NCBI GenBank assembly: GCA_007375535.1
Contig: VMEM01000004.1
Coordinates: 22,545 to 86,544, forward strand
Length of the DNA stretch: 64,000 bases
DNA from: Parcubacteria group bacterium LiPW_41
Lineage (GTDB): Bacteria > Patescibacteriota > Minisyncoccia > UBA6257 > GWB1-50-10
Reading direction: 5' to 3'
The position numbers and the translations under genes are program-made. A model generated the notes under the pieces. That model was not told where the DNA came from, searched no databases, and worked only from the letters and a program-made list of their open reading frames with translations. How positions within the stretch are numbered: the first letter of the stretch is position 1; every line of letters starts with the position of its first letter. Shown piece after piece: positions 1 to 64,000 of this stretch.

Positions 1-3
1 TAT

Positions 4-1005
4 ATGAAAAAAATAATAATAACTTCAGTTGTTATTGGATTAGTTTCTTCTTCTGTTGCGTTTGCACAAATGGGGGCGGCAACAAACACTACAGAGGTTA
101 AAATTCCTCCAATACCAACAAATATTCCACTTACAAAACAAATGGAATTAAGAAAGATTCAGGAGGAAGCAAAGATAAAGAGAGAAGAGATAAAAACTCA
201 AGTTGAAGCAACACGAGAAGCAGCGAAGAAAGAATTTGAGGTCACAAGGGAAGCAACAAAAAAGCAGATTGAGGCAACACGAGAGGCTACAAAAAAAGAA
301 GCAGACAATGCTCGTGAGGCGTTCAAGACAGAAAAGGAGCAGATATTGAAGGCGCTTCCAACAAACCCTCAAGAAGCTATAAAAATGCTTCAAGAGAGAA
401 GGGATGTGTTTCAAAAAGAAATAGAAGCAAAGAAAGAATCATTTAAAGCAACAATTGAAGCAAAACGAGAAGAAACAGAAAAGGCGATTACTGCAAAAAA
501 AGAGGAGTTAAAAACAAAACTCAATCAGTTTAAAGATGAGAGGAAGAAACAGGTTACCGAAAAAGTGAATAATAGCCTAAATGAGGTAAATAAGAATTCG
601 GTAAACCGATTTACCAACAACATCAATGAACTCGATAAGGTGGTTGTTCATATCACTACCCGAGCAGAGAAGGCGAGTGTTGCAGGGAAGAATGTGGATT
701 CGGTTATGGCAGCCGTTCAAAATGCAAAAACAGCGATCGAGGTTGCACGAGGTCTTGTTTCCGCACAGGCAGCAAAAATATATTCAGTGACAGTAAGCAC
801 TGAAGTTAAGGTTGCTGACGATCTAAAAAAATCACGAGATCAATTAAATGCTGACTTGAAGGTTATTCAAGAGAAAATAAGGGCAGCACATGATGTGGTT
901 TGGGTTGCACTTGGAGAACTCCAGAAAATTCCAGAAATAAACAAACCAGTTGTTTCTACAACTACACCAAAAGAGTCGCAAGCAGCACCAGTAGTAACAC
1001 AATAA
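4..1005 (+). CDS. secreted coiled-coil repeat protein (signal peptide; EATREA-type repeats)
   Basis: 333-aa ORF with N-terminal signal peptide MKKIIITSVVIGLVSSSVAFA and repeated ...EATREA..KK.. units, charged-helix composition. Confidence 0.55.
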   Translation: MKKIIITSVVIGLVSSSVAFAQMGAATNTTEVKIPPIPTNIPLTKQMELRKIQEEAKIKREEIKTQVEATREAAKKEFEVTREATKKQIEATREATKKEADNAREAFKTEKEQILKALPTNPQEAIKMLQERRDVFQKEIEAKKESFKATIEAKREETEKAITAKKEELKTKLNQFKDERKKQVTEKVNNSLNEVNKNSVNRFTNNINELDKVVVHITTRAEKASVAGKNVDSVMAAVQNAKTAIEVARGLVSAQAAKIYSVTVSTEVKVADDLKKSRDQLNADLKVIQEKIRAAHDVVWVALGELQKIPEINKPVVSTTTPKESQAAPVVTQ

Positions 1006-1009
1006 TTAT

Positions 1010-1303
1010 ATGGAACCAAATACAACACCACAGGTTTCTATGGAAGAAAAAAAGAATGGAAAGATTTGGCTTATCATTCTTGCGTTGGTAATTCTTGTTC
1101 TCATTGTTTTGTTCGCAATGGGCAACACCACCAAAGCACCGGTGAACCAAGAAACAGGGATGACACAAACTGAGCAGACAGCAACGTCAGTTGATGAAGT
1201 TGATAACACTGCATCAATTGAACAGCAATTGAAAAATATTGATATGGGAAGTGTAGAGAGTGATTTAACGGGAATTGATGCGGACGTAAAGTCAGTTCAG
1301 TAA
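1010..1303 (+). CDS. small membrane-anchored hypothetical protein
   Basis: 97-aa ORF with one TM helix (IWLIILALVILVLIVLFAM), immediately downstream of previous gene. Confidence 0.4.
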   Translation: MEPNTTPQVSMEEKKNGKIWLIILALVILVLIVLFAMGNTTKAPVNQETGMTQTEQTATSVDEVDNTASIEQQLKNIDMGSVESDLTGIDADVKSVQ

Positions 1304-1306
1304 TTT

Positions 1307-1340
1307 TAAAAATCCCGCCCCTCATGAAGGGCGGGATTTT
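1307..1340. terminator. bidirectional intrinsic terminator
   Basis: aaaaatcccgccc-ctcatgaa-gggcgggatttt: GC stem flanked by A and T tracts. Confidence 0.6.
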
Positions 1341-1374
1341 GTTATAACGCACACAACATATAATAGATATATTA

Positions 1375-1914
1375 ATGAATACTAATTTTTTTACAGGAGC
1401 TGGGGATGGCGGGAAGGTCATTTTTGGTGGAGAGAAAAAATCAAAAGCAGATCCAGTATTTAATGTATTGGGTTTGTGCGACGAGGTGAATGTGCTCACG
1501 GGATATGCAGCACTCATTGCAAATGAGGAAATAAAACAATATGTATTACGAATTCAAGAGTTACTTTTCATTGCTCAAGCAGAGATTGCTTCAATTATAT
1601 TTGGGGGAGGAACAATAAAAATAAAAGACGAGCACATAAAAGAACTTGAAGAAATGATTGTCTGGTGTGACAAAGAAATCCCTCCGATAAAAAATTTTAT
1701 TGTTCCTGGCGGAAGTGAGGGATCAATTCGAATGGAAATAGCTCGTGTTCGCACGCGTGAATTTGAGCGCGCACTTATTGGAATCGAAAATAATTTTATT
1801 CTTTCAAATGAATTAAAAACATTTGCAAATAGACTTTCAAGTGTCTTTTTTGCATTTGCCCGATATGAAAATAAGAAGAAGGGGATAGAAGAGTCTATTC
1901 CTAAATATAAATAG
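1375..1914 (+). CDS. PduO-type ATP:cob(I)alamin adenosyltransferase
   Basis: N-terminus TGAGDGGKVIFGGEKKSKADPVFNVLGLCDEVNVLTGYA matches the Cob_adeno_trans/MMAB signature (TKTGDxGxTSL.GGxRxxKDD...G.vDEL). Confidence 0.7.
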   Translation: MNTNFFTGAGDGGKVIFGGEKKSKADPVFNVLGLCDEVNVLTGYAALIANEEIKQYVLRIQELLFIAQAEIASIIFGGGTIKIKDEHIKELEEMIVWCDKEIPPIKNFIVPGGSEGSIRMEIARVRTREFERALIGIENNFILSNELKTFANRLSSVFFAFARYENKKKGIEESIPKYK

Positions 1915-1957
1915 TTAACAAATAAAAACAGCGCCCGTAAAACGAGCGCCGAAATAA

Positions 1958-2482
1958 TTACTCCTCCCTTCTTTGATTTTCTAATATATGGAGGAGATGT
2001 GACATAAAAAGGGGATACCCCTCCAGGCGCCAATATTGCTGATTGCTTGGACTTGGTAGCTCAGAGATATTAATAACTTTCCTTCCGATGGTGTCTCCCG
2101 CAGGATTCACTTCGAAGGGATGTTCATCTTCTTCGCAGAGTAGTTCTGCTGTAAAAGTAATTTTAAAGTGAGGTTTTTTGCTTGTCCCCTCAACTTTATA
2201 GTCCACCTGCTCAGGATTTATTTTTACAACCTCTTTTGGATATCCAGTCTCCTGGACTATCTCTCGATACCCACCTTCAATAGGGAGTTCTCCTTTATGA
2301 ACTCCGCCGCCCGGGTTTTCCCAGGAGCGTGGTTTGTTTATCAAGGTTAATCCCTTCCACTTTCTTCCTCCTTTTTCGAGGACAAGACATACTTTTTTTC
2401 TGTCTTTTGTAAAAAGGACAACCTCCGCCGTAACAGAATAACTTCCATCAAGCGGTTTTTTCAAAATTTCTTTTATGTCCAT
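1958..2482 (-). CDS. NUDIX hydrolase
   Basis: Nudix box PGGGVHKGELPIEGGYREIVQETG (GX5EX7REVXEEXG-like). Confidence 0.7.
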   Translation of the reverse strand: MDIKEILKKPLDGSYSVTAEVVLFTKDRKKVCLVLEKGGRKWKGLTLINKPRSWENPGGGVHKGELPIEGGYREIVQETGYPKEVVKINPEQVDYKVEGTSKKPHFKITFTAELLCEEDEHPFEVNPAGDTIGRKVINISELPSPSNQQYWRLEGYPLFMSHLLHILENQRREE

Positions 2483-2582
2483 GACGTGACCTGTATTTTT
2501 AATGAATTAGGTATATATTATCATAAATATACTAATTTGTCAATTTGTTGTGTATTTTGTCAAGTATCGTAATAATGGAGTA

Positions 2583-3809
2583 ATGAAGCGAGTATATCTA
2601 GATTATGCGGCAACAACCCCAGTCAGAAAGGAGGTAATGAAGGCAATGATGCCTTATTTTGGTGTTCATTTTGGAAATCCTGGTTCGCTTCACTCATTTG
2701 GTCAGGATGCAATGTCTGCGATTGATAGTGCTCGCGAGCGAGTTGCTAAGTTATTTGAAGTTGAATTCAGGAATATTATTTTTTGTGGTTCAGCAACTGA
2801 AGCAAACAATCTTGCACTTTGTGGAGTGATAGATTCTTGGAAAGGAAAAGAGAAGCCGCGGGTAATTATTTCGAGCATTGAACACGAGTCGGTATTAGAG
2901 ACCGCACGAGTATTAGAGCGTGAGAAAAAAATTGAACTTGTTTTAGTTGGTGTTGATAAAGAGGGAATTGTTCTCTTAGATGAACTGAAAAAATCATTAA
3001 CCCAAAATACTGCACTTGTTTCGATAATGTATGTGAATAACGAGGTAGGTTCTATTCAACCAATAAAAGAAATTTCTCGTATTATATCTGATTTTAAAGA
3101 TTCATTAAAAATTCGAAATTCGAAATTCGAAATTAATAATTTATATCCTATTTTTCATACTGATGCTGTTCAGGCCTTTTCGTATTTTGATTGTTCTCTT
3201 GATGTCCTTGGTGTTGATCTACTTACTGTTTCTGGACACAAATGTGGAGGTCCTAAAGGTATCGGCATTCTTGTGATCTCAAAAGCAACTTCCGAAAAAG
3301 TCCGAAATTCGAAATTCGAAATTAATAATTTACGATTTTTTTCTCCTGTTATTACCGGTGGTGGTCAGGAATTTAATTTGCGATCAGGAACAGAAAATGT
3401 TCCAACTATAATTGGATGTGTTGAGGCGCTATCAATTGCACAAAAAAATAGAAAAAAAGAATCAGTACGTATTGAACTATTAAGAAGGCGATTCATAAAA
3501 AACTTTTTAAAGGTATTTCCAGAGAGTTTTGTAAATGGAGGGGAAACACATTCGCCACACATCGCAAATATTCAGTTAACAGAAATGAATAGAGAAGAAT
3601 TTCTCACGCATGCGGACCTTCTTGGGGTTGCACTTTCTTCTGGTTCTGCCTGTTCTGCTCGTGCCCATAGCGAATCTCATGTGTTGTCCGCTATGTATGG
3701 AGGGAACGCGACAAAACTAAATGGAATTCGTGCCAGTTTTGGATATAACACAACGTCGAAAGATATTGATAATGCATTTAAATATCTTTCACGAATGGAA
3801 GAAAAATAA
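2583..3809 (+). CDS. cysteine desulfurase (IscS/NifS family, PLP-dependent) with two in-frame repeat insertions
   Basis: YLDYAATTP..., SGHKCGGPKGIG, GGGQE.NLRSGTENVP are class V aminotransferase/cysteine desulfurase motifs; track ORF starts 2550, conserved N-terminus begins at ATG 2583. Confidence 0.85.
   Translation: MKRVYLDYAATTPVRKEVMKAMMPYFGVHFGNPGSLHSFGQDAMSAIDSARERVAKLFEVEFRNIIFCGSATEANNLALCGVIDSWKGKEKPRVIISSIEHESVLETARVLEREKKIELVLVGVDKEGIVLLDELKKSLTQNTALVSIMYVNNEVGSIQPIKEISRIISDFKDSLKIRNSKFEINNLYPIFHTDAVQAFSYFDCSLDVLGVDLLTVSGHKCGGPKGIGILVISKATSEKVRNSKFEINNLRFFSPVITGGGQEFNLRSGTENVPTIIGCVEALSIAQKNRKKESVRIELLRRRFIKNFLKVFPESFVNGGETHSPHIANIQLTEMNREEFLTHADLLGVALSSGSACSARAHSESHVLSAMYGGNATKLNGIRASFGYNTTSKDIDNAFKYLSRMEEK
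3111..3143. repeat. 7-nt-periodic repeat (CGAAATT)x3+AATAATTTA, in-frame insertion 1 in cysteine desulfurase
   Basis: attcgaaattcgaaattcgaaattaataattta encodes ...IRNSKFEINNL... inside a conserved enzyme. Confidence 0.7.
3302..3333. repeat. second copy of the same 30-nt repeat, in-frame insertion 2 in cysteine desulfurase
   Basis: ccgaaattcgaaattcgaaattaataattta encodes ...VRNSKFEINNL...; identical 30-nt core to copy 1. Confidence 0.7.
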
Positions 3810-3832
3810 TTTGAGTTGCGTATAATAAGTGT

Positions 3833-4609
3833 ATGGAACAAAAAGCAAAACAATATGCACTTATTGGCGTAGGTGTTGCCGCACTTATTTTCAGTTTAGC
3901 GGCGTGGGCGTATATCGATGCCTATTCAAAATCGATACAGCCAAGTTCGTTTAGAAGTTTTTCGGTTTCTGGTGAGGGAAAAGTAATCTCAGTGCCCGAT
4001 GTCGCCAAATTTACATTTAGTGTGATCACTCAAGGTGGAAAAAATCTTGGAGAATTACAAAAGAAAAATGTTGGGTTGATGAATGAGGCGATTGCATATG
4101 TAAAAGATCAAGGGGTTGCAGAAAAAGATATTAAAACCGAAGGATTCAATGTTGAGCCACGATATCAGTATTATGCGTGCAGAGAAGGTGCGTGTCCTCC
4201 AGCAGAAATTGTTGGATACACCGTAAGCCAGACAGTTGGGGTAAAAGTTCGTGACTTTGATAAAGCGGGAGATATTCTTTCGGGAGTAGTTTCTCATGGT
4301 GCAAACAATGTTTCGGGTCTCCAATTCACTATCGATGATCCATCAATAGTGATGGCGAAAGCGCGTGAGCAGGCGATACAGAAGGCAAAAGAAAAAGCAG
4401 AGCAGATTGCCGACGCTGGGGGATTCTCGCTTGGACGTTTGCTTGGTATTAGCGAGGGCGGGTATCAACCAATGTATGATAACTATCTTCGTAATGCGAA
4501 AGTAATGAATATGTCTGAGTCATCTGCGGGTGGAGCGCCGGCACCATCAATTGAGGCTGGTTCGCAAGATGTTTCCGTTTCTATTTCGTTGCAGTACGAG
4601 ATTAAATAA
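3833..4609 (+). CDS. SIMPL/DUF541-domain periplasmic protein
   Basis: TM/signal anchor followed by the pattern typical of the 26-kDa periplasmic immunogenic protein family (GEGKV...PD.A.F.FSV). Confidence 0.5.
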   Translation: MEQKAKQYALIGVGVAALIFSLAAWAYIDAYSKSIQPSSFRSFSVSGEGKVISVPDVAKFTFSVITQGGKNLGELQKKNVGLMNEAIAYVKDQGVAEKDIKTEGFNVEPRYQYYACREGACPPAEIVGYTVSQTVGVKVRDFDKAGDILSGVVSHGANNVSGLQFTIDDPSIVMAKAREQAIQKAKEKAEQIADAGGFSLGRLLGISEGGYQPMYDNYLRNAKVMNMSESSAGGAPAPSIEAGSQDVSVSISLQYEIK

Positions 4610-4616
4610 TAAATAT

Positions 4617-4650
4617 CAGACACGAAAAAAATTTCGTGTCTGCCTTTAAT
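4617..4650 (+). terminator. intrinsic terminator
   Basis: cagacacgaaa-aaaatt-tcgtgtctg hairpin plus T-rich tail. Confidence 0.55.
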
Positions 4651-4672
4651 ACTTAATTTTAAAAATAAACCT

Positions 4673-5917
4673 ATGACAAAATATCCAAAAAAAATATTAA
4701 CAATAATTTCAATCATTGCAGTGTTTGTAATTGCGGGATCTGCGGCTGTTATGTATACCAATATTGTGAAAGATGCGGTAGATTTTCGTATTTATAACAG
4801 TGAAAACAAAGAGTCTCCAAAACTCGAATCGACAAGTAAAGAATTATATAAACCTGTTGAGACTTATGAGGATGCAGTAACAAGTGCGGTTGAGATAGCA
4901 TCAAAGTCCGTCGTTGCAATTTCTGCATCGAAAGATGTCCCACTTCTTGAAGATTGTGTTGATGATCCATTTGGTAGCCTTCCTCCGGAATTCAGAGATT
5001 TCTTTGGTGGCGGAATACAGTTCCCTCGGTCTTGTGATAATGGAAAAACGCAAAAGAAGGAAATCGGAGGGGGAAGTGGATTTGTTATTTCTGAGGATGG
5101 TTTAATTCTTACTAACAAGCATGTTATTTATGATGAAAAAGCCGAATATACCGTGTTTATGAATGATGGAAAAAAATATTCTGCAAAAGTTGTTGCAAAA
5201 GATCCAACAAATGATATTGCGGTATTGAAGGTTGATGCGCGTCTTGAGCCTGCAAAATTAGGAAATTCAGATACGGTAAAACTTGGACAGACTGCAATTG
5301 CAATTGGAAATGCGCTTGCTGAATATCGCAACACCGTTTCTGTTGGTGTTATTTCTGGCCTTTCGCGTAATGTAACTGCGGCGGGTGCGGGAGTAGGGGC
5401 GGAAACAATAAATGGAGTCATACAAACTGATGCAGCAATAAATCCAGGAAATTCAGGTGGTCCACTATTGAACTTAAAAGGAGAAGTAATCGGGATTAAT
5501 ACTGCAATTGTGTCTGGCGCACAAAACATCGGATTTGCAATTCCAATTAACCAAGCAAAAAGAGCGATTGAATCAGTAAAGAAGACAGGAAGTATAAAAA
5601 CCCCATATATTGGAGTGAGATATATTATGTTGAATGAAACAATTGCAAAACAGCAAAAACTTTCAGTGTCTGAGGGTGCGTTAATACGTGGAGATGGGAC
5701 TGGTGCCGCAGTGGTAAAGGATGGACCAGCAGATCGTGCGGGAGTTAGAGCTGAAGATATTATTACTGCAATAAATGGAGAGAAGGTAACAAGCACTTCA
5801 ATACTAGGAAGCCTCATTCAAAAATATAGCATTGGTGACACAGTCACTCTGACTATTAAAAGAGGAGACGAAACTCTTCCGCTTCGCGTGACGCTTGTAG
5901 AACGACCACAAGAATAG
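4673..5917 (+). CDS. htrA: HtrA/DegP-family serine protease with C-terminal PDZ domain
   Basis: catalytic-triad contexts TNKHVI, DIAVLKV, GNSGGPL; TM anchor at N-terminus; PDZ-like C-terminus. Confidence 0.85.
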   Translation: MTKYPKKILTIISIIAVFVIAGSAAVMYTNIVKDAVDFRIYNSENKESPKLESTSKELYKPVETYEDAVTSAVEIASKSVVAISASKDVPLLEDCVDDPFGSLPPEFRDFFGGGIQFPRSCDNGKTQKKEIGGGSGFVISEDGLILTNKHVIYDEKAEYTVFMNDGKKYSAKVVAKDPTNDIAVLKVDARLEPAKLGNSDTVKLGQTAIAIGNALAEYRNTVSVGVISGLSRNVTAAGAGVGAETINGVIQTDAAINPGNSGGPLLNLKGEVIGINTAIVSGAQNIGFAIPINQAKRAIESVKKTGSIKTPYIGVRYIMLNETIAKQQKLSVSEGALIRGDGTGAAVVKDGPADRAGVRAEDIITAINGEKVTSTSILGSLIQKYSIGDTVTLTIKRGDETLPLRVTLVERPQE

Positions 5918-6034
5918 GGGGGTGGTAGTTAGGATGTAGGGATTAGCACTCGTATGTTGAGCTTGCTAATGGATTTATGATACAGTAGTATAGAAGTAAA
6001 TTATTTCTTTTAAGTAGGAAATAAGTTGTATTCC

Positions 6035-6070
6035 ATTCGAAATTAATAATTCGAAATTCAAAATTATTCT
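6035..6070. repeat. related 7-nt-periodic repeat (CGAAATT/AATAATT/CGAAATT/CAAAATT) immediately upstream of clpB start
   Basis: attcgaaattaataattcgaaattcaaaattattc, same heptamer family as the iscS-internal copies. Confidence 0.6.
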
Positions 6071-6072
6071 TT

Positions 6073-8745
6073 ATGCCTCAATTCAATAAATTTACTATTA
6101 AAACACAAGAAGCATTACAAAGCGCTCAGGATATGGCGATGCGAGAAAACCATGGGGAGTTAAAAGGGCTCCATGTGTTACTTATGTTGTTAGATGACGA
6201 ATCAACACTTGTTCGTCCTATTCTTGTTCGTGCAAATGTAAATGTTGGTGGATTGATTTCCCGCGTTGAAGATGCGGTACTTCATTTACCAAAAATATTT
6301 CAAGGAATTGGAAATACTGGACAAATGTATTTGTCTCCAGAGCTTGTTCGAATTTTAGATAGATCAGGAGAGATTGCTCGAGCTGAGCAAGATGATTTTA
6401 TTTCATGTGAACACGTGTTGCTTGCAATTGCAGATTTCCCTTCGGTTGCACAGGAATTACTTTCACAATTTGGTGTAAGAAAAGAAGCACTTCTTAAGGC
6501 GTTTCATGAGGTGCGTGGATCAATGCGAGTAACTGACGAGACCCCTGAAAATAAATTTCAAACATTGGAAAAATATGCGATTAACATCACCGAAAAAGCT
6601 CGCGCAGGAAAATTGGATCCAGTAATTGGGAGAGAAGAGGAGTTGCGTCGTTTGATGCAGATTCTTTCTCGTCGAACAAAAAATAATCCAGTGCTTATTG
6701 GAGAACCTGGTGTGGGAAAGACGGCAATTGTTGAGGGACTCGCGCAGCGTATTGTTTCAAATGATGTTCCTGAACCACTCAAAAATAAAGAGGTGGTAAT
6801 GCTTGATTTGGGTTCACTTATTGCGGGGACAAAGTTTCGTGGAGAGTTTGAGGATCGTCTCAAGGCTTTTTTGAAGGAGGTACAAAGCGCCGAGGGAAAA
6901 ATTTTGTTGTTTATCGACGAGATTCATATGATTGTGGGTGCAGGAGCGGCAGAAGGTGCGATTGATGCGTCAAATTTGTTGAAGCCAGCACTTGCACGCG
7001 GTGAGCTCCACGCAATTGGAGCAACAACACTCAAAGAATATCAAAAACATATCGAAAAAGATGCGGCGCTCGAACGAAGATTTCAGCCAATTGTAGTTGA
7101 TGAGCCATCAATTGATGATTCGATTTCTATTTTAAGGGGATTGAAAGAAAAATATGAAATGCATCATGGACTTAAAATTTCTGATGAAGCAATTGTTTCA
7201 GCGGTAAATCTTTCTGCTCGATATATTACCGATCGTTTCCTTCCTGATAAGGCGGTAGATTTGATTGATGAGGCTTCAGCAGCTCGTCGACTTGAGTCAG
7301 AGAGTATGCCAACAGAGCTTGATAAAATCAGGCGCGAGATTACACGACTTGAGATTGAAAAATCAGCACTCGTGAGCGAGCGGACATCAAAAAAGGCAAC
7401 CGACAGGATGAAAGAGGTAGAGAATGAGCTGCAGGAACTCAAGAAAAAAAATGATGAGATATCTGGTCAGTGGCACAATGAAAAAGTAACATTTGAGAAG
7501 TTTCACACATTGAGAAAAAAAATGGATGACCTTCGTCGCGAAGCAGAAATTGCTGAACGTGAGGGAAATTTTGATCGTGTAGCAAAAATTACTTATGGGG
7601 AGCTTCCAATTGCAGAAAAAGAGTATAAGGCATTTGAAAAAAAATACTTTTTGATTGAGGAAAAAGGTGGAAAGAAAAAAACAAAGAAAGGTTCTGAGCC
7701 ACATCGGTTTATTAAAGAAACAATTGATGAACAAGACATTGCGGGTGTTGTTTCTCGTTGGACGGGAATTCCTGTTTCAAAAATGTTGGAGTCTGAGATG
7801 AATAAGCTTTCTCGACTTGATGAAGAATTAATGAAGAGGGTGGTAGGACAGAAAGAGGCAATTTCTGCTGTTGCTCGCGCACTTCGAAGATCGCGTGCGG
7901 GGCTTTCCGATGAGGATAGGCCAATGGGGTCGTTTATCTTCCTTGGTCCAACTGGCGTTGGAAAAACAGAGCTTGCAAAGACGCTTGCAGAATTTATGTT
8001 CAACGACGAAAAGGCACTCGTGCGTGTTGATATGTCGGAATACACTGAGCGTCATGCAGTTGCTCGTCTCATTGGCTCTCCTCCGGGATATGTGGGACAC
8101 GAAGAGGGGGGACAACTTACGCAAATCGTTCGTCACCGACCATATAGTTTGATTTTGTTTGATGAAATTGAAAAAGCACATCCTGAAGTATTTAATATAT
8201 TACTTCAAGTACTCGACAATGGACGACTCACCGACGGGAAGGGGAAGACGGTGAATTTTAGAAACACTGTCATCATCCTTACTTCAAATGTTGGGAGCGC
8301 CTATTTTAAGGAACTTTCGCGTTTGGGATTTGGAACAAACGAAAAAGAAAAAGCAGTCCGCGAGCAAGAAGAACAGTTCCGAGAAGGAGTTCAAGAAGCG
8401 CTCAAAGAAACGTTTCGTCCTGAGTTTTTAAATCGTTTGGATGAGGTGGTGATATTTAATTCACTCAAGAAAGAAGCAATAGAAGAGATTATCGATATTC
8501 AACTTGCACGCGTCGCAGAACGTCTCAAAATAAAAAATATAAGTATTGTGGTGAAGCCAGCTATTAAGGCATACTTAAGTGAAGAGGGATTTGATCCCGA
8601 TTATGGCGCGCGCCCTATCAAACGGTTAATTGAGAAGGTGATTGTTGACGCGCTTGCAGATAAAATCATTCGTGGCGAAGTTAATGAAGGTCAAAAACTT
8701 ACTATCTCGCTTTCAAAAGATCGTAGAGTGGTCATTAGTCGCTAA
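6073..8745 (+). CDS. clpB: ATP-dependent chaperone ClpB
   Basis: 890 aa; Clp N domain, two AAA+ modules ([18 protein letters not shown]; [16 protein letters not shown]), long middle coiled-coil, sensor motifs. Confidence 0.95.
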
Positions 8746-9418
8746 GTGCGCGGCTTTTGTTGGGTTGGTATTGTATGCCTCGTTATATGGAGGTTTTTTG
8801 AGGTGGGTGATTTTGGTTTTTTATGCATTTTGGTTTTTTTATAACGAGGGGAGCGAGAGAAAATCATACAAATATTCATATATTTTGTATTTAGTGCTCA
8901 TCTTCTTGTATGGGACACACTTGCAAGAGTCTTTGTTTGCGGCTTTTATATTCTTTATTTGTGTACTCCTTCTTTTGAGTGTTTGGATTGGTTTTACTCG
9001 ATTTGTTTTTAGGGAGAAGGAAAGAACGATGGATATATATCATTCTGTTCTTTCATTTTTCACAATCATGTTTGCCCTTCTGTTTCCTGGAATGTTGTCA
9101 GCATTGTTTGCTGGGGTAGGGGTTGGAATTCTCCTTTTTGAGCATCTCAATGTATATGCATTTTCATGGAAATCGAGGATGGTGCTTGTAAGTGTTGCAT
9201 TGGGCTTGTTTGTTTGTGAGTTATTGCTAGTCACAAAAATGCTCTCACTTCATGTTGTCGCCCTTACTGGCGTACTAACTCTTATTGTCTTGGTAATAAA
9301 AAATCTTATAGTTGCACATTTTTCTGGGACCCTTTCACGGGAATATTTATTCCAAAATATAATAATTTTTGTCTTACTTTGTATTCTCCTTTTCGCTACT
9401 GGGAGGTGGGTGATATAG
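8642..9418 (+). CDS. polytopic membrane protein of unknown function (start probably TTG near 8765)
   Basis: ORF overlaps the clpB 3' end in another frame; multiple hydrophobic helices; no internal ATG until aa 130, so an alternative start is likely. Confidence 0.4.
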
Positions 9419-9495
9419 GTGTAACATTTCTTTTGGTGTGTCGTTCTATTTATAGAACCGAAAAAGAGGGGAAAACTAGTAAAATAGGGCAAACC

Positions 9496-9523
9496 TTGAA
9501 AATCGGTCTTGAAAAGGTATAAT
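9496..9523 (+). promoter_or_regulatory. sigma70-like promoter TTGAAA-16-TATAAT driving the surface-protein gene via a ~340-nt leader
   Basis: ttgaaa atcggtcttgaaaagg tataat, with near-consensus -35/-10 and 16-nt spacer. Confidence 0.4.
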
Positions 9524-9869
9524 CGGTATATTCCCACTTGGGAGCTTGGTGTGAGGCCTCGCAACCAAAAAGGAGCAAAAAGATGCTTGTATAAAGGAAG
9601 TTTTGCACATTTCTTTATACAAGCGTCGTTTATGCACTTTTTGCTATCTCACTCCAACAGAGTGAGAATTTTTATTTACCACCAATCCACTGTTTCTCTT
9701 TCGCTTCTTTTATTGCTCCGGATCCTCACTTCATGGAGTCGCAACAAAAGGTCCGAAAGCTAGGAGAATAGTGTTCTGACACAACAGAAAGGTCGAGTTC
9801 GCCTCGCGCATTCTTAAGGGGCGCGGGAATACGAACAAAATTATCCCAAAAGAAAAAAACAAAAAATAA

Positions 9870-12800
9870 ATGTCAAAGTTAACTTATAAAATCGCGACTG
9901 CTAGTATTGCGGTTATGACAATCGCATCACTTTCAGCACCAGCGTTTGCTCAAGTTTCAACTTCAGACCTTCAAGCTCAGATCGCAGCACTTCAGGCGCA
10001 GCTTACGCAGCTCCAGGGTGGTTCGTCAGCGAGCTCATATACTTTCACCAAAAACCTCACAGTTGGTGCAAAGGGAGAAGATGTGAAGCAGCTTCAGAGT
10101 ATTCTTATTGCTGGTGGCTATCTTAAAATAGCCGCTCCAACTTCATTCTTTGGTCCAGCGACCAAGGCAGCTGTCATCGCGTGGCAGAAAGCAGTTGGAA
10201 TTTCTCCTACCTCAGGATTTGTAGGAGCATTAAGCCGTGCAAAGCTTAATGGTAGTTCAGTTGTAACGCCAGGCGTTCCAGCAACGGACTCATATCTTAA
10301 AGTAGAGGTAGTGCCATCACTTGGTGGTACGATCCCATCAAGCTCTTTATATAACAAAGTCTTGAACCTCAAGCTTACCGCAGGAAAAGACGCAGTTGTT
10401 GTGACGGGTATCACCGCAACTCGTGGTGGATACATCGCAAACACTCGTATTAACGGCGTGAGCGCGTGGGACGAAGCAGGAAAGCGCTATGGAAACATTG
10501 TGACTTCTCTTACTTCAGACGGAAAAGTAACAGTGAACTTCGGTTCAGATCCAATGACTGTTCCAGCAGGAACAACAAAGAATCTTTCTGTTGCTATCAA
10601 CCTCGATTCAACAGCAACATCAGCCTCAGTAAACTTTGGTTTGATGTCAGCATCTGATATCAAGGTATCAGGAACCGCTCCAGTACAGGGAACCTTCCCA
10701 ATGATTGGCGGAACCTATTCAGTTGTCGACGGTTCAGCATCACTTGGTGACGTTCGCGTTTCAAATGACACCGTTAGCGGTATGTCAACTTCAAGCGCTC
10801 AGACATCATCTGTTGATGGAAACGTAGACATTGGTGATACACAACGTGAGGTGTTCAAACTCAAATTGACTCAGAACAACTCAAAAGAAGCAGTATATGT
10901 AAAGAACGTAACCCTTTATGTTGGTGGCAACATTGTTGAATCAACTGATATAAAGAACTGGAAATTGTATTCCCAGGAAGGAACCGTTCTCGCAACTGCA
11001 GAGCGTTCGATTGATCGTAACGTAACCTTCAATCTTGCGACTCCTTACATGATTGACAAGGGTCTTTCTCGAACTCTTCCAGTGAAGGCTGATATTGTTG
11101 ACGGTTCAGGCCGTTACTTCCAGGTATTTGTACAGAACGACTACGATCTCGTAGTAACCGGTGCAACAACTGGATCATCAGTTCTCTTAACTGACTCAAG
11201 TGGAGGAAGTCTTACTCAATCAGACACACAGGACAATACTTCTGGCTACTTCAAGATGAAGCAAGGCGGACTTACTGTCTCAAAGTCACCATCATCACCA
11301 AGCGGATCAATTGCTCCATCAGCAACTAACGTTGTTCTTGGTTCATTTGATGTAAAGTCTTCAGGCGAACAGCTTGAACTCCGCAAGATGGCGATTCGCG
11401 TCGTTCGCAGTGCAGCTGCTCCAGTTCTTACTGGTTCAATTACTGTGAAAGATGCAACCACCGGTGAAACCTATTATTCAGTATCAGCAGATACTACTGG
11501 TTTGCAGAGCACAACAACTCCATCAAGCTGGTCTTCATCTGATCAAATGACACTTTCGAGCTACATTCCGCTTTCAAGCAATCAAACTCGAACACTTCAG
11601 GTATTGGGTAGTGTTTCATCAGCGGCAACCTCTGGTACCTATAAAGTACACATTGGAGACTTCTATGCAAAGCGTTTCTCAACAAATGATTACCAGGATG
11701 TAGCAACGGGTGTCACATCGGCAAACCAGCTTTCCTTGCAAGACGTAACTCTTACAGTTACAAAGAATGCATCATTTGCGAATACCAATCGTGCAGCAGG
11801 TGCAACCAACGTAAAAGTTGCGGAGTTCAACCTCCAAGGATCTTCAGCCGATGATATTCAGGTGAATACGATTTCATTGAACATTACTACAAGCACAAAC
11901 TTCCAGAACGTAAAAGTTATGGATGGAACAACCCAACTCGGTAACACGGTTGGAACTCCAAGTGCAACTGGTAACAGCTTCACAGTAAACCTCGTTGTTG
12001 CAAAATCAGCAACAAAGTTGATCTCTGTGTATGCTGACATCGTTTCAAGTGCAACTGGTAACTCAGTTGTTTCGATTGCGGCATCTGGCGTAAGTGGATA
12101 CGGAAAGGATTCTGGAAAGGCATTAAGCTCAACTCCAGTATCTGCAACCCCAGGTCAGACTATTGCAATTGGTACACCTTCAGTAACCATCGCATCAAGC
12201 GATAACTCAGCTCTTACTTCGAAAGTTTTGATTGCTGGTACAACTGGCGTATCACTTGGTGATATCAAGTTCTCAGCAACAAACGAAGATCTCGTTTTGA
12301 GAAAAATCACTCTTAACCTCACTTCAGCTTCCACTTCATTGTGGTCACAGGATGCGGTTAATGGTAACTTCGTTTCAGTAAAACTTTATGATGGATCAAC
12401 CGAACTCGGTTCTTCATCAGTAGTAAGCGGTGTTGCGTTAATCACAATTCCAGAGGCAAAGTGGGTAACCTTGCCACAAGGAAGCGACAAGATCTTAACC
12501 GTAAAGGCAGATCTTAGCGCAAACACAGCAATCTCAAGCCAATCAGTATTCCGTGCAACTGTAACAAGTTCATCAACCACTAATCTTGAAATTAGCTCAG
12601 CATCACTCGGAATCATGGATACCGGCGTAACAATTTCAAGCGCTGCAACGAACTACTATAAAGTTCAAGCGGTTGCTCCAACAATTGCTGCTGGTTCTGG
12701 TTTCTCAGCAAACACCGTAGGTGCAGCTGACTCAGAAATCGGCCGTGTAACCGTAGGAAAGCAAGGAGATCGCAACGTAATCCTTACCGGACTCACATTG

Positions 12801-13226
12801 CGTGTTCAGATGACTGGTGCACATGCGTCTTCATCAATCACAACCTTTACTCTTAAAGATGGTGATTCTGGAGCAACTGTTGCAACAACATCTCAGACAC
12901 TCTCTGGTCCTTCAGGATCAACCTCGACTGTCTTTACCTTTGCTTCAACCACTATTACGACAACCAAGACATATAAGCTCTTTGCTGATACGTCAAACAT
13001 TCGTACTGGTGTAGCATCAACGGATCATCCAAACGTTTTGGTTGACTTCGTAATGCCAGCAACTGGATATAGCTCAAGCGATACAGCTGATCTCTGGACC
13101 GATGCAAACGTAACGTACGGCTATGACATCTACAATCCAACTCTTACCACATATTCTGGTTTGAAGAATATGAACAAGAATTCGGATAATGCAGATACCA
13201 TCCGTCTCGGAACGAACACCTACTAA
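9870..13226 (+). CDS. large Ser/Thr-rich secreted surface (S-layer-like) protein with N-terminal peptidoglycan-binding domain
   Basis: signal peptide ...SAPAFAQ; PG_binding_1-like GAKGEDVKQLQSILIAGGYL....FGPATKAAVIAWQKAVGI; then ~950 aa of S/T/G/V-rich beta-type sequence. Confidence 0.8.
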   Translation: MSKLTYKIATASIAVMTIASLSAPAFAQVSTSDLQAQIAALQAQLTQLQGGSSASSYTFTKNLTVGAKGEDVKQLQSILIAGGYLKIAAPTSFFGPATKAAVIAWQKAVGISPTSGFVGALSRAKLNGSSVVTPGVPATDSYLKVEVVPSLGGTIPSSSLYNKVLNLKLTAGKDAVVVTGITATRGGYIANTRINGVSAWDEAGKRYGNIVTSLTSDGKVTVNFGSDPMTVPAGTTKNLSVAINLDSTATSASVNFGLMSASDIKVSGTAPVQGTFPMIGGTYSVVDGSASLGDVRVSNDTVSGMSTSSAQTSSVDGNVDIGDTQREVFKLKLTQNNSKEAVYVKNVTLYVGGNIVESTDIKNWKLYSQEGTVLATAERSIDRNVTFNLATPYMIDKGLSRTLPVKADIVDGSGRYFQVFVQNDYDLVVTGATTGSSVLLTDSSGGSLTQSDTQDNTSGYFKMKQGGLTVSKSPSSPSGSIAPSATNVVLGSFDVKSSGEQLELRKMAIRVVRSAAAPVLTGSITVKDATTGETYYSVSADTTGLQSTTTPSSWSSSDQMTLSSYIPLSSNQTRTLQVLGSVSSAATSGTYKVHIGDFYAKRFSTNDYQDVATGVTSANQLSLQDVTLTVTKNASFANTNRAAGATNVKVAEFNLQGSSADDIQVNTISLNITTSTNFQNVKVMDGTTQLGNTVGTPSATGNSFTVNLVVAKSATKLISVYADIVSSATGNSVVSIAASGVSGYGKDSGKALSSTPVSATPGQTIAIGTPSVTIASSDNSALTSKVLIAGTTGVSLGDIKFSATNEDLVLRKITLNLTSASTSLWSQDAVNGNFVSVKLYDGSTELGSSSVVSGVALITIPEAKWVTLPQGSDKILTVKADLSANTAISSQSVFRATVTSSSTTNLEISSASLGIMDTGVTISSAATNYYKVQAVAPTIAAGSGFSANTVGAADSEIGRVTVGKQGDRNVILTGLTLRVQMTGAHASSSITTFTLKDGDSGATVATTSQTLSGPSGSTSTVFTFASTTITTTKTYKLFADTSNIRTGVASTDHPNVLVDFVMPATGYSSSDTADLWTDANVTYGYDIYNPTLTTYSGLKNMNKNSDNADTIRLGTNTY

Positions 13227-13255
13227 TAGTCATTTCTGACTTTAGTAATGTGTTG

Positions 13256-13290
13256 CCCCGCCAGTCCATTGGACTGGCGGGGTTTCGTTT
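13256..13290 (+). terminator. intrinsic terminator (27-nt perfect palindrome ccccgccagtcca-t-tggactggcgggg + T tract)
   Basis: 13-bp perfect arms; near-identical copy at 61712-61738. Confidence 0.6.
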
Positions 13291-13301
13291 ATAATAGAGA
13301 T

Positions 13302-13556
13302 ATGTATTTTGTGTATATTCTAAAAAACATTAAAGATAGTATATACATTGGCTTTTCTTCAGATGTCTTTGCTCGTCTGAAGAAGCACAACTCAGGAGGA
13401 TCGAAATTCACGAGTGATGGTCGTCCGTGGGAACTCGTATATTATGAAGCATTCAAATCTGAATATGATGCTCGAGTGAGGGAAAAGACATTGAAGGAAT
13501 ATGGAAGTTCTTTGGGACAACTGAAGAAAAGAATTTCAAAATCTCTTGAAGTTTGA
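13302..13556 (+). CDS. GIY-YIG nuclease-family small protein
   Basis: MYFVYILKNIKDSIYIGFSSDVFARLKKHN matches the GIY-YIG (UPF0213) signature; track ORF 13248 extends upstream through the terminator, so ATG 13302 is preferred. Confidence 0.7.
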   Translation: MYFVYILKNIKDSIYIGFSSDVFARLKKHNSGGSKFTSDGRPWELVYYEAFKSEYDARVREKTLKEYGSSLGQLKKRISKSLEV

Positions 13557-13559
13557 GCT

Positions 13560-14897
13560 TTGCACTTTTTCTCCAGTAAGTTAAACTTACTGGTAATGGA
13601 TTATTTTAAAGCCTCGCGATTTTTTTTGTTTGCCGCAATCTTTGCGGTAGTTATCGTGACATCCTCAACATTGTTTCCATTTATCGTGGGAAAATATGTA
13701 TTTTTTCGTGCGTGTGTAGCGTTTGCTACAATATTTTTCTCCCTTGGGATTCTTTTTCAGGATCAAAAAGATGAAATGATAAAAAGGATGAAGGAGATAA
13801 TAAAGCATCCTTTAGCTATTGGTGTCGCTGCCTTTGTCGCCACATTTGTTCTTGCAGGATTTTTTGGAGTAAACCCGTCTGCCTCATTTTGGTCTAACTT
13901 TGAACGTGGTGAGGGAGGTTTTCAAATAATAAGTTTAGGAATATTCTTCTTTCTATCGACAATTCTTTTAAGAGACTGGAAGGCGTGGAAAAAGTTTTTT
14001 ATTCTTTTTATAACTGCTTCGGCTCTTGTAATGTTATATGGAGTGGGTGCCGGGCTTGATATGAATGGGTTTGTTGGAGAAAAGTTCTCTACAAATATGC
14101 GGTTTGCAGGAAGTTTGGGAAATCCCGCATATATTGGAACTTATATGCTGTTCGCTGCTGCATTTGCACTTATTTGTGCATTTCGCGCAGTGACAAAAGA
14201 AGAAAAAAGATGGTTTTTTGTGATCGCGGGACTCGCAGTGTTTTCTTCGTGGGCATCTCAAACGCGTGGTGCATTTTTGGGACTCGCGGCAGCGCTATTT
14301 GTTTCTCTTCTTTTTGTTGCATATAACAATCAGAAATATAAAAAATATATTTTGGGAGTGTTAGGATTTTTAGTAGTTGTCTCAGCACTTTTGATGACCC
14401 AACGAAACAATCCAACATTCCAAAAAATCCCAGGATTCCGAGTGTTCACTATTTCACTTCAAGAACAAACGGCACAGACTCGTTTGTGGACATGGAATGC
14501 GGCTCTAAAAGGGGTGAAAGATCGACCAGTGTTTGGGTGGGGCCCAGAGAATTTCAGTGTGGTGTTTGATAAATATTTTGATCATCGTCATTACAATCTA
14601 AAGACAGGGGGGGAAACATGGTTTGATAGAGCACACAGTTTGTATATTGACTCACTCGTTCAAACGGGGATTGTTGGATTTTTAGGGCTTCTCACAATGC
14701 TTGGTGCATTCTTTGTGGTGTGGAAAAAGTCGGTATTGTTAAAGGGAATTTCAATAGAGGAGCGAGGGGTGTTGTTGGGGTTGATGATAATGTATTGCGT
14801 GCAGGGATTTGTGTTGTTTGATATTCTTCCAACATACATTGCGTTGTTCTCATTTCTTGCATATATGGCGTCGCGAACACAAAAAGAATCAAAATAA
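13560..14897 (+). CDS. Wzy_C / O-antigen-ligase-family membrane protein (candidate O-oligosaccharyltransferase or polymerase)
   Basis: ~10 TM helices, large loop with ...SWASQTRGAFLGLAAALFV... as in Wzy_C (WaaL/PglL/WsaB) proteins. Confidence 0.6.
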   Translation: MHFFSSKLNLLVMDYFKASRFFLFAAIFAVVIVTSSTLFPFIVGKYVFFRACVAFATIFFSLGILFQDQKDEMIKRMKEIIKHPLAIGVAAFVATFVLAGFFGVNPSASFWSNFERGEGGFQIISLGIFFFLSTILLRDWKAWKKFFILFITASALVMLYGVGAGLDMNGFVGEKFSTNMRFAGSLGNPAYIGTYMLFAAAFALICAFRAVTKEEKRWFFVIAGLAVFSSWASQTRGAFLGLAAALFVSLLFVAYNNQKYKKYILGVLGFLVVVSALLMTQRNNPTFQKIPGFRVFTISLQEQTAQTRLWTWNAALKGVKDRPVFGWGPENFSVVFDKYFDHRHYNLKTGGETWFDRAHSLYIDSLVQTGIVGFLGLLTMLGAFFVVWKKSVLLKGISIEERGVLLGLMIMYCVQGFVLFDILPTYIALFSFLAYMASRTQKESK

Positions 14898-14898
14898 T

Positions 14899-15450
14899 AT
14901 GAAACAAATAATTACGTGGATAGTAATTTGTGTAAGCGTTCTCGGTTTTGTGTATGGGTCTATAAAGCCATATAAAAAGGCAGCAGCATATGTTACCGCA
15001 GTAAAAAGTGGCGCAACCTCGGTTGAGGGGTTCACTGATGCGTTTAAAGCAGCATTTGAGTATCCATCTCCAGTTGGACAAGATGAACTAATACGCTTTA
15101 TCTCAAGTGATATCATGAATGTGGTTGCTGAAGGAAAGAACGATGAGACAGTGGCGAATAAACTTACCGATTTCATCCATACTTATGCTGATCCAAAGAT
15201 TGAATCAAAGGTGGGTATGAATTACACACAATTAGTAATGATTTTGGGCACTATTCATACATACAAATGGAAACAATATCAAAAACCAGAAGATTTTGCA
15301 TTGGCAATGCAATATTTTATTCAGGGATATAATATAAATCCTGATCGTCCGCAGTTCTTGATTGGACTTGTGGATTTGTATGAAGCATCAGGGCAAAACG
15401 ACAAGGCAGACGCAGTAAAACAACACATTGCCGAACTTTGGGAGAGATAA
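14899..15450 (+). CDS. membrane-anchored hypothetical protein
   Basis: internal ATG at 14899 (MKQIITWIVICVSVLGFVYG) gives a TM-anchored 183-aa protein; the upstream part of the track ORF overlaps the previous gene. Confidence 0.45.
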   Translation: MKQIITWIVICVSVLGFVYGSIKPYKKAAAYVTAVKSGATSVEGFTDAFKAAFEYPSPVGQDELIRFISSDIMNVVAEGKNDETVANKLTDFIHTYADPKIESKVGMNYTQLVMILGTIHTYKWKQYQKPEDFALAMQYFIQGYNINPDRPQFLIGLVDLYEASGQNDKADAVKQHIAELWER

Positions 15451-15459
15451 TAATGGACT

Positions 15460-16509
15460 ATGAAGCGAGTTTCGCTAATTATCCCAACATACAACGAAGC
15501 AGAAAATATAGAGACTCTCATTAAAGAAATTGATGGAGTAGTAAATAAATCATTTGTTGATTTTGAATATATTATTGTTGATGATAATTCACCCGATGGT
15601 ACTGGATCTATTGCAGAAAAATTAAAAGAAACTTATCCTGTGCGCGTTATTCACCGAAGTGGAAAGTTAGGTTTGGGTAGTGCTGTTATTGAGGGATTTA
15701 ATCTATCTACATATGAATATATTGGGGTAATGGATGGAGATCTGAGTCACGATCCAATAATTTTGAATGATATGGTAGGGGAGCTTGAAAATTGTGACAT
15801 AGTGATTGGGAGCAGGTTTAATAAGGACAGTCTTGTTGAAAATTGGAAGTGGTGGAGAAGAGTTGTCTCTGTTGTTGGGGTTTTTCTTGCAAAAATGATT
15901 TCTGGCGTTGGTGATCCTCTCAGTGGGTATTTTATGTTGAAGCGATCTGTAATTGATGAGGTGGAATTGGAGACAAAGGGATATAAAATTCTCTTTGAAA
16001 TTTTAGTAAAAGGAAAGTGGAGCACTATAAAGGAGCTTCCATTTACATTTCGTATGCGCAGACATAGTGTTTCAAAATTAAACATGAGCGAATATATTTT
16101 ATTCGCAAAGCAAATTGCATTGTATGCCATTTATAAATATCAGTCTTTTTTTAGATATTTTGTAATTGGTAGCACGGCATTTATTCTTGATATGGGTTCT
16201 TTGTATGTATTAAAAGAATATTTTGACATACACCCAGCATTTGCAGTTGCATTAAATCAGATATTTGTCCTCTCATATATATTTATATTAAACAAAATTT
16301 GGACATTCAGTTCTAAGGAAAAAACCAGACACTCCCTTATCCGATTTGTATCTCTTCAAATGTTCAATTATTCCTTTGGTATTCTTTGGATGTGGATTTT
16401 TTATGAACAAGTAGGAATTAATTATCTTATTGCGAGGATTGCGAACATTATTCTTTTTACTGCATGGAATTTTCTTCTTTATAAGAAGTGGGTCTTTAAA
16501 AAGAATTAG
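15460..16509 (+). CDS. polyprenyl-phosphate sugar synthase (GT2, Dpm1/Ppm1-like) fused to a GtrA-like 4-TM domain
   Basis: SLIIPTYNEAENI...IIVDDNSPDGT...MDGDLSHDP motifs of DPM1-type GT2; C-terminal four hydrophobic helices (GtrA family). Confidence 0.8.
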   Translation: MKRVSLIIPTYNEAENIETLIKEIDGVVNKSFVDFEYIIVDDNSPDGTGSIAEKLKETYPVRVIHRSGKLGLGSAVIEGFNLSTYEYIGVMDGDLSHDPIILNDMVGELENCDIVIGSRFNKDSLVENWKWWRRVVSVVGVFLAKMISGVGDPLSGYFMLKRSVIDEVELETKGYKILFEILVKGKWSTIKELPFTFRMRRHSVSKLNMSEYILFAKQIALYAIYKYQSFFRYFVIGSTAFILDMGSLYVLKEYFDIHPAFAVALNQIFVLSYIFILNKIWTFSSKEKTRHSLIRFVSLQMFNYSFGILWMWIFYEQVGINYLIARIANIILFTAWNFLLYKKWVFKKN

Positions 16510-16540
16510 TTTTTCCCAACGTATTAAAGATTGAATCTCT

Positions 16541-16600
16541 TCTAGGGATTCGATTTTTTCCTATCCGTCATCCTCGCGAAAGCGGGGATCAAATCTTATT
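16541..16600. terminator. convergent-gene terminator region (two weak hairpins)
   Basis: gaatc-tcttctagg-gattc+T6 and atcctcgcgaaagcggggat between convergent genes. Confidence 0.35.
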
Positions 16601-16659
16601 ATTTTTTTAAATTTGATTATTGGAGAATTAAATTAAAATTTGAAATTTGTAAATTAAAA

Positions 16660-18147
16660 TTATTTTCCCTTCTCCATCATGCATAAAATATCTGCACATT
16701 CTGGAGTTCCGAATCCCTCATTTATCTTCTGTTGTGCTTCTTGCTCTGATTGTTTTCCATGCGCGGGATGGAATGCTAAAAATATTTTTGTGTTTTCTCC
16801 ACACTGTGGAAGGATGGTAATATTTTTTTTCATGTACCACTGAATTATTCCTTCCACTCCAATTCCAGCCGGATTTGTGCCAAGACAAACCTCGTCATCC
16901 TTTATTTGTGGGCCGATTTGTTTTAGAAGTGAAATGTCATTTGGTCCTAAAATTAGGAATTTTTCATAAAAAAAGTTTAGATTTTTATAGGAAAGATAGC
17001 CTCCAAGTATAAGAATTACCACTACGATACCGATTCCAATATCTTTATATAAAGATATTAGTTTCTCAAATAATAATCCGCAGAAAATGGCGACAATGGG
17101 GAAGAATAGGATCATTCCAAACGGATGAGTGCTCCACTGGCGAAATATAAGCATGGTAAAAACGGGAAGAATAAGAATGGGAAGTACAAGCATCATATTC
17201 TTTTCCTGTTTTATTTTTTTATACCAAACCACTACTCCAAGAAGCGCAGAAATAAAGAATAACCATGTTACGTTGAGATTGGTAATCCACCATATTCGTG
17301 AAAACCAGGAATTAATTGGTTGCGAAGAAGTTCTTACAAAGAATGAGTTTTTAAAATCTTCCCAAAACTGAGCCCCATTTAATAAAAAGAACTGAAGCAT
17401 GGTGATTCCAAATGAAATGATGAGTGCAACGGGGATAAGTGAGAGAAAAAGATTTCGGTATTTTGTTGTTTTTCCTTGTTTTGTAAATAAGAATATCCAT
17501 ATTCCTATGGGGAGGAAGTAGAAGAACCAAGCAAATTGTGCCCCAATAAGTGTTGCAATGAAAAACGATATTAGATAGCGTTTCTGTTTTTTTTCATCTT
17601 TTTCAAAAAAGAAAAATATAAATAAGCTATATACAATCATTGCTGCGGGTATCGCAAACATGGTGAGCTCGAAACTTTTTCCGTAGTAGATTGCTCCAGG
17701 GAGTAGTGAAAAAATGAATAGAGAAAGCGCTGCCGTCCTTTCTCCAATAACTTTGCGTAGCGCAAAGAAAAAAGGAATGAGGGCAACAAGCAAAAATAGA
17801 AATAGTCCGAGACGCGTAGTGACCTCGGAGACTCCAAAAATCGAATAAAGGATTGCTGTTGGGATCAAGAAAAGTTGTGGGTGGTGGGTGTATGCGGTTC
17901 CTAAAAAAGTGGTTGTATCTCTAATAAATGGGTTAAAATATCCACCCCGAACCCCTAAAAATCCAACTGTATTTATGTTTTGTGATGCAACTCCATTAGT
18001 TCCAGCTATATCCTCGGTAACGTGAATAAATGGCGAATTTATCTGCCAAAGGGACACAAGAACGTAAAATATAAGAATCAATATTGGGAATAAAAGACCT
18101 CGTTTCTTTTCTTCTGTAGGTTTTTTAATCTTATTTTCTTTTTTCAT
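16660..18147 (-). CDS. GT-C fold glycosyltransferase (family 39/83; PMT/ArnT-like)
   Basis: 495 aa, ~12 TM helices, N-terminal loop with conserved D/E-rich motif typical of dolichyl-phosphate-mannose-protein mannosyltransferase/ArnT family. Confidence 0.7.
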   Translation of the reverse strand: MKKENKIKKPTEEKKRGLLFPILILIFYVLVSLWQINSPFIHVTEDIAGTNGVASQNINTVGFLGVRGGYFNPFIRDTTTFLGTAYTHHPQLFLIPTAILYSIFGVSEVTTRLGLFLFLLVALIPFFFALRKVIGERTAALSLFIFSLLPGAIYYGKSFELTMFAIPAAMIVYSLFIFFFFEKDEKKQKRYLISFFIATLIGAQFAWFFYFLPIGIWIFLFTKQGKTTKYRNLFLSLIPVALIISFGITMLQFFLLNGAQFWEDFKNSFFVRTSSQPINSWFSRIWWITNLNVTWLFFISALLGVVVWYKKIKQEKNMMLVLPILILPVFTMLIFRQWSTHPFGMILFFPIVAIFCGLLFEKLISLYKDIGIGIVVVILILGGYLSYKNLNFFYEKFLILGPNDISLLKQIGPQIKDDEVCLGTNPAGIGVEGIIQWYMKKNITILPQCGENTKIFLAFHPAHGKQSEQEAQQKINEGFGTPECADILCMMEKGK

Positions 18148-18808
18148 GAAATAGTTCTTTTTTAAGACCTAAAAGGAACCATATGGTCATAAGTCCGTGT
18201 TTTAGTGGAAAAAGTTTTGAGTCCCCAGTTCTCGGAAAATAGGGGATGTGGTATTCCCCAAACTTTATATGTGGGGAGAGTGCTGCGCGTATTTTTATTT
18301 CTTGAGAAAGTGGCATGTCTCCACTTTTGAGTGGAAGATGTTTCAATGCATCTTTTTTAAAGACCCACATTCCTGACCACGAGTCTTGAAGTTTGATGCT
18401 AAATAAAAGATTGGTAAAGATTGTAAAAGCAATATTTCCAAGTCCTCGAATAAAAGGTTCTGATCCTTTGGAAAAAGGAATCCTGCTCGCAGAAAGGAAA
18501 TCTAGGTTGTTTTCAAAAAAATACTTAAGTAGTTTCGGAATTTCTTCGGGTGAATATTGTCCGTCTGCATCAAGGGTGACAATAACATCTCCATCTACCG
18601 ATTCAAATCCCTTTTGGTACGCATATCCGTATCCTTTTTTAAATTCCTTAACGACACGAGCTCCAAGTTTTTGTGCTACTTCGGCACTTTTGTCGGTTGA
18701 ATTGTTGTCTACGACAAGTATCTCGTTCACCTCCTTTGGCATTGACTGAATAACGCCTCCTATAGATTTTTCTTCATTATAACAAGGAATTACCGCGGTT
18801 ATTTTCAT
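18131..18808 (-). CDS. GT2 glycosyltransferase (polyprenyl-phosphate sugar synthase, ArnC/DPM-like)
   Basis: ITAVIPCYNEEKSI...VVDNNSTDKS...TLDADGQ; overlaps the downstream GT-C gene by 17 nt, consistent with an operon. Confidence 0.8.
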   Translation of the reverse strand: MKITAVIPCYNEEKSIGGVIQSMPKEVNEILVVDNNSTDKSAEVAQKLGARVVKEFKKGYGYAYQKGFESVDGDVIVTLDADGQYSPEEIPKLLKYFFENNLDFLSASRIPFSKGSEPFIRGLGNIAFTIFTNLLFSIKLQDSWSGMWVFKKDALKHLPLKSGDMPLSQEIKIRAALSPHIKFGEYHIPYFPRTGDSKLFPLKHGLMTIWFLLGLKKELFHEKRK

Positions 18809-18917
18809 GAATATATTGTACCGTTGTCTTATCTATTGTGCTAGCCTAAAATGTTGTGGGTGTTTCTAAAATGGTTAATGTGTAGTATATTAGAAAATAA
18901 GATTTCCAAATAAAAAT

Positions 18918-19460
18918 ATGGAACCAAAATTTATTAAGACAAAATTTAAGGAGGCTTTTCTCATAGAGCCAAAGTCGTTTCCAGATACTCGTGGATACTT
19001 TACTGAATCGTATAATATAAACGATTTTAAAAAGAATGGAATCACAGATGTCTTTATTCAAGATAATTTTTCATTTTCCTTAAAAGGTGTCGTAAGAGGG
19101 ATGCATTTTCAAAAAAAACCACACGAAACAAGTAAACTCGTTCAATGTGTTTTGGGAGAAATTTATGATGTAATTATTGATATTCGTCCAGAATCTCCTA
19201 CATTTCGTCAGTGGGAAGGGTTTGTTTTATCAAAAGAGAATAAAAAAATATTGTATGTTCCAAAAGGATTTGCACACGGATTTTATGTAACAGGCGATCA
19301 TGCGGGAGTTTCATACAAAGTTGATGAAGTTTTTTATTCGGGATATGATGGTGCAATAAGGTGGAACGATCCAGATATTAATATTCAATGGCCGATAAAA
19401 GGCGAATTGATTATCTCTGAAAAAGATCAGAACGCTCCATTATTTAAAGATATTATTTAA
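18918..19460 (+). CDS. rfbC: dTDP-4-dehydrorhamnose 3,5-epimerase
   Basis: cupin-fold RmlC motifs (DTRGYFTESY, RGMHFQ, VPKGFAHGF). Confidence 0.85.
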   Translation: MEPKFIKTKFKEAFLIEPKSFPDTRGYFTESYNINDFKKNGITDVFIQDNFSFSLKGVVRGMHFQKKPHETSKLVQCVLGEIYDVIIDIRPESPTFRQWEGFVLSKENKKILYVPKGFAHGFYVTGDHAGVSYKVDEVFYSGYDGAIRWNDPDINIQWPIKGELIISEKDQNAPLFKDII

Positions 19461-19463
19461 GGT

Positions 19464-20294
19464 ATGAACGATTTATCTAAAGTATTGACTACTGGCGGAG
19501 ATGGTATGTTGGGGAGTTATGTTAATTTTGGCATAAAAACAAATAGGAGATCTTTAGATATCACCGATCTAAAAGAGGTTAGAAGTGTTTTTCAAAACCA
19601 TAAACCAGAAATTGTTTTACATTTTGCAGCGGAGACAGACGTTGATCGATGTGAGCGAGATCCCGAATATGCTTATTTTATAAATTCTATTGGAACCTAT
19701 AATATTGCCCTTGTTGCCGCTGAACTTGGTATAAAAGTTGTATATATATCCACTAATGCGGTTTTTGATGGTCTAAAAAATGGTCCATATTCTGAAACAG
19801 ACAAACCCCATCCAACAAATTTCTATGGGCACTCGAAACTTTTGGGTGAGTTTGCAATAAAAGAGCTCTTGGATAATTATCTTATTTTAAGGGTGTCATG
19901 GATGATGGGCGGGGGACCAAGTAAAGACCAGAAGTTCGTTTCAAAAATAATTAATCAATTAAAGAAAGATGGAACAAAAAAAATAAATGTTGTTAATGAT
20001 CAATTTGGGGCACTAACCTATGCAAAAGATCTTGTTGAGGCAATAAAAGTTTTAATTAATGAAGATAAAAGAGGTATTTTTCATCTCCCAAATTCTGGAT
20101 CAAGCTCTAGATACGATGTTGCAAAAGAGATTGTTAATATTCTAAACTTGAATATAGACGTAAACCCTGTGAATTCTTCTTTTTTTAATTTGGATGCAAG
20201 TAGAAATGGAAATGATCGCTTGGATTCCAGTTTGAATATTATGAGATCGTGGCAAGAGGCGCTCAGGGAATATTTAGAATCAGAATGGAAATAA
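19464..20294 (+). CDS. rfbD: dTDP-4-dehydrorhamnose reductase
   Basis: Rossmann N-terminus TGGDGMLGS, SDR-type YxxxK (YGHSK), RmlD length. Confidence 0.8.
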   Translation: MNDLSKVLTTGGDGMLGSYVNFGIKTNRRSLDITDLKEVRSVFQNHKPEIVLHFAAETDVDRCERDPEYAYFINSIGTYNIALVAAELGIKVVYISTNAVFDGLKNGPYSETDKPHPTNFYGHSKLLGEFAIKELLDNYLILRVSWMMGGGPSKDQKFVSKIINQLKKDGTKKINVVNDQFGALTYAKDLVEAIKVLINEDKRGIFHLPNSGSSSRYDVAKEIVNILNLNIDVNPVNSSFFNLDASRNGNDRLDSSLNIMRSWQEALREYLESEWK

Positions 20295-20298
20295 AAAA

Positions 20299-21531
20299 AT
20301 GGAAAAAAATTTTATTAAAAAAAATTCCTGTTCAAGTTGCGGCGGTAAGAACTTAATACAAATTCTTGACCTTGGGATGATGCCCCTGGCAAATGCCTTT
20401 CTTAATGAAGAGGAGTTGAAGAGTGAAGAAAAGAAATTTCCTCTTACGGTTGCTTTTTGTAATGACTGTGCATTGTTGCAAATAATGGATTTGGTCAACC
20501 CAAGCGTTTTGTTTAAGGAATATGATTATATAACGTCAGCGAGTGCCCCACTTATTCCACATTTTGAGGGTATGGCACGGATCTTGACTAATGAGTTTAT
20601 AAAATCAAAAAATGATTTATTTGTTGATGTCGGAGGGAACGATGGAACGCTTTTGGCGGCGATAAAAGATAATTGTCGCGTTCTCAATATTGACCCAGCA
20701 GAAAATATTGCACCGCTTTCCAGAGAAAGAGGGGTGGAAACTTTGAGTGATTTTTTTGGCACTGAGACTGCAAAAAATGTCATAGAGAAGTATGGAAGTG
20801 CAAAAGTAGTTACTGCTAATAACGTATTTGCGCATATTGCAGACATACGGGATGCGTTTGCTGGAGCGGGTATGCTTATAGGGGAAGATGGGATCCTTGT
20901 GGTTGAGGTACATTGGGTTGGGAATTTAATAGGTGATGGAGGGTTTGACCAAATTTATCACGAACATTTGTGTTATTGGTCATTAACTGCATTAAAAAAT
21001 CTTGTTAATTCTCTTGGAATGGATGTATTCAGAGTTGATTTAATCCCATTTCATGGACAATCAATGCGAGTTTTTATTTCAAGAAACAGACCTGTTGAAA
21101 ATTCAGTACTTGATTTATTGAAGAAAGAAAAAGAAATACAATTAGATAAAAAAGAAGCGTTTTTGAATTTTAGGGAGAAGGTTGAGAAAAATAAGAAAAT
21201 TTTAGTTAATACATTAAATGATTTGAAAAAAAATGGAAAAAAAGTCGTTGCATATGGAGCTCCAGCAAAAGGGAACACTCTTTTAAATTATTTTGAATTG
21301 ACTCCAGAAATTATAGATTATGCGACAGATACAACTCCAATGAAGCAGGGAAAATTTACCCCTGGCGTTCATATTCCTGTGTTTTCACCAGAGAAAGCAA
21401 AAAAAGAAGTTCCGGACTATTTTCTTCTCTTGGCTTGGAATTATGCCGACGCTATTATGAAAAACGAGGATGAATTCAGAAAGAATGGTGGTAAGTTTAT
21501 CATCCCAGTTCCTGAGATGTGGATTGTTTAA
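20299..21531 (+). CDS. class I SAM-dependent (NDP-sugar C-/O-) methyltransferase with N-terminal Cys4 zinc-ribbon
   Basis: CSSCGG...CNDC N-terminal zinc ribbon; VDVGGNDGTLL SAM motif I; architecture of TylCIII/Methyltransf_13-14 sugar methyltransferases. Confidence 0.6.
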   Translation: MEKNFIKKNSCSSCGGKNLIQILDLGMMPLANAFLNEEELKSEEKKFPLTVAFCNDCALLQIMDLVNPSVLFKEYDYITSASAPLIPHFEGMARILTNEFIKSKNDLFVDVGGNDGTLLAAIKDNCRVLNIDPAENIAPLSRERGVETLSDFFGTETAKNVIEKYGSAKVVTANNVFAHIADIRDAFAGAGMLIGEDGILVVEVHWVGNLIGDGGFDQIYHEHLCYWSLTALKNLVNSLGMDVFRVDLIPFHGQSMRVFISRNRPVENSVLDLLKKEKEIQLDKKEAFLNFREKVEKNKKILVNTLNDLKKNGKKVVAYGAPAKGNTLLNYFELTPEIIDYATDTTPMKQGKFTPGVHIPVFSPEKAKKEVPDYFLLLAWNYADAIMKNEDEFRKNGGKFIIPVPEMWIV

Positions 21532-21533
21532 TC

Positions 21534-22478
21534 ATGAAAAAAATTCCTTGCGATATTTGTGGTACCGTTGATTTTGAAAAAGTTTTCATGCAAAAAGATG
21601 TCCGCATAAAAAGGGATGGCGCTGATGAATTTCTCGTTGTCAGATGTAAAAATTGCGGCCTTGTTTGCACAGATCAACTTGCCATACCGGAAGATATCTC
21701 AACTTATTATGGCGAGCAATATTTTTCGCAATCCAAGAGATTAAATAATATTTTATTTTTTTTAAAAAAAATAAAAACATTTTTTTTAACAGAAAAACCA
21801 ACTGGAAAATTTTTTAGAAAGAGAAAACAATTTTTCGGAAAAAGTCAGGGAAATTACTTAAATATTGGTTGTGCGACTGGCGTCTTAGAAAAGTTTTTAA
21901 TAAAACAATTTCCTGGATGGAAATTTTATGGAGTGGAACCTGATAGGTTTGCATATGAAGAAGCAAATAAAATAGAAGATTTTAATGTAAAATGTGGAGT
22001 TTTAGAAGAATCTGGTTTTGGTGAAAAATTTTTTGATTTGATTCTTTTAAATCAAGTATTGGAACACGTCCCAGGTCCGAGCGCAGTGTTGGTTGAGTGT
22101 TTTAGAATTTTAAAAGATGACGGAATTTTAATTATTGCTGTTCCAAATTTTGATTCTCTTGGTGAAAAAGTTTTTGAGGAAAACTGGTATCACTTAGATC
22201 TTCCAAGGCATCTTTTTCATTTTAATAAAAAGACATTGAATAAAATGCTAGAGCGGGCTGGGTTTTTTCAGGAAAAAATTGAAAATGAGGTTCTTTTTGG
22301 ATCTTTTTTTAAAAGTATTTTAATAAAGAGAAAACTTGATTCAGAAAAATATAACAAAATCATTTCTTTTTTTGTTTTAATTTTTGATTCATTTCCATTT
22401 TTTTATACTCCAGTCGAATTATTTTTTGGTGGTGGACTATTTTCTGTTTTTAAAAAGAAATATGCAAAAACGTCCTAA
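21534..22478 (+). CDS. class I SAM-dependent methyltransferase with N-terminal Cys4 zinc-ribbon
   Basis: CDICG...CKNCG zinc ribbon; LNIGCATGVL motif I; FDLILLNQVLEHV motif II region. Confidence 0.6.
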   Translation: MKKIPCDICGTVDFEKVFMQKDVRIKRDGADEFLVVRCKNCGLVCTDQLAIPEDISTYYGEQYFSQSKRLNNILFFLKKIKTFFLTEKPTGKFFRKRKQFFGKSQGNYLNIGCATGVLEKFLIKQFPGWKFYGVEPDRFAYEEANKIEDFNVKCGVLEESGFGEKFFDLILLNQVLEHVPGPSAVLVECFRILKDDGILIIAVPNFDSLGEKVFEENWYHLDLPRHLFHFNKKTLNKMLERAGFFQEKIENEVLFGSFFKSILIKRKLDSEKYNKIISFFVLIFDSFPFFYTPVELFFGGGLFSVFKKKYAKTS

Positions 22479-23409
22479 GGTTTTTATTTTAATTTTACAT
22501 TGGCAGAATTATGATGTTACAAGAAAATGTCTTAGTTCTCTAAAAAAAATAAAATACCCAGATTATGAGGTTATTGTTTTAGATAACGCATCAACAAATG
22601 AGTCAGCGAAAAGGTTAAAGCAAGAATTTCCTGAATTCCTTTTCTTTTTTAATAAAAAAAATAATGGATATGGTGCTGGAATGAATCCAGGAATAGAATA
22701 TTCCTTGAACAATGGGGCTGAGTATATTTTTTTACTTAATAACGATGTTATTGTAACAAGCGAAAATTTTATAGAGAAACTCGTTTTTCTAATGGATGGC
22801 AAGAAAGAGATAGGGATTTGTGGTCCTAGGTTGTTATTCGAAAACGGAAAGTACCAGAGATCATATCGTAGTGTTTTTTTGTCCTTAGCTTTGGGATTTT
22901 ATTCTTCACAAAAAGTTGTCTCTTTTTTTAGAAAAGTTCTCAGTTTGCCTGATAAGGGTAATATTTCACATAAAGTTGATTGGCTCAATGCGGTTGCGCT
23001 TTTTATAAGGGCGGATGTATTTAGAAAAATTGGGAGAATGGATGAATGTTTTTTTCTTGGCGCTGAAGATGTTGATTTGTCGATGAGGGCGAAGAAAAAC
23101 GGATGGGAAACATGGTATTGTGCTGAATCAGAGCTTGTTCATTTAAGCTTCGTGAGCCATGAGAATAATGACGGTGTTGGCTACGATAAATATTGGGTTG
23201 AGAGTACTATTCTTTTTTTAAAAAAATATTATCCACTCTATTTAGTATTTATAGTTAAATTCCTCATGTTTTTTGGTCTCGCTCTTCGTGGAATTCAATG
23301 GATGCTTTTAAGTTTATTTAATAATACCTATCTGAAAAGGGCAAAAAGATTTTTTACGATTGGTTACCTTTCATTGGTTATGTGGCCAAAATGTACAGAT
23401 AAAATATGA
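22462..23409 (+). CDS. GT2 glycosyltransferase (rhamnosyltransferase-like)
   Basis: VFILILHWQNYDVTRKCL...VLDNASTNES...NNGYGAGMN...LLNNDVIV; GT2 DXD context. Confidence 0.7.
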   Translation: MQKRPKVFILILHWQNYDVTRKCLSSLKKIKYPDYEVIVLDNASTNESAKRLKQEFPEFLFFFNKKNNGYGAGMNPGIEYSLNNGAEYIFLLNNDVIVTSENFIEKLVFLMDGKKEIGICGPRLLFENGKYQRSYRSVFLSLALGFYSSQKVVSFFRKVLSLPDKGNISHKVDWLNAVALFIRADVFRKIGRMDECFFLGAEDVDLSMRAKKNGWETWYCAESELVHLSFVSHENNDGVGYDKYWVESTILFLKKYYPLYLVFIVKFLMFFGLALRGIQWMLLSLFNNTYLKRAKRFFTIGYLSLVMWPKCTDKI

Positions 23410-24308
23410 CGACATCCGTTTTTATTGTGGTTTTAAATTGGAATAATTTTAATGACACAAAAAAGTGCATTGATTCTGTATTGGGGTCAACTTTTGATGA
23501 TTTTCTTATCTTGCTAATTGATAATGGCTCATCTGATGATTCTTTAGTGAAGCTTAAGAAGGAATTTGAATATAACAAAAAAGTTACTTTTTTATCTAAT
23601 CAAAGAAATTTTGGATATGCAGGAGGGGTTAATCCAGGAATTAGGACGTTTCTCTCTGAAAATAAATTCAAATATCTTTGGGTATTAAATAATGATATTG
23701 TTGTTGATAAAAACGCACTTAAATTTTTAGTTGATGGTTTGGCGAGTAATACTGATTCTAAAATAGCAGGACCAACTATTTTTTTTGAAGGAACAGAAAA
23801 AGTTATGGAACAATACTATAAATTAAATCTGTTTCTTGGCAAATATGAAGTCAAAAAAAATTTAGATAGATCAAAAATAATCAGATTAGAGAATAATAAA
23901 AAAAATTTTATTGGTGGTGCCGCAATTTTTCTCGAGAGAGATGCTGTTGAAAAAATTAACATAATTCCCGAAGAATATTTCATGTACAATGAAGACGTGG
24001 ATTGGCACATGAAAATAAAAGGAGAAAAATGGGGGTATCTTTATATTGGACCCGCTCACGTTTGGCATAAAAGGAGTGCGTCTTCTGGGGGAAGAAAATC
24101 AATTATGCCAGATTATTATGATTCAAGAAATTTTCTTTATTTCATAAAGAAATTCTATCCTCTTTGGTTGCCCTATGAGTTATTAACATCTTTATTTAAT
24201 AAAGTTCTTCCCAAAATATTACGGAGAGAGTGGATTAGGTTGAGGTATGTTTTTTGGGGATTTTATGATTTTTTTGCTGGAAAAATGGGAATTTTTGAAA
24301 GAAAATAA
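23406..24308 (+). CDS. GT2 glycosyltransferase (paralog of previous)
   Basis: VFIVVLNWNNFNDTKKCI...LIDNGSSDDS...NFGYAGGVN...VLNNDIVV. Confidence 0.7.
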   Translation: MTTSVFIVVLNWNNFNDTKKCIDSVLGSTFDDFLILLIDNGSSDDSLVKLKKEFEYNKKVTFLSNQRNFGYAGGVNPGIRTFLSENKFKYLWVLNNDIVVDKNALKFLVDGLASNTDSKIAGPTIFFEGTEKVMEQYYKLNLFLGKYEVKKNLDRSKIIRLENNKKNFIGGAAIFLERDAVEKINIIPEEYFMYNEDVDWHMKIKGEKWGYLYIGPAHVWHKRSASSGGRKSIMPDYYDSRNFLYFIKKFYPLWLPYELLTSLFNKVLPKILRREWIRLRYVFWGFYDFFAGKMGIFERK

Positions 24309-24310
24309 TT

Positions 24311-25117
24311 ATGAAAATTTCAGTAATTACTCCATTTTATAATGGATCAAAATTTATCAAAAAGTGTATCCAAGGAGTACAATCTCAATCTGTCACTGAT
24401 TTTGAATATATTATCATAGACGATGGATCTGAGGATGAAGAGCTTTTGATGCTTAAAGGCGCCTCAAAAGAATTTTCCAATGTCACTATTTTTTCGACAA
24501 AAAATGAAAAACAGGCTGCGGCAGTAAATTTTGGAATCAAGCAAGCAGGGGGAGAATATATAGCATTTTGTGATCAAGATGACTGGTGGTTGCCAGAAAA
24601 ATTAGAAAAACAAGCAAAATTTTTGGATGAACATCAAGACATTGATCTTGTTTATTCAGATGCTTTTTTAGGAGATGAGGCTGGAACACTGAGGCATGAA
24701 ACATGGATGCAATCTCGAAAAGTCTTTGTGTGTACTGGGGGATATACTGAGTGTGCTAAGAAGCTTTTCGAGAGAAATTTTATTTGCGCGCCATTAGTCG
24801 TTATGGTTAGAAGTAATGCGCTATTAGCCATCGGGGGTATAAACGAGCAATATACTAGTGCTTATGACTATGATTTATGGTTCCGATTATTAGAGTGGGG
24901 TTCTAAATTTGCTTACTTAGATGAGCCACTTGCTGTTTGGAGGTCTCACTCGCAGAATGAAAGTGGAGACGTGCGAAGAGCAAAGAAAATACAGACAAAA
25001 ATACTTCTGAATTTTCTTATTCGAAATAAAAAATTTGTTTTTAAACATCCGATATTGGTCGTAATAAAATTTTTTAGGATTCTTTTAGGTTTTTTAGTGA
25101 ATTACAATCCCTACTAA
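24311..25117 (+). CDS. GT2 glycosyltransferase
   Basis: ISVITPFYNGSKFI...IIIDDGSEDE...CDQDDWW. Confidence 0.75.
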   Translation: MKISVITPFYNGSKFIKKCIQGVQSQSVTDFEYIIIDDGSEDEELLMLKGASKEFSNVTIFSTKNEKQAAAVNFGIKQAGGEYIAFCDQDDWWLPEKLEKQAKFLDEHQDIDLVYSDAFLGDEAGTLRHETWMQSRKVFVCTGGYTECAKKLFERNFICAPLVVMVRSNALLAIGGINEQYTSAYDYDLWFRLLEWGSKFAYLDEPLAVWRSHSQNESGDVRRAKKIQTKILLNFLIRNKKFVFKHPILVVIKFFRILLGFLVNYNPY

Positions 25118-25125
25118 AACAGAAT

Positions 25126-26337
25126 ATGGAATTTATTAGAAAATATAAGAGTTTATTTATTTCATTGCGATCAAATGTAGTACGCAAGAAGTTTTTGATC
25201 CAAAAAACAATTGTAAAATGGATAAAAATCGTGTTTCTTGTTGTTGAAATTCCATTTGAATTGGTGGGGGATGCCCTTTTCTTTTGGAGACGATGTTTAA
25301 AAAAGAAATTTATTAACCCACAAAAAATTCTTATTGTTCGCATTGATCAATTTGGAGACGTGTTATTTTCCACGTTTTTGCTTCCTATTTTGAAAAAAAA
25401 GTATCCAGAATGCGAAATTGATTATTTGGTAAATCCAAAAACGTTAGCGATTTTAAAAAACAATCAGTATATACAGAATGTTTATTTGTGGGACGAGATC
25501 GCCCTTCATTTTATTGCGGGGAGAAAGGAAGGATCAAAAACCTCAATATCCCAAGCACTAAAGAATAATCAAGAAGTAATCAAGAAGCTTAGGGGAGAAA
25601 ATTATGATTATGTAATTAATGGACGAGCGTTTGTTCCCAGCTCAAATATATGGTGGAAATTTATAAAACCAAAACGCTTGATAGCATTTGATATATCCGA
25701 GCAGAGTTTTCTCGCTGATTATTGGGCGGAATATGGCCTTAAAAGTGAGGAGTGGGAAAACTATATGAATCTTTTGCTTCCACTTGGCATTGCAAAAAAC
25801 GAATTTTTTTATGAGCCAGTATTCAATAATTTTGATGATTCTATTTTTAATAAATACGAATTTCAGTCATTGAGGGGGAAAAACTACATAGTGTGTGCGC
25901 CCGTTTCTTTTGATAAGGACAGGCAATGGGAAGTTGAGAGCTGGCGAAAAGTCATTGTTGCATATCGTGATGCTGGTAATGCGGTTGTATTCACTGGTAT
26001 ACAAAGTCAGCTTGAATATATAAAAAATATTTTGGATGGAGTTGATGGAAAAGATATTATTGTTGCCACCAATCTCACACTTCCTGAGTTGGGTAGTATT
26101 TATAAAAAAGCAAAGTTATTTTTAGGGATCGAATCATTTCCTGCGCATCTTGCACTTGCGCTTAAAAAACCAATTATCTGTCTTATGCGAAACGATGCAT
26201 ATTATTTGAAAGGATTTTCTTCGGCCAAAACTGCCTCAGCTCGCTCAATGATACCGCTTCTTGAGGGACGAGTATTTGCGTTGGATATAAAAACAACCTC
26301 CGTAGAGAAGGTTGTCGAAATTGTGAAGTCTTTGTAG
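25126..26337 (+). CDS. GT9-family glycosyltransferase (heptosyltransferase-like)
   Basis: KILIVRIDQFGDVLFSTFLLPILKKKYPECEIDYLV is the hallmark N-terminus of GT9. Confidence 0.55.
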   Translation: MEFIRKYKSLFISLRSNVVRKKFLIQKTIVKWIKIVFLVVEIPFELVGDALFFWRRCLKKKFINPQKILIVRIDQFGDVLFSTFLLPILKKKYPECEIDYLVNPKTLAILKNNQYIQNVYLWDEIALHFIAGRKEGSKTSISQALKNNQEVIKKLRGENYDYVINGRAFVPSSNIWWKFIKPKRLIAFDISEQSFLADYWAEYGLKSEEWENYMNLLLPLGIAKNEFFYEPVFNNFDDSIFNKYEFQSLRGKNYIVCAPVSFDKDRQWEVESWRKVIVAYRDAGNAVVFTGIQSQLEYIKNILDGVDGKDIIVATNLTLPELGSIYKKAKLFLGIESFPAHLALALKKPIICLMRNDAYYLKGFSSAKTASARSMIPLLEGRVFALDIKTTSVEKVVEIVKSL

Positions 26338-27882
26338 TTATTCAACCATTGTTTTTGGATTAATTTTTTGGAGCAATGGTTCTTTTTGTAAAACGAGAAG
26401 TCCAAGATATATGACTCCTCCAAATCCTATAGTGAATACTACGTGCGGGGAAATAAGAGAAATAAGTAGGCACGCAATTCCCATTCCAACCGATGCGAGA
26501 ATTATTTTCTTTATGTGAGGAAATAATGAAAAAGGAATAATTTTTTTCATACTGATCCAAAGCCACCCATTTGAAAAAAGTTGTGCAATAAGTGTTGCAA
26601 AGGCGGATCCCGTGACGCCATAGGGGGGAATAAGTAAGAGATCGAGGATTAGATTTGCAACCGCGCCAAGTCCATATGCAACAATAAATGTTTTTTGTTT
26701 GTGATGTGCAAATAAAATATTTCCTAAAATTGTTCCCGTAAACACAAGTGGTACGGTAAGGAGTAATACCTGAAATGGCATAGAGGCATCAATAAATTTA
26801 TTTCCAAAAATAAAAACTGTAAGAGGTATACCAACAACAATGCCACCCACAAGAACGGGGAACGCAAACATCATAGACAGAGAGAGTGCCTTTTCTACTG
26901 TTCGTTTCACCTTTTCAACTTTTCCTTCCGCGACATACCTGCTCACTATTGGAAAAATGCTTGCTGCAAAAAGTGCTGGAAGAACATAGAGGAACATTAC
27001 TGGGCGCTGAGCAGCACCATAGAGTCCTAAGTCGTGAGCGGTGCGAAACCAACCAATAACTAATGTATCTACATTAATCATTAAATTACCAAAGAGCCCC
27101 ATTAGTGCAAATGGCCACGAACTAAAAAACACTAATCGTGCATACTGCAGGCTGAAATTACTTAAAAGTCCAGAAAAATCTTTTCGCAGTATATAGAACG
27201 TGATGAGTGTTCCAATTATTATTCCGGTTGTGTAGCCATAAGCTAAAAATTTTGCTGAGGGAAAAACAAGCAATGCAGCGATTCCAAGAATAGTAATAAG
27301 TCCATCGGTAATAATGTTTGCTCCCGACTCAATTTGCATCTTGTTTTTTGCTCGAGCAATAGAAAAGGCAAATCCACGAAGAGAATCAAACGCGAGAAGC
27401 ACGCTTACCGTAAGAAGAAGTTCTTGAATTCCTTTTACATTTGTGAGATATGGTCCCACAAACATAGTGATGCCTATGGTGACGGTAAGTGCAATAAGCT
27501 TAAGAATAAATGTAGTGGATGCGTAAATCTTGGTTTTCTCTGGTTCTTGCACCGCCTGACGAGTAAGTATTCCAGAGAGACCCATATCAGAAAATACTCC
27601 AAAAAGACCCGCAAAACTTAATGCGTATGAAAAAACACCGTATCCTTCGGTGCCCAATATGCGTGCTGCATACATTATCATAATTGCCCGAATGGAACGA
27701 CTTACAATTGTTCCAAGGGTGAGCCAAAATGTATTTTTTGCTATTGTCTGCGATTCTGTTTTGTTCTCAAAAAGGAATGACTTAATCTTCGGTATCATAG
27801 ATATATCCCCATTGTACCCGTCTTTCCCCAAAAACTGAATATCTCCACTATTTTCCAAAAGAATATAAATTGATAAATACAT
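26338..27882 (-). CDS. Wzx-type polysaccharide flippase (MOP superfamily)
   Basis: 14 TM helices; N-terminal NTFWLTLGTIVSRSIRAIMIMYAARILG motif of polysaccharide biosynthesis proteins. Confidence 0.75.
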   Translation of the reverse strand: MYLSIYILLENSGDIQFLGKDGYNGDISMIPKIKSFLFENKTESQTIAKNTFWLTLGTIVSRSIRAIMIMYAARILGTEGYGVFSYALSFAGLFGVFSDMGLSGILTRQAVQEPEKTKIYASTTFILKLIALTVTIGITMFVGPYLTNVKGIQELLLTVSVLLAFDSLRGFAFSIARAKNKMQIESGANIITDGLITILGIAALLVFPSAKFLAYGYTTGIIIGTLITFYILRKDFSGLLSNFSLQYARLVFFSSWPFALMGLFGNLMINVDTLVIGWFRTAHDLGLYGAAQRPVMFLYVLPALFAASIFPIVSRYVAEGKVEKVKRTVEKALSLSMMFAFPVLVGGIVVGIPLTVFIFGNKFIDASMPFQVLLLTVPLVFTGTILGNILFAHHKQKTFIVAYGLGAVANLILDLLLIPPYGVTGSAFATLIAQLFSNGWLWISMKKIIPFSLFPHIKKIILASVGMGIACLLISLISPHVVFTIGFGGVIYLGLLVLQKEPLLQKINPKTMVE

Positions 27883-27884
27883 TT

Positions 27885-27920
27885 GTTAATACTTACCGGC
27901 GACCGCCGGTAAGTATTAAC
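27885..27920. repeat. 36-bp perfect palindrome A1 (GTTAATACTTACCGGCG-AC-CGCCGGTAAGTATTAAC) in divergent promoter region
   Basis: 17-bp perfect arms; second copy at 28566-28601 differs by a symmetric (compensated) T/A change. Confidence 0.7.
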
Positions 27921-27956
27921 ATCACAAGTGATATAATAAATAAGCAAAGAAAAAGA

Positions 27957-28541
27957 ATGAAAGAGAAGATAAATACAATAAAAAGGAAAAAGAGACGATG
28001 GGGGACAAAATCAATGCTTATTCTTGAATTATTGAAGGAGGGGGCATTTTGTACTGCTGATCTGTTTGGGGAAATGTTTTTAAATCCAATAACACCAAAA
28101 CAACGATATGCACGTGCAATTTTTGGACGACAAATAAAACATGAAGAATTTCACATTCCAAGAAATACCAAGATCACACTGTATAGGACGTTATATAACT
28201 TAGAAAAACAAGGATTAGTAGAAAAGAAGAATGGAGCGTGGGAGATAACGCGTGACGGAAAAGAAAATATTATAGAATCTTTACAGATAAATAGGGGGAG
28301 AAAATATATTTGTAAAAAATCTGAATACTATACAATTGTTGCTTTTGATATACCAGAAAAAATAAAAGCGAAGCGAGAGTGGTTGAGAGAGGCACTTGTG
28401 AATATGGAATTCTCTTTATTACAACAAAGCGTTTGGATAGCAAAAAAGAAAATTCCCGGAGAGTTTATTAAAGATCTACATAATATGAGAATTTCTAAGT
28501 TTGTTCATATTTTTGAGGTGACCAAACACGGAACGATATAA
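27957..28541 (+). CDS. winged-helix transcriptional regulator, PaaX-like (C-terminal Cas2/VapD-like ferredoxin-fold segment)
   Basis: N-terminal wHTH-like LILELLKEG...LYRTLYNLEKQGLVEK; C-terminal TIVAFDIPEKIKAKREWLREALVNMEFSLLQQSVWIAK pattern; ATG 27957 preferred because the track start 27870 runs through the palindrome. Confidence 0.4.
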   Translation: MKEKINTIKRKKRRWGTKSMLILELLKEGAFCTADLFGEMFLNPITPKQRYARAIFGRQIKHEEFHIPRNTKITLYRTLYNLEKQGLVEKKNGAWEITRDGKENIIESLQINRGRKYICKKSEYYTIVAFDIPEKIKAKREWLREALVNMEFSLLQQSVWIAKKKIPGEFIKDLHNMRISKFVHIFEVTKHGTI

Positions 28542-28565
28542 TACAATATAAAAGTAATATTATTT

Positions 28566-28601
28566 GTTAATACATACCGGCGACCGCCGGTATGTATTAA
28601 C
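28566..28601. repeat. 36-bp perfect palindrome A2 (GTTAATACATACCGGCG-AC-CGCCGGTATGTATTAAC)
   Basis: direct repeat of A1 including the shared flank atttgttaatac...; lies between convergent genes. Confidence 0.7.
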
Positions 28602-28682
28602 ATGTGCGGGCACACTTCAATATAGAACTAGAAAATAAAGAGAGCTCACCGATTCGGCGAGTTCTCTTTATTTGTGTGTGAT

Positions 28683-30008
28683 TTAAATAAGTTTTACGAA
28701 TATCATTTTCACTGTTTTAAGAACAATGAAGTCGTCGGTGATGGTTGAACGATGTTTGATGTAATAAATATCGTATGCGAGTTTTTCTTTTGAATCCTCA
28801 ACCGATGCGCCATAGCGGTAATTTACTTGTGCGTGTCCAGTGAATCCTGGGCGAATGATGTGGCGAATATTATAAAACGGAATTTCTTTTTCAAGGGTCT
28901 TGGTGAATTCAGGGCGTTCTGGGCGTGGGCCAACGAGTGAGATGTCTCCGCGAAGCATATTCCATGCTTGTGGAAGTTCGTCGAGATGTGTATATCTCAA
29001 AAACTTTCCAACTTTTGTGGTGCGGTCATCATTTTGTGTTGACCATTGTGCACCATCTTTTTCTGCGTCGGCGCGCATACTTCGGAATTTATAAAGTGTA
29101 AACGGAACATTATTTTTTCCTATTCGTGTTTGTGAATAAATAACTGCACCTCGTGAAGAAAGTTTTATAAGAAGTGCGATAAGAAGTGAGGGGATAAAGA
29201 AAATTAAAATAATTAGAATTGCAGCAGCGATGTCTGTGGTGCGCTTTACCATATCATAAATTGGTCTACGAACGGTGATGTGTTCGATAAACCAACTTTC
29301 GTCGAGTTCATCAATTGGTTCTTTTTCAAACACTGATTCGTAAAAATTTGGGAATGTCATCACCGAGGTTTCAAGTGGAAGAAGTTTATAGAGTGCTGAA
29401 AGTGTCGTTGGGTCGGTGAGCGCATTTTTTTGTATAACAATTAATCGTGAATCTGTCTTTGTTATTATCTCAGGAAGAGATTCAAGCGCTTCTTTTGTCA
29501 CCACTTCAATCCATTTAGTGACGTTGAATCCAACCTGTGGGTTTTCTTTTAAAAATTGAACAGTAGAAGAGAGGAGTGGAGTTGATCCGAGAATGATGGT
29601 ATTCGCAGCACTTCGAACAAAAAGTGTTCGAACGCGCATTCTCCAGAAATAAAGAAAAAGGAATGAAACAACCCCAAAGATAATGAGGTTGGTCTTTGGC
29701 ATAACTCCGAACACGGTAGGGAACAAATAGAAGCAAATCACCGAAAGCCCAGAGGCAAGAATGATGCCCCCAAACAGTGCCTTAATGAGCCATTCCCGCC
29801 CTCTGAATGCCTTGTAGCGGTAGAGATCGCCCCAATAGAAGACTATGAGCCATAAGACGAAGACAACAGAGAATGGAACAACGTGGAGATTCCAGTTTTC
29901 ATAAAAAAGGCCACTATCGCGGTAACGAATGAGAAGGGTAACCGCAAGGGCCACATACAGCACTATGATATCTCCAATAAGGAGAAGGGATTTTTTGTAG
30001 ATTCCCAT
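28683..30008 (-). CDS. initiating polyprenyl-phosphate glycosylphosphotransferase (WbaP/WsaP-like bacterial sugar transferase)
   Basis: C-terminal Bac_transf motifs RIGKNNVPFTLYKFRSM, DELPQAWNMLRGDISLVGPRPERPEF; N-terminal TM bundle. Confidence 0.85.
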   Translation of the reverse strand: MGIYKKSLLLIGDIIVLYVALAVTLLIRYRDSGLFYENWNLHVVPFSVVFVLWLIVFYWGDLYRYKAFRGREWLIKALFGGIILASGLSVICFYLFPTVFGVMPKTNLIIFGVVSFLFLYFWRMRVRTLFVRSAANTIILGSTPLLSSTVQFLKENPQVGFNVTKWIEVVTKEALESLPEIITKTDSRLIVIQKNALTDPTTLSALYKLLPLETSVMTFPNFYESVFEKEPIDELDESWFIEHITVRRPIYDMVKRTTDIAAAILIILIFFIPSLLIALLIKLSSRGAVIYSQTRIGKNNVPFTLYKFRSMRADAEKDGAQWSTQNDDRTTKVGKFLRYTHLDELPQAWNMLRGDISLVGPRPERPEFTKTLEKEIPFYNIRHIIRPGFTGHAQVNYRYGASVEDSKEKLAYDIYYIKHRSTITDDFIVLKTVKMIFVKLI

Positions 30009-30096
30009 AACGCTTTTATACTACCCTAATTTGCATATTTATCAAATAAAATGCATACTATGGACACTGATTTTTAAAAATTGAAAGGAGGTCACA

Positions 30097-39801: not shown

Positions 39802-40266
39802 GTGTGCTATAATATTCGTATGAGTATAAATAAAACAAATAAGGTCCTTCTCATTGTTATTATTATCCTTCTTGTATTACTTGCTGGGTTCGTAATTATA
39901 AAAGAAGTGATTGGGAAGCCTACATACACTGCTGTGTATTTAAAAACGGGCGATCTTTATTTTGGAAAATTGGTACGATTTCCATACTTTGGTTTGAAAG
40001 AGCCATATCTCTTGCAGGTAAACCAAGCGAACCAACAGAATCCATTAAGCGTTCAAAGATTTAAAAATGTGTTCTGGGGTCCATCAGATGTTTTGAAGAT
40101 AAATCGTTCCGAGGTTGTGTGGTATACAACACTTCGTGATGATAGTGATCTCGCAAAAGTATTTGTTCAGAATCCTGATCTTCTTCCTCAGCAGTCTGCG
40201 CAGCAACAAGCGCCAGTACAGCAGGCACCAGTTCAGCAAGCTCCAGCACAAGAAGAGAAAAAATAA
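39802..40266 (+). CDS. membrane-anchored hypothetical protein with C-terminal (QQAPV)n low-complexity tail
   Basis: TM anchor VLLIVIIILLVLLAGFVII; C-terminus QQQAPVQQAPVQQAPAQEEKK. Confidence 0.4.
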   Translation: MCYNIRMSINKTNKVLLIVIIILLVLLAGFVIIKEVIGKPTYTAVYLKTGDLYFGKLVRFPYFGLKEPYLLQVNQANQQNPLSVQRFKNVFWGPSDVLKINRSEVVWYTTLRDDSDLAKVFVQNPDLLPQQSAQQQAPVQQAPVQQAPAQEEKK

Positions 40267-40267
40267 T

Positions 40268-40299
40268 AAAAAAATCCGATGCGAGAGCATCGGATTTTT
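40268..40299 (+). terminator. intrinsic terminator
   Basis: aaaaaatccgatgcgagagcatcggattttt. Confidence 0.55.
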
Positions 40300-40752
40300 G
40301 TTATGATGATAGTAATGGTCAATGATAAATGCTTTTTAAAACGAGAGAGGGGACAGGCTACGCTTGCATTTATTATTCTCATTAGTGGACTTATTTTGGA
40401 AATTGCAGTCGCGGGCTCCTTTGTTACTTATTTTTTGAGCACCTCTGGTATGGGTGAGAGGCTCTCCGCCCGTGCTTTATCTGTTGCGTCTTCTGGGATA
40501 AGGGATGCGCAGATTCGTCTTGTTCGGCTCGGTTCTTTGTGTGGCGATCTCCAGCCGTATTCATTTAGCATTGATCAAGACACCGCAACTATTTCTTCGT
40601 CGCGTGCTACTGTTGGTGGAAATTGTGAATATACTATTACTGCATTGGGAGTAGCAGGAACGAGACAGCGAAAACTTGTTGCGGTATTATTAATGGATAC
40701 TACCACGGGACTTGCTGAATTGAGGTCGGTAAATGAACGTCCAGTTCAATAA
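40279..40752 (+). CDS. TadE/pseudopilin-like protein (putative pilus assembly)
   Basis: KRERGQATLAFIILISGLILEIAVAG resembles the TadE-like N-terminal motif (ERG..AVEFAL.hP.hh); start probably ~40306. Confidence 0.35.
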   Translation: MREHRIFVMMIVMVNDKCFLKRERGQATLAFIILISGLILEIAVAGSFVTYFLSTSGMGERLSARALSVASSGIRDAQIRLVRLGSLCGDLQPYSFSIDQDTATISSSRATVGGNCEYTITALGVAGTRQRKLVAVLLMDTTTGLAELRSVNERPVQ

Positions 40753-42248
40753 TGAATTTACAAATAACTCAACAAATAAAATATTTTCTTGAGCGGTTGA
40801 GTTCGAAACCAAATGTTGGTGGCCTTTTAATAACTGATTCTGCGTTGCTACATCTTTCAATAGAAGCGGGGAAAGTGCGACCACTTACAATAAAACTTCC
40901 TTATGGAATTATTCGAGAGGGACGCGTACTTGATATACAAAAATTTAAAGAAGCATTAACTCAATTGCATGGAGCATTATCAAACGATCCAAAAGTGATT
41001 GTTCCACTTACTATTATTCTTCCTTCCGCGGGGGTATATACGCAAAGTTTTACTGTTCCAAATATTGGAATGGATAAATTGAAAGAGTCTGCGAATCTAA
41101 ACATACAGATGATTTCTCCGATGTCTCCAGAACATGCATATATGAGTTGGCAGGTAGCGCGTGAGACACAAGATCAATTTGAACTTTTGGGGGCGTTTGT
41201 TGATAGATCATTTGTTGATGTGATTCGACATGCATTTGAGGAGTCGAGATTTTCTCCTGTTGCATTTGAGTTTCCTTCACTTTCGCTTTCTCGACTTATC
41301 GCTCTTGCAAATATAACCGGAGAAAAACCAGCGCTTCTTGTTAGTATTTCTTCTGATGGAATGAATTTGTCTATTATAAAAAACAAATCGTTGTATTTTG
41401 ATTACTTTAAATCATGGGGTTCGATTCAAGGAGATAAAAAAGAAATTACAAAAGATTATTTTGAGTCTGTAGTTGCTGAAGAGTTTCAGCGTGTTATGAA
41501 TTTTTCAACAAGCAAGTTTCGTGAGGCACCAGAACGAGTATTTCTTGTTACTCCTGGATTTGAGGAGGGGATGCAAAAATTTGTGCAGACACGCTTTGGT
41601 CTTCCTACTGTACTTTTTTCTATACCTTCGTGGAATATTTCTCCTTCGTGGTATGCAGTAATTGGGGCGGCACTGCGAGAGAACGCTTCGTATAAGTTTG
41701 GAGATGCTATTAATTTTATGCCGGTTAATTCGGGAGATTTCTTTCTTCGAGAACAAACAATACGTTTTATCTATTTGTGGAGAGGTATTTCTGTTGCGGT
41801 GTTGGGAATTTTATTTATTTTCTTCGCGGGAAGCGCATATATTATCGGAAATGAACTTTCGAAAACAAGAAGTCATCTTGCGATATTCAGTGCAAATGTA
41901 CCAAAAGAAGAACTTGCCCGTCTTGAGGGAGATGTAAAAACATTTAATTTATTAGTAAAAAATATTGGTGCCGTTGAATCAACAAAAAAACAATGGCCAC
42001 TATTCTTTGAGAGAATTGAAAAACTTACAAAAGCAAATGGAATTGTTATTGATAAGTTAGAAGTAGGGAATGTAAACGATCCAATTTCTATGCTTGCACA
42101 CGGAGTAGACACTAATGCAATTGTTGATTTCAAAAATGTTCTTGCTAAAGAAAAGGGATTTTCTAGTGTTGATCTTCTCGTTTCTCAAATTGCGACGAGA
42201 GAGGATGGGTCTGTTGGTTTCCAAATATCATTCAAGTTTTCTCAATAA
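40752..42248 (+). CDS. PilM/PilN-like fusion protein (type IV pilus assembly, actin-like ATPase fold + TM + periplasmic part)
   Basis: N-terminal VGGLLITDSALLHLSIEAGKVRPL..KLPYGIIREGRVLD resembles PilM; single TM (ISVAVLGILFIFFAGSAYIIG) followed by a PilN/O-like periplasmic region. Confidence 0.4.
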   Translation: MNLQITQQIKYFLERLSSKPNVGGLLITDSALLHLSIEAGKVRPLTIKLPYGIIREGRVLDIQKFKEALTQLHGALSNDPKVIVPLTIILPSAGVYTQSFTVPNIGMDKLKESANLNIQMISPMSPEHAYMSWQVARETQDQFELLGAFVDRSFVDVIRHAFEESRFSPVAFEFPSLSLSRLIALANITGEKPALLVSISSDGMNLSIIKNKSLYFDYFKSWGSIQGDKKEITKDYFESVVAEEFQRVMNFSTSKFREAPERVFLVTPGFEEGMQKFVQTRFGLPTVLFSIPSWNISPSWYAVIGAALRENASYKFGDAINFMPVNSGDFFLREQTIRFIYLWRGISVAVLGILFIFFAGSAYIIGNELSKTRSHLAIFSANVPKEELARLEGDVKTFNLLVKNIGAVESTKKQWPLFFERIEKLTKANGIVIDKLEVGNVNDPISMLAHGVDTNAIVDFKNVLAKEKGFSSVDLLVSQIATREDGSVGFQISFKFSQ

Positions 42249-42273
42249 AAAATCCCCACACTGTGGGGATTTT
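42246..42273. terminator. bidirectional intrinsic terminator
   Basis: aaaaaatccccacactgtggggatttt between convergent genes. Confidence 0.6.
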
Positions 42274-42808
42274 ATAATAGAAGAAATTTTTCTAGAGTAT
42301 TAGTACTCGATTTTAAAATTTCTTTTTCTTTCTCCTGTATTCGGGAAAGAACAAATGATTCTGCTTTTATTCTCTTTCCTTCAATTTTTTCTTCTTTTCG
42401 TATCCCTACACGAAATCTCCAAAACTCCTCAGTTCCCAATGTTTGTACAATTGATTTGATTCCGTTATGTCCTGCATCTCCTCTTCCGAAATGAAGTTTT
42501 GTTGTCCCCAGTGAAAGATCTGCATCGTCGTGGACGATGAGGAGTGACTGTGGTTGTAGTTTGAAATAGGTGAGTGCGTCTTGTATTGCTATTCCTGATT
42601 CATTCATAAATGTGTGTGGAACAATAAAAATAAATTGCCCCATCTTTGTGTATGAAAATGAGTGTTTTGGAGAGGAAAACGATTGTGCGCCAACAATTTC
42701 TTTCACTATTAATTGTCCTGCATTATGGAACGTGTCGTGATATTCTTCTCCAGGGTTTCCAAGTCCTGCAATGAGCGATATAGTGTGAGGGTTGAACTCT
42801 ATAGTCAT
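42272..42808 (-). CDS. pth: peptidyl-tRNA hydrolase
   Basis: LIAGLGNPG..Y..T.HNAG, VHDDADLSLG, HNGIKSI motifs. Confidence 0.85.
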   Translation of the reverse strand: MTIEFNPHTISLIAGLGNPGEEYHDTFHNAGQLIVKEIVGAQSFSSPKHSFSYTKMGQFIFIVPHTFMNESGIAIQDALTYFKLQPQSLLIVHDDADLSLGTTKLHFGRGDAGHNGIKSIVQTLGTEEFWRFRVGIRKEEKIEGKRIKAESFVLSRIQEKEKEILKSSTNTLEKFLLL

Positions 42809-42863
42809 CTTGAGTAAAATTATCGCATACTAAGAGTTAATTCGCTACATACCTACTATATAC

Positions 42864-43406
42864 ATGAGAAAATTTTTTTGGTCTTTATTTGAAGTCGTTG
42901 AAACAGTTGCGGTTGCGGTTATTGCTGTTATATTGGTGCGAACATTTATTGCTCAACCATTTTTAGTAAGTGGATCGAGTATGGAGCCGAATTTTAAAGA
43001 CGGAGATTATTTATTAGTTGATGAACTTGCATATCGATTTAGAGAGCCAGTACGAGGTGAGGTGGTTGTGTTTAAGTATCCGGGCGATCACAAGACGTAT
43101 TATATTAAACGAATTATTGGCCTTCCTGGTGAGCGAGTAGTCGTAAAGGGTGAATCGGTTGTAGTATATGGAGTAGATGGAGAAAAAATTGAGCTGAAGG
43201 AATCCTATATCAGGGAAATGAGTATACAAAAAGATGTTGATGAAAAACTCTCAGAGAACGAATTTTTTGTGATGGGTGATAACAGAGATTTTAGTTATGA
43301 TTCGCGTTCATGGGGGGCATTAACACGAGGAGATGTGACGGGGGTGGTAAAGTTGCGATTGTGGCCATTTAGTTCGGTGGACACATTTAAACCAGCAACA
43401 TATTAA
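42864..43406 (+). CDS. lepB: signal peptidase I
   Basis: GSSMEPNF (catalytic Ser), GDNRDFSYDSRSWG box E. Confidence 0.85.
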   Translation: MRKFFWSLFEVVETVAVAVIAVILVRTFIAQPFLVSGSSMEPNFKDGDYLLVDELAYRFREPVRGEVVVFKYPGDHKTYYIKRIIGLPGERVVVKGESVVVYGVDGEKIELKESYIREMSIQKDVDEKLSENEFFVMGDNRDFSYDSRSWGALTRGDVTGVVKLRLWPFSSVDTFKPATY

Positions 43407-43411
43407 TTTAT

Positions 43412-44698
43412 ATGCAAACAAAAAAACAAAAAACTACAAAATCATCACAGGATATTGTGAGTATTTCTGGAATGAAAGATGTTCATCCAAAAGATGGGGA
43501 GTGGTGGAGATCAATTCTTGATGCAGGACATTCAGTGGCAGATATTTTTGATTTTGCATACATTGAAACTCCAGTTGTTGAAAACGCTGACCTTTTTTTA
43601 AAAAGTGCGGGTACGGGAGCTGGAAAAGAACAAGCAGAAAAAAAACTATTTAGAATTGATACAAAAGAAGGGAAGTTAGCACTTCGTTCAGATCTTTCTG
43701 CTCCAGTACTTCGAAGTTATGTTGAGCATCGTCTTGGATATTTTTCTTCTCCACTTCGTGTGTTTCACTATGGTCCAGTATTTCGAAATGGAAAACTAAA
43801 GGACGGATGTGAGCGTGAGGTAAAACAATGGGGATTTGATATTGTGGGTGATAATGATGCGGTGTATGACGTTCAGGTGATGCTTGCGGCGATTGGAATG
43901 TTAAAACAATTACGATTTACTGAACTTAAAGTAAAAATAAACACGATGGGGTGTAAGGTTTGTAGAAATAATTATCGTGACAAACTCAAGGCATATTTGA
44001 AGAAACAAAAGTTGTGTGAGGATTGCAAAGAGACAGTCGATGTAAACCCAATGCATTGTTTCTTGTGTGAAGAAAATTCATGTAAGGCGTTGCGTGCTGA
44101 TGCTCCAATTATTCTTGATTTTCTTTGTCAGGGATGTAACAACCATTTTAAATCAGTACTCGAATTTGTTGAGGAAAACGGAATTTCATATGAACCCGAT
44201 CCTTATTTTGTGCGTGAAAAAGATTACTACAATCGCACTGTATTTGAAATTGTTTCAGGAAATGATCCACTCTCTCTTGCGGGTGGGGGACGATATGATT
44301 ATCTTGCTGAGTTATTATTTGGAAAAACCATTCATGGAGTTGGGGTAGCATTAAGTTTGCATCGAGTGATGGAGCGGATGAAATTTAAAGGACTTCATCC
44401 ACAAAAAAAAGAAAAACCAAAAGCGTTTTTCATTGCGGTGGGAGAGCAGGCTAAAAAAATGAGCGTGCGACTTATCAACGAACTTCGCAGTGCGGGCATT
44501 CCTGTTGCTGAAGAGTTGGGAAAGAAGACATTACGATTACAATTGAAGGCTGCAGAAAAAGAGGCGGGAGTTGCCCTTATTGTTGGGCAAAAAGAAGCAT
44601 TTGAAGGAACGGTCATGATTCGTAATATAAAAACAGGAGCGCAAGAAACGCTTATTGCTCAGAAACTACCTGAGCAGGTAAAGAAGTGGCTTAAGTAA
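43412..44698 (+). CDS. hisS: histidine--tRNA ligase (with inserted Cys-rich zinc-ribbon-like segment)
   Basis: class II aaRS motifs (FRNGKLKDGCEREVKQWGFDIVG; GGGRYD), C-terminal anticodon-binding domain; extra CKVC...CEDC...CFLC...C insertion. Confidence 0.9.
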   Translation: MQTKKQKTTKSSQDIVSISGMKDVHPKDGEWWRSILDAGHSVADIFDFAYIETPVVENADLFLKSAGTGAGKEQAEKKLFRIDTKEGKLALRSDLSAPVLRSYVEHRLGYFSSPLRVFHYGPVFRNGKLKDGCEREVKQWGFDIVGDNDAVYDVQVMLAAIGMLKQLRFTELKVKINTMGCKVCRNNYRDKLKAYLKKQKLCEDCKETVDVNPMHCFLCEENSCKALRADAPIILDFLCQGCNNHFKSVLEFVEENGISYEPDPYFVREKDYYNRTVFEIVSGNDPLSLAGGGRYDYLAELLFGKTIHGVGVALSLHRVMERMKFKGLHPQKKEKPKAFFIAVGEQAKKMSVRLINELRSAGIPVAEELGKKTLRLQLKAAEKEAGVALIVGQKEAFEGTVMIRNIKTGAQETLIAQKLPEQVKKWLK

Positions 44699-44703
44699 TT
44701 ATT

Positions 44704-45123
44704 ATGGATTGTATTTTTTGTAAGATTGCAAAAAAAGAAATAGACGCGCATATAGTGTTTGAAGATGCATCAGTTGTTGCCTTTTTAGATATTCATCCTT
44801 TATCTCTTGGGCATACTGTGCTTGTACCCAAAACACACGTAGAAAATATCATTGAACTTCCAAGTGAATTGGTGAGCCCAGTATTTTCGGGTGTTCGTGG
44901 GGTTGCAAGCATGATAAAGACCTCTCTACATCCCGATGGATTTACCATTGGAATTAATCATGGAAAGTGGGCAGGACAGGATATGGATCATCTCCATATA
45001 CACATTATTCCCCGATGGAAGGATGACAAAGGAAAATCAATTCATAGTGTTGTTCAGAATCCACCAACAGAATCGTTGACAGAAACAAAAAATCGCATTA
45101 TAAATAACGAGCATGGCAATTGA
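44704..45123 (+). CDS. HIT-family (histidine triad) hydrolase
   Basis: CIFCKI..., HLHIHIIPR histidine triad. Confidence 0.8.
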   Translation: MDCIFCKIAKKEIDAHIVFEDASVVAFLDIHPLSLGHTVLVPKTHVENIIELPSELVSPVFSGVRGVASMIKTSLHPDGFTIGINHGKWAGQDMDHLHIHIIPRWKDDKGKSIHSVVQNPPTESLTETKNRIINNEHGN

Positions 45124-45328
45124 AGCAAGAAAAAGAGAAGGAGAGGCAGCAAACTCACTTATCTATCGGTTTAATCGAAAGGTACAGCAAAGCGGTTTGG
45201 TAAAAGAAACACGCAAGCGTACATTCACGACTAGAACTGCAAATAAAACTAAGCGACGTGCATCTGCACTTTACCGAATCGAGAAGCGATCTGAGATGGC
45301 AAAGGTAAAGAAGTACGGACACAAATAA
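45113..45328 (+). CDS. rpsU: 30S ribosomal protein S21
   Basis: 71-aa very basic protein; SLIYRFNRKVQQSGLVKETRKR pattern of bS21. Confidence 0.6.
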   Translation: MAIEARKREGEAANSLIYRFNRKVQQSGLVKETRKRTFTTRTANKTKRRASALYRIEKRSEMAKVKKYGHK

Positions 45329-45341
45329 TTTTTTTATTATT

Positions 45342-45800
45342 ATGCCGACGCAAGAGATAATTCATAAAGAGTATGCAGAGGCGTTGAAGGCAAGAAATAT
45401 GAGCGTTGTTGAGACGCTCAGATTACTTTTGGCTGCATTAAAAAATAGAGAGATTGAGAAAAAAGGAAAAACAGGAGATTCAGAACTTACCGAAGAAGAG
45501 GTTGTTGAGGTGGTAACTCGTGAAGTGAAAAAGCGACGTGAAGCGATTGAATTATATACAAAAGGAAACAGAAATGATCTTGTAGAAAAGGAACAAAAAG
45601 AACTTGTTATTATTGAGAAATTTCTTCCTCCACAAATGGATGAAGCAGAAGTAAGAATTATTGTTCAAAAACAAATAGAGGCGATGGGTAACCCACCAGC
45701 ATCAGACTTCGGAAAAGTGATGGGACCTATCATGAAAGACTTAAAAGGGAAGGTAGATGGAACGGTGGTAACAAAAATAATAAAAGAACTTTTAAAATAA
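45342..45800 (+). CDS. GatB/YqeY-domain protein
   Basis: EALKARNMSVVETLRLLLAALKNREIEK matches the YqeY family. Confidence 0.7.
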   Translation: MPTQEIIHKEYAEALKARNMSVVETLRLLLAALKNREIEKKGKTGDSELTEEEVVEVVTREVKKRREAIELYTKGNRNDLVEKEQKELVIIEKFLPPQMDEAEVRIIVQKQIEAMGNPPASDFGKVMGPIMKDLKGKVDGTVVTKIIKELLK

Positions 45801-45858
45801 AACTCTCGCATTAGCGGGAGCTTTGTTTTAATGCAGATCTCTTTTTTTTGAGGTACAA

Positions 45859-46278
45859 TTGGATTATATGGAATTGGTGGAACTTTTTGTCTCAAAAAAA
45901 GAATATGTTGGATATGCTTCAGTTGCTCAAAACGCGTGCAAAAAAGTATTTAAGAAGCTAAAAAAAAGAGGAGCTATCGAGCTTCATCTTATTACTAATG
46001 GTGAGATGCGAACAATAAATAATGTAACCAGAGGAAAAAACAAAACAACCAACGTCTTGAGTTTTGAGGCCTTAGGATTTCCGCGTGCGGATAAAAAAAA
46101 CTATCTTGGGGAGGTATATTTGGCTCCTGATTTCATCAAAAAACAGAAACAGGATATTGAACTTCTTGCGGTCCACGGAACACTGCATTTGTTGGGATAC
46201 ACGCATGAAGAAAAACGTGATAGGATAGTAATGGAAAGAGTTGAAGACGAGATTCTTTCTTTTATTGTTAAGTCTTAA
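45859..46278 (+). CDS. ybeY: rRNA maturation RNase YbeY
   Basis: HGTLHLLGYTHE zinc-binding motif (H..H....H). Confidence 0.8.
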   Translation: MDYMELVELFVSKKEYVGYASVAQNACKKVFKKLKKRGAIELHLITNGEMRTINNVTRGKNKTTNVLSFEALGFPRADKKNYLGEVYLAPDFIKKQKQDIELLAVHGTLHLLGYTHEEKRDRIVMERVEDEILSFIVKS

Positions 46279-46334
46279 ATTCTTCGAATCACGAATATGT
46301 GCTGCGCAGAGTTTAGGATTTTTTATATCTACCA

Positions 46335-47561
46335 ATGGCAACAATTATTACAAGCTTAGATATTGGATCATCGCAAGTGAAGGGGGTTGTGGCAACTCCA
46401 AAAAAAGATGGAACACTTTCAGTGATTACTGCATTCAAACAACCATCCCAAGGATTTAAACGTGGGGTGCTTACTGATGTTGAAGATGCGGGGCAATGTT
46501 TGCGAAGTATCACACAAGATCTTGAACGTATTTCAAAAAATGCGACAAAGAATGTTTTTTTAAATTTTTCTAGTGAACAAGTGTGGTCAAGGATGTCGCG
46601 TGGTATTGTTGCTGTTGCTCGTGCTGATCAAGAGATCCAACAAGATGATGTTGATAGAGTAGTACAAGCATCTCGTGCAATTAAGTTAGCAAATAATAAA
46701 TTAGTTTTGCATAATGTGGTGAGAGAATTTTTTGTTGATGATGTTGGTGATATTGCAGATCCTTTAGGAATGACGGGAAATCGATTAGAAGTGAGCACGC
46801 TTATTGTTGAAGCGTTTGCTCCTCATGTAAATATTTTATTAAAAAATGCAGAGCGTGCAGGACTCACTGTGGGTGGAGTTATCTTTAATCCGCTTGCATC
46901 AGCACACGTATCGTTGTCAAAACGACAAAAAGATCTTGGCGTCTTACTTATTGATTTTGGATTTGGAACCACCACGATAGCGGTATATGAAGAAGGAAAA
47001 GTACTTCATACACGTTGTATTCCAATTGGTATGGGGTATGTTACTAATGATATTGCGATTGGGTTTACTACCTCAATTGCAATTGCCGAAAAATTGAAAA
47101 CAGGATATGGATATGCAATTGCACGCACGATACCAAAAAAAGAGGCAATCAATCTTTCAGACTTAGATCCTTCGGCACATGGAGAAATTTCAAAGAGATT
47201 CCTTTGTGAAATAATTGAGGCTCGTTTAGAACAAATAATTGATGTAGTAAGTAAGGACCTTGCAACACTCGGAAGGACGGTTCAGCTTCCTGGTGGAGTA
47301 GTAATAACGGGTGGAGGAGTGAAATTACCCGGTCTTACTGAATATATTCGCGAAAAACTTCGCCTTCCTACTCAAGTGGGATTCCCTGATCTTACTCCGT
47401 TTGAAATCACCACTCCGACGTATCACGATTTATTAGATGATCCTGAGTTTTCAAGTGCTCTTGGCTTGTTATTGTGGGGGGTAAGTCAAGAAAAGAAGGA
47501 GGTGTGGGGGTCGGAATTTTCTGACAAGGTAAAGTCATTTATGAAGAATTTAATTCCATAA
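46335..47561 (+). CDS. ftsA: cell division protein FtsA
   Basis: actin-fold N-terminus IITSLDIGSSQVKGVVA; ftsA-ftsZ gene order. Confidence 0.85.
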   Translation: MATIITSLDIGSSQVKGVVATPKKDGTLSVITAFKQPSQGFKRGVLTDVEDAGQCLRSITQDLERISKNATKNVFLNFSSEQVWSRMSRGIVAVARADQEIQQDDVDRVVQASRAIKLANNKLVLHNVVREFFVDDVGDIADPLGMTGNRLEVSTLIVEAFAPHVNILLKNAERAGLTVGGVIFNPLASAHVSLSKRQKDLGVLLIDFGFGTTTIAVYEEGKVLHTRCIPIGMGYVTNDIAIGFTTSIAIAEKLKTGYGYAIARTIPKKEAINLSDLDPSAHGEISKRFLCEIIEARLEQIIDVVSKDLATLGRTVQLPGGVVITGGGVKLPGLTEYIREKLRLPTQVGFPDLTPFEITTPTYHDLLDDPEFSSALGLLLWGVSQEKKEVWGSEFSDKVKSFMKNLIP

Positions 47562-47614
47562 AATTGTGTAGAAAGAGAGAGTGTGGTACTAATAAATAAT
47601 ACGAATTTTGAACA

Positions 47615-48832
47615 ATGAAGAAAAAAGCAACAAAATCAAAAGCATCAAAGGGAGTTGAGGAAAAAATTCCAAAAACACAAAAGACAGTAAAAAAGTCTTC
47701 TGTACAACCAGCGAAAATAAAAGTAATTGGTGTTGGAGGTGGGGGAGGAAATGCAATTTCTCGAATGATGGAATCTCCAGATCGTGTTCGTGGTGTTGAG
47801 TTCATTGCAGTAAATACTGATGCACAAGATCTTGATTTTGTTTCAGCACATCGCAAAGTTTATATTGGAAAGGCATTAACTCGTGGACTTGGTGCGGGAA
47901 TGAATCCAGAAGTTGGAAAGCAAGCAGCGGAGGAAAACCGTTCTGAGATTGGGGAGTTGATTGATGGAGCAGATATTGTTTTTGTGACTGCGGGTTTTGG
48001 TGGTGGAACAGGAACTGGTGCTGCGCCCGTAGTGGCAGAAGTTGCAAAAGAAAAAGGAATACTCACTATTGGAATTGTTACAAAACCGTTTATGTTTGAA
48101 GGTTCGCAGCGCACACAAATTGCACAAGAAGGAATAACTCGTTTGAAGGACAAAGTAGATGCATTAGTGGTAATTCCAAATGATAGAATTTTTAGTTTGA
48201 TAGACAAAGAAACTTCAATGGCGAAAGCGTTTGGATTTATTGATGAAGTTCTTAAAAATGGAGTTCAATCACTTGCTGAACTTATCAATACTCCTGGTCT
48301 TATTAACGTTGATTTTGCTGATGTTCGAGCAACACTTAAGGATGCAGGAACCACACTTATTGGTATTGGTTTGGGATCGGGAACCGAAAGAGCAAGCAAA
48401 GCGATACAATCAGCGCTCAATTCACCACTTCTTGAAATTTCAATTGATGGTGCGCGTAGTGTGTTATTCAGTATTGCGGGTGGGAAGGATATAAAAATGG
48501 CAGAGGTACATGAGATAGCAAGCGCGGTATCGTCTGGACTTGATGCAAATGCAAGAGTTATCTTTGGGTCTTATTATGATAGGAGCTTAAAGGATAAGAG
48601 TATTAAGGTTACTGTGATTGCTACTGGGTTTAATGGTGTCTTTTCGCAGAGAATGATAGCGCCAACTCTCTTTATGACCGAAGAAATTCCTAAAGTCTCA
48701 CACCACGAGAGTCAAAAACAGGAAGAAATAAAGGAAAAGCCAAAAACTTCTGAGGAAAAACAAAGAACTCAAGAAAGCGAGGGAGAAGAGGAGTGGGAAA
48801 TACCGGCATTTTTAAGAAAAAAGAAGAAATAA
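47615..48832 (+). CDS. ftsZ: cell division protein FtsZ
   Basis: tubulin signature GGGTGTG(AAPVVA); VIGVGGGGGNAISRM; NTDAQDL. Confidence 0.95.
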   Translation: MKKKATKSKASKGVEEKIPKTQKTVKKSSVQPAKIKVIGVGGGGGNAISRMMESPDRVRGVEFIAVNTDAQDLDFVSAHRKVYIGKALTRGLGAGMNPEVGKQAAEENRSEIGELIDGADIVFVTAGFGGGTGTGAAPVVAEVAKEKGILTIGIVTKPFMFEGSQRTQIAQEGITRLKDKVDALVVIPNDRIFSLIDKETSMAKAFGFIDEVLKNGVQSLAELINTPGLINVDFADVRATLKDAGTTLIGIGLGSGTERASKAIQSALNSPLLEISIDGARSVLFSIAGGKDIKMAEVHEIASAVSSGLDANARVIFGSYYDRSLKDKSIKVTVIATGFNGVFSQRMIAPTLFMTEEIPKVSHHESQKQEEIKEKPKTSEEKQRTQESEGEEEWEIPAFLRKKKK

Positions 48833-48839
48833 ACAAGAA

Positions 48840-48878
48840 AATCCTTGAAAAAATACATTTTCAAGGATTTTTTTAACA
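48840..48878 (+). terminator. intrinsic terminator
   Basis: aatccttgaaaa-aatac-attttcaaggatt + T7. Confidence 0.55.
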
Positions 48879-49023
48879 AAAAACACATCTTTTGATTTTT
48901 TGTGGGGAAAATAATAATTTAGATTACAATATCTCTAGACAAGGTGGACAGTTCGTCCAGTTCTTTATGTTGTTAGGGAGTTGTGAACATAGCGCATATT
49001 TATACCTGTGATAGAGTGAGTGC

Positions 49024-51753
49024 ATGGCAACAAAGAAACTGGAAAAAGGGATCGCAAAAACAAAAAATCAAATAACACTTCGTCGAGTATTTACAAAAGA
49101 AAACGTACATCCATTTGATGAAGTTCGTTGGGTTATTCGTGATGCAAGTGTTGCCTCTTTCAAACAGTCAAATGTTGAATTTCCAGAATTTTGGTCGCCA
49201 AACGCCGTAAATATTACTGTCTCAAAATATTTTCGTGGAAAACTTGGTTCGTCAGAAAGAGAAGAGAGTGCAAAACAAATGATAACGCGTGTTGCGAGAA
49301 CAATTCGCACATGGGGGGAAAAATTTGGTTATTTTATAAACGTAAAGCAGGCACAAATTTTTGAAGACGAGTTAACACACATTCTTTTAAATCAAAAAGG
49401 TTCTTTTAATAGTCCTGTTTGGTTCAATGTTGGAGCAAAAGAAAAACCACAATGTTCTGCATGTTTTATTCTTTCAGTAGAAGATGATATGCGTTCTATT
49501 TTAGATTGGATAAAAACTGAAGGATTAATTTTTAAAGGCGGTTCTGGTGCTGGAATAAATCTTTCTTCGCTTCGTTCGAAAAATGAGCCGCTTTCAAAAG
49601 GTGGTCACGCATCTGGTCCTGTTTCGTTTATGCGCGGCGCAGATTCTGTTGCGGGAATGATCAAGTCTGGTGGAACAACACGACGTGCTGCAAAAATGGT
49701 TGTGTTAAATATTGATCATCCAGATATTTTAGAATTTATTCATACAAAATCAGAAGAAGAGAAAAAAATTCACGCATTAATGGATGCTGGATTTAATATG
49801 GGAGATTTAAATGACGACGCATGGAATTCAATTCAGTATCAAAATGCAAATAATTCTGTTCGTATATCCGATGAATTTATGGATGCAGCGGAAAAAGATG
49901 GGGAGTGGCAAACAAAACATATTGTTTCAAAGCGTGTTGCTGAAACTTATCGTGCGCGTGATTTGTTAAATGAAATTGCAAAAGCTGCATGGGAATGTGG
50001 AGATCCTGGAGTACAATTTGATACAACAATTAATAAGTGGCACACTTGTCCAAATTCAGGAAAAATTAACGCATCAAATCCATGTTCTGAATATATGCAC
50101 GTTGATAATTCTGCGTGCAATCTTGCGTCAATAAATTTAATGAAATTTATGCGTCCCGATGGAACGTTTATGACAAAAGAGTTCAGACACACTGTTGATA
50201 CTTTTATTCTCGCCCAAGAAATTATTATTGATGCTTCAAGCTATCCTACCGATAAAATAGGTGAAAATACGCATAAAATGCGTCAGTTGGGGCTTGGATA
50301 CGCCAATCTTGGTGCACTCCTTATGACTAAGGGGATTCCATATGACTCTGAAGAGGGGCGTGCATGGGCTGGCGCAATTACATCACTTATGTCTGGAGAG
50401 GCGTATCGTTTTTCTTCGATTATTGCAAAAAGAATGGGAACATTTGAAGCGTACGAGTTAAATAAAGAACCAATGCTTCAGGTTATGAAGATGCATCAAA
50501 ATGCTTCTCGAAATGTTGATACAATGTATCTTGAAGATAAAAAACTTGGAAAAGAAGCACAGATTGTTTGGGATGAAGCATATGAATTGGGAGAAAAATC
50601 TGGGTATAGAAATGCCCAAGTGACCGTGCTTGCACCAACAGGAACAATTTCATTTATGATGGATTGTGATACCACTGGTGTTGAACCAGACTTTGCGATT
50701 GTAAAAATGAAGCAATTAGTTGGTGGTGGATGGATGAAAATTGTAAACTCGTGCGTTGAACCAGCGCTTACAAAACTTGGATACAACGAAACAGAGCGAA
50801 GTGAAATTCTTTCTTGGATTTCAAGCGAAGGAACAATTGAGGGTGCACCACACTTAAAGGATTCACATCTTCCTGTATTTGATTGTGCAGCACGTCCAGC
50901 AAAAGGAAGTCGTACTATTTCTTGGAAAGGACACGTAAAGATGGTTGCTGCTGTTCAGCCATTTATTTCTGGTGCAATTTCAAAAACATTTAATATGCCA
51001 AATGAAACAAGCGTTGATGAAATCGCTGAATCATATCTTATGGCATGGAAACTCGGAATTAAAGCATTCGCGGTATATCGTGATGGATCAAAAGCAACAC
51101 AACCACTTAATACTTCGGAGAAAAAAGAAAAAAAGAATCCACAAGGTCATTTTGAAGTTCCGCTAAGAAAAAAATTACCAATGACGAGAGTTTCAGAGAC
51201 GCATAAATTTTCTATTGCGGGGCATAGTGGTTACCTCACGTATGGAATGTTTGAGGACGGAACGCTTGCAGAAATTTTTATTCGTATGTCAAAGCAGGGA
51301 AGTACTCTTTCTGGATTACTTGATACCTTTGCAATTTCTGTTTCTATGGCGCTCCAATATGGTGTTCCGTTTAGAGAGTTTGCTCGAAAGTTTATTTATA
51401 CACGATTTGAGCCTGCTGGATTTACAGAAAATCCAAATATAAAAATTGCGACAAGTATTGCTGATTATATATTTAGATATCTTTCTCTTCGATTCCTTTC
51501 TGTTGATGATCTTTCTGAATTTGGAATGTCACCACTTGTAGAAGATGCGGAACACGTGAGCATCAAAGAGCTAAAATCGCCCGTTTCTGTAGCTGCGACA
51601 AAGCCAATAGAGGAGGAGGTACGAAGCTCTGGTTATAAAAAAGGACAGACTGCAGGAGATACTGTATGCAAAAAGTGCGGAGGAATGATGGTTCGCACAG
51701 GGACGTGTCAAACTTGTTTGCAGTGTGGAACCTCTTCGGGAGGGTGCTCATAA
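49024..51753 (+). CDS. nrdJ: class II (adenosylcobalamin-dependent) ribonucleotide reductase
   Basis: 909 aa; active-site region NPCSEYMHVDNSACNLASINL; C-terminal zinc ribbon CKKCGG...CQTCLQCG typical of NrdJ. Confidence 0.9.
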   Translation: MATKKLEKGIAKTKNQITLRRVFTKENVHPFDEVRWVIRDASVASFKQSNVEFPEFWSPNAVNITVSKYFRGKLGSSEREESAKQMITRVARTIRTWGEKFGYFINVKQAQIFEDELTHILLNQKGSFNSPVWFNVGAKEKPQCSACFILSVEDDMRSILDWIKTEGLIFKGGSGAGINLSSLRSKNEPLSKGGHASGPVSFMRGADSVAGMIKSGGTTRRAAKMVVLNIDHPDILEFIHTKSEEEKKIHALMDAGFNMGDLNDDAWNSIQYQNANNSVRISDEFMDAAEKDGEWQTKHIVSKRVAETYRARDLLNEIAKAAWECGDPGVQFDTTINKWHTCPNSGKINASNPCSEYMHVDNSACNLASINLMKFMRPDGTFMTKEFRHTVDTFILAQEIIIDASSYPTDKIGENTHKMRQLGLGYANLGALLMTKGIPYDSEEGRAWAGAITSLMSGEAYRFSSIIAKRMGTFEAYELNKEPMLQVMKMHQNASRNVDTMYLEDKKLGKEAQIVWDEAYELGEKSGYRNAQVTVLAPTGTISFMMDCDTTGVEPDFAIVKMKQLVGGGWMKIVNSCVEPALTKLGYNETERSEILSWISSEGTIEGAPHLKDSHLPVFDCAARPAKGSRTISWKGHVKMVAAVQPFISGAISKTFNMPNETSVDEIAESYLMAWKLGIKAFAVYRDGSKATQPLNTSEKKEKKNPQGHFEVPLRKKLPMTRVSETHKFSIAGHSGYLTYGMFEDGTLAEIFIRMSKQGSTLSGLLDTFAISVSMALQYGVPFREFARKFIYTRFEPAGFTENPNIKIATSIADYIFRYLSLRFLSVDDLSEFGMSPLVEDAEHVSIKELKSPVSVAATKPIEEEVRSSGYKKGQTAGDTVCKKCGGMMVRTGTCQTCLQCGTSSGGCS

Positions 51754-51766
51754 AATAGATGCATAT

Positions 51767-51791
51767 AAAACCCCCTCACTAGAGGGGGTTT
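51767..51791 (+). terminator. intrinsic terminator
   Basis: aaaaccccctcactagagggggttt. Confidence 0.55.
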
Positions 51792-51829
51792 GGTTGCGTG
51801 TGGTATTAAAACAATATACTCTAAAAAAC

Positions 51830-52930
51830 GTGAGAAGATTCGGTGTATTAATTAGTTTTATATTAGTTTTTTTCCCGCTGTACACATTTGGTGCTCAGAA
51901 ATTTTCGTATGGCGTTTGGATACCATATTGGAAGCGTACTGCTGCGGTTCCCGAAGTTTCAAAAAATATTTCAAAAATAAAAACAATAAGCCCATTTTCT
52001 TATGAGGTTCAAAAGAATGGGAAGATATGGGATGCAATGAAATTGAAAGAAGAGGGATGGCTTCAACTATTAGAGTTAACAGGAAGTGAGGGAAAGACAA
52101 TCGTTCCTACAATTACATGGATGAAGGGAGATGAGATACATAGTACACTTTCTTCATCAACGCTCCGTTTGGCACATATAAAGAATATAGTCACGCTTGT
52201 AGATCAAAACGATTTTGATGGTGTAGATATTGATTATGAAAACAAATTAGCAGAGACAAAGGTTTATTTTACAAAATTTATTACTGAGCTAAAGAAAGAA
52301 TTAGCAAAAAGAAAAAAGATTTTGTCTTGCACACTTGAGGCGCGTACCCCATTAGCTTCGAGGTTTTCGATAGTTCCAAAAAATCTTGAATACGCAAACG
52401 ATTTTAAGGAGTTGGGGAAAGTGTGTGACGAGGTGCGTATTATGGCATACGGACAGGGGAATATTGATATTCTACTTAACAAAGCAAAGCGAAATAACGG
52501 GAAATATTATATGCCAGTGGCCGACAAAGATTGGGTGGAGAAGGTAATTAAAGAGGCATTGAAATCTATTAAAAAAGAAAAAATAGTGCTTGGTGTTGCA
52601 AATTTTGGATATGAATATTCTCTTTCAACTTCATCATCTTCTAGTACAGCAAAATATGAAAAGTTGAGAAGTGTGACTTATAAAGATGTTTCTAATATTC
52701 TTTCACTTCAAAATAAAAAAGGAGAAAGAAACAGTGCTGGAGAGTTTGAATTGGTTTATACTACCTCTACGATTGGGAATTCAACGAGTTCTTTGAGGTT
52801 TATATCATTTTCAGATGCGTATGCAATTCAGGACAAAATAAAACTTGCAAAGAAGTACAATCTGAAAGGAGTTATGGTGTTTAGAATAGACGGGGAAAGC
52901 GATCCAAAACTTTGGGAAATAATGAAATAA
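51830..52930 (+). CDS. GH18-family glycoside hydrolase-like secreted protein (start uncertain, GTG 51830 proposed)
   Basis: DGVDIDYEN matches the GH18 DGxDxDxE catalytic motif; signal-like RRFGVLISFILVFFPLYTFGAQ; track ORF start 51725 overlaps nrdJ and its terminator. Confidence 0.5.
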   Translation: MRRFGVLISFILVFFPLYTFGAQKFSYGVWIPYWKRTAAVPEVSKNISKIKTISPFSYEVQKNGKIWDAMKLKEEGWLQLLELTGSEGKTIVPTITWMKGDEIHSTLSSSTLRLAHIKNIVTLVDQNDFDGVDIDYENKLAETKVYFTKFITELKKELAKRKKILSCTLEARTPLASRFSIVPKNLEYANDFKELGKVCDEVRIMAYGQGNIDILLNKAKRNNGKYYMPVADKDWVEKVIKEALKSIKKEKIVLGVANFGYEYSLSTSSSSSTAKYEKLRSVTYKDVSNILSLQNKKGERNSAGEFELVYTTSTIGNSTSSLRFISFSDAYAIQDKIKLAKKYNLKGVMVFRIDGESDPKLWEIMK

Positions 52931-52954
52931 AAACCCCATTTTAGTGGGGGTTTT
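52929..52954. terminator. bidirectional intrinsic terminator
   Basis: aaaaccccattttagtgggggttttt between convergent genes. Confidence 0.6.
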
Positions 52955-52956
52955 TA

Positions 52957-53358
52957 TTAAAGTCCATGTGATTTAAAGCAGGGGATATATTTTACATCAA
53001 TTGTTGCTAGGTGATGGATGAGCCAATTTTCAAGGAAATCAATGAGAATTGAAGAAATTTCTGACTCCCCGTGTTCAAATGAGTTTTTAAACTCAGCTAT
53101 TTTTGATTGAAATTTTCTATGTTCTTTAATGTGTTCTTCCATTCCTTCGTAATTAAATTCGTGGAAATATTTTTCTTCGGTCGAAAAATGGAGGGTAATA
53201 TAGCTTTCTAAGTCAGTAAATATCTTTGCTAGATGTTCTCTTCCTTTTCCTTCCAGAATCGCTTCATAGAGTGAATTTAGTGTTGCTACAAACATTTTGT
53301 GTTGTTCGTCGATAACTGCAATTCCCATATTATATTCGGGCTTCCATTCAATTTTCAT
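52957..53358 (-). CDS. bacteriohemerythrin (hemerythrin-like metal-binding protein)
   Basis: W.PEYNMGIAVIDEQHK...H...EE..........H...H pattern of His/Glu iron ligands. Confidence 0.75.
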   Translation of the reverse strand: MKIEWKPEYNMGIAVIDEQHKMFVATLNSLYEAILEGKGREHLAKIFTDLESYITLHFSTEEKYFHEFNYEGMEEHIKEHRKFQSKIAEFKNSFEHGESEISSILIDFLENWLIHHLATIDVKYIPCFKSHGL

Positions 53359-53394
53359 ATAGAATTATTCTATCACTTTTTATAATGTTTTTCT

Positions 53395-54336
53395 GTGCTA
53401 AAATTCTGGTATATGGGAATAAATAAAAAAAGGATGATAGTTATTTTTATTGTCCTGCTTACAATTGGTGGTTTTGGTTGTGGAACATTTTTTTATTTTG
53501 ATTCGATGGAGAAGAACAAACTTCTAGAAGAGGAGGTGTCATTACTCAACAGGACACTCATTCATACAAAAGAACTTCTTTTTCGTTTACAAACAAATAA
53601 TGTAGATCTGACGGATATGCTTGAAGGTGAAAGAAATACCAATCAAGATCTTTCAAAAAATCTTCAGGTGGAGCAAGAAAAAAATACGATGTTTCAATCC
53701 CAAATTCAGAATATTTCAGGTGTGGTTGGAACGCTGCAAAAATTGAGTCAAACTGACGAAGAGCTTCTCAAAAAATATTCAAAGGTTTATTTTCTAAGTG
53801 AAAATTACATTCCATCAAAACTCTCGAGAATAGATGGACAATATCTTCTTAATTCAAGTGCTGAGCTTTATTTTCATGGAGATGTACTCCCATTTCTTTC
53901 AGTGATGATATCAGAAGCAAAAAGTAGCAATGTTGATTTAAAGATTGTTTCTGCATATCGATCATTTGATGATCAAATATCGGTAAAAACTGGATATAAG
54001 ACGCTTTATGGTTCTGGTGCAAACCAGTTTTCCGCTGATCAAGGATATTCAGAACATCAACTTGGAACTACTATAGACTTTACAAATCCAACACTAAAAA
54101 AATTGGTAACTGATTTTGAAAACAAACCTGAATATAAGTGGCTTACTGAAAATGCCTATAGGTATGGATTTGTTCTTTCTTATCCAAAAGGGAATTCATA
54201 TTACCAATATGAGCCGTGGCATTGGAGGTTTGTTGGAATCTCACTTGCAAAGAAACTTCGTGACGAGAAGAAGAATTTTTATGATCTTACTCAGAGAGAA
54301 ATCGATGCGTATCTCATATCTGTTTTTGATAGATAG
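53395..54336 (+). CDS. D-alanyl-D-alanine carboxypeptidase (peptidase M15B, VanY-like) with N-terminal TM and coiled coil
   Basis: SAYRSFDDQ, GYSEHQLGTTIDF, WHWRFVG are Zn-site motifs of VanY-type peptidases. Confidence 0.75.
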   Translation: MLKFWYMGINKKRMIVIFIVLLTIGGFGCGTFFYFDSMEKNKLLEEEVSLLNRTLIHTKELLFRLQTNNVDLTDMLEGERNTNQDLSKNLQVEQEKNTMFQSQIQNISGVVGTLQKLSQTDEELLKKYSKVYFLSENYIPSKLSRIDGQYLLNSSAELYFHGDVLPFLSVMISEAKSSNVDLKIVSAYRSFDDQISVKTGYKTLYGSGANQFSADQGYSEHQLGTTIDFTNPTLKKLVTDFENKPEYKWLTENAYRYGFVLSYPKGNSYYQYEPWHWRFVGISLAKKLRDEKKNFYDLTQREIDAYLISVFDR

Positions 54337-54416
54337 TGCAGAAAAAAAATAGTTTGACTGCTTTAATGTTTAGCAGTATAAAACTAACATACATTACAAA
54401 CTAAATAGAGGTTGTT

Positions 54417-54641
54417 ATGACTGAACGAACACTTCGCAAATTACTCGAAAAGCATGGGTATACTTATGTTCAAGAAACAGAAGCTGCTACTACCGGCACA
54501 CTTGGTGTGTATGTGGGCGACACAAACATAGTTATCTATGCTGTAAGGGGAAAAAAGAGAATCAGGCTTGGAGTGAAGGATTTAATTCTTCGGACCTCGA
54601 ATAACTCTTTTAAAAAGAATGAAGTATATAAAAAATTATAG
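54417..54641 (+). CDS. small hypothetical protein, possibly HicA/YcfA-like
   Basis: LRKLLEKHGYTYVQ...GKKRIRLGVKDLILRT loosely fits the HicA pattern; no adjacent HicB. Confidence 0.25.
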   Translation: MTERTLRKLLEKHGYTYVQETEAATTGTLGVYVGDTNIVIYAVRGKKRIRLGVKDLILRTSNNSFKKNEVYKKL

Positions 54642-54650
54642 GAGGTTGGA

Positions 54651-54965
54651 ATGTCAGGAGATCTTATAAATGGACTGTTTGAACTTTTTGGGGGAATCTT
54701 AATGTTTGGAAATTGTTATAAAATTTGGAGTGATGAGCAGGTAAGAGGATCAAGTGTTTATATTGCATTTTTCTTCACCTTGTGGGGATATTGGAATTTG
54801 TACTACTATCCATCGCTCAATCAGTGGTTGAGTTTCTTTGGTGGAGTTCTTATCGTAATTGGAAACACAATTTGGGTTAGTTTTGCAGTTTACTATTCCC
54901 AAAAAGAATTAAAAGAAGATTATTATTCTGTTGTTGAAAAATTGAAGTCAATTTTTCAAAAATAA
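54651..54965 (+). CDS. small membrane hypothetical protein
   Basis: 104 aa, 3 hydrophobic helices. Confidence 0.35.
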   Translation: MSGDLINGLFELFGGILMFGNCYKIWSDEQVRGSSVYIAFFFTLWGYWNLYYYPSLNQWLSFFGGVLIVIGNTIWVSFAVYYSQKELKEDYYSVVEKLKSIFQK

Positions 54966-55004
54966 ATTTTTCTTTAAGTTTAAAGATAAGTTTTTGAGGT
55001 TCCT

Positions 55005-55265
55005 ATGGAAAAGAAAGTTATTCCTAGAAAGGAGTATATGAAAAAACAAATAGAGGAAGCGCTTAGTGAGGAAAACAAATGGTATGCAGGAGAAAAACTT
55101 GGTCATGCTCCGACCGTTGCTGAGGCGATAATCTATTACGCAGAGTGTCCTGATGGTGGTGCAAAACATTTTGCCGAAGAATATATTCCAGAGGATATGG
55201 TTAAAAAACCAGATGAGGCTCAAAATAAGAGCACAAAAAATGAAAAAAATAATCCCCCTAAATAG
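55005..55265 (+). CDS. hypothetical protein
   Basis: 86-aa ORF ending in a terminator hairpin (aatccccctaaatagggggattttt, 55251-55275). Confidence 0.35.
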   Translation: MEKKVIPRKEYMKKQIEEALSEENKWYAGEKLGHAPTVAEAIIYYAECPDGGAKHFAEEYIPEDMVKKPDEAQNKSTKNEKNNPPK

Positions 55266-55274
55266 GGGGATTTT

Positions 55275-55715
55275 TCATTGTAAATCATTCATTGTTTTGT
55301 ATGCAGCTTCGAATTCGTGATCTAACCCAAGAGATGCGAGATTTTTTATGTAGAGTATTGCGGCATCAAAACCAATTACTATTCTTCTTGATATGCCAAC
55401 AATCATTGGACTGACAAATCCAATTTCTTTATCTAGACAAAGAATGGTGAGTTTGTCATTTGCGTTTGCGTGTGTGGTTTCTATGGTTGTGCCGGTATCG
55501 CCATGTGGTTTTTTAACATACGTTAAGGTGCAATCGCATTGTTCTACGCCGCCAAGATCTCCCGAGACGAATACGGCTATACATCCTTGTTTCGTATCGA
55601 AACGAGGATCAAAAAAATGCACCTCAGGAATTTTTTCTTTAATATAGTCTCTCCAATCGGAATAGTCTTCATATTTATCAAACGGACCAGCGAGATAAAT
55701 AGAAATGGGATTCAT
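55275..55715 (-). CDS. nucleoside 2-deoxyribosyltransferase-like protein
   Basis: N-terminal IYLAGPF motif characteristic of the nucleoside deoxyribosyltransferase/Rcl fold. Confidence 0.45.
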   Translation of the reverse strand: MNPISIYLAGPFDKYEDYSDWRDYIKEKIPEVHFFDPRFDTKQGCIAVFVSGDLGGVEQCDCTLTYVKKPHGDTGTTIETTHANANDKLTILCLDKEIGFVSPMIVGISRRIVIGFDAAILYIKNLASLGLDHEFEAAYKTMNDLQ

Positions 55716-55863
55716 AAATCCTCCTATTGTTAATGATGGTACAACAATATCACCAATATCTTGTTTGGGGCAAGTTTAGGTTTGAGTCCTTTTTGTTTAA
55801 AAATTAGAAATTGATAATTAAAAATTCAAACTCCGATATTTCTATCGGAGTTTGGTATTTGTG

Positions 55864-55880
55864 TCCCCACTAGGATTCGC
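55864..55880 (-). other. orphan tRNA 3'-end fragment (acceptor 3' strand + T-arm 3' half, matches tRNA-Lys 3' end)
   Basis: plus-strand tccccactaggattcg repeats 15 nt of the tRNA-Lys 3' end (cccccactaggattcg) but no 5' half follows. Confidence 0.3.
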
Positions 55881-55964
55881 TTCTCGCACTGCTGTGCTCG
55901 AAACCTACGTCCTCTCTTCGAAGACTGAGGCCCGCGGTTCGAATCTCTGCGTGGGTAAAACAAA

Positions 55965-55998
55965 AAGCGAGGAATAAATCCTCACTTTTTGTTTTTTG
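55965..55998. terminator. bidirectional terminator hairpin next to tRNA-Lys
   Basis: aaaagcgaggaataaatcctcactttttgtttttt. Confidence 0.5.
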
Positions 55999-56071
55999 TG
56001 CCCCCACTAGGATTCGAACCTAGGACCGTTTGCTTAAGAGGCAACTGCTCTACCAGCTGAGCTATAGGGGC
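55999..56071 (-). tRNA. tRNA-Lys (anticodon CUU)
   Basis: reverse complement GCCCCTA-TA-GCTC-AGCTGGTA-GAGC-A-GTTGC-CTCTTAA-GCAAA-CGGTC-CTAGG-TTCGAAT-CCTAG-TGGGGGC-A folds as a cloverleaf; CCA not encoded. Confidence 0.75.
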
Positions 56072-56201
56072 TTATCACTATTTCAGGTTTTCTTAAGTAC
56101 GGAGTTTACTATACAAAAAATTATATTTTTTATCAATGTTGCATCTTGTACTGTTGTTGGTACATACTAAGAAAGTTCATTTAAAACAAAGAGAGGTTTC
56201 C

Positions 56202-56579
56202 GTGATTAATTTTGAAGAGATACGCGATCGTATTTTCAGGCGTTCGAAGGGAGATACGCAAGATTCAATTGAGAGGGGGGAGTTGCGCGAAAGAGTTGTT
56301 TCCTGTGTGCTTCAGAAAATGAAGGATAATAAACAAATATTGGATTTTGTAAAAACTCCTAAGTATGGTCCTGCAGATCTTATCGATGGCATAGACTTTT
56401 ATGTCATTATCATGAAGCTTGAACGAGTTGTTATACCAATTCAGGTTACTGGTTATCGTTTTGTAGAAGAACATAAGAGAAAACACCCACTTATTGATGT
56501 GGTTGCAGTGCCAGACGAAGAAGAAAAAAGAGAAGAGGTTACGCGTAGCCAAATTGAACAAATTATTCAAAAATTCTGA
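56202..56579 (+). CDS. hypothetical protein
   Basis: GTG 56202 preceded by gagagg at -11..-6; 126 aa, no recognisable motif; track start 56136 has no RBS. Confidence 0.35.
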   Translation: MINFEEIRDRIFRRSKGDTQDSIERGELRERVVSCVLQKMKDNKQILDFVKTPKYGPADLIDGIDFYVIIMKLERVVIPIQVTGYRFVEEHKRKHPLIDVVAVPDEEEKREEVTRSQIEQIIQKF

Positions 56580-56683
56580 GCGCTTTGATGATCTTTACAT
56601 CAGGCGCTTTTTTGTTACAATTGCTAATGTTCCTTACAGAGAACAATATTCCTCGGTAGCTCAACGGTAGAGCGGCGCGCTGT

Positions 56684-57228
56684 GAACATGTGAGTCCATT
56701 CCATGGTATAATACACTGTGTTATGCCAGAAAAAAGGACTTATGCCGACAGGGCTGAATATATAAAACAGGCAGTCACTAAGAGAAGAAGAAAACTCAAA
56801 GAGATGCTTGTTGAATATAAAGGTGGAAAATGTGTTGTTTGCAAATATAAGAAGACTTCTTGGGCGTTAGATTTACACCATATTGATCCGATAAAAAAGG
56901 ATTTTAATATGTCTGTGCGTGGTCTCACGCGATCTTGGGAAAGATTAAAACAAGAGGCGGATAAGTGTGTTCTTCTTTGTGCAAATTGTCATAGGGAGAT
57001 TCATGCCGGCATTACGCAGCTTCCGAAAGCAATTTCGGTTGAAAAACGAAGTGAATTCGGGGAAACCCAAAAAGGGCAATCCCGAGCCAAGCCTCTAAAA
57101 AAGAGGAAGGTGTAGAGACTATCTCGAAAGAGAGTACTGTTTCATATTTATTTATGAAATGGGAAGCGCTTCGCATCCCTCAGGGATGATGATATAGTCC
57201 ATCCTTTATGGAAACATAGAGATAAATG
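56684..57228 (+). mobile_element. intron-like insertion in tRNA anticodon loop (most consistent with a group I intron) carrying an HNH homing-endonuclease ORF
   Basis: 545 nt between tRNA halves; 5' exon ends with U, insertion ends with G; internal ORF with HNH motif; structured 3' tail (ggaagcgcttcgcatccc / cagggatgatgatatagtccatcc). Confidence 0.5.
56723..57115 (+). CDS. HNH endonuclease (intron-encoded homing endonuclease candidate)
   Basis: CVVCKY....LDLHHIDP.........CANCHREIH is the canonical HNH zinc-finger/catalytic His-Asn-His core; basic C-terminal tail. Confidence 0.75.
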   Translation: MPEKRTYADRAEYIKQAVTKRRRKLKEMLVEYKGGKCVVCKYKKTSWALDLHHIDPIKKDFNMSVRGLTRSWERLKQEADKCVLLCANCHREIHAGITQLPKAISVEKRSEFGETQKGQSRAKPLKKRKV

Positions 57229-57276
57229 TAACGCGATGGTTGTAGGTTCGAATCCTACCCGAGGAGCAAAAAATAA

Positions 57277-57309
57277 AAACGGCGGATTTATTCCGTTGTT
57301 TTTATTTTC
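57277..57309 (+). terminator. intrinsic terminator after the split tRNA
   Basis: aaaacggcggatttattccgttgtttttatttt. Confidence 0.5.
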
Positions 57310-57328
57310 CCAGATTAGGATTCGAATT
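57309..57328 (-). other. second orphan tRNA 3'-end fragment (acceptor 3' strand + T-arm 3' half + T-loop)
   Basis: plus-strand tcccagattaggattcgaa is the reverse complement of TTCGAATCCTAATCTGGGA; no matching 5' half in the next 100 nt. Confidence 0.3.
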
Positions 57329-57409
57329 GCAGGCCGGAATTATAAAATAATGAGATCTCGACCGAAGAGAGGGATAAATCCTATTTAACGATTGTGATAT
57401 GATTTTCGT

Positions 57410-57571
57410 ATGGGAAAAATAATATATTCAATTTGTGCTTTACCACTTGGAGTTTTTGTATTCGTGTATGGTGGATATGATGATAGTCCTGGCGCACAAT
57501 TGCTCGGCTTTTTAGTGGTTGTTTCTGGTGTTATTAGTGCAATAAGAAGTAAAAAGAAAGATGTTCGCTAA
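57410..57571 (+). CDS. small membrane protein (53 aa), not in ORF track
   Basis: MGKIIYSICALPLGVFVFVYGG...LLGFLVVVSGVISAIRSKKKDVR: two hydrophobic helices, basic C-terminus. Confidence 0.25.
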   Translation: MGKIIYSICALPLGVFVFVYGGYDDSPGAQLLGFLVVVSGVISAIRSKKKDVR

Positions 57572-57633
57572 TAGAATTTGTATTTTTTTGATTTATTAAT
57601 TGACATATTTTTATTTTTAAATAAAATTAGGAA

Positions 57634-64000: not shown

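Follow-up and report, generated by a model that had tools for sequence, protein, structure and literature searches.

Tandem repeats of a seven-nucleotide unit are known from several prokaryotes, among them the STRR of Calothrix, the GGGAATC/GGGGATT repeats of Xanthomonas and Nostoc and the TAACTGA repeats of Beggiatoaceae, Cyanobacteria and Bacteroidetes. As a class, heptameric SSRs are over-represented in prokaryotes and form short arrays in distant phyla, often beside start codons; no mechanism has been established for them and their origin is unexplained, polymerase slippage having been proposed. The repeats described so far are mainly intergenic, and those TAACTGA repeats that are situated in ORFs lie mostly at protein ends. 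Another type of system is represented by the Rickettsia palindromic elements (RPEs) of ca. 150 bp, whose families number tens of dispersed copies per genome, each with a conserved peptide ORF. Furthermore, the small dispersed repeats (SDRs) of Nostoc are reportedly hairpin elements of 21-27 nt nested in heptamer repeats. It should be added that intragenomic gene conversion leads to concerted evolution, e.g. of duplicated tuf genes and of rRNA operons.

The DNA analysed here is a stretch of 64 kb (hereafter, the window), the source of which is an uncultured CPR bacterium, Paceibacteria-like. A sequence-only reading of the window had pointed at a cysteine desulfurase gene with two in-frame copies of one 30-nt element inside a conserved PLP enzyme. 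The start of this gene was taken as the ATG at 2583, in agreement with the N-termini of orthologues, and the ORF matched Pfam family Aminotran_5 with E = 2e-66. Its closest relatives were cysteine desulfurases of Paceibacteria/Parcubacteria (CPR) MAGs. The active-site set H101, D194, Q197, K220, C357 and R383 was invariant in the alignments, E. coli IscS included, and the protein has the PLP-binding Lys K220, the catalytic Cys357, the His/Asp/Gln/Arg residues and the fold-type-I scaffold of a type I cysteine desulfurase. The AF2 model, with a mean pLDDT of 87.8, matched NFS1/IscS/NifS structures with TM of 0.8 or more. The enzyme that hosts both copies in frame is therefore otherwise intact.

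The exact 30-mer CGAAATTCGAAATTCGAAATTAATAATTTA occurred twice in the window, on the + strand in both cases, at 3114-3143 and 3303-3332, with 0 occurrences expected from 100 dinucleotide-preserving shuffles. The repeat reported earlier is thus real and its first interval was right, the second one, given as 3304-3333, being corrected here. Similarity stretched to 37 nt, 35 of which were identical (95%), and identity past the 30-mer on the 5' side was weak (ca. 10 of 15 nt). The two copies start 189 nt, or 63 codons, apart and both encode, in frame within the ORF, the peptide K[IV]RNSKFEINNL. Each copy consists of a perfect (CGAAATT)3-3.7 array with degenerate tail or end units (Table 1); Tandem Repeats Finder reported period 7 with 3.7 copies at site 1 and 3.0 copies at site 2, at 100% match. 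No other exact array of three or more units, at any period between 5 and 12, is present in the 64 kb, and shuffles gave 0. In being 7-nt units repeated head-to-tail in at least three copies, far over chance, the window copies correspond to repeats of the STRR type.

Table 1. Location and make-up of the features discussed in the text; positions are counted from the first nucleotide of the window.
Feature	Position	Strand	Residues	Description
Cysteine desulfurase ORF	2583..3809	+	408 aa	NifS/IscS-like, class-V aminotransferase
Divergent patch of gene	3001..3400	+		73-84% identity to closest relative L128
Copy 1 (loop/site 1)	3107..3143	+	~176-187	Peptide KIRNSKFEINNL; AAAAATT + (CGAAATT)3 + AATAATT + TA; perfect period-7 run 3109-3134; from helix end ...ISDFKDSL to strand YPIFHTDA
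Segment between copies, 152 nt	3144..3295	+		Unique conserved core, PLP-binding residues
D194 codon	3162-3164	+	D194
Q197 codon	3171-3173	+	Q197
K220 codon	3240-3242	+	K220
Copy 2 (loop/site 2)	3296..3332	+	~239-250	Peptide KVRNSKFEINNL; AAAAGTC + (CGAAATT)3 + AATAATT + TA; perfect run 3303-3323; from strand GIGILVIS to SPVITGGGQE
Degenerate array, clpB 5' leader	6031..6067	+		ATTCGAA ATTAATA ATTCGAA ATTCAAA

An assembly or sequencing artefact that duplicated a low-complexity k-mer can practically be dismissed. Apart from the low complexity of the sequence nothing further speaks for it, and two further assemblies, ENA ERZ27284382 and Logan SRR8863432, showed 100% identity with the window along 13.8 kb and 8.5 kb, respectively, both copies included, so that three assemblies agree and the repeat is not of artefactual origin. 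Moreover, the copies are in frame, and paired homologous arrays were found in several related species from independent samples. A tandem segmental duplication was ruled out as well, since the intervening 152 nt, with the PLP lysine, are unique and not duplicated.

Comparison with structure 9wep by HMMER left 14 query residues unmatched at site 1 and 13 at site 2, and the MAFFT alignment with E. coli IscS had the same two gaps, which confirms that residues were added where canonical IscS/NifS have none. The array-free orthologue L129/P0003 (ca. 80% identical) is shorter than the window protein by 8 residues at site 1 and by 12 at site 2. In E. coli IscS, site 1 falls between G174 and I175, and site 2 aligns within R219-I226; the site-generic flanks are ...ISDFKxS and YP[LI]FHTDA at site 1, and site 2 follows the strand GIGxLxV. 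The R219-I226 segment of E. coli IscS carries a solvent-exposed arginine patch that docks CyaY, and the substitutions R220E/R223E/R225E abolished CyaY binding and did not destabilise IscS. At both sites, orthologues carry different sequence or none, which makes the insertions lineage-specific, and conserved, non-repetitive sequence at both positions, the mark of an ancestral insert, was not found in the orthologue comparison. The canonical strand order of fold type I is a-g-f-e-d-b-c, with g antiparallel, and brings strand e, at its start, and strand g, at its end, to one sheet edge, two strands apart. On that canonical order, the two loops would be spatially adjacent, and the inserts should emerge from the protein side by side.

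The copies resemble RPEs in that an in-frame peptide is added to a conserved housekeeping protein, at permissive positions compatible with fold and function, and to this extent the likeness to RPEs drawn in the sequence-only reading holds. The other half of that likeness, a mobile palindromic element, failed on dispersal, palindromy, length and termini. If two small mobile heptamer-array elements, selfish DNA of RPE/MITE type, had inserted independently and survived in permissive loops only, then each genome's dominant element type would end up in both loops. This scenario is, in our opinion, unlikely. Neither a further copy of the 30-mer nor another (CGAAATT)2 was found in the 64-kb window. 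Scanning metagenomes for array plus tail yielded the 746,631-nt contig Ga0074198_1000007 of a relative, which carries a desulfurase gene of the L003 type (L003 being an orthologue described below) and has two matches, both in that gene. The further copies inside ORFs that the earlier reading proposed to look for are thus absent from the window and from that contig of 747 kb, and a multi-copy family dispersed through the genome is seen in neither. The remaining matches of the scan were mostly unrelated intergenic hairpins or chance, and L152 was also recovered. The element, with its 30-37 nt, is also shorter than the ca. 100-150 bp of RPEs and MITEs. A hairpin or palindrome in the window copies was rejected (DNA folding z = 0.58 and -0.10 vs shuffles), and terminal inverted repeats or target-site duplications were not seen at the junctions upon inspection by eye.

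A feature on the side of mobility comes from other genomes. The (CGAAATT)3 triplet was found at 120 loci at least, the genomes being species representatives from many phyla, with a GC content of 32-71%. Among the matches listed, the (CGAAATT)n arrays measured 21-38 nt with a mode of 32 and a cluster at 25-34 nt, a distribution that is not geometric, and about half of them were situated 60 codons or more inside ORFs. Ten arrays were confirmed inside Pfam domains (TsaD, Fmt, transketolase, MetRS, Der, LeuRS, ThiC, PFOR, CarB and class-I aaRS), and in these housekeeping genes, from many phyla, they are in frame. A narrow size range in so many species-level genomes is what a mobile element might produce. 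Against this, the flanks of these generic arrays are unrelated, and viral contigs contained 5 triplet matches of CGAAATT vs 41 and 9 of arbitrary control heptamers of the same composition. With control heptamers equally or more frequent, the view of CGAAATT as one special, horizontally spreading element is weakened, and heptamer arrays are a general class.

Like arrays thus exist in many unrelated genomes, intergenic as well as genic, as is the case with STRR, and the window arrays are members of this widespread prokaryotic class of tandem repeats with a 7-nt unit and no established mechanism. They have in common with its described members the 7-nt unit, arrays of 2-6 units, occurrence over chance and a scattered presence across distant phyla. 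Unlike the described members, the window arrays sit internally in an enzyme of essential type, where they keep the frame within a Pfam domain, and form a matched, co-evolving pair. Our literature searches found no paper on the window DNA or its peptide strings, and nothing relevant on in-frame repeats of CPR.

The behaviour of the two loops in related genomes was followed in syntenic loci (NUDIX, desulfurase, SIMPL, HtrA, ClpB) collected for several orthologues. Both loops are alike inside one genome and unlike across genomes: in at least eight related lineages, the same short-unit array occupies both loops of a genome, the arrays differing among genomes. L003, L004 and L158 (P0002) contain a direct repeat of 76 nt, exact and with its copies 225 nt apart, of the structure GATTTCAAAAATTCATTAAAAATTCGAAA-CCTGCCTGCCGGTAGGCAAGG-TTCGAAATTCGAAATTAATAATTCCT. 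In L005, CTCTACCCCCTAACCCCCACCC is present at both sites (22 nt exact, ca. 39 nt with 4 mismatches) and is of CCCCTAA type, and both L007 and L128 have (CCCCTAA/ACCCTAA)n arrays at both sites. Other units of 7-8 nt make up the both-site elements of L219 (88 nt at ca. 90%), L220 (ca. 85 nt) and L221 (ca. 76 nt), the proteins of which are ca. 45-50% identical; local DNA alignment of loop 1 vs loop 2 gave 70, 54 and 39 for these three, vs shuffled maxima of 17, 18 and 22, respectively. That independent insertions at low copy number should place the same element in both loops of at least eight lineages is very improbable, which again weighs against a mobile element.

At the protein level, 6 of the 87 homologues with recognisable anchors (6.9%) had a string of at least 6 aa common to loops 1 and 2, vs 0.15% between different proteins. 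Loop length among homologues ranged from 1 to 54 aa for loop 1 and from 4 to 39 aa for loop 2. A count of 7-aa periodicity across 120 homologues gave 26 runs in the two loops, with 0-4 at offsets 5, 6, 8 and 9; such periodicity is the signature of an in-frame heptanucleotide array. In the other ORFs of the window it showed no enrichment in a scan insensitive to 3-unit arrays. An unbiased survey of syntenic CPR loci (156 kb) placed five of the six exact period-7/8 arrays in these two loops, which are recurrent array hot-spots across the family. Paralogous segments are hence closer to each other within a genome than to their orthologous counterparts, and derived states are common to both copies, as in the concerted evolution of tuf genes and rRNA operons. 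Unlike in these systems, the segments measure 30-90 nt, belong to one gene, are separated by ca. 190 nt and share just a few bases of homology in their flanks.

Direction of transfer can be read in a relative. The 76-nt duplicate of L003 contains the DFKNSL codons, which belong natively to site 1, where all orthologues conserve them; therefore, it is site 2 that was copied from site 1. The tail AATAATTTA, which both window copies share, matches site 1 of L129 (AATAATAATTTTTAT / TCATTAAATAATAATTTTTATCC) and nothing at site 2 of L129. The copied tract brings along the donor-site flank in L003 as well as in the window, and this shared native flank, judged from sequence, points to loop-to-loop copying rather than to two transpositions. 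The clearest directional evidence is that of the 75%-identical relative, and not that of the window itself. The motif copied in L005 has the look of native site-2 sequence (x-Y/H-x-L-x-P strand motif), and this suggests that transfer may have taken the opposite direction there, from site 2 to site 1.

L003 carries the same array as the window, split by a 21-nt GC-rich palindrome, CCTGCCTGCCGGTAGGCAAGG, which is cleanly nested within it; with the palindrome removed, L003 is exactly the window site-1 sequence. As the palindrome occurs in both L003 copies and in neither window copy, a single event with subsequent copying is a simpler assumption than the same event twice. With its nested palindrome, the L003 composite does fold (z = -3.1). 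A GC palindrome of 20-21 nt (CCTGCCTGCCGG[CT]AGGCAGG in the 20-nt form) was also found in unrelated contigs rich in AT; very small insertions are thus mobile in these genomes, which favours the mobile-element scenario. Nesting in a heptamer array and recurrence elsewhere make the palindrome similar to Nostoc SDRs, with the differences that the window copies are devoid of it and that the phylum is another one.

The gene itself is mosaic. Over the 5' third of the gene, the closest relative L128 reaches 99% identity, and outside the divergent patch (Table 1) the 100-nt windows between 2504 and 5700 were 91-100% identical to L128, with 76% at 2404-2503, upstream of the gene. Around site 1, L003 was nearer to the window (0.84-0.87) than L128 was (0.67-0.80). 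The central segment was therefore probably exchanged between lineages by homologous recombination, which accounts for the patchy spread of array types.

Taken as a whole, copying between the loops seems a better description than hits by a roaming mobile element. We consider it rather probable that an array in one hypervariable loop was copied to the neighbour loop by intragenic templated repair or gene conversion and was tolerated there. The (CGAAATT)n array would have arisen in loop 1, or entered it through recombination, and non-allelic intragenic gene conversion or microhomology-primed templated repair would then have carried a copy 63 codons downstream, to loop 2; with such copying the loops would evolve in concert. 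Homology flanking the two sites (S-L ... P-I/V codons) comprises a few nt, too short for classical RecA-dependent conversion, and a template switch is therefore assumed. The reading frame would be kept because three units make 21 nt. Retention would act as a filter, passing inserts that have a stop-free unit, keep the frame, lie in surface loops tolerant of extra residues and leave the catalytic residues intact. Such tolerance would be in line with the solvent exposure of the loops (for site 2, by E. coli IscS equivalents) and with the low pLDDT of the inserts, 74-85 in insert 1 and 41-50 in insert 2, the core being high; the inserts themselves may be neutral. Two further points weigh against this copying model. 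Since the loops are array hot-spots, the probability of an independent array origin in each loop is not negligible, and, since the closest relative L128 has CCCCTAA-type arrays, it has to be assumed that the central 400 nt were additionally imported by recombination.

The nature of the unit is reflected in its fate within ORFs. CGAAATT has no stop codon in any of six frames, a property of 14.8% of AT-rich heptamers, and survives in ORFs because of it. The CCCCTAA unit is not stop-free, and for this reason the homogenised site-2 (CCCCTAA)n array of L128 contains an in-frame TAA, by which the gene is split. Together with a unit length that is not a multiple of three and sits inside an ORF, as in contingency loci of host-adapted bacteria, this split gene could be read as a sign of phase variation, in which gain or loss of 7-nt units would shift the frame and turn the desulfurase on or off. 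We hold this to be very improbable for several reasons. Unlike in contingency loci, the copy number is very low, the 3-3.7 units being far below typical hypermutable tracts, the sequence is stable across the three assemblies and the gene encodes a housekeeping enzyme; the stop in L128, moreover, is a substitution-type consequence of the CCCCTAA unit and not a frameshift. As to unit number, the window has 3.7 and 3 units, and L003 has the same array, split by the 21-nt insert.

The identity of the two loops may also be thought of as maintained by selection, the matched peptide inserts forming an adaptive paired module at the partner-docking surface of IscS; in a variant of this idea the inserts might pack on each other or remodel the partner interface. 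Site 2 does map to the R219-R225 patch of E. coli IscS by which CyaY is docked, the pairing recurs in many lineages and, from the fold topology, the loops should emerge next to each other. We nevertheless regard an adaptive module as improbable. Identity resides at the nucleotide level, in synonymous positions and in exact runs of 30-76 nt, which selection on peptides does not yield; the insert sequences are unrelated between lineages, from Pro-rich to Lys/Asn-rich; AF2 predicted, at low confidence, no ordered module at site 2; and many orthologues have no insert. A further possibility joins copying with selection, and we find it doubtful: the loops (possibly three) might constitute a concertedly evolving pair of hypervariable cassettes, in which fragile short-unit arrays would be created time and again, pass from loop to loop through templated repair and be swapped between strains through recombination, diversifying under selection the docking face that corresponds to R219-R225 of IscS. 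If true, it would be a previously undescribed way of making matched loop variation in a housekeeping protein.

Returning to copying between loops, the locus implies that heptanucleotide arrays, usually seen as intergenic curiosities, repeatedly generate in-frame length variants of conserved enzymes in uncultured bacteria, and that two loops of one protein can trade such inserts and evolve in concert. It offers a concrete and testable case of the birth of surface loops through slippage, templated copying and a stop-free filter, and flags the partner-docking patch of IscS as unconstrained in these reduced genomes. From the viewpoint of annotation, caution is advisable with matched low-complexity peptides in CPR proteins, such as RNSKFEI, NFEFRIS and PLTPNP, which are translated repeat DNA.

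The array in the clpB 5' leader has a 16-nt exact word in common with the element and, similarly to many known heptanucleotide repeats, is placed just upstream of a start codon. It was rejected as a third copy, being an orthologously conserved AT-rich clpB leader, with TT[CT]GAAATT x2 in L003, L005 and L007, and not an insertion. Degenerate NNAAATT arrays were observed in the window at 6033, 16630 and 55801.

The closest relative, L128 (NCBI GCA_021840225.1, JAKBZE010000068.1), carries the orthologue of the window's cysteine desulfurase gene at positions 238-1479; over their 5' third the two genes are 99% identical. This orthologue is broken into two ORFs of 255 and 143 aa, because an in-frame TAA lies within the site-2 array, which is built there of another heptamer, (CCCCTAA)n, and reads, codon by codon, ...CCT AAC CCC TAA TCC CTA... 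The split may mean that the gene is a pseudogene or a null allele, or it may come from an error in the consensus.

In L003, a relative with (CGAAATT)n arrays at both desulfurase sites, each array holds a GC-rich palindrome (see table), which is translated as LPAGRQG. The same palindrome was found again in intergenic DNA of the unrelated, AT-rich contigs L152, L173 and L185. It resembles a dispersed insertion of very small size and is reminiscent of the SDRs of Nostoc. A third loop of the desulfurase family is also variable, with 7-aa periodic inserts, such as RGLTRTDRGLTRT, in some homologous proteins (P0018, P0023, P0033, P0097 and P0103, residues about 83-110); the window desulfurase has no array in this loop (about residues 84-91, nt about 2832-2855).

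Across GC-rich genomes, (CGAAATT)n is often paired with an inverted array over a short GC spacer, thus forming long hairpins (examples are L021, L009, L088, L098, L109 and L121, among others), and it often adjoins arrays of other heptamers, namely TTGCAGA, CATCTTG, CAGTCCT, TTCGTCA and CACCCTT. Within the window, a pattern scan for four units of AAATTNN with up to three mismatches returned 17 matches vs 0.53 expected, and three degenerate intergenic arrays are listed in the table, together with the other features.

Features located in the window and in L003
Feature	Position	Strand	Context
20-21-nt GC-rich palindrome, CCTGCCTGCCGG[C/T]AGGCA(A)GG	L003:10592-10612 and 10817-10837		nested in frame in both L003 arrays
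CIRCE-like inverted repeat, TTAGCACTC-N9-GAGCTTGCTAA	window 5943-5969		upstream of clpB (ORF 6073-8745)
Degenerate (NNAAATT)4-5 array	window 6031-6067		intergenic, clpB leader
Degenerate (NNAAATT)4-5 array	window 16630-16662		intergenic, spacer of convergent genes
Degenerate (NNAAATT)4-5 array	window 55797-55833		intergenic, adjoins tRNA genes
Composite intergenic repeat	window 16567-16680; L003:13600-13710		GC hairpin and AT-rich block
Near-perfect palindrome, ATTTGTTAATACTTACCGGCGACCGCCGGTAAGTATTAACAT	window 27881-27922 and 28562-28603		two copies
Near-perfect 31-nt palindrome, CAATCTGTTGAGGTCGGACCTCAACAGATTG	window 30620-30650 and 35998-36028		two copies
Group I intron	window 56950-57221	+	Rfam, 84.8 bits; flanks about 56136-57290
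Tandem duplication of Cys-rich segment	window 61166-61246 and 61367-61447		about 70% identity, 201 nt apart

The CIRCE-like repeat upstream of clpB, found in L003 and in a further locus, L007, as well, suggests that this gene may be under HrcA control. The composite repeat consists of a hairpin, GTCATCC[CT]CGCG-NNN(N)-GCGGGGAT, and an AT-rich part, TTGGAGAATTAAATTAAAATTT...TTTCCCTTCT, and the window and L003 carry it at non-syntenic positions. In L003 it sits in an expanded spacer upstream of clpB, next to a short ORF whose sequence, judged by eye, appears GIY-YIG-like. Both palindromes present twice in the window may be terminators or small repeats; the copies of the 31-nt one are identical and 97% self-complementary.

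An ORF with an HNH-like motif (CANCHREIH) lies ahead of the group I intron, and an apparent tRNA 3' half (GGTTCGAATCCTACCCGAGGAGCA) comes after it, an arrangement suggesting a putative tRNA gene split by an intron that would carry the endonuclease ORF. The only ARAGORN call was tRNA-Lys(CTT) at 55998-56071 (-). Finally, the duplicated Cys-rich segment follows the pattern ...C..C...PFKPTG.RPVYC.DC...

Follow-up and report, generated by a model that had tools for sequence, protein, structure and literature searches.

In the genome of Parcubacteria group bacterium LiPW_41, an uncultured, tiny member of the CPR/Patescibacteria, a large secreted protein, here called SURF, is encoded just upstream of a gene for a Wzy_C-family membrane enzyme and a series of sugar genes. 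Is SURF the acceptor of the glycan that these genes would make? An earlier note on the 64,000-nucleotide stretch analysed here (the window) read the region as a candidate S-layer-like O-glycosylation system. Profile searches with Pfam and NCBIfam recovered every gene named in that note, at the place and in the family it gave:

9496..9523, + strand: sigma-70-like promoter, TTGAAA-16-TATAAT, 11 of 12 consensus positions matched
9530..9869, + strand: long structured 5' leader of the SURF gene (fold z-score -5.7)
9870..13226, + strand: SURF, 1118-aa secreted, wall-anchored, Ser/Thr-rich multi-Ig-domain surface protein, candidate S-layer subunit
13255..13283, + strand: intrinsic terminator of the SURF gene, 13-bp stem with 10 G-C pairs, just past the SURF stop
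13302..13556, + strand: small GIY-YIG ORF, 84 aa (GIY-YIG, 53.8 bits)
13596..14897, + strand: Wzy_C-family (WaaL/PglL superfamily) 12-TM enzyme, candidate en-bloc glycan transferase (O-oligosaccharyltransferase)
14899..15450, + strand: membrane-anchored Wzy_C partner with two C-terminal TPR repeats (profile match to TPR proteins)
15460..16509, + strand: GT2 (polyprenyl-phosphate sugar synthase-like) fused to a GtrA domain (Glycos_transf_2, 99 bits; GtrA_DPMS_TM, 68.5 bits)
16660..18147, - strand: polytopic GT-C-like glycosyltransferase, PMT/ArnT type, weak assignment
18131..18808, - strand: GT2, Dpm1/AglJ-like polyprenyl-phosphate hexose synthase, GT-C partner (Glycos_transf_2, 103.5 bits)
18918..19460, + strand: RmlC, dTDP-4-dehydrorhamnose 3,5-epimerase (PF00908 dTDP_sugar_isom, 226 bits)
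19464..20294, + strand: RmlD-type 4-reductase (RmlD_sub_bind, 219.6 bits)
20299..21531, + strand: nucleotide-sugar 3-C-methyltransferase (TcaB9/MtmC/KijD1 type) with N-terminal zinc domain (Methyltransf_13 and Methyltransf_14)
21519..22478, + strand: second SAM methyltransferase, N-terminal CxxC...CxxC motif (Methyltransf_23, 77.6 bits)
22462-23409, 23406-24308 and 24311-25117, + strand: three consecutive GT2 glycosyltransferases (Glycos_transf_2, 64.6, 64.7 and 106.8 bits; cutoff 23.3)
25126..26337, + strand: GT9-family glycosyltransferase (Glyco_transf_9, 67 bits)
26338..27882, - strand: Wzx-type lipid-linked oligosaccharide flippase (Polysacc_synt, 125 bits; Polysacc_synt_3, 82 bits)
27870..28541, + strand: PaaX_M/Cas2-like-domain protein, possible regulator (PaaX_M, 48.8 bits)
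28683..30008, - strand: initiating polyprenyl-phosphate glycosyl-1-phosphate transferase (PGT; WbaP/WcaJ/WsaP type)

The region had been described as one contiguous 20-kb locus. Instead, it is a mosaic: a conserved head (the monocistronic SURF gene, the Wzy_C gene and the gene of its small membrane-anchored TPR partner), two accessory modules (GT2-GtrA/GT-C/GT2 and RmlCD–methyltransferase–GT2×3–GT9–Wzx), each independently present or absent among close relatives, and a distal end with the regulator-like gene and the PGT. The central cassette has a G+C content of 30-34%, against 38-40% in the flanks.

SURF has the properties first ascribed to it. Its N terminus resembles a Sec signal peptide (...SAPAFA↓Q), a PG_binding_1 domain follows at aa 69-120 (37.4 bits, Pfam), and the protein is 27% Ser+Thr with no Cys. 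The AF2 model (pLDDT 85) consists of a coiled coil, the peptidoglycan-binding domain and about seven beta-sandwiches; a Foldseek search with it returned only generic multi-Ig proteins, with the EA1 S-layer protein at rank 42. Because about seven Ig-like, Ser/Thr-rich domains would be displayed on the wall, we regard SURF as a candidate S-layer subunit. It is also a candidate glycan acceptor. There are more than 330 homologues, most of ~1100-1190 aa, and among the matches listed every given source name is Patescibacteria/CPR or an unclassified metagenome bin. In the family alignment no Ser or Thr outside the peptidoglycan-binding domain is invariant, and T469 is the sole nearly invariant one.

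The SURF gene appears to be highly expressed, judging from its codon signature, its strong conserved terminator and its ultra-conserved leader. Its codon usage is distinct from that of the neighbouring genes: AAC makes up 71% of Asn codons (23% elsewhere), AAG 59% of Lys codons (27% elsewhere) and GGG 0% of Gly codons (19% elsewhere). Of 20 homologous loci, 19 have a strong hairpin after the SURF stop, comparable to the terminator, whose strength the earlier note had recognized. The claim of a strong promoter calls for a correction. The site is near consensus, and its -35 hexamer and a -10-like hexamer are retained in the closest relatives, L002 and L009, but it lies ~345 nt before the ATG and a terminator-like hairpin with a U-run (9647-9667) stands inside the leader; promoter-like sites across the region show no overall enrichment (23 found versus 30 expected). 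Upstream of that hairpin is another (~9590-9630), and both persist in L002 and L009, where the stems have other sequences. The 180-nt segment at 9690-9869 is 96% identical to L002 and 91% to L009, compared with 84% and 79% for the ClpB coding sequence. The leader has no match in Rfam.

The Wzy_C gene had been stated to follow SURF immediately. In fact the GIY-YIG ORF intervenes, and because it and the strong terminator separate the two genes, SURF and Wzy_C are not obviously co-transcribed. At this position L002 and L009 lack the ORF, L005 and L006 have it, and L018, L020 and L026 carry PDDEXK_3 ORFs instead; it is probably no component of the system but a selfish or accessory insertion.

The Wzy_C assignment itself is supported by profile (PF04932, 64.6 bits, cutoff 31.7). 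The sole significant fold match of the AF2 model (pLDDT 88.5, pTM 0.91) is WaaL (7tpg, E 1.3e-8), and the family profile matches WaaL (3.8e-12) about as well as the 'Oligosaccharyltransferase' chain of 9rmk (2.2e-11), which we take to be PglL. Four residues, R224, R296, D344 and H347, are invariant in the family; R224, R296 and H347 align with PglL R224, R298 and H349, the counterparts of WaaL R215, R288 and H338 (PMC3643930). By sequence, then, the enzyme carries the Arg/Arg/His triad common to WaaL and PglL (PMC3643930). The Pfam scan found no PglL_A motif in it. By homology WaaL and PglL score equally, and sequence and fold cannot separate an O-oligosaccharyltransferase from a WaaL-type ligase. 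Since lipid A and LPS genes are reported absent from a Parcubacterium genome (PMC5220378), a classic WaaL acceptor is unlikely here. The start codon of the TPR partner abuts the Wzy_C stop; the partner's family profile matches CTPR3 (1.7e-9), LapB (5e-6) and OGT (4e-5), and the two proteins are fused in L010, L016, L019, L022 and many metagenome loci.

How tightly is this pair linked to SURF? Of 16 SURF-centred loci with enough downstream DNA, 11 have a Wzy_C-family gene after SURF (five SURF loci have none nearby), and the order SURF, Wzy_C, TPR recurs down to 28% SURF identity. The linkage implied by the earlier note therefore stands, in several genomic contexts: SURF and Wzy_C are paired outside the ClpB backbone in L010, L016, L022 and L026 and divergently oriented in L087 and L091. 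When loci were collected from individual Wzy_C homologues, a large PG_binding_1 or SURF-family gene lay directly upstream in four of six, the remaining two being cut by contig ends. By comparison, genes for PglL-type enzymes adjoin their target in 21 of 31 cases (PMC3643930). In a larger sample started from Wzy_C, made up of 39 loci with 3 kb or more of upstream DNA, SURF is adjacent in 17 and not nearby in 22; by our reading of their N-termini, the neighbours that recur in those 22 are RNase Y-like or phosphoglycerate mutase-like. These 22 loci make the Wzy_C/TPR pair a general CPR envelope function rather than one tied to SURF by position. Inherited synteny could account for part of the adjacency, given that ClpB and a TM protein show equal conservation upstream of SURF in most of its loci.

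Downstream of the pair, the sugar genes are entirely different from locus to locus (AsnB-like, GT4, FkbM methyltransferase, GDP-mannose dehydratase, CTP_transf_3, DegT, Rml), while Wzy_C retains ~39-47% identity across Paceibacteria, Jorgensen-, Nomura- and Wolfebacteria. Because the SURF–Wzy_C–TPR head recurs while these genes differ completely, the sequence evidence favours a role for Wzy_C as en-bloc ligase or O-oligosaccharyltransferase over one as Wzy polymerase.

The cassette in LiPW_41 is largely as first described: the GT2-GtrA fusion (present in L002, absent from L009), RmlC and RmlD, the three GT2s, the GT9, the Wzx flippase and the PGT (Bac_transf, 209 bits; TIGR03025, 336 bits, cutoff 295.6) all matched their families. 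The first two of the three GT2s match rhamnosyltransferase subfamily TIGR01556 weakly, under cutoff, and the GT9 protein falls under the cutoffs of heptosyltransferase models. Neither rmlA nor rmlB was found in profile scans of the window proteins. The GT-C call, of PMT/ArnT type, is weak, with PMT_2 at 22.5 bits, under the 26.1 cutoff; it draws support from homologues, many of the 20 examined carrying a fused N-terminal GT2 domain. Some of these homologues match PF13231 or PF02366, the family profile has no significant solved structure in PDB, and D46, which we read from sequence as lying in the first loop, is invariant. The partner GT2 gene shares a 17-nt overlap with the GT-C gene, and its product scores 108 bits for AglJ and 102 bits for dolichyl-P-hexose transferase, both under the NCBIfam cutoffs. 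Both zinc-ribbon methyltransferases are present, the Cys pairs of the second being visible in its translation. The first is not a capping enzyme: its full-length PDB matches (MtmC 4rv9, 5.2e-85; 5t64, 6.5e-73; 3ndi, 8.3e-72) identify a nucleotide-sugar 3-C-methyltransferase, and we rejected O-methyl capping for it.

Might the Wzy_C/TPR pair serve something other than SURF? One possibility, which we judge rather unlikely, is that it is the polymerase or ligase of a wall-associated or capsular polysaccharide from a Wzx/Wzy-type pathway, with SURF unglycosylated. The neighbourhood would then reflect envelope-gene clustering or a polymer that retains or organises SURF; csaAB, which adjoins sap-eag in Bacillus anthracis, is a precedent. 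A PGT, glycosyltransferases, Wzx and a single Wzy_C protein are indeed the make-up of that pathway, and a work cited in PMC2943079 places TPR scaffolds in polysaccharide export machinery as well. The frequent absence of SURF (22/39 loci), the strong terminator between SURF and Wzy_C, and the two or three tandem Wzy_C paralogues of some genomes point the same way. Wzy polymerases, in contrast, co-vary with their repeat unit, whereas this enzyme is conserved beside changing sugar genes and sits in the conserved head, ~11.4 kb from wzx. Among the window proteins scanned there was no Wzz-type chain-length regulator, second Wzy-like protein or LCP ligase. The invariant His and two Arg are those of WaaL/PglL transfer, and we are aware of no case in which a Wzy_C enzyme attaches glycans to peptidoglycan.

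The same SURF-less contexts suit a general O-oligosaccharyltransferase acting mainly on other exported proteins such as type IV pilins, which are abundant in CPR; SURF would be at most one substrate of many and its adjacency mostly inherited synteny. Neisseria PglL is such a general enzyme and is not beside pilE (PMC3643930), PMC5220378 reports type IV pilus genes from Parcubacteria, and tandem Wzy_C paralogues could have different targets. We nonetheless hold this reading improbable: no inspected locus has a pilin gene beside Wzy_C, SURF is by far the commonest neighbour seen, and the adjacency persists through rearrangement, backbone change and inversion. Least credible, in our view very improbable, is the absence of any functional connection, in which case the conserved surface-protein gene would adjoin by chance a generic polysaccharide cluster shuffled by horizontal transfer. 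In its favour, synteny of the backbone Aminotran_5-SIMPL-HtrA-ClpB-TM-SURF extends across Paceibacteria, and the low-G+C cassette varies in gene content among relatives; the Wzy_C/TPR pair, however, belongs to the conserved portion and stays with SURF without the ClpB backbone in L010, L016, L022, L026, L087 and L091.

We conclude that the locus most likely marks a surface-protein glycosylation system, a plausible candidate of which we found no description in the literature searched. The fuller picture, a surface-glycoconjugate system around one abundant wall protein whose acceptor and glycan are inferred, we consider about an even call. SURF would be made from its own strongly terminated transcript, exported by Sec and retained on the wall through its N-terminal PG_binding_1 domain. 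The WbaP-type PGT would start a glycan on undecaprenyl phosphate, the three GT2s and the GT9 would extend it in the cytoplasm using 6-deoxyhexoses, among them a branched 3-C-methyl sugar produced by RmlC, RmlD and the 3-C-methyltransferase, and Wzx would flip the lipid-linked product. Wzy_C and its TPR partner, presumably on the outer face, would then transfer it en bloc, likeliest to Ser/Thr residues of SURF and possibly to further exported proteins. By a second route, GT2-GtrA, the Dpm1-like GT2 and GT-C may add single sugars at the outer face from a polyprenyl-phosphate monosaccharide. The glycan composition and any S-layer lattice are likewise predictions.

Of the earlier interpretation, the SURF/Wzy_C linkage survives, whereas the 20-kb unit, the unexpectedness and the methyl-capped rhamnan parallel do not. 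Indeed, the locus is not unexpected, because many glycosyltransferases and a rhamnose pathway were already reported for a Parcubacterium genome (PMC5220378). The parallel with Firmicute slg systems lies rather in the Wzy_C and TPR proteins, which, split here and fused elsewhere, reproduce the arrangement of WsaA+WsaB and WsfB, predicted to act as S-layer O-oligosaccharyltransferases in Geobacillus and Paenibacillus (PMC2943079). In those systems monocistronic S-layer genes lie beside glycosylation clusters with low-G+C central genes (PMC2943079), much as SURF lies beside its low-G+C cassette. The likeness ends at the glycan, with a 3-C-methyltransferase acting on a nucleotide sugar, and at export, which here would use Wzx where slg clusters use a Wzm/Wzt ABC transporter (PMC2943079).

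Pfam and NCBIfam scans confirmed the gene list of the earlier note, which had read positions 9496-30008 as an S-layer-like O-glycosylation locus. The genes are as follows:

9870-13226 (+): SURF, the Ser/Thr-rich surface protein, 1118 aa, with PG_binding_1 at residues 69-120
13302-13556 (+): GIY-YIG ORF, 84 aa, between SURF and Wzy_C
13596-14897 (+): Wzy_C, a membrane enzyme of the WaaL/PglL superfamily (PF04932)
14899-15450 (+): membrane-anchored TPR partner, 183 aa (family profile)
15460-16509 (+): GT2 fused to GtrA (Pfam)
16660-18147 (-): GT-C-like protein (PMT_2 below cutoff)
18131-18808 (-): Dpm1/AglJ-like GT2
18918-19460 (+): RmlC
19464-20294 (+): RmlD
20299-21531 (+): first methyltransferase, zinc-ribbon (Methyltransf_13 and Methyltransf_14)
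21519-22478 (+): second methyltransferase
22462-25117 (+): three GT2 genes
25126-26337 (+): GT9
26338-27882 (-): Wzx (Polysacc_synt, 125 bits)
27870-28541 (+): PaaX_M-like protein
28683-30008 (-): WbaP-type phosphoglycosyltransferase (TIGR03025, 336 bits, above cutoff)

Wzy_C had been described as immediately following SURF, but the GIY-YIG ORF lies between them. This ORF was rejected as a component of the system: the closest relatives lack it, and in other loci its place is taken by PDDEXK_3 ORFs. Small nuclease-like ORFs of these two kinds recur in unrelated lineages, immediately beyond the terminator that follows the SURF homologue (13302-13556 in the window, 13496-13753 in locus L005, 12457-12786 in L006, and PDDEXK_3 ORFs in L018, L020 and L026), which suggests that the gap 3' of the terminator is a preferred landing site of selfish elements. 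Just past the glycan cluster, at 31574-35986 (+), is a second very large exported protein, unrelated to SURF, of 1470 aa, strongly acidic and with PKD and two lamin-tail (LTD) domains. The window also contains a tRNA-Lys(CTT) at 55998-56071 (-) and a group I intron (Rfam RF00028, 84.8 bits) at 56950-57221 (+). A 141-aa ORF bearing HNH-like Cys/His motifs (56690-57115, +) overlaps the 5' part of the intron, and no host gene for an rRNA, tRNA or protein was recognized around it.

SURF matches, at 100% identity, a protein annotated as hypothetical in "Parcubacteria group bacterium LiPW_41" (CPR/Patescibacteria). It is 27% Ser+Thr, has zero cysteine, and begins with a signal-peptide-like N-terminus. 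In the AlphaFold model (pLDDT 85), a coiled coil and the PG-binding domain accompany about seven beta-sandwich (Ig-like) domains. A known S-layer fold was rejected, since Foldseek returned only generic multi-Ig proteins, with the Bacillus anthracis EA1 S-layer protein at rank 42; a sequence search of the PDB found the PG-binding domain and spurious Kelch-design matches, and nothing else. There are more than 330 homologues, mostly of about 1100-1190 aa even at 28-50% identity, and the named sources among those listed are all Patescibacteria/CPR or an unclassified metagenome bin.

The codon usage of SURF stands apart from that of 31 other window genes: AAC (71% versus 23%), AAG (59% versus 27%) and GGT (47% versus 23%) are preferred, and GGG is absent (0% versus 19%). 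Both the promoter-like site (9496-9523) and the terminator (13255-13283) described in the earlier note were found, and 19 of 20 loci with SURF homologues have a strong hairpin 3' of the stop codon. The 180 nt upstream of the SURF ATG (9690-9869) are 96% and 91% identical to those of two relatives whose ClpB coding sequences are 84% and 79% identical, making this leader the most conserved DNA of the region. By blastn and nhmmer it was detected in L001, L002 and L009 only, and not beyond close relatives; Rfam gave nothing meaningful for it, even at E <= 10. Its last 30 nt (9840-9869) are an A-rich tract with no Shine-Dalgarno-like purine-rich GGAGG before the start. Upstream of the leader is a promoter-hairpin-terminator-like unit (9496-9675, +), whose hairpins are kept with differing stem sequences. 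This element may act as an sRNA, as an attenuator or as a leader that stabilizes the mRNA. Taken together, the composition and fold of SURF, the lengths of its homologues, its codon usage, its terminator and the conserved leader point to an abundant, monocistronically expressed structural protein, with the level of expression predicted from these signals. SURF has the signal-peptide-like N-terminus, wall-anchor domain and large multi-domain body of S-layer proteins, and its codon bias, strong terminator and conserved leader suggest the very high expression that is also typical of them.

Wzy_C (433 aa, in a 445-aa ORF) matches PF04932 with 64.6 bits (cutoff 31.7) over ORF residues 225-377. Its AlphaFold2 model (pLDDT 88.5, pTM 0.91) shows 12 TM helices, with TM9 and TM10 joined by a large loop, and Foldseek gave WaaL (7tpg) as the sole significant match (E 1.3e-8, TM 0.57-0.60). 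The single sequence had no match in the PDB. A profile of 33 family members scored WaaL (E 3.8e-12) and the chain 9rmk, labeled "Oligosaccharyltransferase" (E 2.2e-11), about equally; we infer that 9rmk is Neisseria PglL because the residue numbering fits, and a literature search found no mention of PDB code 9RMK. Residues R224, R296 and H347 are invariant across the 33 members and align with their counterparts in 7tpg and 9rmk. These correspond to R224/R298/H349 of PglL and R215/R288/H338 of E. coli WaaL, residues with published roles (PMC3643930). There is no Pfam match to the PglL_A motif (PF15864) in Wzy_C at E <= 0.01. Over the PglL_B region the profile aligns across 9rmk residues 168-365, with GxxG kept, Q178 replaced by an invariant Asn and N180 by Ala. 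The comparison with PglL and WaaL proposed in the earlier note thus supports the assignment of Wzy_C as a putative WaaL/PglL-type transferase, a homology that leaves the acceptor unnamed. Sequence and fold did not discriminate an oligosaccharyltransferase from a ligase, as Foldseek matched only WaaL and the profile scored WaaL and 9rmk equally.

The TPR partner starts one base after the Wzy_C stop, and its family profile matches TPR proteins over the last ~70 residues (CTPR3, 1.7e-9; LapB, 5e-6; OGT, 4e-5). The window has only the split form. In other lineages the partner is fused to the Wzy_C C-terminus, giving proteins of 666-830 aa (L010, L016, L019 and L022 among them), and a separate or fused TPR accompanies Wzy_C at nearly every locus having downstream sequence. 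If the 12-TM core has cytoplasmic termini, as in WaaL, a thirteenth TM helix after it would bring the TPR to the outer side of the membrane, next to the catalytic loop. In many CPR genomes Wzy_C paralogues stand in tandem, two or three in number, with the fused Wzy_C-TPR (~750-830 aa) first and the split Wzy_C and TPR after it (L021, L023, L027, L044, L048, L070, L073, L086, L097 and L102). Most such arrays are directly 3' of SURF, and several genomes have the order SURF, fused Wzy_C-TPR, split Wzy_C, TPR; L023 ends at a contig end.

How closely Wzy_C is tied to SURF was read from both sides. A first alignment of 16 SURF sequences had no conserved stretch for locus finding, and closer sequences were used instead. 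Of the 16 SURF-centered loci with enough downstream DNA, 11 have a Wzy_C-family gene as the next gene after SURF, an order that holds down to 28% SURF identity; the other five loci are without Wzy_C. When loci were looked up from individual Wzy_C homologues, SURF or a large PG_binding_1 gene was immediately upstream in four of six, the remaining two ending at contig ends. A larger Wzy_C-started sample (80 metagenome loci, 39 of them with at least 3 kb upstream) tempers this linkage: among the 39, SURF is directly upstream on the same strand in 15 and divergent in 2, and 22 have no SURF, with recurrent neighbors that resemble RNase Y or phosphoglycerate mutase as judged from N-terminal sequences alone. 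Between clpB and SURF, at 8687-9418 (+), is a polytopic membrane protein of ~243 aa with no family match, overlapping the clpB 3' end by ~58 nt. Homologues follow clpB in 15 related loci, two of them without Wzy_C (L004 and L014); the protein tracks ClpB and was rejected as a component.

Downstream of Wzy_C and TPR, most loci carry sugar-pathway genes, with content that is unrelated between loci. Even the two closest relatives differ in modules: L009 has the RmlCD-to-Wzx module and lacks the GtrA/GT-C module, while in L002 the GtrA/GT-C module is present and the stretch retrieved contains no RmlCD-to-Wzx gene. The GT2/GtrA/GT-C module is found in some close relatives only, and the view of the locus as one coherent 20-kb unit had to be given up. 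The cassette has a G+C content of 30-34%, versus 38-40% in the flanks. An AsnB-like amidotransferase (~600 aa), absent from the window, lies within a few kb 3' of Wzy_C/TPR in L003, L006, L017, L022 and L024 and recalls wsfA of the Paenibacillus alvei slg locus (PMC2943079).

The earlier note had drawn a parallel with clusters that make a methyl-capped rhamnan, a detail that the genes do not bear out. The first methyltransferase (Methyltransf_13, 75 bits; Methyltransf_14, 189 bits) matches MtmC (4rv9) at full length (E 5.2e-85 over residues 10-408), as well as TcaB9 and 5t64 ("sugar 3-C-methyl transferase"), with E values from 5e-85 to 8e-72. As in nucleotide-sugar 3-C-methyltransferases, the similarity takes in the zinc domain as well as the C-methyltransferase domain at the C-terminus, so that the probable product of the cassette is a branched 3-C-methyl-6-deoxyhexose rather than an O-methyl cap. 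Moreover, export would be via Wzx; there is no ABC transporter in the cluster. Among the window proteins scanned, we found neither rmlA nor rmlB, both of which the earlier note had wished to locate elsewhere in the genome, and no LCP, Wzz or lipid A/core genes; the GT9-family enzyme scores below the heptosyltransferase cutoffs, and the window otherwise has no LPS core genes. With the GT-C profile, no solved structure in the PDB came up as a significant relative (the ArnT match had E = 5). The 20 homologues of the GT-C include many that carry a fused GT2 domain, and these fusions support a predicted pairing of the GT-C with the neighboring GT2.

We rank O-glycosylation of SURF by Wzy_C/TPR first and, reading it from gene content and synteny, give it about an even chance of being right. 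The grounds are a conserved enzyme beside variable sugar genes, the reported lack of LPS genes in a Parcubacterium, and three published parallels. Because Wzy_C stays ~39-47% identical across loci in which the sugar genes are fully replaced, it behaves like a glycan-promiscuous en-bloc transferase, as judged from these comparisons, rather than a repeat-unit-specific Wzy polymerase. A Parcubacterium genome has been reported to be monoderm-like, without lipid A/LPS genes (PMC5220378); the superfamily acceptors with precedent would then be proteins. Among the parallels, the TPR partner, split or fused, resembles WsaA+WsaB and WsfB (PMC2943079), the frequent adjacency of Wzy_C to one abundant exported protein resembles that of pglL-type genes, which adjoin their pilin target in 21 of 31 cases (PMC3643930), and a monocistronic target beside a low-G+C glycan cluster resembles the Firmicute slg loci (PMC2943079). 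The main rival, distinctly less probable, is that Wzy_C is a polymerase or ligase of a wall or capsule polysaccharide. It would suit the composition of the cluster (PGT, GTs, Wzx and Wzy_C) and the Pfam clan shared with Wzy polymerases; against a polymerase, Wzy_C does not co-vary with repeat-unit genes, lies outside the variable cassette, ~11.4 kb from wzx, has a TPR partner, and has no chain-length regulator nearby.

O-glycosylation of SURF also has to be set against a general O-oligosaccharyltransferase with other principal targets, which we consider unlikely: the loci with no SURF upstream of Wzy_C are what it would predict, and the recurrence of SURF itself at that position weighs the other way. 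Pure coincidence of SURF and the cluster we regard as quite improbable. The central idea of the earlier note, a SURF O-glycosylation locus, survives, with the synteny and the TPR fusion in its favor, though several of its details do not; the locus is also not "unexpected," as had been said. A fuller joint reading is possible and is offered tentatively, as we think it somewhat doubtful: SURF would be the main protein of the wall or S-layer in CPR of the Paceibacteria type, and Wzy_C plus TPR the first CPR protein O-oligosaccharyltransferase, of relaxed glycan specificity, loading the strain-specific oligosaccharides of a hypervariable cassette onto SURF; the resulting glycan-variable coat would govern host attachment and phage/immune evasion, and the 180-nt leader would be a new cis-acting RNA controlling or stabilizing the coat mRNA.

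What the CPR/Patescibacteria envelope is made of is acknowledged not to be known, and a glycosylated S-layer has been speculated for Parcubacteria (PMC5220378). Microscopy has shown S-layers in some species (PMC13293708), and according to a preprint, S-layer proteins are identifiable in Patescibacteria (10.1101/2024.05.28.596244). A literature search found no paper that connects a glycan-transfer enzyme with a defined family of CPR surface proteins, no description of the SURF-Wzy_C-TPR module, and none pairing Parcubacteria with "O-antigen ligase." The proposal puts forward a widely conserved candidate for the coat protein and, as candidate transferase, an enzyme pair whose catalytic residues are named. 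It also accounts for a layout common in CPR genomes, in which hypervariable sugar genes come after a conserved head. Should it prove mistaken, the locus would be an ordinary Wzx-dependent cluster for a wall polysaccharide in a reduced genome.

The other families to which the enzymes can be likened each match in part. WaaL (7TPG) shares the 12 TM helices and a large outer loop with a conserved His, at 15% sequence identity, and its acceptor is lipid A-core. PglL/TfpO (PilO) enzymes share the Wzy_C domain, the Arg-Arg-His triad at equivalent positions, and a Wzx-flipped, PGT-initiated oligosaccharide donor; they differ in the PglL_A motif and the residues Q178 and N180, and the neighbor here is a wall protein of 1118 aa rather than a pilin. 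Like GtrA/GtrB/GtrC, CsbB/GtcA/YfhO and Ppm1/Pmt, the cluster has a polyprenyl-phosphate sugar synthase of the GT2 type and a domain of the GtrA family, both clear, together with a candidate polytopic GT-C that scores below the PMT_2 cutoff; it differs in having two GT2 synthase-like genes. The TcaB9/MtmC/KijD1 likeness is full length, including the N-terminal zinc and C-terminal C-methyltransferase domains; known members belong to antibiotic deoxysugar pathways, whereas here the gene is in a surface-glycan cassette beside RmlC and RmlD.

The closest overall comparison is with the slg systems of Geobacillus stearothermophilus NRS 2004/3a (SgsE, WsaA, WsaB, WsaP) and Paenibacillus alvei (SpaA, WsfB, WsfP, WsfH/WsfD), where a Wzy_C enzyme also goes with a TPR module, split as WsaA (168 aa) and WsaB or fused as WsfB (PMC2943079). 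Likened on these published descriptions, the pair here is split (183 aa + 433 aa), and other CPR lineages have it fused. Both kinds of locus have a WbaP-type initiating PGT, rml genes with rhamnosyltransferase-like GTs and a methyltransferase, a lipid-linked single-sugar side route (WsfH/WsfD there, GT2/GT-C here), and a monocistronic target gene with low-G+C central genes; the AsnB homologue of several CPR relatives compares with wsfA. They differ in export (Wzx here, the Wzm/Wzt ABC transporter there) and in the methyltransferase (nucleotide-sugar 3-C-methyltransferase here, a chain-terminating 2-O-methyltransferase domain there). Firmicute S-layer proteins use other wall-binding modules (SLH), whereas the target here is anchored by PG_binding_1. 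Further differences are that the target gene here lies right beside the enzyme gene and that the host is a CPR bacterium.

Follow-up and report, generated by a model that had tools for sequence, protein, structure and literature searches.

A gene for a PaaX-like regulator lies between two copies of a long perfect palindrome in an uncultured, reduced-genome Patescibacteria bacterium. The palindromes probably serve as cognate operators, bound as double-stranded DNA by the product of the enclosed gene, a PaaX-like dimeric repressor. Their presence is confirmed; their position is conserved, each gene has sites of its own, and the sites overlap promoters. Since the site-gene-site layout recurs in hundreds of relatives, they are most likely the regulator's own sites, and neither terminators nor the ends of a mobile cassette. 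Among the readings of a preliminary description, an autoregulatory operator on both sides of the gene is the best supported, by the PaaX-like protein, the promoter overlap, the family-wide layout and the operator geometry of PaaX.

To our knowledge, gene regulation in Patescibacteria (CPR) is almost unstudied; these bacteria cannot grow alone and are devoid of most familiar regulators. The locus provides a concrete, testable regulator-site pair for this group, with a simple site rule: a CGRYCG core and gene-specific outer arms. Literature on PaaX and Cas2, on palindromes of Patescibacteria and on palindromes of CPR transcription factors contained nothing on this regulator family or layout.

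Description of the locus

Positions are those of the window, the whole analysed stretch of 64 kb.

26338..27882, minus strand: gene of a Wzx/MurJ-type polysaccharide flippase, divergent neighbour (Pfam Polysacc_synt, E 5e-36, match from residue 48).
27862..27889, minus strand: predicted flippase promoter, -35 TTAACA, 16-nt spacer, -10 TATATT (consensus match only, 10/12).
27884..27921, no strand: palindrome copy 1, TGTTAATACTTACCGGCG-AC-CGCCGGTAAGTATTAACA, centre CGACCG; proposed upstream operator, overlapping the -35 regions of the regulator promoter and the predicted flippase promoter.
27929..27937, plus strand: extended -10 of the regulator promoter, TGaTATAAT, read from the sequence, 7 nt past copy 1.
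27957..28541, plus strand: gene of the PaaX-like regulator, 194 aa, with PadR-like winged helix (residues ~17-110) and Cas2-like PaaX_M (~120-192).
28565..28602, no strand: palindrome copy 2, TGTTAATACATACCGGCG-AC-CGCCGGTATGTATTAACA, in the 3' UTR; proposed auxiliary operator or boundary site.
28633..28673, no strand: bidirectional intrinsic terminator (A-run, GC-cored hairpin, T-run), from inverted repeat and terminator scan, -24.7 and -22.6 kcal/mol.
28683..30008, minus strand: Bac_transf gene (initiating phosphoglycosyl transferase), convergent neighbour (Pfam PF02397, E 5e-62).

Both palindromes, located by sequence reading and with a repeat finder, are perfect and 38 bp long (18+2+18). 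They had been described before as perfect palindromes of 17+2+17; the perfection holds and the length is corrected. The copies differ solely by T>A at 27893 and, at the mirror position, A>T at 27912, as first reported. The mirrored change was then taken as a sign of selection on symmetry, which is plausible; template-switch or hairpin-templated correction would also yield mirrored changes. With common flanks the copies form 42-nt direct repeats (27881-27922 and 28562-28603, 95% identical, starts 681 apart) with 639 bp between them, in agreement with the ~42-bp repeats and 640-bp cassette of the preliminary description. Four half-site matches occur in the window, at an expectation of 0 to 0.14 from dinucleotide shuffles (17-nt half-site, likewise 18-nt core), a level far beyond chance. 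No further copies are present within the 64 kb at up to three mismatches. No Rfam family lies over the palindromes at the gathering threshold; the window yields only tRNA and a group I intron.

The gene layout agrees with the original placement of copy 1 between divergent and copy 2 between convergent genes. The TTAACA of the predicted flippase promoter sits inside the left arm of copy 1. From the extended -10, 7 nt past copy 1, the palindrome centre would lie at about -41 from the inferred transcription start. The true start of the flippase gene is probably downstream of the longest-ORF start, at ATG 27798 or TTG near 27833; gene calls in the orthologous loci L001, L004 and L006 begin further downstream. 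Copy 2 starts 23 nt past the regulator stop codon. The canonical terminator is a separate element in the remaining gap to the convergent Bac_transf gene, so copy 2 is not needed as a terminator.

Generic intrinsic (hairpin) terminators flanking the gene by chance are an extremely improbable explanation of the palindromes. Consistent with it are the place of copy 2 between convergent genes, the strong RNA hairpins predicted for the palindromes (-27 to -28 kcal/mol), a terminator-scan hit on copy 1 (minus strand, weak T-rich tail) and several dispersed copies at 3' ends in a related genome. It is contradicted by the polarity of the flanks (T-run 5' and A-run 3', with no sense-strand T-run 3' of either copy), by the canonical A-run/hairpin/T-run terminator found after each 3' copy, by the divergent context of copy 1, upstream of which no minus-strand ORF ends, and by the near-restriction of CGRYCG-centred palindromes to genes of the regulator family (77 near vs 9 far in protein-selected loci). 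By the first three of these a generic terminator family was ruled out.

Description of the regulator

By sequence and predicted structure the protein is PaaX-like: a minimal PaaX-type regulator, composed of a predicted winged helix and a Cas2-like dimerisation domain. PaaX_M (Pfam PF20803) is matched at residues 126-192 (E 6.1e-13, 49.1 bits, cut-off 24). A winged helix with a Cas2/VapD-like (PaaX_C-like) C-terminus had been proposed; a PadR-like winged helix is predicted here as well, the Cas2-like part stands, and the domain is PaaX_M instead of PaaX_C. The latter has no Pfam match, and the protein stops at residue 194, directly past PaaX_M. The N-terminal domain has no match to the Pfam PaaX N-domain and gives only sub-threshold matches to PadR and HVO_A0261_N. 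Scores are 12.6 bits with the TIGR02277 PaaX model (cut-off 264) and 17.3 bits with TIGR01573 (Cas2; cut-off 24.5). PADLOC gives weak matches only (Cas2 at E ~1e-3, Csa3, wHTH). The profile search of PDB yielded weak PadR/MarR wHTH matches (E ~0.06) and did not find PaaX by sequence; a fold search was therefore needed. The AlphaFold2 model has pLDDT 76.8, with the wHTH region visible at 55-87. Its best Foldseek match is E. coli PaaX 8a39 (prob 1.0), followed by Rv0674, PadR/LmrR and Cas2. No effector domain is recognisable in the regulator.

Conservation in orthologues and relatives

Orthologues at 91, 61 and 58% identity (L001, L004, L006) keep the order flippase, regulator, sugar transferase and retain the position of the upstream palindrome. 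Its sequence has diverged and its symmetry is perfect; it ends 4-7 nt before an extended -10 (TGaTATAAT in L001, TGgTATAAT in L004, TGgTATACT in L006), and the overlap with the promoter is common to all four orthologues. The downstream copy is retained in L001, as a 46-bp perfect palindrome, and in L006, with one G.T on the sense strand. Arms in the window clade are perfect across 18-23 nt, all changes being mirrored.

In a related 747-kb genome (746,631-bp contig) five palindrome copies in total were counted by exact pattern matches, by which diverged copies could be missed. Three of them are extra and dispersed; these adjoin unrelated genes, several at 3' ends, and two lie within a common 92-nt intergenic module, a hairpin mosaic. 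Dozens of copies at unrelated 3' ends, considered at the outset, were thus not found. A selfish palindromic element, another early reading, is a less likely one that draws on the three dispersed copies and the 92-nt module.

The palindromes could be boundaries of a recombination or mobile module (attC, dif-module or REP-RAYT-like) by which the gene or a giant surface-protein operon is excised, inverted or exchanged, the wHTH-Cas2-like protein serving as recognition factor or nuclease. This is very unlikely. Besides the dispersed copies, features compatible with it are the 42-nt direct repeats around the gene, a separate palindrome pair for each family member, the bracketing of small+giant surface-protein operons by the regulator palindromes in L040, L061, L079, L088 and L016, the inverted orientation of the two copies in L091, and the Cas2 hallmark motifs, which the family keeps (FDIPE and SVW invariant). 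Opposed to it are synteny stable from 91% to 58% protein identity, the upstream copy built into the promoter, the low copy number, and the function of the Cas2-like domain of PaaX as a dimerisation module (PMC9493321). No identical paralogous cassettes or target-site duplications were seen. Pfam annotation of the neighbouring genes (glycosyltransferases, flippase, sugar transferase) revealed neither a recombinase nor an HUH transposase. A recombination or cassette boundary, as suggested earlier, is accordingly not supported for the window. When related genomes were compared for presence or absence of the cassette, the gene was constantly located between flippase and sugar transferase in L001, L004 and L006, and this conserved synteny rules out a mobile cassette between the two genes in this lineage.

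Site pattern of the family

The regulator family comprises 814 clusters at 50% identity (E<=1e-30). Among 80 Patescibacteria loci, a CGRYCG-centred palindrome occurs <=200 bp upstream in 68 of 79 family genes, <=200 bp downstream in 66 of 81 and on both sides in 56 of 77; elsewhere such palindromes occur at 0.014 per kb. Judged from these loci, the palindrome-gene-palindrome layout extends across the phylum, and its CGRYCG centre is conserved. The two copies belonging to a single gene share 84% identity, those of different genes 44%, and the outer arm sequence is specific to each family gene. The downstream copy is present regardless of the orientation of the neighbour. Two paralogues in one locus (L062) have each their own pair.

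Symmetry is 91-100% at 2-4 bp and 12-17 bp from the dyad and 77-85% between; the outer zone varies between loci. As read from the sites, the two-zone symmetry is a pattern of contact blocks and not of a uniform stem. Flanks are T-rich 5' and A-rich 3'. In the Nomurabacteria-type clade the extended -10 (TGgTAAACT/TGgTAAGAT) is formed by the upstream copy's own right arm, 5-7 nt before ATG, and the downstream copies are without the invariant T6 of the -10. Similarity of recognition helices was compared with similarity of sites by a partial Mantel test, in which site similarity tracked overall phylogeny.

Giant surface-protein operons and the second palindrome

30617..30653, no strand: PAL2 copy 1, 18+1+18, centre GTC-G-GAC; second palindrome family, unrelated to the first.
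31035..35986, plus strand: operon of a small (172 aa) and a giant (1470 aa, LTD and PKD domains) surface protein.
35994..36032, no strand: PAL2 copy 2, 19+1+19, 7 nt past the giant-gene stop codon, with a separate terminator hairpin after it.

Giant surface-protein operons beside family regulators are often enclosed by the cognate sites of the regulator. The operon of the window is homologous to operons that adjoin family regulators and are palindrome-bracketed in other genomes, the five named above. Among these, L016 is orthologous to the locus of the window and carries a third copy of the regulator palindrome after the giant gene. PAL2 copy 1 follows a canonical terminator and stands 23 nt ahead of a TATAAT in front of the operon; it is conserved in L001 and L016. 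PAL2 copy 2 takes the place held by the regulator palindrome in L016. This exchange suggests that the place 3' of the giant gene may be open to any long palindrome. ORF 30097..30588 (163 aa) was rejected as a hidden regulator of PAL2: it has no Pfam match and looks like a membrane protein. The giant surface proteins, by their LTD and PKD domains, plausibly mediate attachment to host cells.

Action of the palindromes in folded form appears unlikely. They would then function as RNA hairpins (3' UTR or 5' leader) or DNA hairpins/cruciforms, for processing, stabilisation or recognition by the wHTH-Cas2-like protein, and pairing would be conserved, not duplex sequence. The perfect, mirrored arms of the window clade fit such a form, and so do the keeping of the place 3' of the giant gene while the sequence is exchanged for PAL2, the single sense-strand G.T of L006 copy 2 and the conserved centre, which would give a C(GRYC)G tetraloop. 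Being placed after a stop codon and ahead of a separate terminator, copy 2 and the sites beyond the giant gene are transcribed. Relatives of Cas2 and VapD include RNases. Copy 1, however, precedes the conserved -10 in each of the four orthologues and is therefore absent from the regulator transcript. G.T pairs are nearly absent from ~75 perfect sites; in imperfect sites G.U-type pairs show no net strand bias (35 sense-compatible vs 31 antisense-compatible), the excess of T.G being due to the TG of the extended -10. Mid-arm pairing falls family-wide to the 77-85% given above, and the central dinucleotide (AC or GT) has no constant orientation with respect to transcription.

Proposed mode of action

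The operator reading would work as follows. A dimer would read the long symmetric site, in which the inner block (..ACG-R and Y-CGT.. at the dyad) is family-wide and each gene has its own outer block at a distance of 12-17 bp from the dyad. Copy 1 covers the -35 of the regulator and flippase promoters, so that bound protein would repress its own synthesis (autoregulation) and probably that of the flippase. Repression would proceed by steric exclusion of RNA polymerase, as with PaaX at Px. Copy 2, neither promoter nor terminator, most likely serves as an additional operator with an auxiliary role; it may loop the 681-bp gene together with copy 1, or delimit the 3' end of the unit as a boundary or protein roadblock. 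We infer binding by the regulator, repression as the effect and this role of copy 2.

Several features weigh against operators. The perfect arms of the window clade (18-23 nt) should exceed the need of one wHTH per half-site. Sites at 3'/3' junctions and in 3' UTRs appear to be without obvious use for a classical repressor. Further points are the dispersed copies beside unrelated genes, the PAL2 substitution, palindromes with other centres and the missing effector domain.

A wider function of the wHTH-PaaX_M family is doubtful but conceivable, namely a locus-marking system in which each paralogue has a private 34-46-bp palindrome with CGRYCG core, and copies end its own gene and the neighbouring unit, in many cases a giant LTD/PKD surface-protein operon. 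As one block, the DNA between the copies might be isolated, looped, silenced or exchanged. A stronger form of this idea would have the Cas2-like domain, with its invariant FDIPE Asp, act on the extruded hairpin in a REP-RAYT-like manner.

The link of the family to polysaccharide genes and giant surface-protein operons is recurrent. Sites at both ends of a transcription unit, 3'/3' junctions included, are unusual among bacterial repressors. Looping or boundary formation, if true, would amount to a novel regulatory layout. Were the hairpin form the ligand, a Cas2-fold protein would be tied to palindromic repeats outside CRISPR.

Relation to known systems

PaaX of E. coli binds TGATTC(N27)GAATCA and acts by steric hindrance as an autorepressor of Px (PMC9493321). 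The regulator resembles it in a predicted N-terminal winged helix followed by Cas2-like PaaX_M, in a long operator of inverted hexamers ~27 bp apart (TGATTC-N27-GAATCA in PaaX, TGTTAA-N26-TTAACA in the window) and in a site overlapping its own promoter, with autorepression known for PaaX and predicted here. It differs from PaaX in the absence of the PaaX_C effector (phenylacetyl-CoA) domain, of a Pfam PaaX N-domain match and of paa genes nearby; in perfect 38-46-bp palindromes with a conserved CGRYCG centre and, as a family rule, a second copy downstream; and in occurrence, in Patescibacteria beside polysaccharide and giant surface-protein genes instead of the phenylacetate catabolon of E. coli W and Pseudomonas.

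With Cas2/VapD the protein shares the C-terminal ferredoxin-like Cas2 fold and motifs (beta1 strand ending FDI; QQSVW). Unlike them, the domain is fused to a winged helix and scores under the Cas2 family cut-offs. No cas1 occurs among the Pfam-annotated neighbouring genes.

Lambda CI with OR/OL, as well as lac O1/O2 and gal OE/OI, likewise has sites that flank the regulator gene, the upstream one overlapping the promoter, and the distal site is without its own promoter in many loci. The present system is distinguished from lambda CI-type looping by an unrelated fold, a single long palindrome per end instead of operator clusters and a location outside a phage immunity region.

From integron attC and Xer/dif modules the locus is distinguished by constant synteny of the regulator in L001, L004 and L006, by gene-specific arms and by the lack of an adjacent integrase gene. 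A possible likeness between the TGTTAA arm and dif/Xer or attC cores was considered and dropped, since the arms differ from gene to gene.

REP/RAYT systems (REPtrons) and BIME mosaics are similar in a single-copy, vertically inherited gene between two palindrome copies, and in palindromes at a few other intergenic, mostly 3', places, two of which belong to a mosaic that includes further hairpins. The protein here is, however, not a HUH/Y1 transposase (Pfam PaaX_M and wHTH only, fold PaaX/PadR/Cas2); the palindromes are perfect and twice as long, number ~5 per genome instead of hundreds, and have the upstream copy in the promoter.

Other long perfect palindromes with different centres also occur in these genomes.

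Palindrome pair and gene layout

The gene of a 194-aa PaaX-like regulator lies between two perfect palindromes, copy 1 upstream and copy 2 downstream, and sequence reading (27600-28900) with a repeat finder confirms the palindrome-gene-palindrome arrangement of the preliminary description. Genes were assigned from ORFs and Pfam.

26338..27882, minus strand, Wzx/MurJ-type flippase gene
27884-27921, copy 1, perfect palindrome TGTTAATACTTACCGGCG-AC-CGCCGGTAAGTATTAACA
27957..28541, plus strand, regulator ORF, 194 aa
28565-28602, copy 2, perfect palindrome TGTTAATACATACCGGCG-AC-CGCCGGTATGTATTAACA
28633-28673, A-run/hairpin/T-run terminator, separate from copy 2
28683..30008, minus strand, Bac_transf gene, convergent

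Each arm is one base longer than first described. As described, the copies differ at a single mirrored place (27893 and 27912 alone), and their shared flanks extend them to a 42-nt direct repeat, 681 bp start to start. Template-switch correction, instead of selection, is a possible source of mirrored changes in palindromes. Half-site matches number 4, against 0 to 0.14 expected from shuffles; no further palindrome copy occurs in the 64-kb window at up to 3 mismatches.

Regulator and family

PaaX_M (the "central Cas2-like domain" of PaaX) covers residues 126-192 (Pfam, E 6e-13). PadR-type winged-helix matches at residues 72-102 are sub-threshold (Pfam); NCBIfam Cas2 and PaaX models score far under their cut-offs. 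The AlphaFold2 model (pLDDT 76.8; C-terminal domain about 90) best matches E. coli PaaX 8a39 and M. tuberculosis Rv0674. By structure comparison, its N-terminal half resembles PadR/LmrR and its C-terminal half Cas2 chains (rmsd about 3.5 Å, about 77 columns). The protein is a winged helix with a Cas2-like part, as first proposed, with the domain being PaaX_M and not PaaX_C; unlike PaaX, it is entirely devoid of PaaX_C. Family large and uniform: 814 clusters (50% identity) at E<=1e-30, 2,669 at E<=1e-10, length about 180-215 aa for all of the best 150 matches listed. Among GTDB species genomes it is found in Patescibacteria alone, often as several paralogues per genome. No description of the family or layout was found in searchable literature.

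Conservation of the module

Eighty loci that contain family members, all taken from GTDB species genomes, were scanned with custom scripts. Perfect palindromes (arm at least 11) lie within 200 bp of the gene upstream in 38/92 and downstream in 38/92 cases (background 0.19 per kb); nearly all that adjoin family genes have the centre CG-R-Y-CG (CGRYCG). Of 93 palindromes so centred, 77 are no more than 250 bp from a family gene; of those with other centres, 9 are near family genes and 104 far. When imperfect arms are allowed (at least 11/15 pairs), 68/79 genes have a site upstream, 66/81 have one downstream and 56/77 have both, with just 16 sites away from family genes in 1.11 Mb. The two copies of one gene share 84% identity, versus 44% between genes, and where one locus holds two paralogues (L062) each has its own pair. 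The pair in the window thus exemplifies a conserved site-gene-site module.

Orthologues of 91% (L001), 61% (L004/L005) and 58% (L006) identity share the synteny flippase, regulator, ... Bac_transf, belonging to a polysaccharide cluster. The regulator keeps its place in all of them, which speaks against a cassette. Directly upstream of each is a perfect palindrome, diverged in sequence with every change mirrored (TGTTAACACTTACCGGCGACCGCCGGTAAGTGTTAACA in L001, GGTGATAACAGTTACCGACGGTCGTCGGTAACTGTTATCACC in L006, TCTGTACCCCTATAACGACGGCCGTCGTTATAGGGGTACAGA in L004). Downstream copies occur in L001, as a perfect palindrome of 46 bp, and in L006, with one G.T; L004 has none, and a co-directional GtrA gene follows its regulator.

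In locus L026, the regulator stands between two copies of one palindrome (X), and a different, CGATCG-centred palindrome (Y) lies immediately upstream of the gene (7565-7599, 7785-7819, 8631-8665); this nesting may reflect cross-regulation between paralogues. Other perfect palindromes of 38-46 bp, without spacer and centred on CATG, TATA, TTAA or ACGCGT, occur in many Patescibacteria loci (for example L018 5750-5789; L037 1007-1048; L075 1247-1288; L083 2230-2267). As 39 of them have no terminator look, very long perfect palindromes seem a general feature of these genomes.

Operator or hairpin

Counted from the dyad, positions 2-4 pair at about 100%, positions 5-11 at 77-85% and positions 12-17, a zone that differs between loci, at 91-99%; past position 21, pairing is down to the background of about 33%. 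A looser stretch between two constrained blocks suits a protein that contacts duplex DNA better than it suits a uniform stem. Some 75 perfect sites contain hardly any G.T pairs, and wobble-compatible mismatches in imperfect sites have no net strand bias (35 vs 31), also unlike a folded hairpin; the T.G excess there traces back to the TG in extended -10 elements. In the window clade, nevertheless, arms are perfect over all of their 18-23 nt, and 3' copies are transcribed into strong RNA hairpins (-27 to -28 kcal/mol), so a structural role keeps some probability. In E. coli, PaaX recognises the site TGATTC(N27)GAATCA and uses steric hindrance to repress its own Px (PMC9493321); the corresponding sequence in the window is TGTTAA-N26-TTAACA.

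An operator is the best supported reading, and a reasonably probable one. Through the upstream copy the regulator would repress itself and probably also control the divergent flippase gene, and the downstream copy would be a second cognate site. The layout is rated as a PaaX-type repressor with its operator, the self-bracketing architecture being the new part. Its interest is that it opens the way Patescibacteria regulate their surface structures to experimental tests.

Upstream and downstream copies

The upstream site of the window clade covers the -35 region, as its palindrome is centred about 41 bp ahead of the inferred transcription start. An extended -10 element lies 4-7 nt past the palindrome end in each orthologue (TGaTATAAT, TGgTATACT, TGgTATAAT). 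The predicted flippase promoter takes its -35 (TTAACA) from the left arm of copy 1 (10/12 consensus matches). In the Nomurabacteria-type clade an extended -10 (TGgTAAACT or TGgTAAGAT) lies inside the right arm, 5-7 nt before ATG (L022, L027, L039, L048, L049, L054, L058, L069, L086), which implies putatively leaderless transcripts. Its invariant last T is absent from downstream copies of the same genes; thus only the upstream copy is promoter-embedded.

Downstream copies are present with the next gene co-directional (37/48) or convergent (26/30), and are therefore part of the 3' end of the regulator gene itself and not of a neighbour's promoter. An intrinsic terminator was rejected on flank polarity, which is opposite (T-rich 5', A-rich 3' in family sites); a canonical terminator follows separately in the window, as it also does behind the giant gene in both the window and L016 (orthologous locus). 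The downstream site may serve looping, act as a roadblock or boundary, or form a hairpin in the 3' UTR.

Surface-protein operon and dispersed copies

31035-35986, operon of a small (172 aa) and a giant (1470 aa; LTD and PKD domains) protein
30617-30653 and 35994-36032, PAL2, near-identical perfect palindromes AATCTGTTGAGGTC-G-GACCTCAACAGATT, centre not CGRYCG

Homologous operons adjoin family regulators in 13 other loci. In L040, L061, L079, L088 and L016 the regulator's palindrome is also at the far end, giving the order site-reg-site-small-giant-site. In the window the PAL2 pair, a second palindrome family unrelated to the regulator's, brackets the 78-aa/172-aa/1470-aa (LTD/PKD) operon, copy 1 after a canonical terminator and before TATAAT, copy 2 7 nt past the stop codon. 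PAL2 is kept in L001 and L016, with a mirrored G>A change. L016, from the genome of the 58% orthologue, has PAL2 upstream of the operon and a third regulator palindrome downstream (18279-18316; same sequence as L013 1628-1665), just after the giant gene; this third copy shows a mirrored G>A change and stands where the window has PAL2.

A degenerate pattern scan of metagenome contigs yielded a handful of copies, not the dozens of a generic terminator: 5 in one 746,631-bp contig carrying the 91% orthologue, namely the flanking pair and three dispersed. One dispersed copy lies between convergent cobalamin-adenosyltransferase and NUDIX genes. The other two each sit between tandem genes, in a 92-nt module common to both places (96% identity; L010 1024-1115 and L011 1735-1826, contig Ga0074198_1000007) with a second hairpin ctggcggaagtcggacttccgccag. 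L011 also has a palindrome TGATAATCAAT...ATTGATTATCA resembling L006 4309-4350; together the L010/L011 hairpins form a BIME-like mosaic. The operon link is more telling than these dispersed copies.

Other elements

Another strong inverted repeat, CTTATTAAAACCCCGCCAATCCATGGACTGGCGGGGTTTTAATTAG, lies at window 61700-61745 (27-nt arms, 93% complementary). A group I catalytic intron occupies 56950-57221 (plus strand; Rfam RF00028, 84.8 bits), about 0.9 kb from a tRNA gene (55999-56071, minus strand). L004 10193-10501 holds a bAvd / 23S_rRNA_IVP-type gene, a type of accessory protein of diversity-generating retroelements; it lies downstream of the 61% orthologue at a distance of about 3.6 kb.

Follow-up and report, generated by a model that had tools for sequence, protein, structure and literature searches.

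A tRNA-Asn(GUU) gene of a Parcubacteria bacterium interrupted by a subgroup IA group I intron with a predicted HNH homing endonuclease gene

Introduction

Two halves of a tRNA-Asn gene lie 545 nt apart at positions 56650–57266 (+ strand) of a 64,000-nt stretch of DNA from Parcubacteria group bacterium LiPW_41 (the whole stretch analysed, hereafter the window), and the question raised by the locus is whether one tRNA can still be made from them. The initial annotation, made from the sequence alone, read the locus as a tRNA gene split in the anticodon loop by a self-splicing intron that encodes an HNH endonuclease, and noted that such introns had been reported in CPR lineages. This is indeed the case: subgroup IA introns that interrupt Patescibacteria tRNA-Asn genes at 35/36 have been described, of which four contain an HNH gene, and self-splicing has been demonstrated in vitro (Nakagawa et al., mSystems 2026, PMC13011429). 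The same Patescibacteria tRNA-Asn 35/36 introns form the type 'Asn.4Ug' of Williams 2020 (bioRxiv 10.1101/2020.01.27.920355). Our analysis leads to the conclusion that a chromosomal Parcubacteria tRNA-Asn(GUU) gene is very probably interrupted at 35/36 by a mobile subgroup IA intron, and the same high confidence covers the model of splicing, homing and expression control that is set out below. The entry 100% identical to the HNH protein belongs to Parcubacteria group bacterium LiPW_41, which places the host within the Patescibacteria (CPR). The neighbouring genes in the window encode ClpB, FtsA, FtsZ, HisRS and a class II ribonucleotide reductase, a chromosomal context.

Anatomy of the tRNA-Asn gene

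The 5' exon (56650–56683, + strand) provides the 5' strand of the acceptor stem, the D arm, the 5' strand of the anticodon stem and C32, U33, G34 and U35, and ends in CUGU. The 3' exon (57229–57266, + strand) starts with UAA (U36, A37 and A38) and continues through the 3' strand of the anticodon stem, the variable loop, the T arm and the 3' strand of the acceptor stem to the discriminator, a G; CCA is not encoded. Inspection of the sequence gives a gap of 545 nt between the two. ARAGORN with intron search returns tRNA-Asn(gtt) with a 545-nt intron, the boundaries being exactly those first proposed, and the anticodon GUU lies in a 7-nt loop that is split after U35, between anticodon nucleotides 35 and 36. 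In default mode ARAGORN does not report a tRNA gene at 56650–57266, and the Rfam tRNA model reports no full tRNA there, only a partial match on the 3' exon. When the exons are joined in silico, the acceptor stem (7 bp) and the T stem (5 bp) are canonical, which bears out the perfect pairing claimed for both; a G27·A43 mismatch sits at the top of the anticodon stem. The spliced 72-mer is identical at 60 of 72 positions (83%) to the intron-less tRNA-Asn genes of two other loci. An intron-less version of the gene would read GCGCGCTGT on the 5' side of the exon junction and TAACGCGA on the 3' side.

The same insertion at 35/36 of tRNA-Asn is found in all 74 fetched loci with readable boundaries. 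With the window included, CUGU precedes the intron, G is its last nucleotide and UAA follows it in 75 of 75 parsed loci, so the split arrangement is not a matter of chance.

Two elements flank the gene. A promoter-like site (56594–56621, + strand; TTTACA, a 16-nt spacer and TACAAT, with an upstream TG) ends 28 nt before the tRNA start and scores 10/12 in the consensus scan; it may serve as the promoter of the pre-tRNA. On the 3' side, an A/U-rich hairpin (57271–57307, + strand; RNAfold −19.7 kcal/mol, z = −5.2) resembles a terminator and could function as one; the scan for consensus terminators did not detect it.

Fold of the group I intron

The intron comprises 545 nt (56684–57228, + strand) at tRNA positions 35/36 and was delimited with ARAGORN, the Rfam family RF00028 and covariation in 43 homologues. 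The Rfam model Intron_gpI (RF00028), the check recommended with the initial annotation, matches 56950–57221 with 84.8 bits (E = 3.7e-20) against a gathering score of 50. A ribozyme start at 56950, where the Rfam match begins, was rejected; the position lies inside the ORF, and the sequence there is aligned to the first helices of the model with non-canonical pairs. The core is placed from approximately 57015, because the guide of ORF-less relatives lies 6–9 nt after the splice site and P2 covaries at 57023–57038.

Helices P2–P9 were tested on a MAFFT alignment, blind to structure, of 43 related cores that are comparable in length and share the guide sequence as anchor. This alignment replaced an earlier one, in which MAFFT was given the last 235 nt of every intron and which was too gappy (609 columns). 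In the 43 cores, 90.8% of cells pair, compared with 34–47% when the partners are slid, and compensatory changes occur at 43 of 59 pairs; the observed values were reached by none of 500 shuffles.

P1 is formed by the 5' strand at 56679–56684 (+ strand; exon GCUGU and intron G1) and the complementary 57015–57020, a 6-bp helix that contains the U56683·G57016 wobble at the splice site. The internal guide sequence (57012–57020, + strand) supplies the 3' strand of P1 with C-GCAGC (57015–57020). Of the 75 parsed loci, 74 yielded the guide, always with the sequence GCAGC, 299–355 nt into ORF-bearing introns and 6–9 nt into ORF-less ones. The pair between intron position +1 and guide position −1 is standard in 70 of 74 loci and covaries, with six pair types. 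UUA (57012–57014) might form a weak P10 with UAA of the 3' exon; this candidate has 3 bp only, is offset by one nucleotide and is not conserved. A GCAG near 56771, which could also pair with the exon, was rejected as an alternative guide, as it is not conserved among the loci.

The remaining helices, all on the + strand, follow in the order of a group I core. The P2 hairpin (57023–57038, CCGAAA-GCAA-UUUCGG) pairs in 97% of cells and has compensatory changes at 6 of 6 pairs. P3 (7 bp; 57047–57053 with 57167–57173 in the 43-core alignment) pairs in 94% of cells, four of its pairs with compensatory changes. The P4-P5-P6-P6a domain (57057–57111) was placed by the Rfam alignment and consists of P4 (57057–62/57080–85), P5 (57066–68/57074–76), P6 (57086–88/57109–11) and P6a (57092–96/57102–06); all four helices show compensatory changes, and 86–96% of their cells pair. 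P7 joins GACUA (57117–57121) to UAGUC (57195–57199) and is invariant and fully paired in all 43 cores; as is established for group I introns, this helix holds the guanosine-binding site. Between P7 and the 3' strand of P3, a 43-nt insertion relative to the Rfam model (57122–57159) holds P7.1 (57122–57133) and P7.2 (57140–57159), which pair in 94% and 91% of cells, respectively, with compensatory changes. These extra helices are the mark of subgroup IA, and the intron is of this type. The P8 hairpin (57174–57188) has 6 bp, five of them with compensatory changes, and the P9 hairpin (57204–57221), closed by a GAAA loop, has 7 bp, six of them compensatory. The last intron nucleotide (57228, + strand) is the omega-G, a G in 75 of 75 parsed loci.

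The conserved core P3–P9 with its P3/P7 pseudoknot is present, and the P1–P9 architecture, on which the initial annotation had made its reading depend, can be drawn in full with the support of covariation. Its remark that the intron begins after a U and ends with G, as group I introns do, finds its structural counterpart in U56683, which wobbles with the guide at 57015–57020, and in G57228.

The insertion might instead have disrupted the tRNA-Asn gene, leaving a dead locus that is not spliced and a cell that relies on another tRNA-Asn copy. The failure of default ARAGORN and of the Rfam tRNA model to report a tRNA would agree with this, and our view is limited to 64 kb of the genome, beyond which a second copy is possible. 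The window copy, however, has all core helices, the U·G wobble, the invariant P7 and the omega-G intact, and in dozens of species the arrangement is conserved while its pairs show compensatory changes, which requires the fold to be under selection. Intron-containing and intron-less tRNA genes with one anticodon rarely occur in the same genome in the published survey, and for each of the two introns tested there, the interrupted tRNA gene has no second copy in the genome (PMC13011429). The core of the window intron is identical at 149 of 197 aligned positions (76%) to that of the tRNA-Asn intron of GCA_016700035.1, an intron that has been shown to splice itself in vitro and to join 35 to 36 precisely (PMC13011429). 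A dead locus is, in our judgement, extremely unlikely; a functional intron is the preferred reading, and by homology with the tested intron it would be expected to self-splice in a guanosine-dependent manner.

HNH endonuclease

The insertion contains an ORF of 130 aa (56723–57115, + strand) with a folded part (aa 1–104) and an HNH core (aa 37–95, 56831–57007); the initial annotation had recognised the ORF and its HNH core. It matches PHROG 2255 (phrog_2255) with E = 1.1e-30; the score with the Pfam HNH profile (PF01844) is a near miss, 21.1 bits against a cut-off of 21.4. Across 37 homologues, C37, C40, H52, H53, C82, C86, N88 and H90 are invariant, and C89 and H94 nearly so. The protein has the His-His/Asn/His motif of the beta-beta-alpha metal finger together with two CxxC zinc-binding pairs, and the AlphaFold model shows strand-strand-helix elements, with pLDDT of 86–95 for aa 11–100 and below 50 for aa 105–130. 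A Foldseek search against the PDB gave no significant match (best E-value 0.14), the weak leading matches being HNH-type nucleases, and in a sequence search of solved structures the HNH domain of a group II intron maturase was the sole match, a marginal one. Judged by its sequence features, the ORF is an intact HNH endonuclease gene.

As the guide of ORF-less relatives directly follows the splice site region (6–9 nt, see above), the ORF is, by this comparison, an insertion within the P1 loop. Its last 30 or so codons are read-through into the ribozyme core and not a protein domain. This follows from the low pLDDT of aa 105–130, from the many homologues that end at 104–106 aa and from the free-standing copies, which lack the GITQLP... 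tail. The stop codon (UAG) falls within the conserved J6/7 sequence.

Distribution of the endonuclease family

The search found 2895 homologues of the HNH protein, and relatives are encoded in at least 554 species-representative genomes, overwhelmingly Patescibacteria MAGs. The same HNH gene also occurs as free-standing copies, and the tRNA-Asn genes that these adjoin either contain an intron without the ORF or are uninterrupted. Among intron-borne relatives, HNH copies in various states of decay were also seen (about 12 of 69), with the start codon lost, stops or truncation. Both the free-standing copies beside tRNA-Asn and the decaying copies appear to be unreported. HNH relatives in phages were considered as further cases borne by tRNA introns and rejected; in the two records inspected, both are free-standing genes that abut tRNA genes.

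The location in an intron, taken together with the free-standing copies beside tRNA-Asn genes, suggests that the protein would act as a homing endonuclease that cuts the intron-less allele. It is conceivable that splicing is intact and the HNH gene no longer drives homing, being a fixed passenger heading to decay or having another role (an aid to ribozyme folding, self-regulation). In the life-cycle model of homing endonucleases, an intron that is fixed in the population leaves no empty sites to invade. The decayed copies would fit such a course, as would the findings of the survey that most tRNA introns have no endonuclease gene and that horizontal transfer is limited (PMC13011429). Against this, the full-length window protein retains all residues that are invariant in the family, and its folded part is predicted at high confidence. 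The family is also very large and occurs free-standing beside intron-less tRNA-Asn genes, which points to ongoing mobility, and HNH proteins are not known to act as group I maturases. A gene that has ceased to drive homing is thus improbable in our assessment, and homing remains the favoured function.

Expression of the endonuclease gene

An internal promoter-like site (56683–56712, + strand) consists of TGAACA, an 18-nt spacer and TATAAT, with an extended −10 element TGGTATAAT at 56704–56712, and scores 10/12 plus TG in the consensus scan. A motif of the type TG.TA.A.T precedes the ATG in 30 of the 45 homologues with a recognised start, and the spacing between them is 9–10 nt in 28 of these 30 cases; the motif also precedes free-standing HNH copies. 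The site may function as a promoter, an assignment by consensus match only in a phylum whose promoters are poorly characterised. No Shine-Dalgarno site is visible before the ORF.

The same segment forms an 11-bp hairpin (56704–56728, + strand; RNAfold −11.7 kcal/mol, z = −4.0), whose 3' arm includes the AUG and the Pro codon of the ORF. For 39 of 45 homologues, the minimum-energy fold pairs all three nucleotides of the AUG, compared with 25% of shuffles. In the alignment, 93% of cells pair, with double changes in 3 cells only and both arms nearly invariant; the complementarity could be a by-product of the conserved −10 box and the conserved Met-Pro start. The combination of an extended −10 motif and an AUG-burying hairpin conserved before the HNH gene appears to be unreported.

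One of the two features might be sufficient. The TGGTATAAT motif could be only the 5' arm of the hairpin and not a promoter, with translation from the pre-tRNA or the excised intron; conversely, the promoter alone might matter and the hairpin be incidental. The hairpin is kept at two loci where the −10 consensus is weak (L015, GGCAUAAA; L079, GGCAUGC), and at L075 the arms change jointly, with GG replaced by CC in one and CC by GG in the other. Covariation of the hairpin is weak overall, so that either feature alone could explain the conservation. On the other side, the narrow spacing between motif and ATG fits a transcription start site 2–3 nt before the AUG, the motif is kept upstream of free-standing copies, that is, outside any pre-tRNA, and its score in the consensus scan includes the extended TG. 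We regard an explanation by a single feature as rather unlikely and prefer a promoter combined with a masking hairpin.

Proposed mechanism

In the model that we favour, the pre-tRNA would be transcribed as a single RNA and the ribozyme core (approximately 57015–57228) would fold into P2–P9. The guide C-GCAGC (57015–57020) would then pair, across a loop of approximately 330 nt, with 56679–56684 to form P1, with U56683·G57016 as the wobble at the splice site. P7 would bind an exogenous guanosine, which would cut after U56683; the terminal G57228 would subsequently take the same P7 site and the exons would be ligated to the 72-nt tRNA-Asn, with CCA added afterwards. The predicted target of the HNH enzyme is the region of the anticodon in tRNA-Asn alleles that lack the intron, and repair of the cut would copy the intron in. 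The endonuclease cassette would most likely use its own extended −10 promoter and yield a nearly leaderless mRNA. In the read-through pre-tRNA, the 11-bp hairpin would bury the AUG, and ribosomes would be kept off the stretch from the 3' strand of P1 to P6, which the tail of the ORF overlaps.

A more tentative reading, to which we give somewhat less than an even chance, is that the endonuclease gene is an autonomous cassette made up of the extended −10 promoter, a near-leaderless start, the AUG-masking hairpin and the ORF, and that this cassette exists in Patescibacteria in three states: free beside an intron-less tRNA-Asn gene, free next to one whose intron lacks the ORF, and within the P1 loop of that intron, as in the window. 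If this were true, the chromosomes would hold a natural series of steps in the assembly or disassembly of mobile group I introns, a cellular lineage would regulate an intron endonuclease in the manner of T4, and endonuclease-driven spread of tRNA introns would be much commoner in the phylum than the four published cases indicate.

Discussion

The locus adds nothing new in kind, as an endonuclease-bearing tRNA-Asn intron has already been published and splicing of a homologue has been shown. Since standard tools miss the gene, the genome would seem to be without tRNA-Asn and estimates of CPR completeness would be distorted, as has already been argued (PMC13011429). The comparison of loci suggests that tRNA-Asn introns with an HNH gene occur far more widely in Patescibacteria than the four published examples would indicate; in addition, the endonuclease gene seems equipped with expression control of its own, and every stage in the association of endonuclease with intron seems to be present side by side. 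Taken together, these three suggestions would make the lineage a usable natural system for the formation and decay of mobile introns outside phages.

Comparison with known systems

The closest relatives are the introns of Nakagawa and Williams, which share with the window intron the host phylum, the tRNA, the insertion site, the U at position −1, the omega-G, an IA-type core with P7.1/P7.2 and the HNH family (PF01844). The window intron comes from a draft MAG and lies outside the Nakagawa set of 95 complete genomes; among the rows listed of the supplement to Nakagawa 2026, there is no match to the HNH cases or to the LiPW_41 MAG. The place of the ORF in the intron, its overlap with the ribozyme, the internal promoter and hairpin, and the free-standing copies are not mentioned in that paper (PMC13011429). 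It describes four HNH-bearing cases, whereas the present scan of species-representative genomes gives at least 554 related HNH loci. Subgroup IC accounts for 81% of all bacterial tRNA introns, while the Patescibacteria introns belong to IA, to which the survey assigned nearly all tRNA introns of this phylum (PMC13011429). The cyanobacterial tRNA introns, in tRNA-Leu(UAA) at 34/35 and in tRNA-fMet at 33/34 with a PD-(D/E)XK endonuclease, differ from the window intron in position, tRNA and endonuclease family.

For the expression control, the nearest parallel is phage T4, in which intron endonucleases have an internal promoter and a hairpin that masks the translation start in read-through transcripts (PMC2988022). 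I-TevI (td), I-TevII (nrdD) and I-TevIII (nrdB; HNH) are encoded, like the window protein, in a peripheral loop of IA-type introns. The T4 hosts are protein-coding phage genes, in which splicing also needs protection from translation of the host message, whereas the host in the window is a cellular tRNA. In T4, the promoters are late or middle phage promoters and the Shine-Dalgarno sequence is hidden; in the window, where the regulation is putative, the AUG itself would be buried.

Free-standing homing endonucleases are represented by the seg and mob genes of phages, and the model of collaborative homing has such an endonuclease recombine with an intron that lacks an ORF. The related loci in which the HNH gene stands free beside tRNA-Asn, with an ORF-less intron or none, correspond to the precursors of mobile introns that collaborative homing predicts (PMC2988022). 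The known examples are in phages, whereas the HNH loci described here are in cellular chromosomes, and the window holds the composite form.

The split tRNA-Asn gene and its splice sites

The gene (56650–57266) consists of a 34-nt 5′ half ending in CUGU and a 38-nt 3′ half starting with UAA, separated by 545 nt as the initial annotation had described. ARAGORN in default mode missed the split tRNA and returned only a tRNA-Lys at 55998–56071; with intron search, it called tRNA-Asn(gtt) with a 545-nt intron and boundaries exactly those of the two halves, confirming the anticodon GUU proposed for the joined molecule. Spliced in silico, the tRNA forms a canonical cloverleaf in which the acceptor and T stems, earlier noted as paired, have 7 and 5 bp. 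The spliced 72-mer is identical at 60 of 72 positions to the intron-less tRNA-Asn(GUU) genes of two related loci. The intron is located between U35 and U36 (standard tRNA numbering), and CCA is not encoded. The upstream neighbours are the tRNA-Lys(CUU) and a nucleoside 2-deoxyribosyltransferase-like ORF (55275–55715; Pfam scores below the cut-off), both on the minus strand, and, just upstream, a 147-aa ORF (56136–56579) with no family match. The genes neighbouring the split tRNA in the window (ClpB, FtsA, FtsZ, HisRS and class II ribonucleotide reductase) show that the locus is chromosomal.

The intron had been noted to begin after a U and to end in G. These boundaries, with CUGU before the intron, G as its last nucleotide and UAA after it, are common to all 75 loci in which they could be read, the window included. 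The internal guide sequence C-GCAGC (57015–57020) complements the exon GCUGU and intron G1 (56679–56684), with the wobble U56683·G57016 at the splice site. GCAGC could be pinpointed in all but one of these loci (74 of 75), and in 70 of the 74 the first intron nucleotide makes a standard pair with the base 5′ of the guide (G-C 56, A-U 7, C-G 3, U·G 2, G·U 1, U-A 1). In six relatives with short introns (192–257 nt), the guide lies 6–9 nt past the splice site, as compared to 299–355 nt in long introns, which identifies the ORF as an insertion within the P1 loop. The 3′ exon UAA could pair with UUA at 57012–57014 as a candidate P10, which is short and not conserved.

The group I ribozyme core

The Rfam model Intron_gpI matches 56950–57221 with 84.8 bits (gathering score 50; E = 3.7e-20), and the alignment displays P3, P4–P6, P8, P9 and the conserved J8/7–P7 sequence GAUAUAGUC. 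The start of this match was rejected, as its first ~65 nt (56950–57015) fall inside the ORF and make non-canonical pairs to the first helices of the model; the actual 3′ strand of P1 is 57015–57020. In the structure as drawn, P2 (57023–57038) is followed by P3 (57047–53/57167–73), P4 (57057–62/57080–85), P5 (57066–68/57074–76), P6 (57086–88/57109–11), P6a (57092–96/57102–06) and P7 (57117–21/57195–99). In the Rfam alignment, 43 nt are inserted between P7 and P3′; they fold into two hairpins, P7.1 (57122–33) and P7.2 (57140–59), which are the hallmark of subgroup IA. P8 (57174–88), P9 (57204–21) and the terminal omega-G (57228) complete the intron.

The structure was assessed on 43 homologous cores, aligned with MAFFT blind to structure. 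Standard pairs occupy 90.8% of cells, as compared to 34–47% after a shift of the 3′ partners by 1–3 columns; two-sided changes occur in 43 of the 59 pairs, P7 is invariant, and none of 500 shuffles attained the observed values. An insertion for which no P1–P9 architecture could be modelled, named in the initial annotation as counter-evidence, is thus not what is found here: the complete structure can be drawn and is supported on the alignment, and the group I assignment of the initial annotation stands.

Splicing would start with transcription of the pre-tRNA, possibly from a promoter-like site at 56594–56621, followed by folding of the core, with P1 formed across a 330-nt loop. Exogenous guanosine would cleave after U56683, and ligation of the exons would be mediated by G57228. 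RNase P, processing of the 3′ end and the addition of CCA would then complete the tRNA. Homing would be driven by the HNH enzyme through cleavage of tRNA-Asn alleles that have no intron.

The HNH reading frame and its putative expression signals

The 130-aa ORF (56723–57115) carries the HNH core ascribed to it at first sight. It matches PHROG HNH families (up to E = 1e-30), falls slightly under the Pfam HNH cut-off (21.1 against 21.4 bits) and has 2895 homologues in the database search; the 100% identical entry, from Parcubacteria group bacterium LiPW_41, is named HNH endonuclease. Residues C37, C40, H52, H53, C82, C86, N88 and H90 are invariant in 37 aligned homologues. No close solved structure was found, the leading weak matches being HNH-type nucleases. 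AlphaFold gives pLDDT values of 86–95 for residues 11–100 and below 50 for residues 105–130, predicting a disordered tail.

The final ~35 codons (57008–57115) overlap the guide, P2, P3, P4–P6 and J6/7, and the seemingly conserved tail GITQLP..VEKRGEFGET..GQSRAKP results from translating the guide, P2, P3, P4 and P6. Numerous homologues end at 104–106 aa, free-standing copies are without the GITQLP... tail, and the ORF in the window stops at the UAG within the conserved J6/7 sequence GUAGAGACUA. The tail thus represents ribozyme read-through and not a protein domain; its protein conservation mirrors RNA conservation.

A promoter-like extended −10 motif, TGGTATAAT (56704–56712), is located directly upstream of the ORF; together with a −35-like TGAACA, it scores 10/12 in a consensus scan (56683–56712). 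The motif also serves as the 5′ arm of an 11-bp hairpin (56704–56728; −11.7 kcal/mol, z = −4), the 3′ arm of which holds the AUG of the ORF. A TG.TA.A.T-type motif is present in 30 of 45 homologues and in 28 of these precedes the ATG by 9–10 nt; the minimum-energy fold pairs the AUG completely in 39 of the 45, versus 25% of shuffles. Pairing in the hairpin is 93% conserved, but both arms are nearly invariant, so that no more than three cells show double changes and covariation is weak; a structural role for the hairpin is therefore plausible, not proven. Masking of the start would matter because the ORF traverses P1′ to P6, and its translation from the precursor would unfold the ribozyme.

Distribution and relatives

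With one genome sampled per species, at least 554 stretches encode an HNH relative; the loci of the best 80 (L001–L080), nearly all from Patescibacteria MAGs, were examined. ARAGORN detects a tRNA with an intron around almost every one of these, and Rfam a group I intron in every sampled intron-bearing locus. About half of these genes of one type receive the ARAGORN label Thr(UGU), the intron being put at 33/34; a few are labelled His or Ser. The literature attributes the Thr(UGU) 33/34 call to a boundary misplaced by 2 nt in the same tRNA-Asn. As all such loci share the CUGU, G and UAA boundaries, they are Asn(GUU) at 35/36, and the labels reproduce a known mis-annotation problem. The host labels also include Burkholderiales, Pseudomonadales, Heliobacteriaceae, Methylomirabilota, Blastocatellales and Omnitrophica. 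The intron start of L014 (labelled Burkholderiales) is almost identical to those of L010 and L026 (labelled Nomurabacteria); mis-binning thus seems a likelier explanation than transfer.

Nine of the 80 loci have a free-standing HNH gene beside tRNA-Asn. Seven of these tRNAs contain ORF-less introns of 192–260 nt with the same core; the HNH gene lies directly upstream in L020 (1501–2141), L027 (1426–2147), L045 (1501–2155) and L062 (1483–2161), downstream in L037 (1050–1797) and L046 (1080–1797), and is divergent in L072 (574–1357). In L032 (1306–1797) and L033 (1501–1969), it adjoins an intron-less tRNA-Asn(GUU), where Rfam reports an ordinary tRNA without any group I match. Counting intron-borne, ORF-less-intron and intron-less loci, one phylum holds three states of endonuclease–intron association. 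The free-standing copies retain the GGTATA... motif and the hairpin ahead of their start codons. Among the 69 long introns, about 12 carry decayed HNH copies beside an intact ribozyme core: in L010, L014, L026, L050, L052 and L067 (about 1430–1600), the ATG has become ATA and an in-frame stop follows; in this group and in L002, L003, L042, L065, L069 and L070, decay takes the form of this start change with a stop or of a truncated or missing ORF.

Phage relatives, 51–55% identical over part of the query, are free-standing genes in tRNA clusters of Yersinia phage fHe-Yen9-04 (L081, 757–1552) and Shigella phage Henu11 (L082, 967–1518). Each extends at its 3′ end a few nucleotides into the tRNA gene that follows (tRNA-Ser, tRNA-Ile/Xle), and the HNH family seems to be more widely associated with tRNA genes.

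Comparison with known systems

The tFind software extended the classes of intron-interrupted tRNAs from 4 to 21 (Williams 2020, bioRxiv 10.1101/2020.01.27.920355), and a passage of Nakagawa et al. (mSystems 2026, PMC13011429) credits the tRNA-Asn type 'Asn.4Ug' to that study. Nakagawa et al. demonstrated precise in vitro self-splicing of a tRNA-Asn intron and placed these introns in subgroup IA. The window core is 76% identical to the intron they tested (149/197 aligned positions), and the element thus belongs to the described kind and is ordinary for its lineage. Their complete-genome survey found four tRNA-Asn introns encoding an HNH endonuclease, bearing out the remark that such introns are reported in CPR lineages, whereas here at least 554 species-representative genomes encode an HNH relative. 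The initial interpretation is supported in full. The putative control of endonuclease expression and the free-standing HNH copies are not mentioned by Nakagawa et al., and these side observations are what goes beyond the known kind. The predicted layout at the ORF start parallels that of T4 intron endonucleases, in which an internal promoter lies inside a hairpin that hides the start of translation in read-through transcripts (PMC2988022). The free-standing HNH/tRNA-Asn arrangements in related loci are those expected from the collaborative-homing model (PMC2988022).
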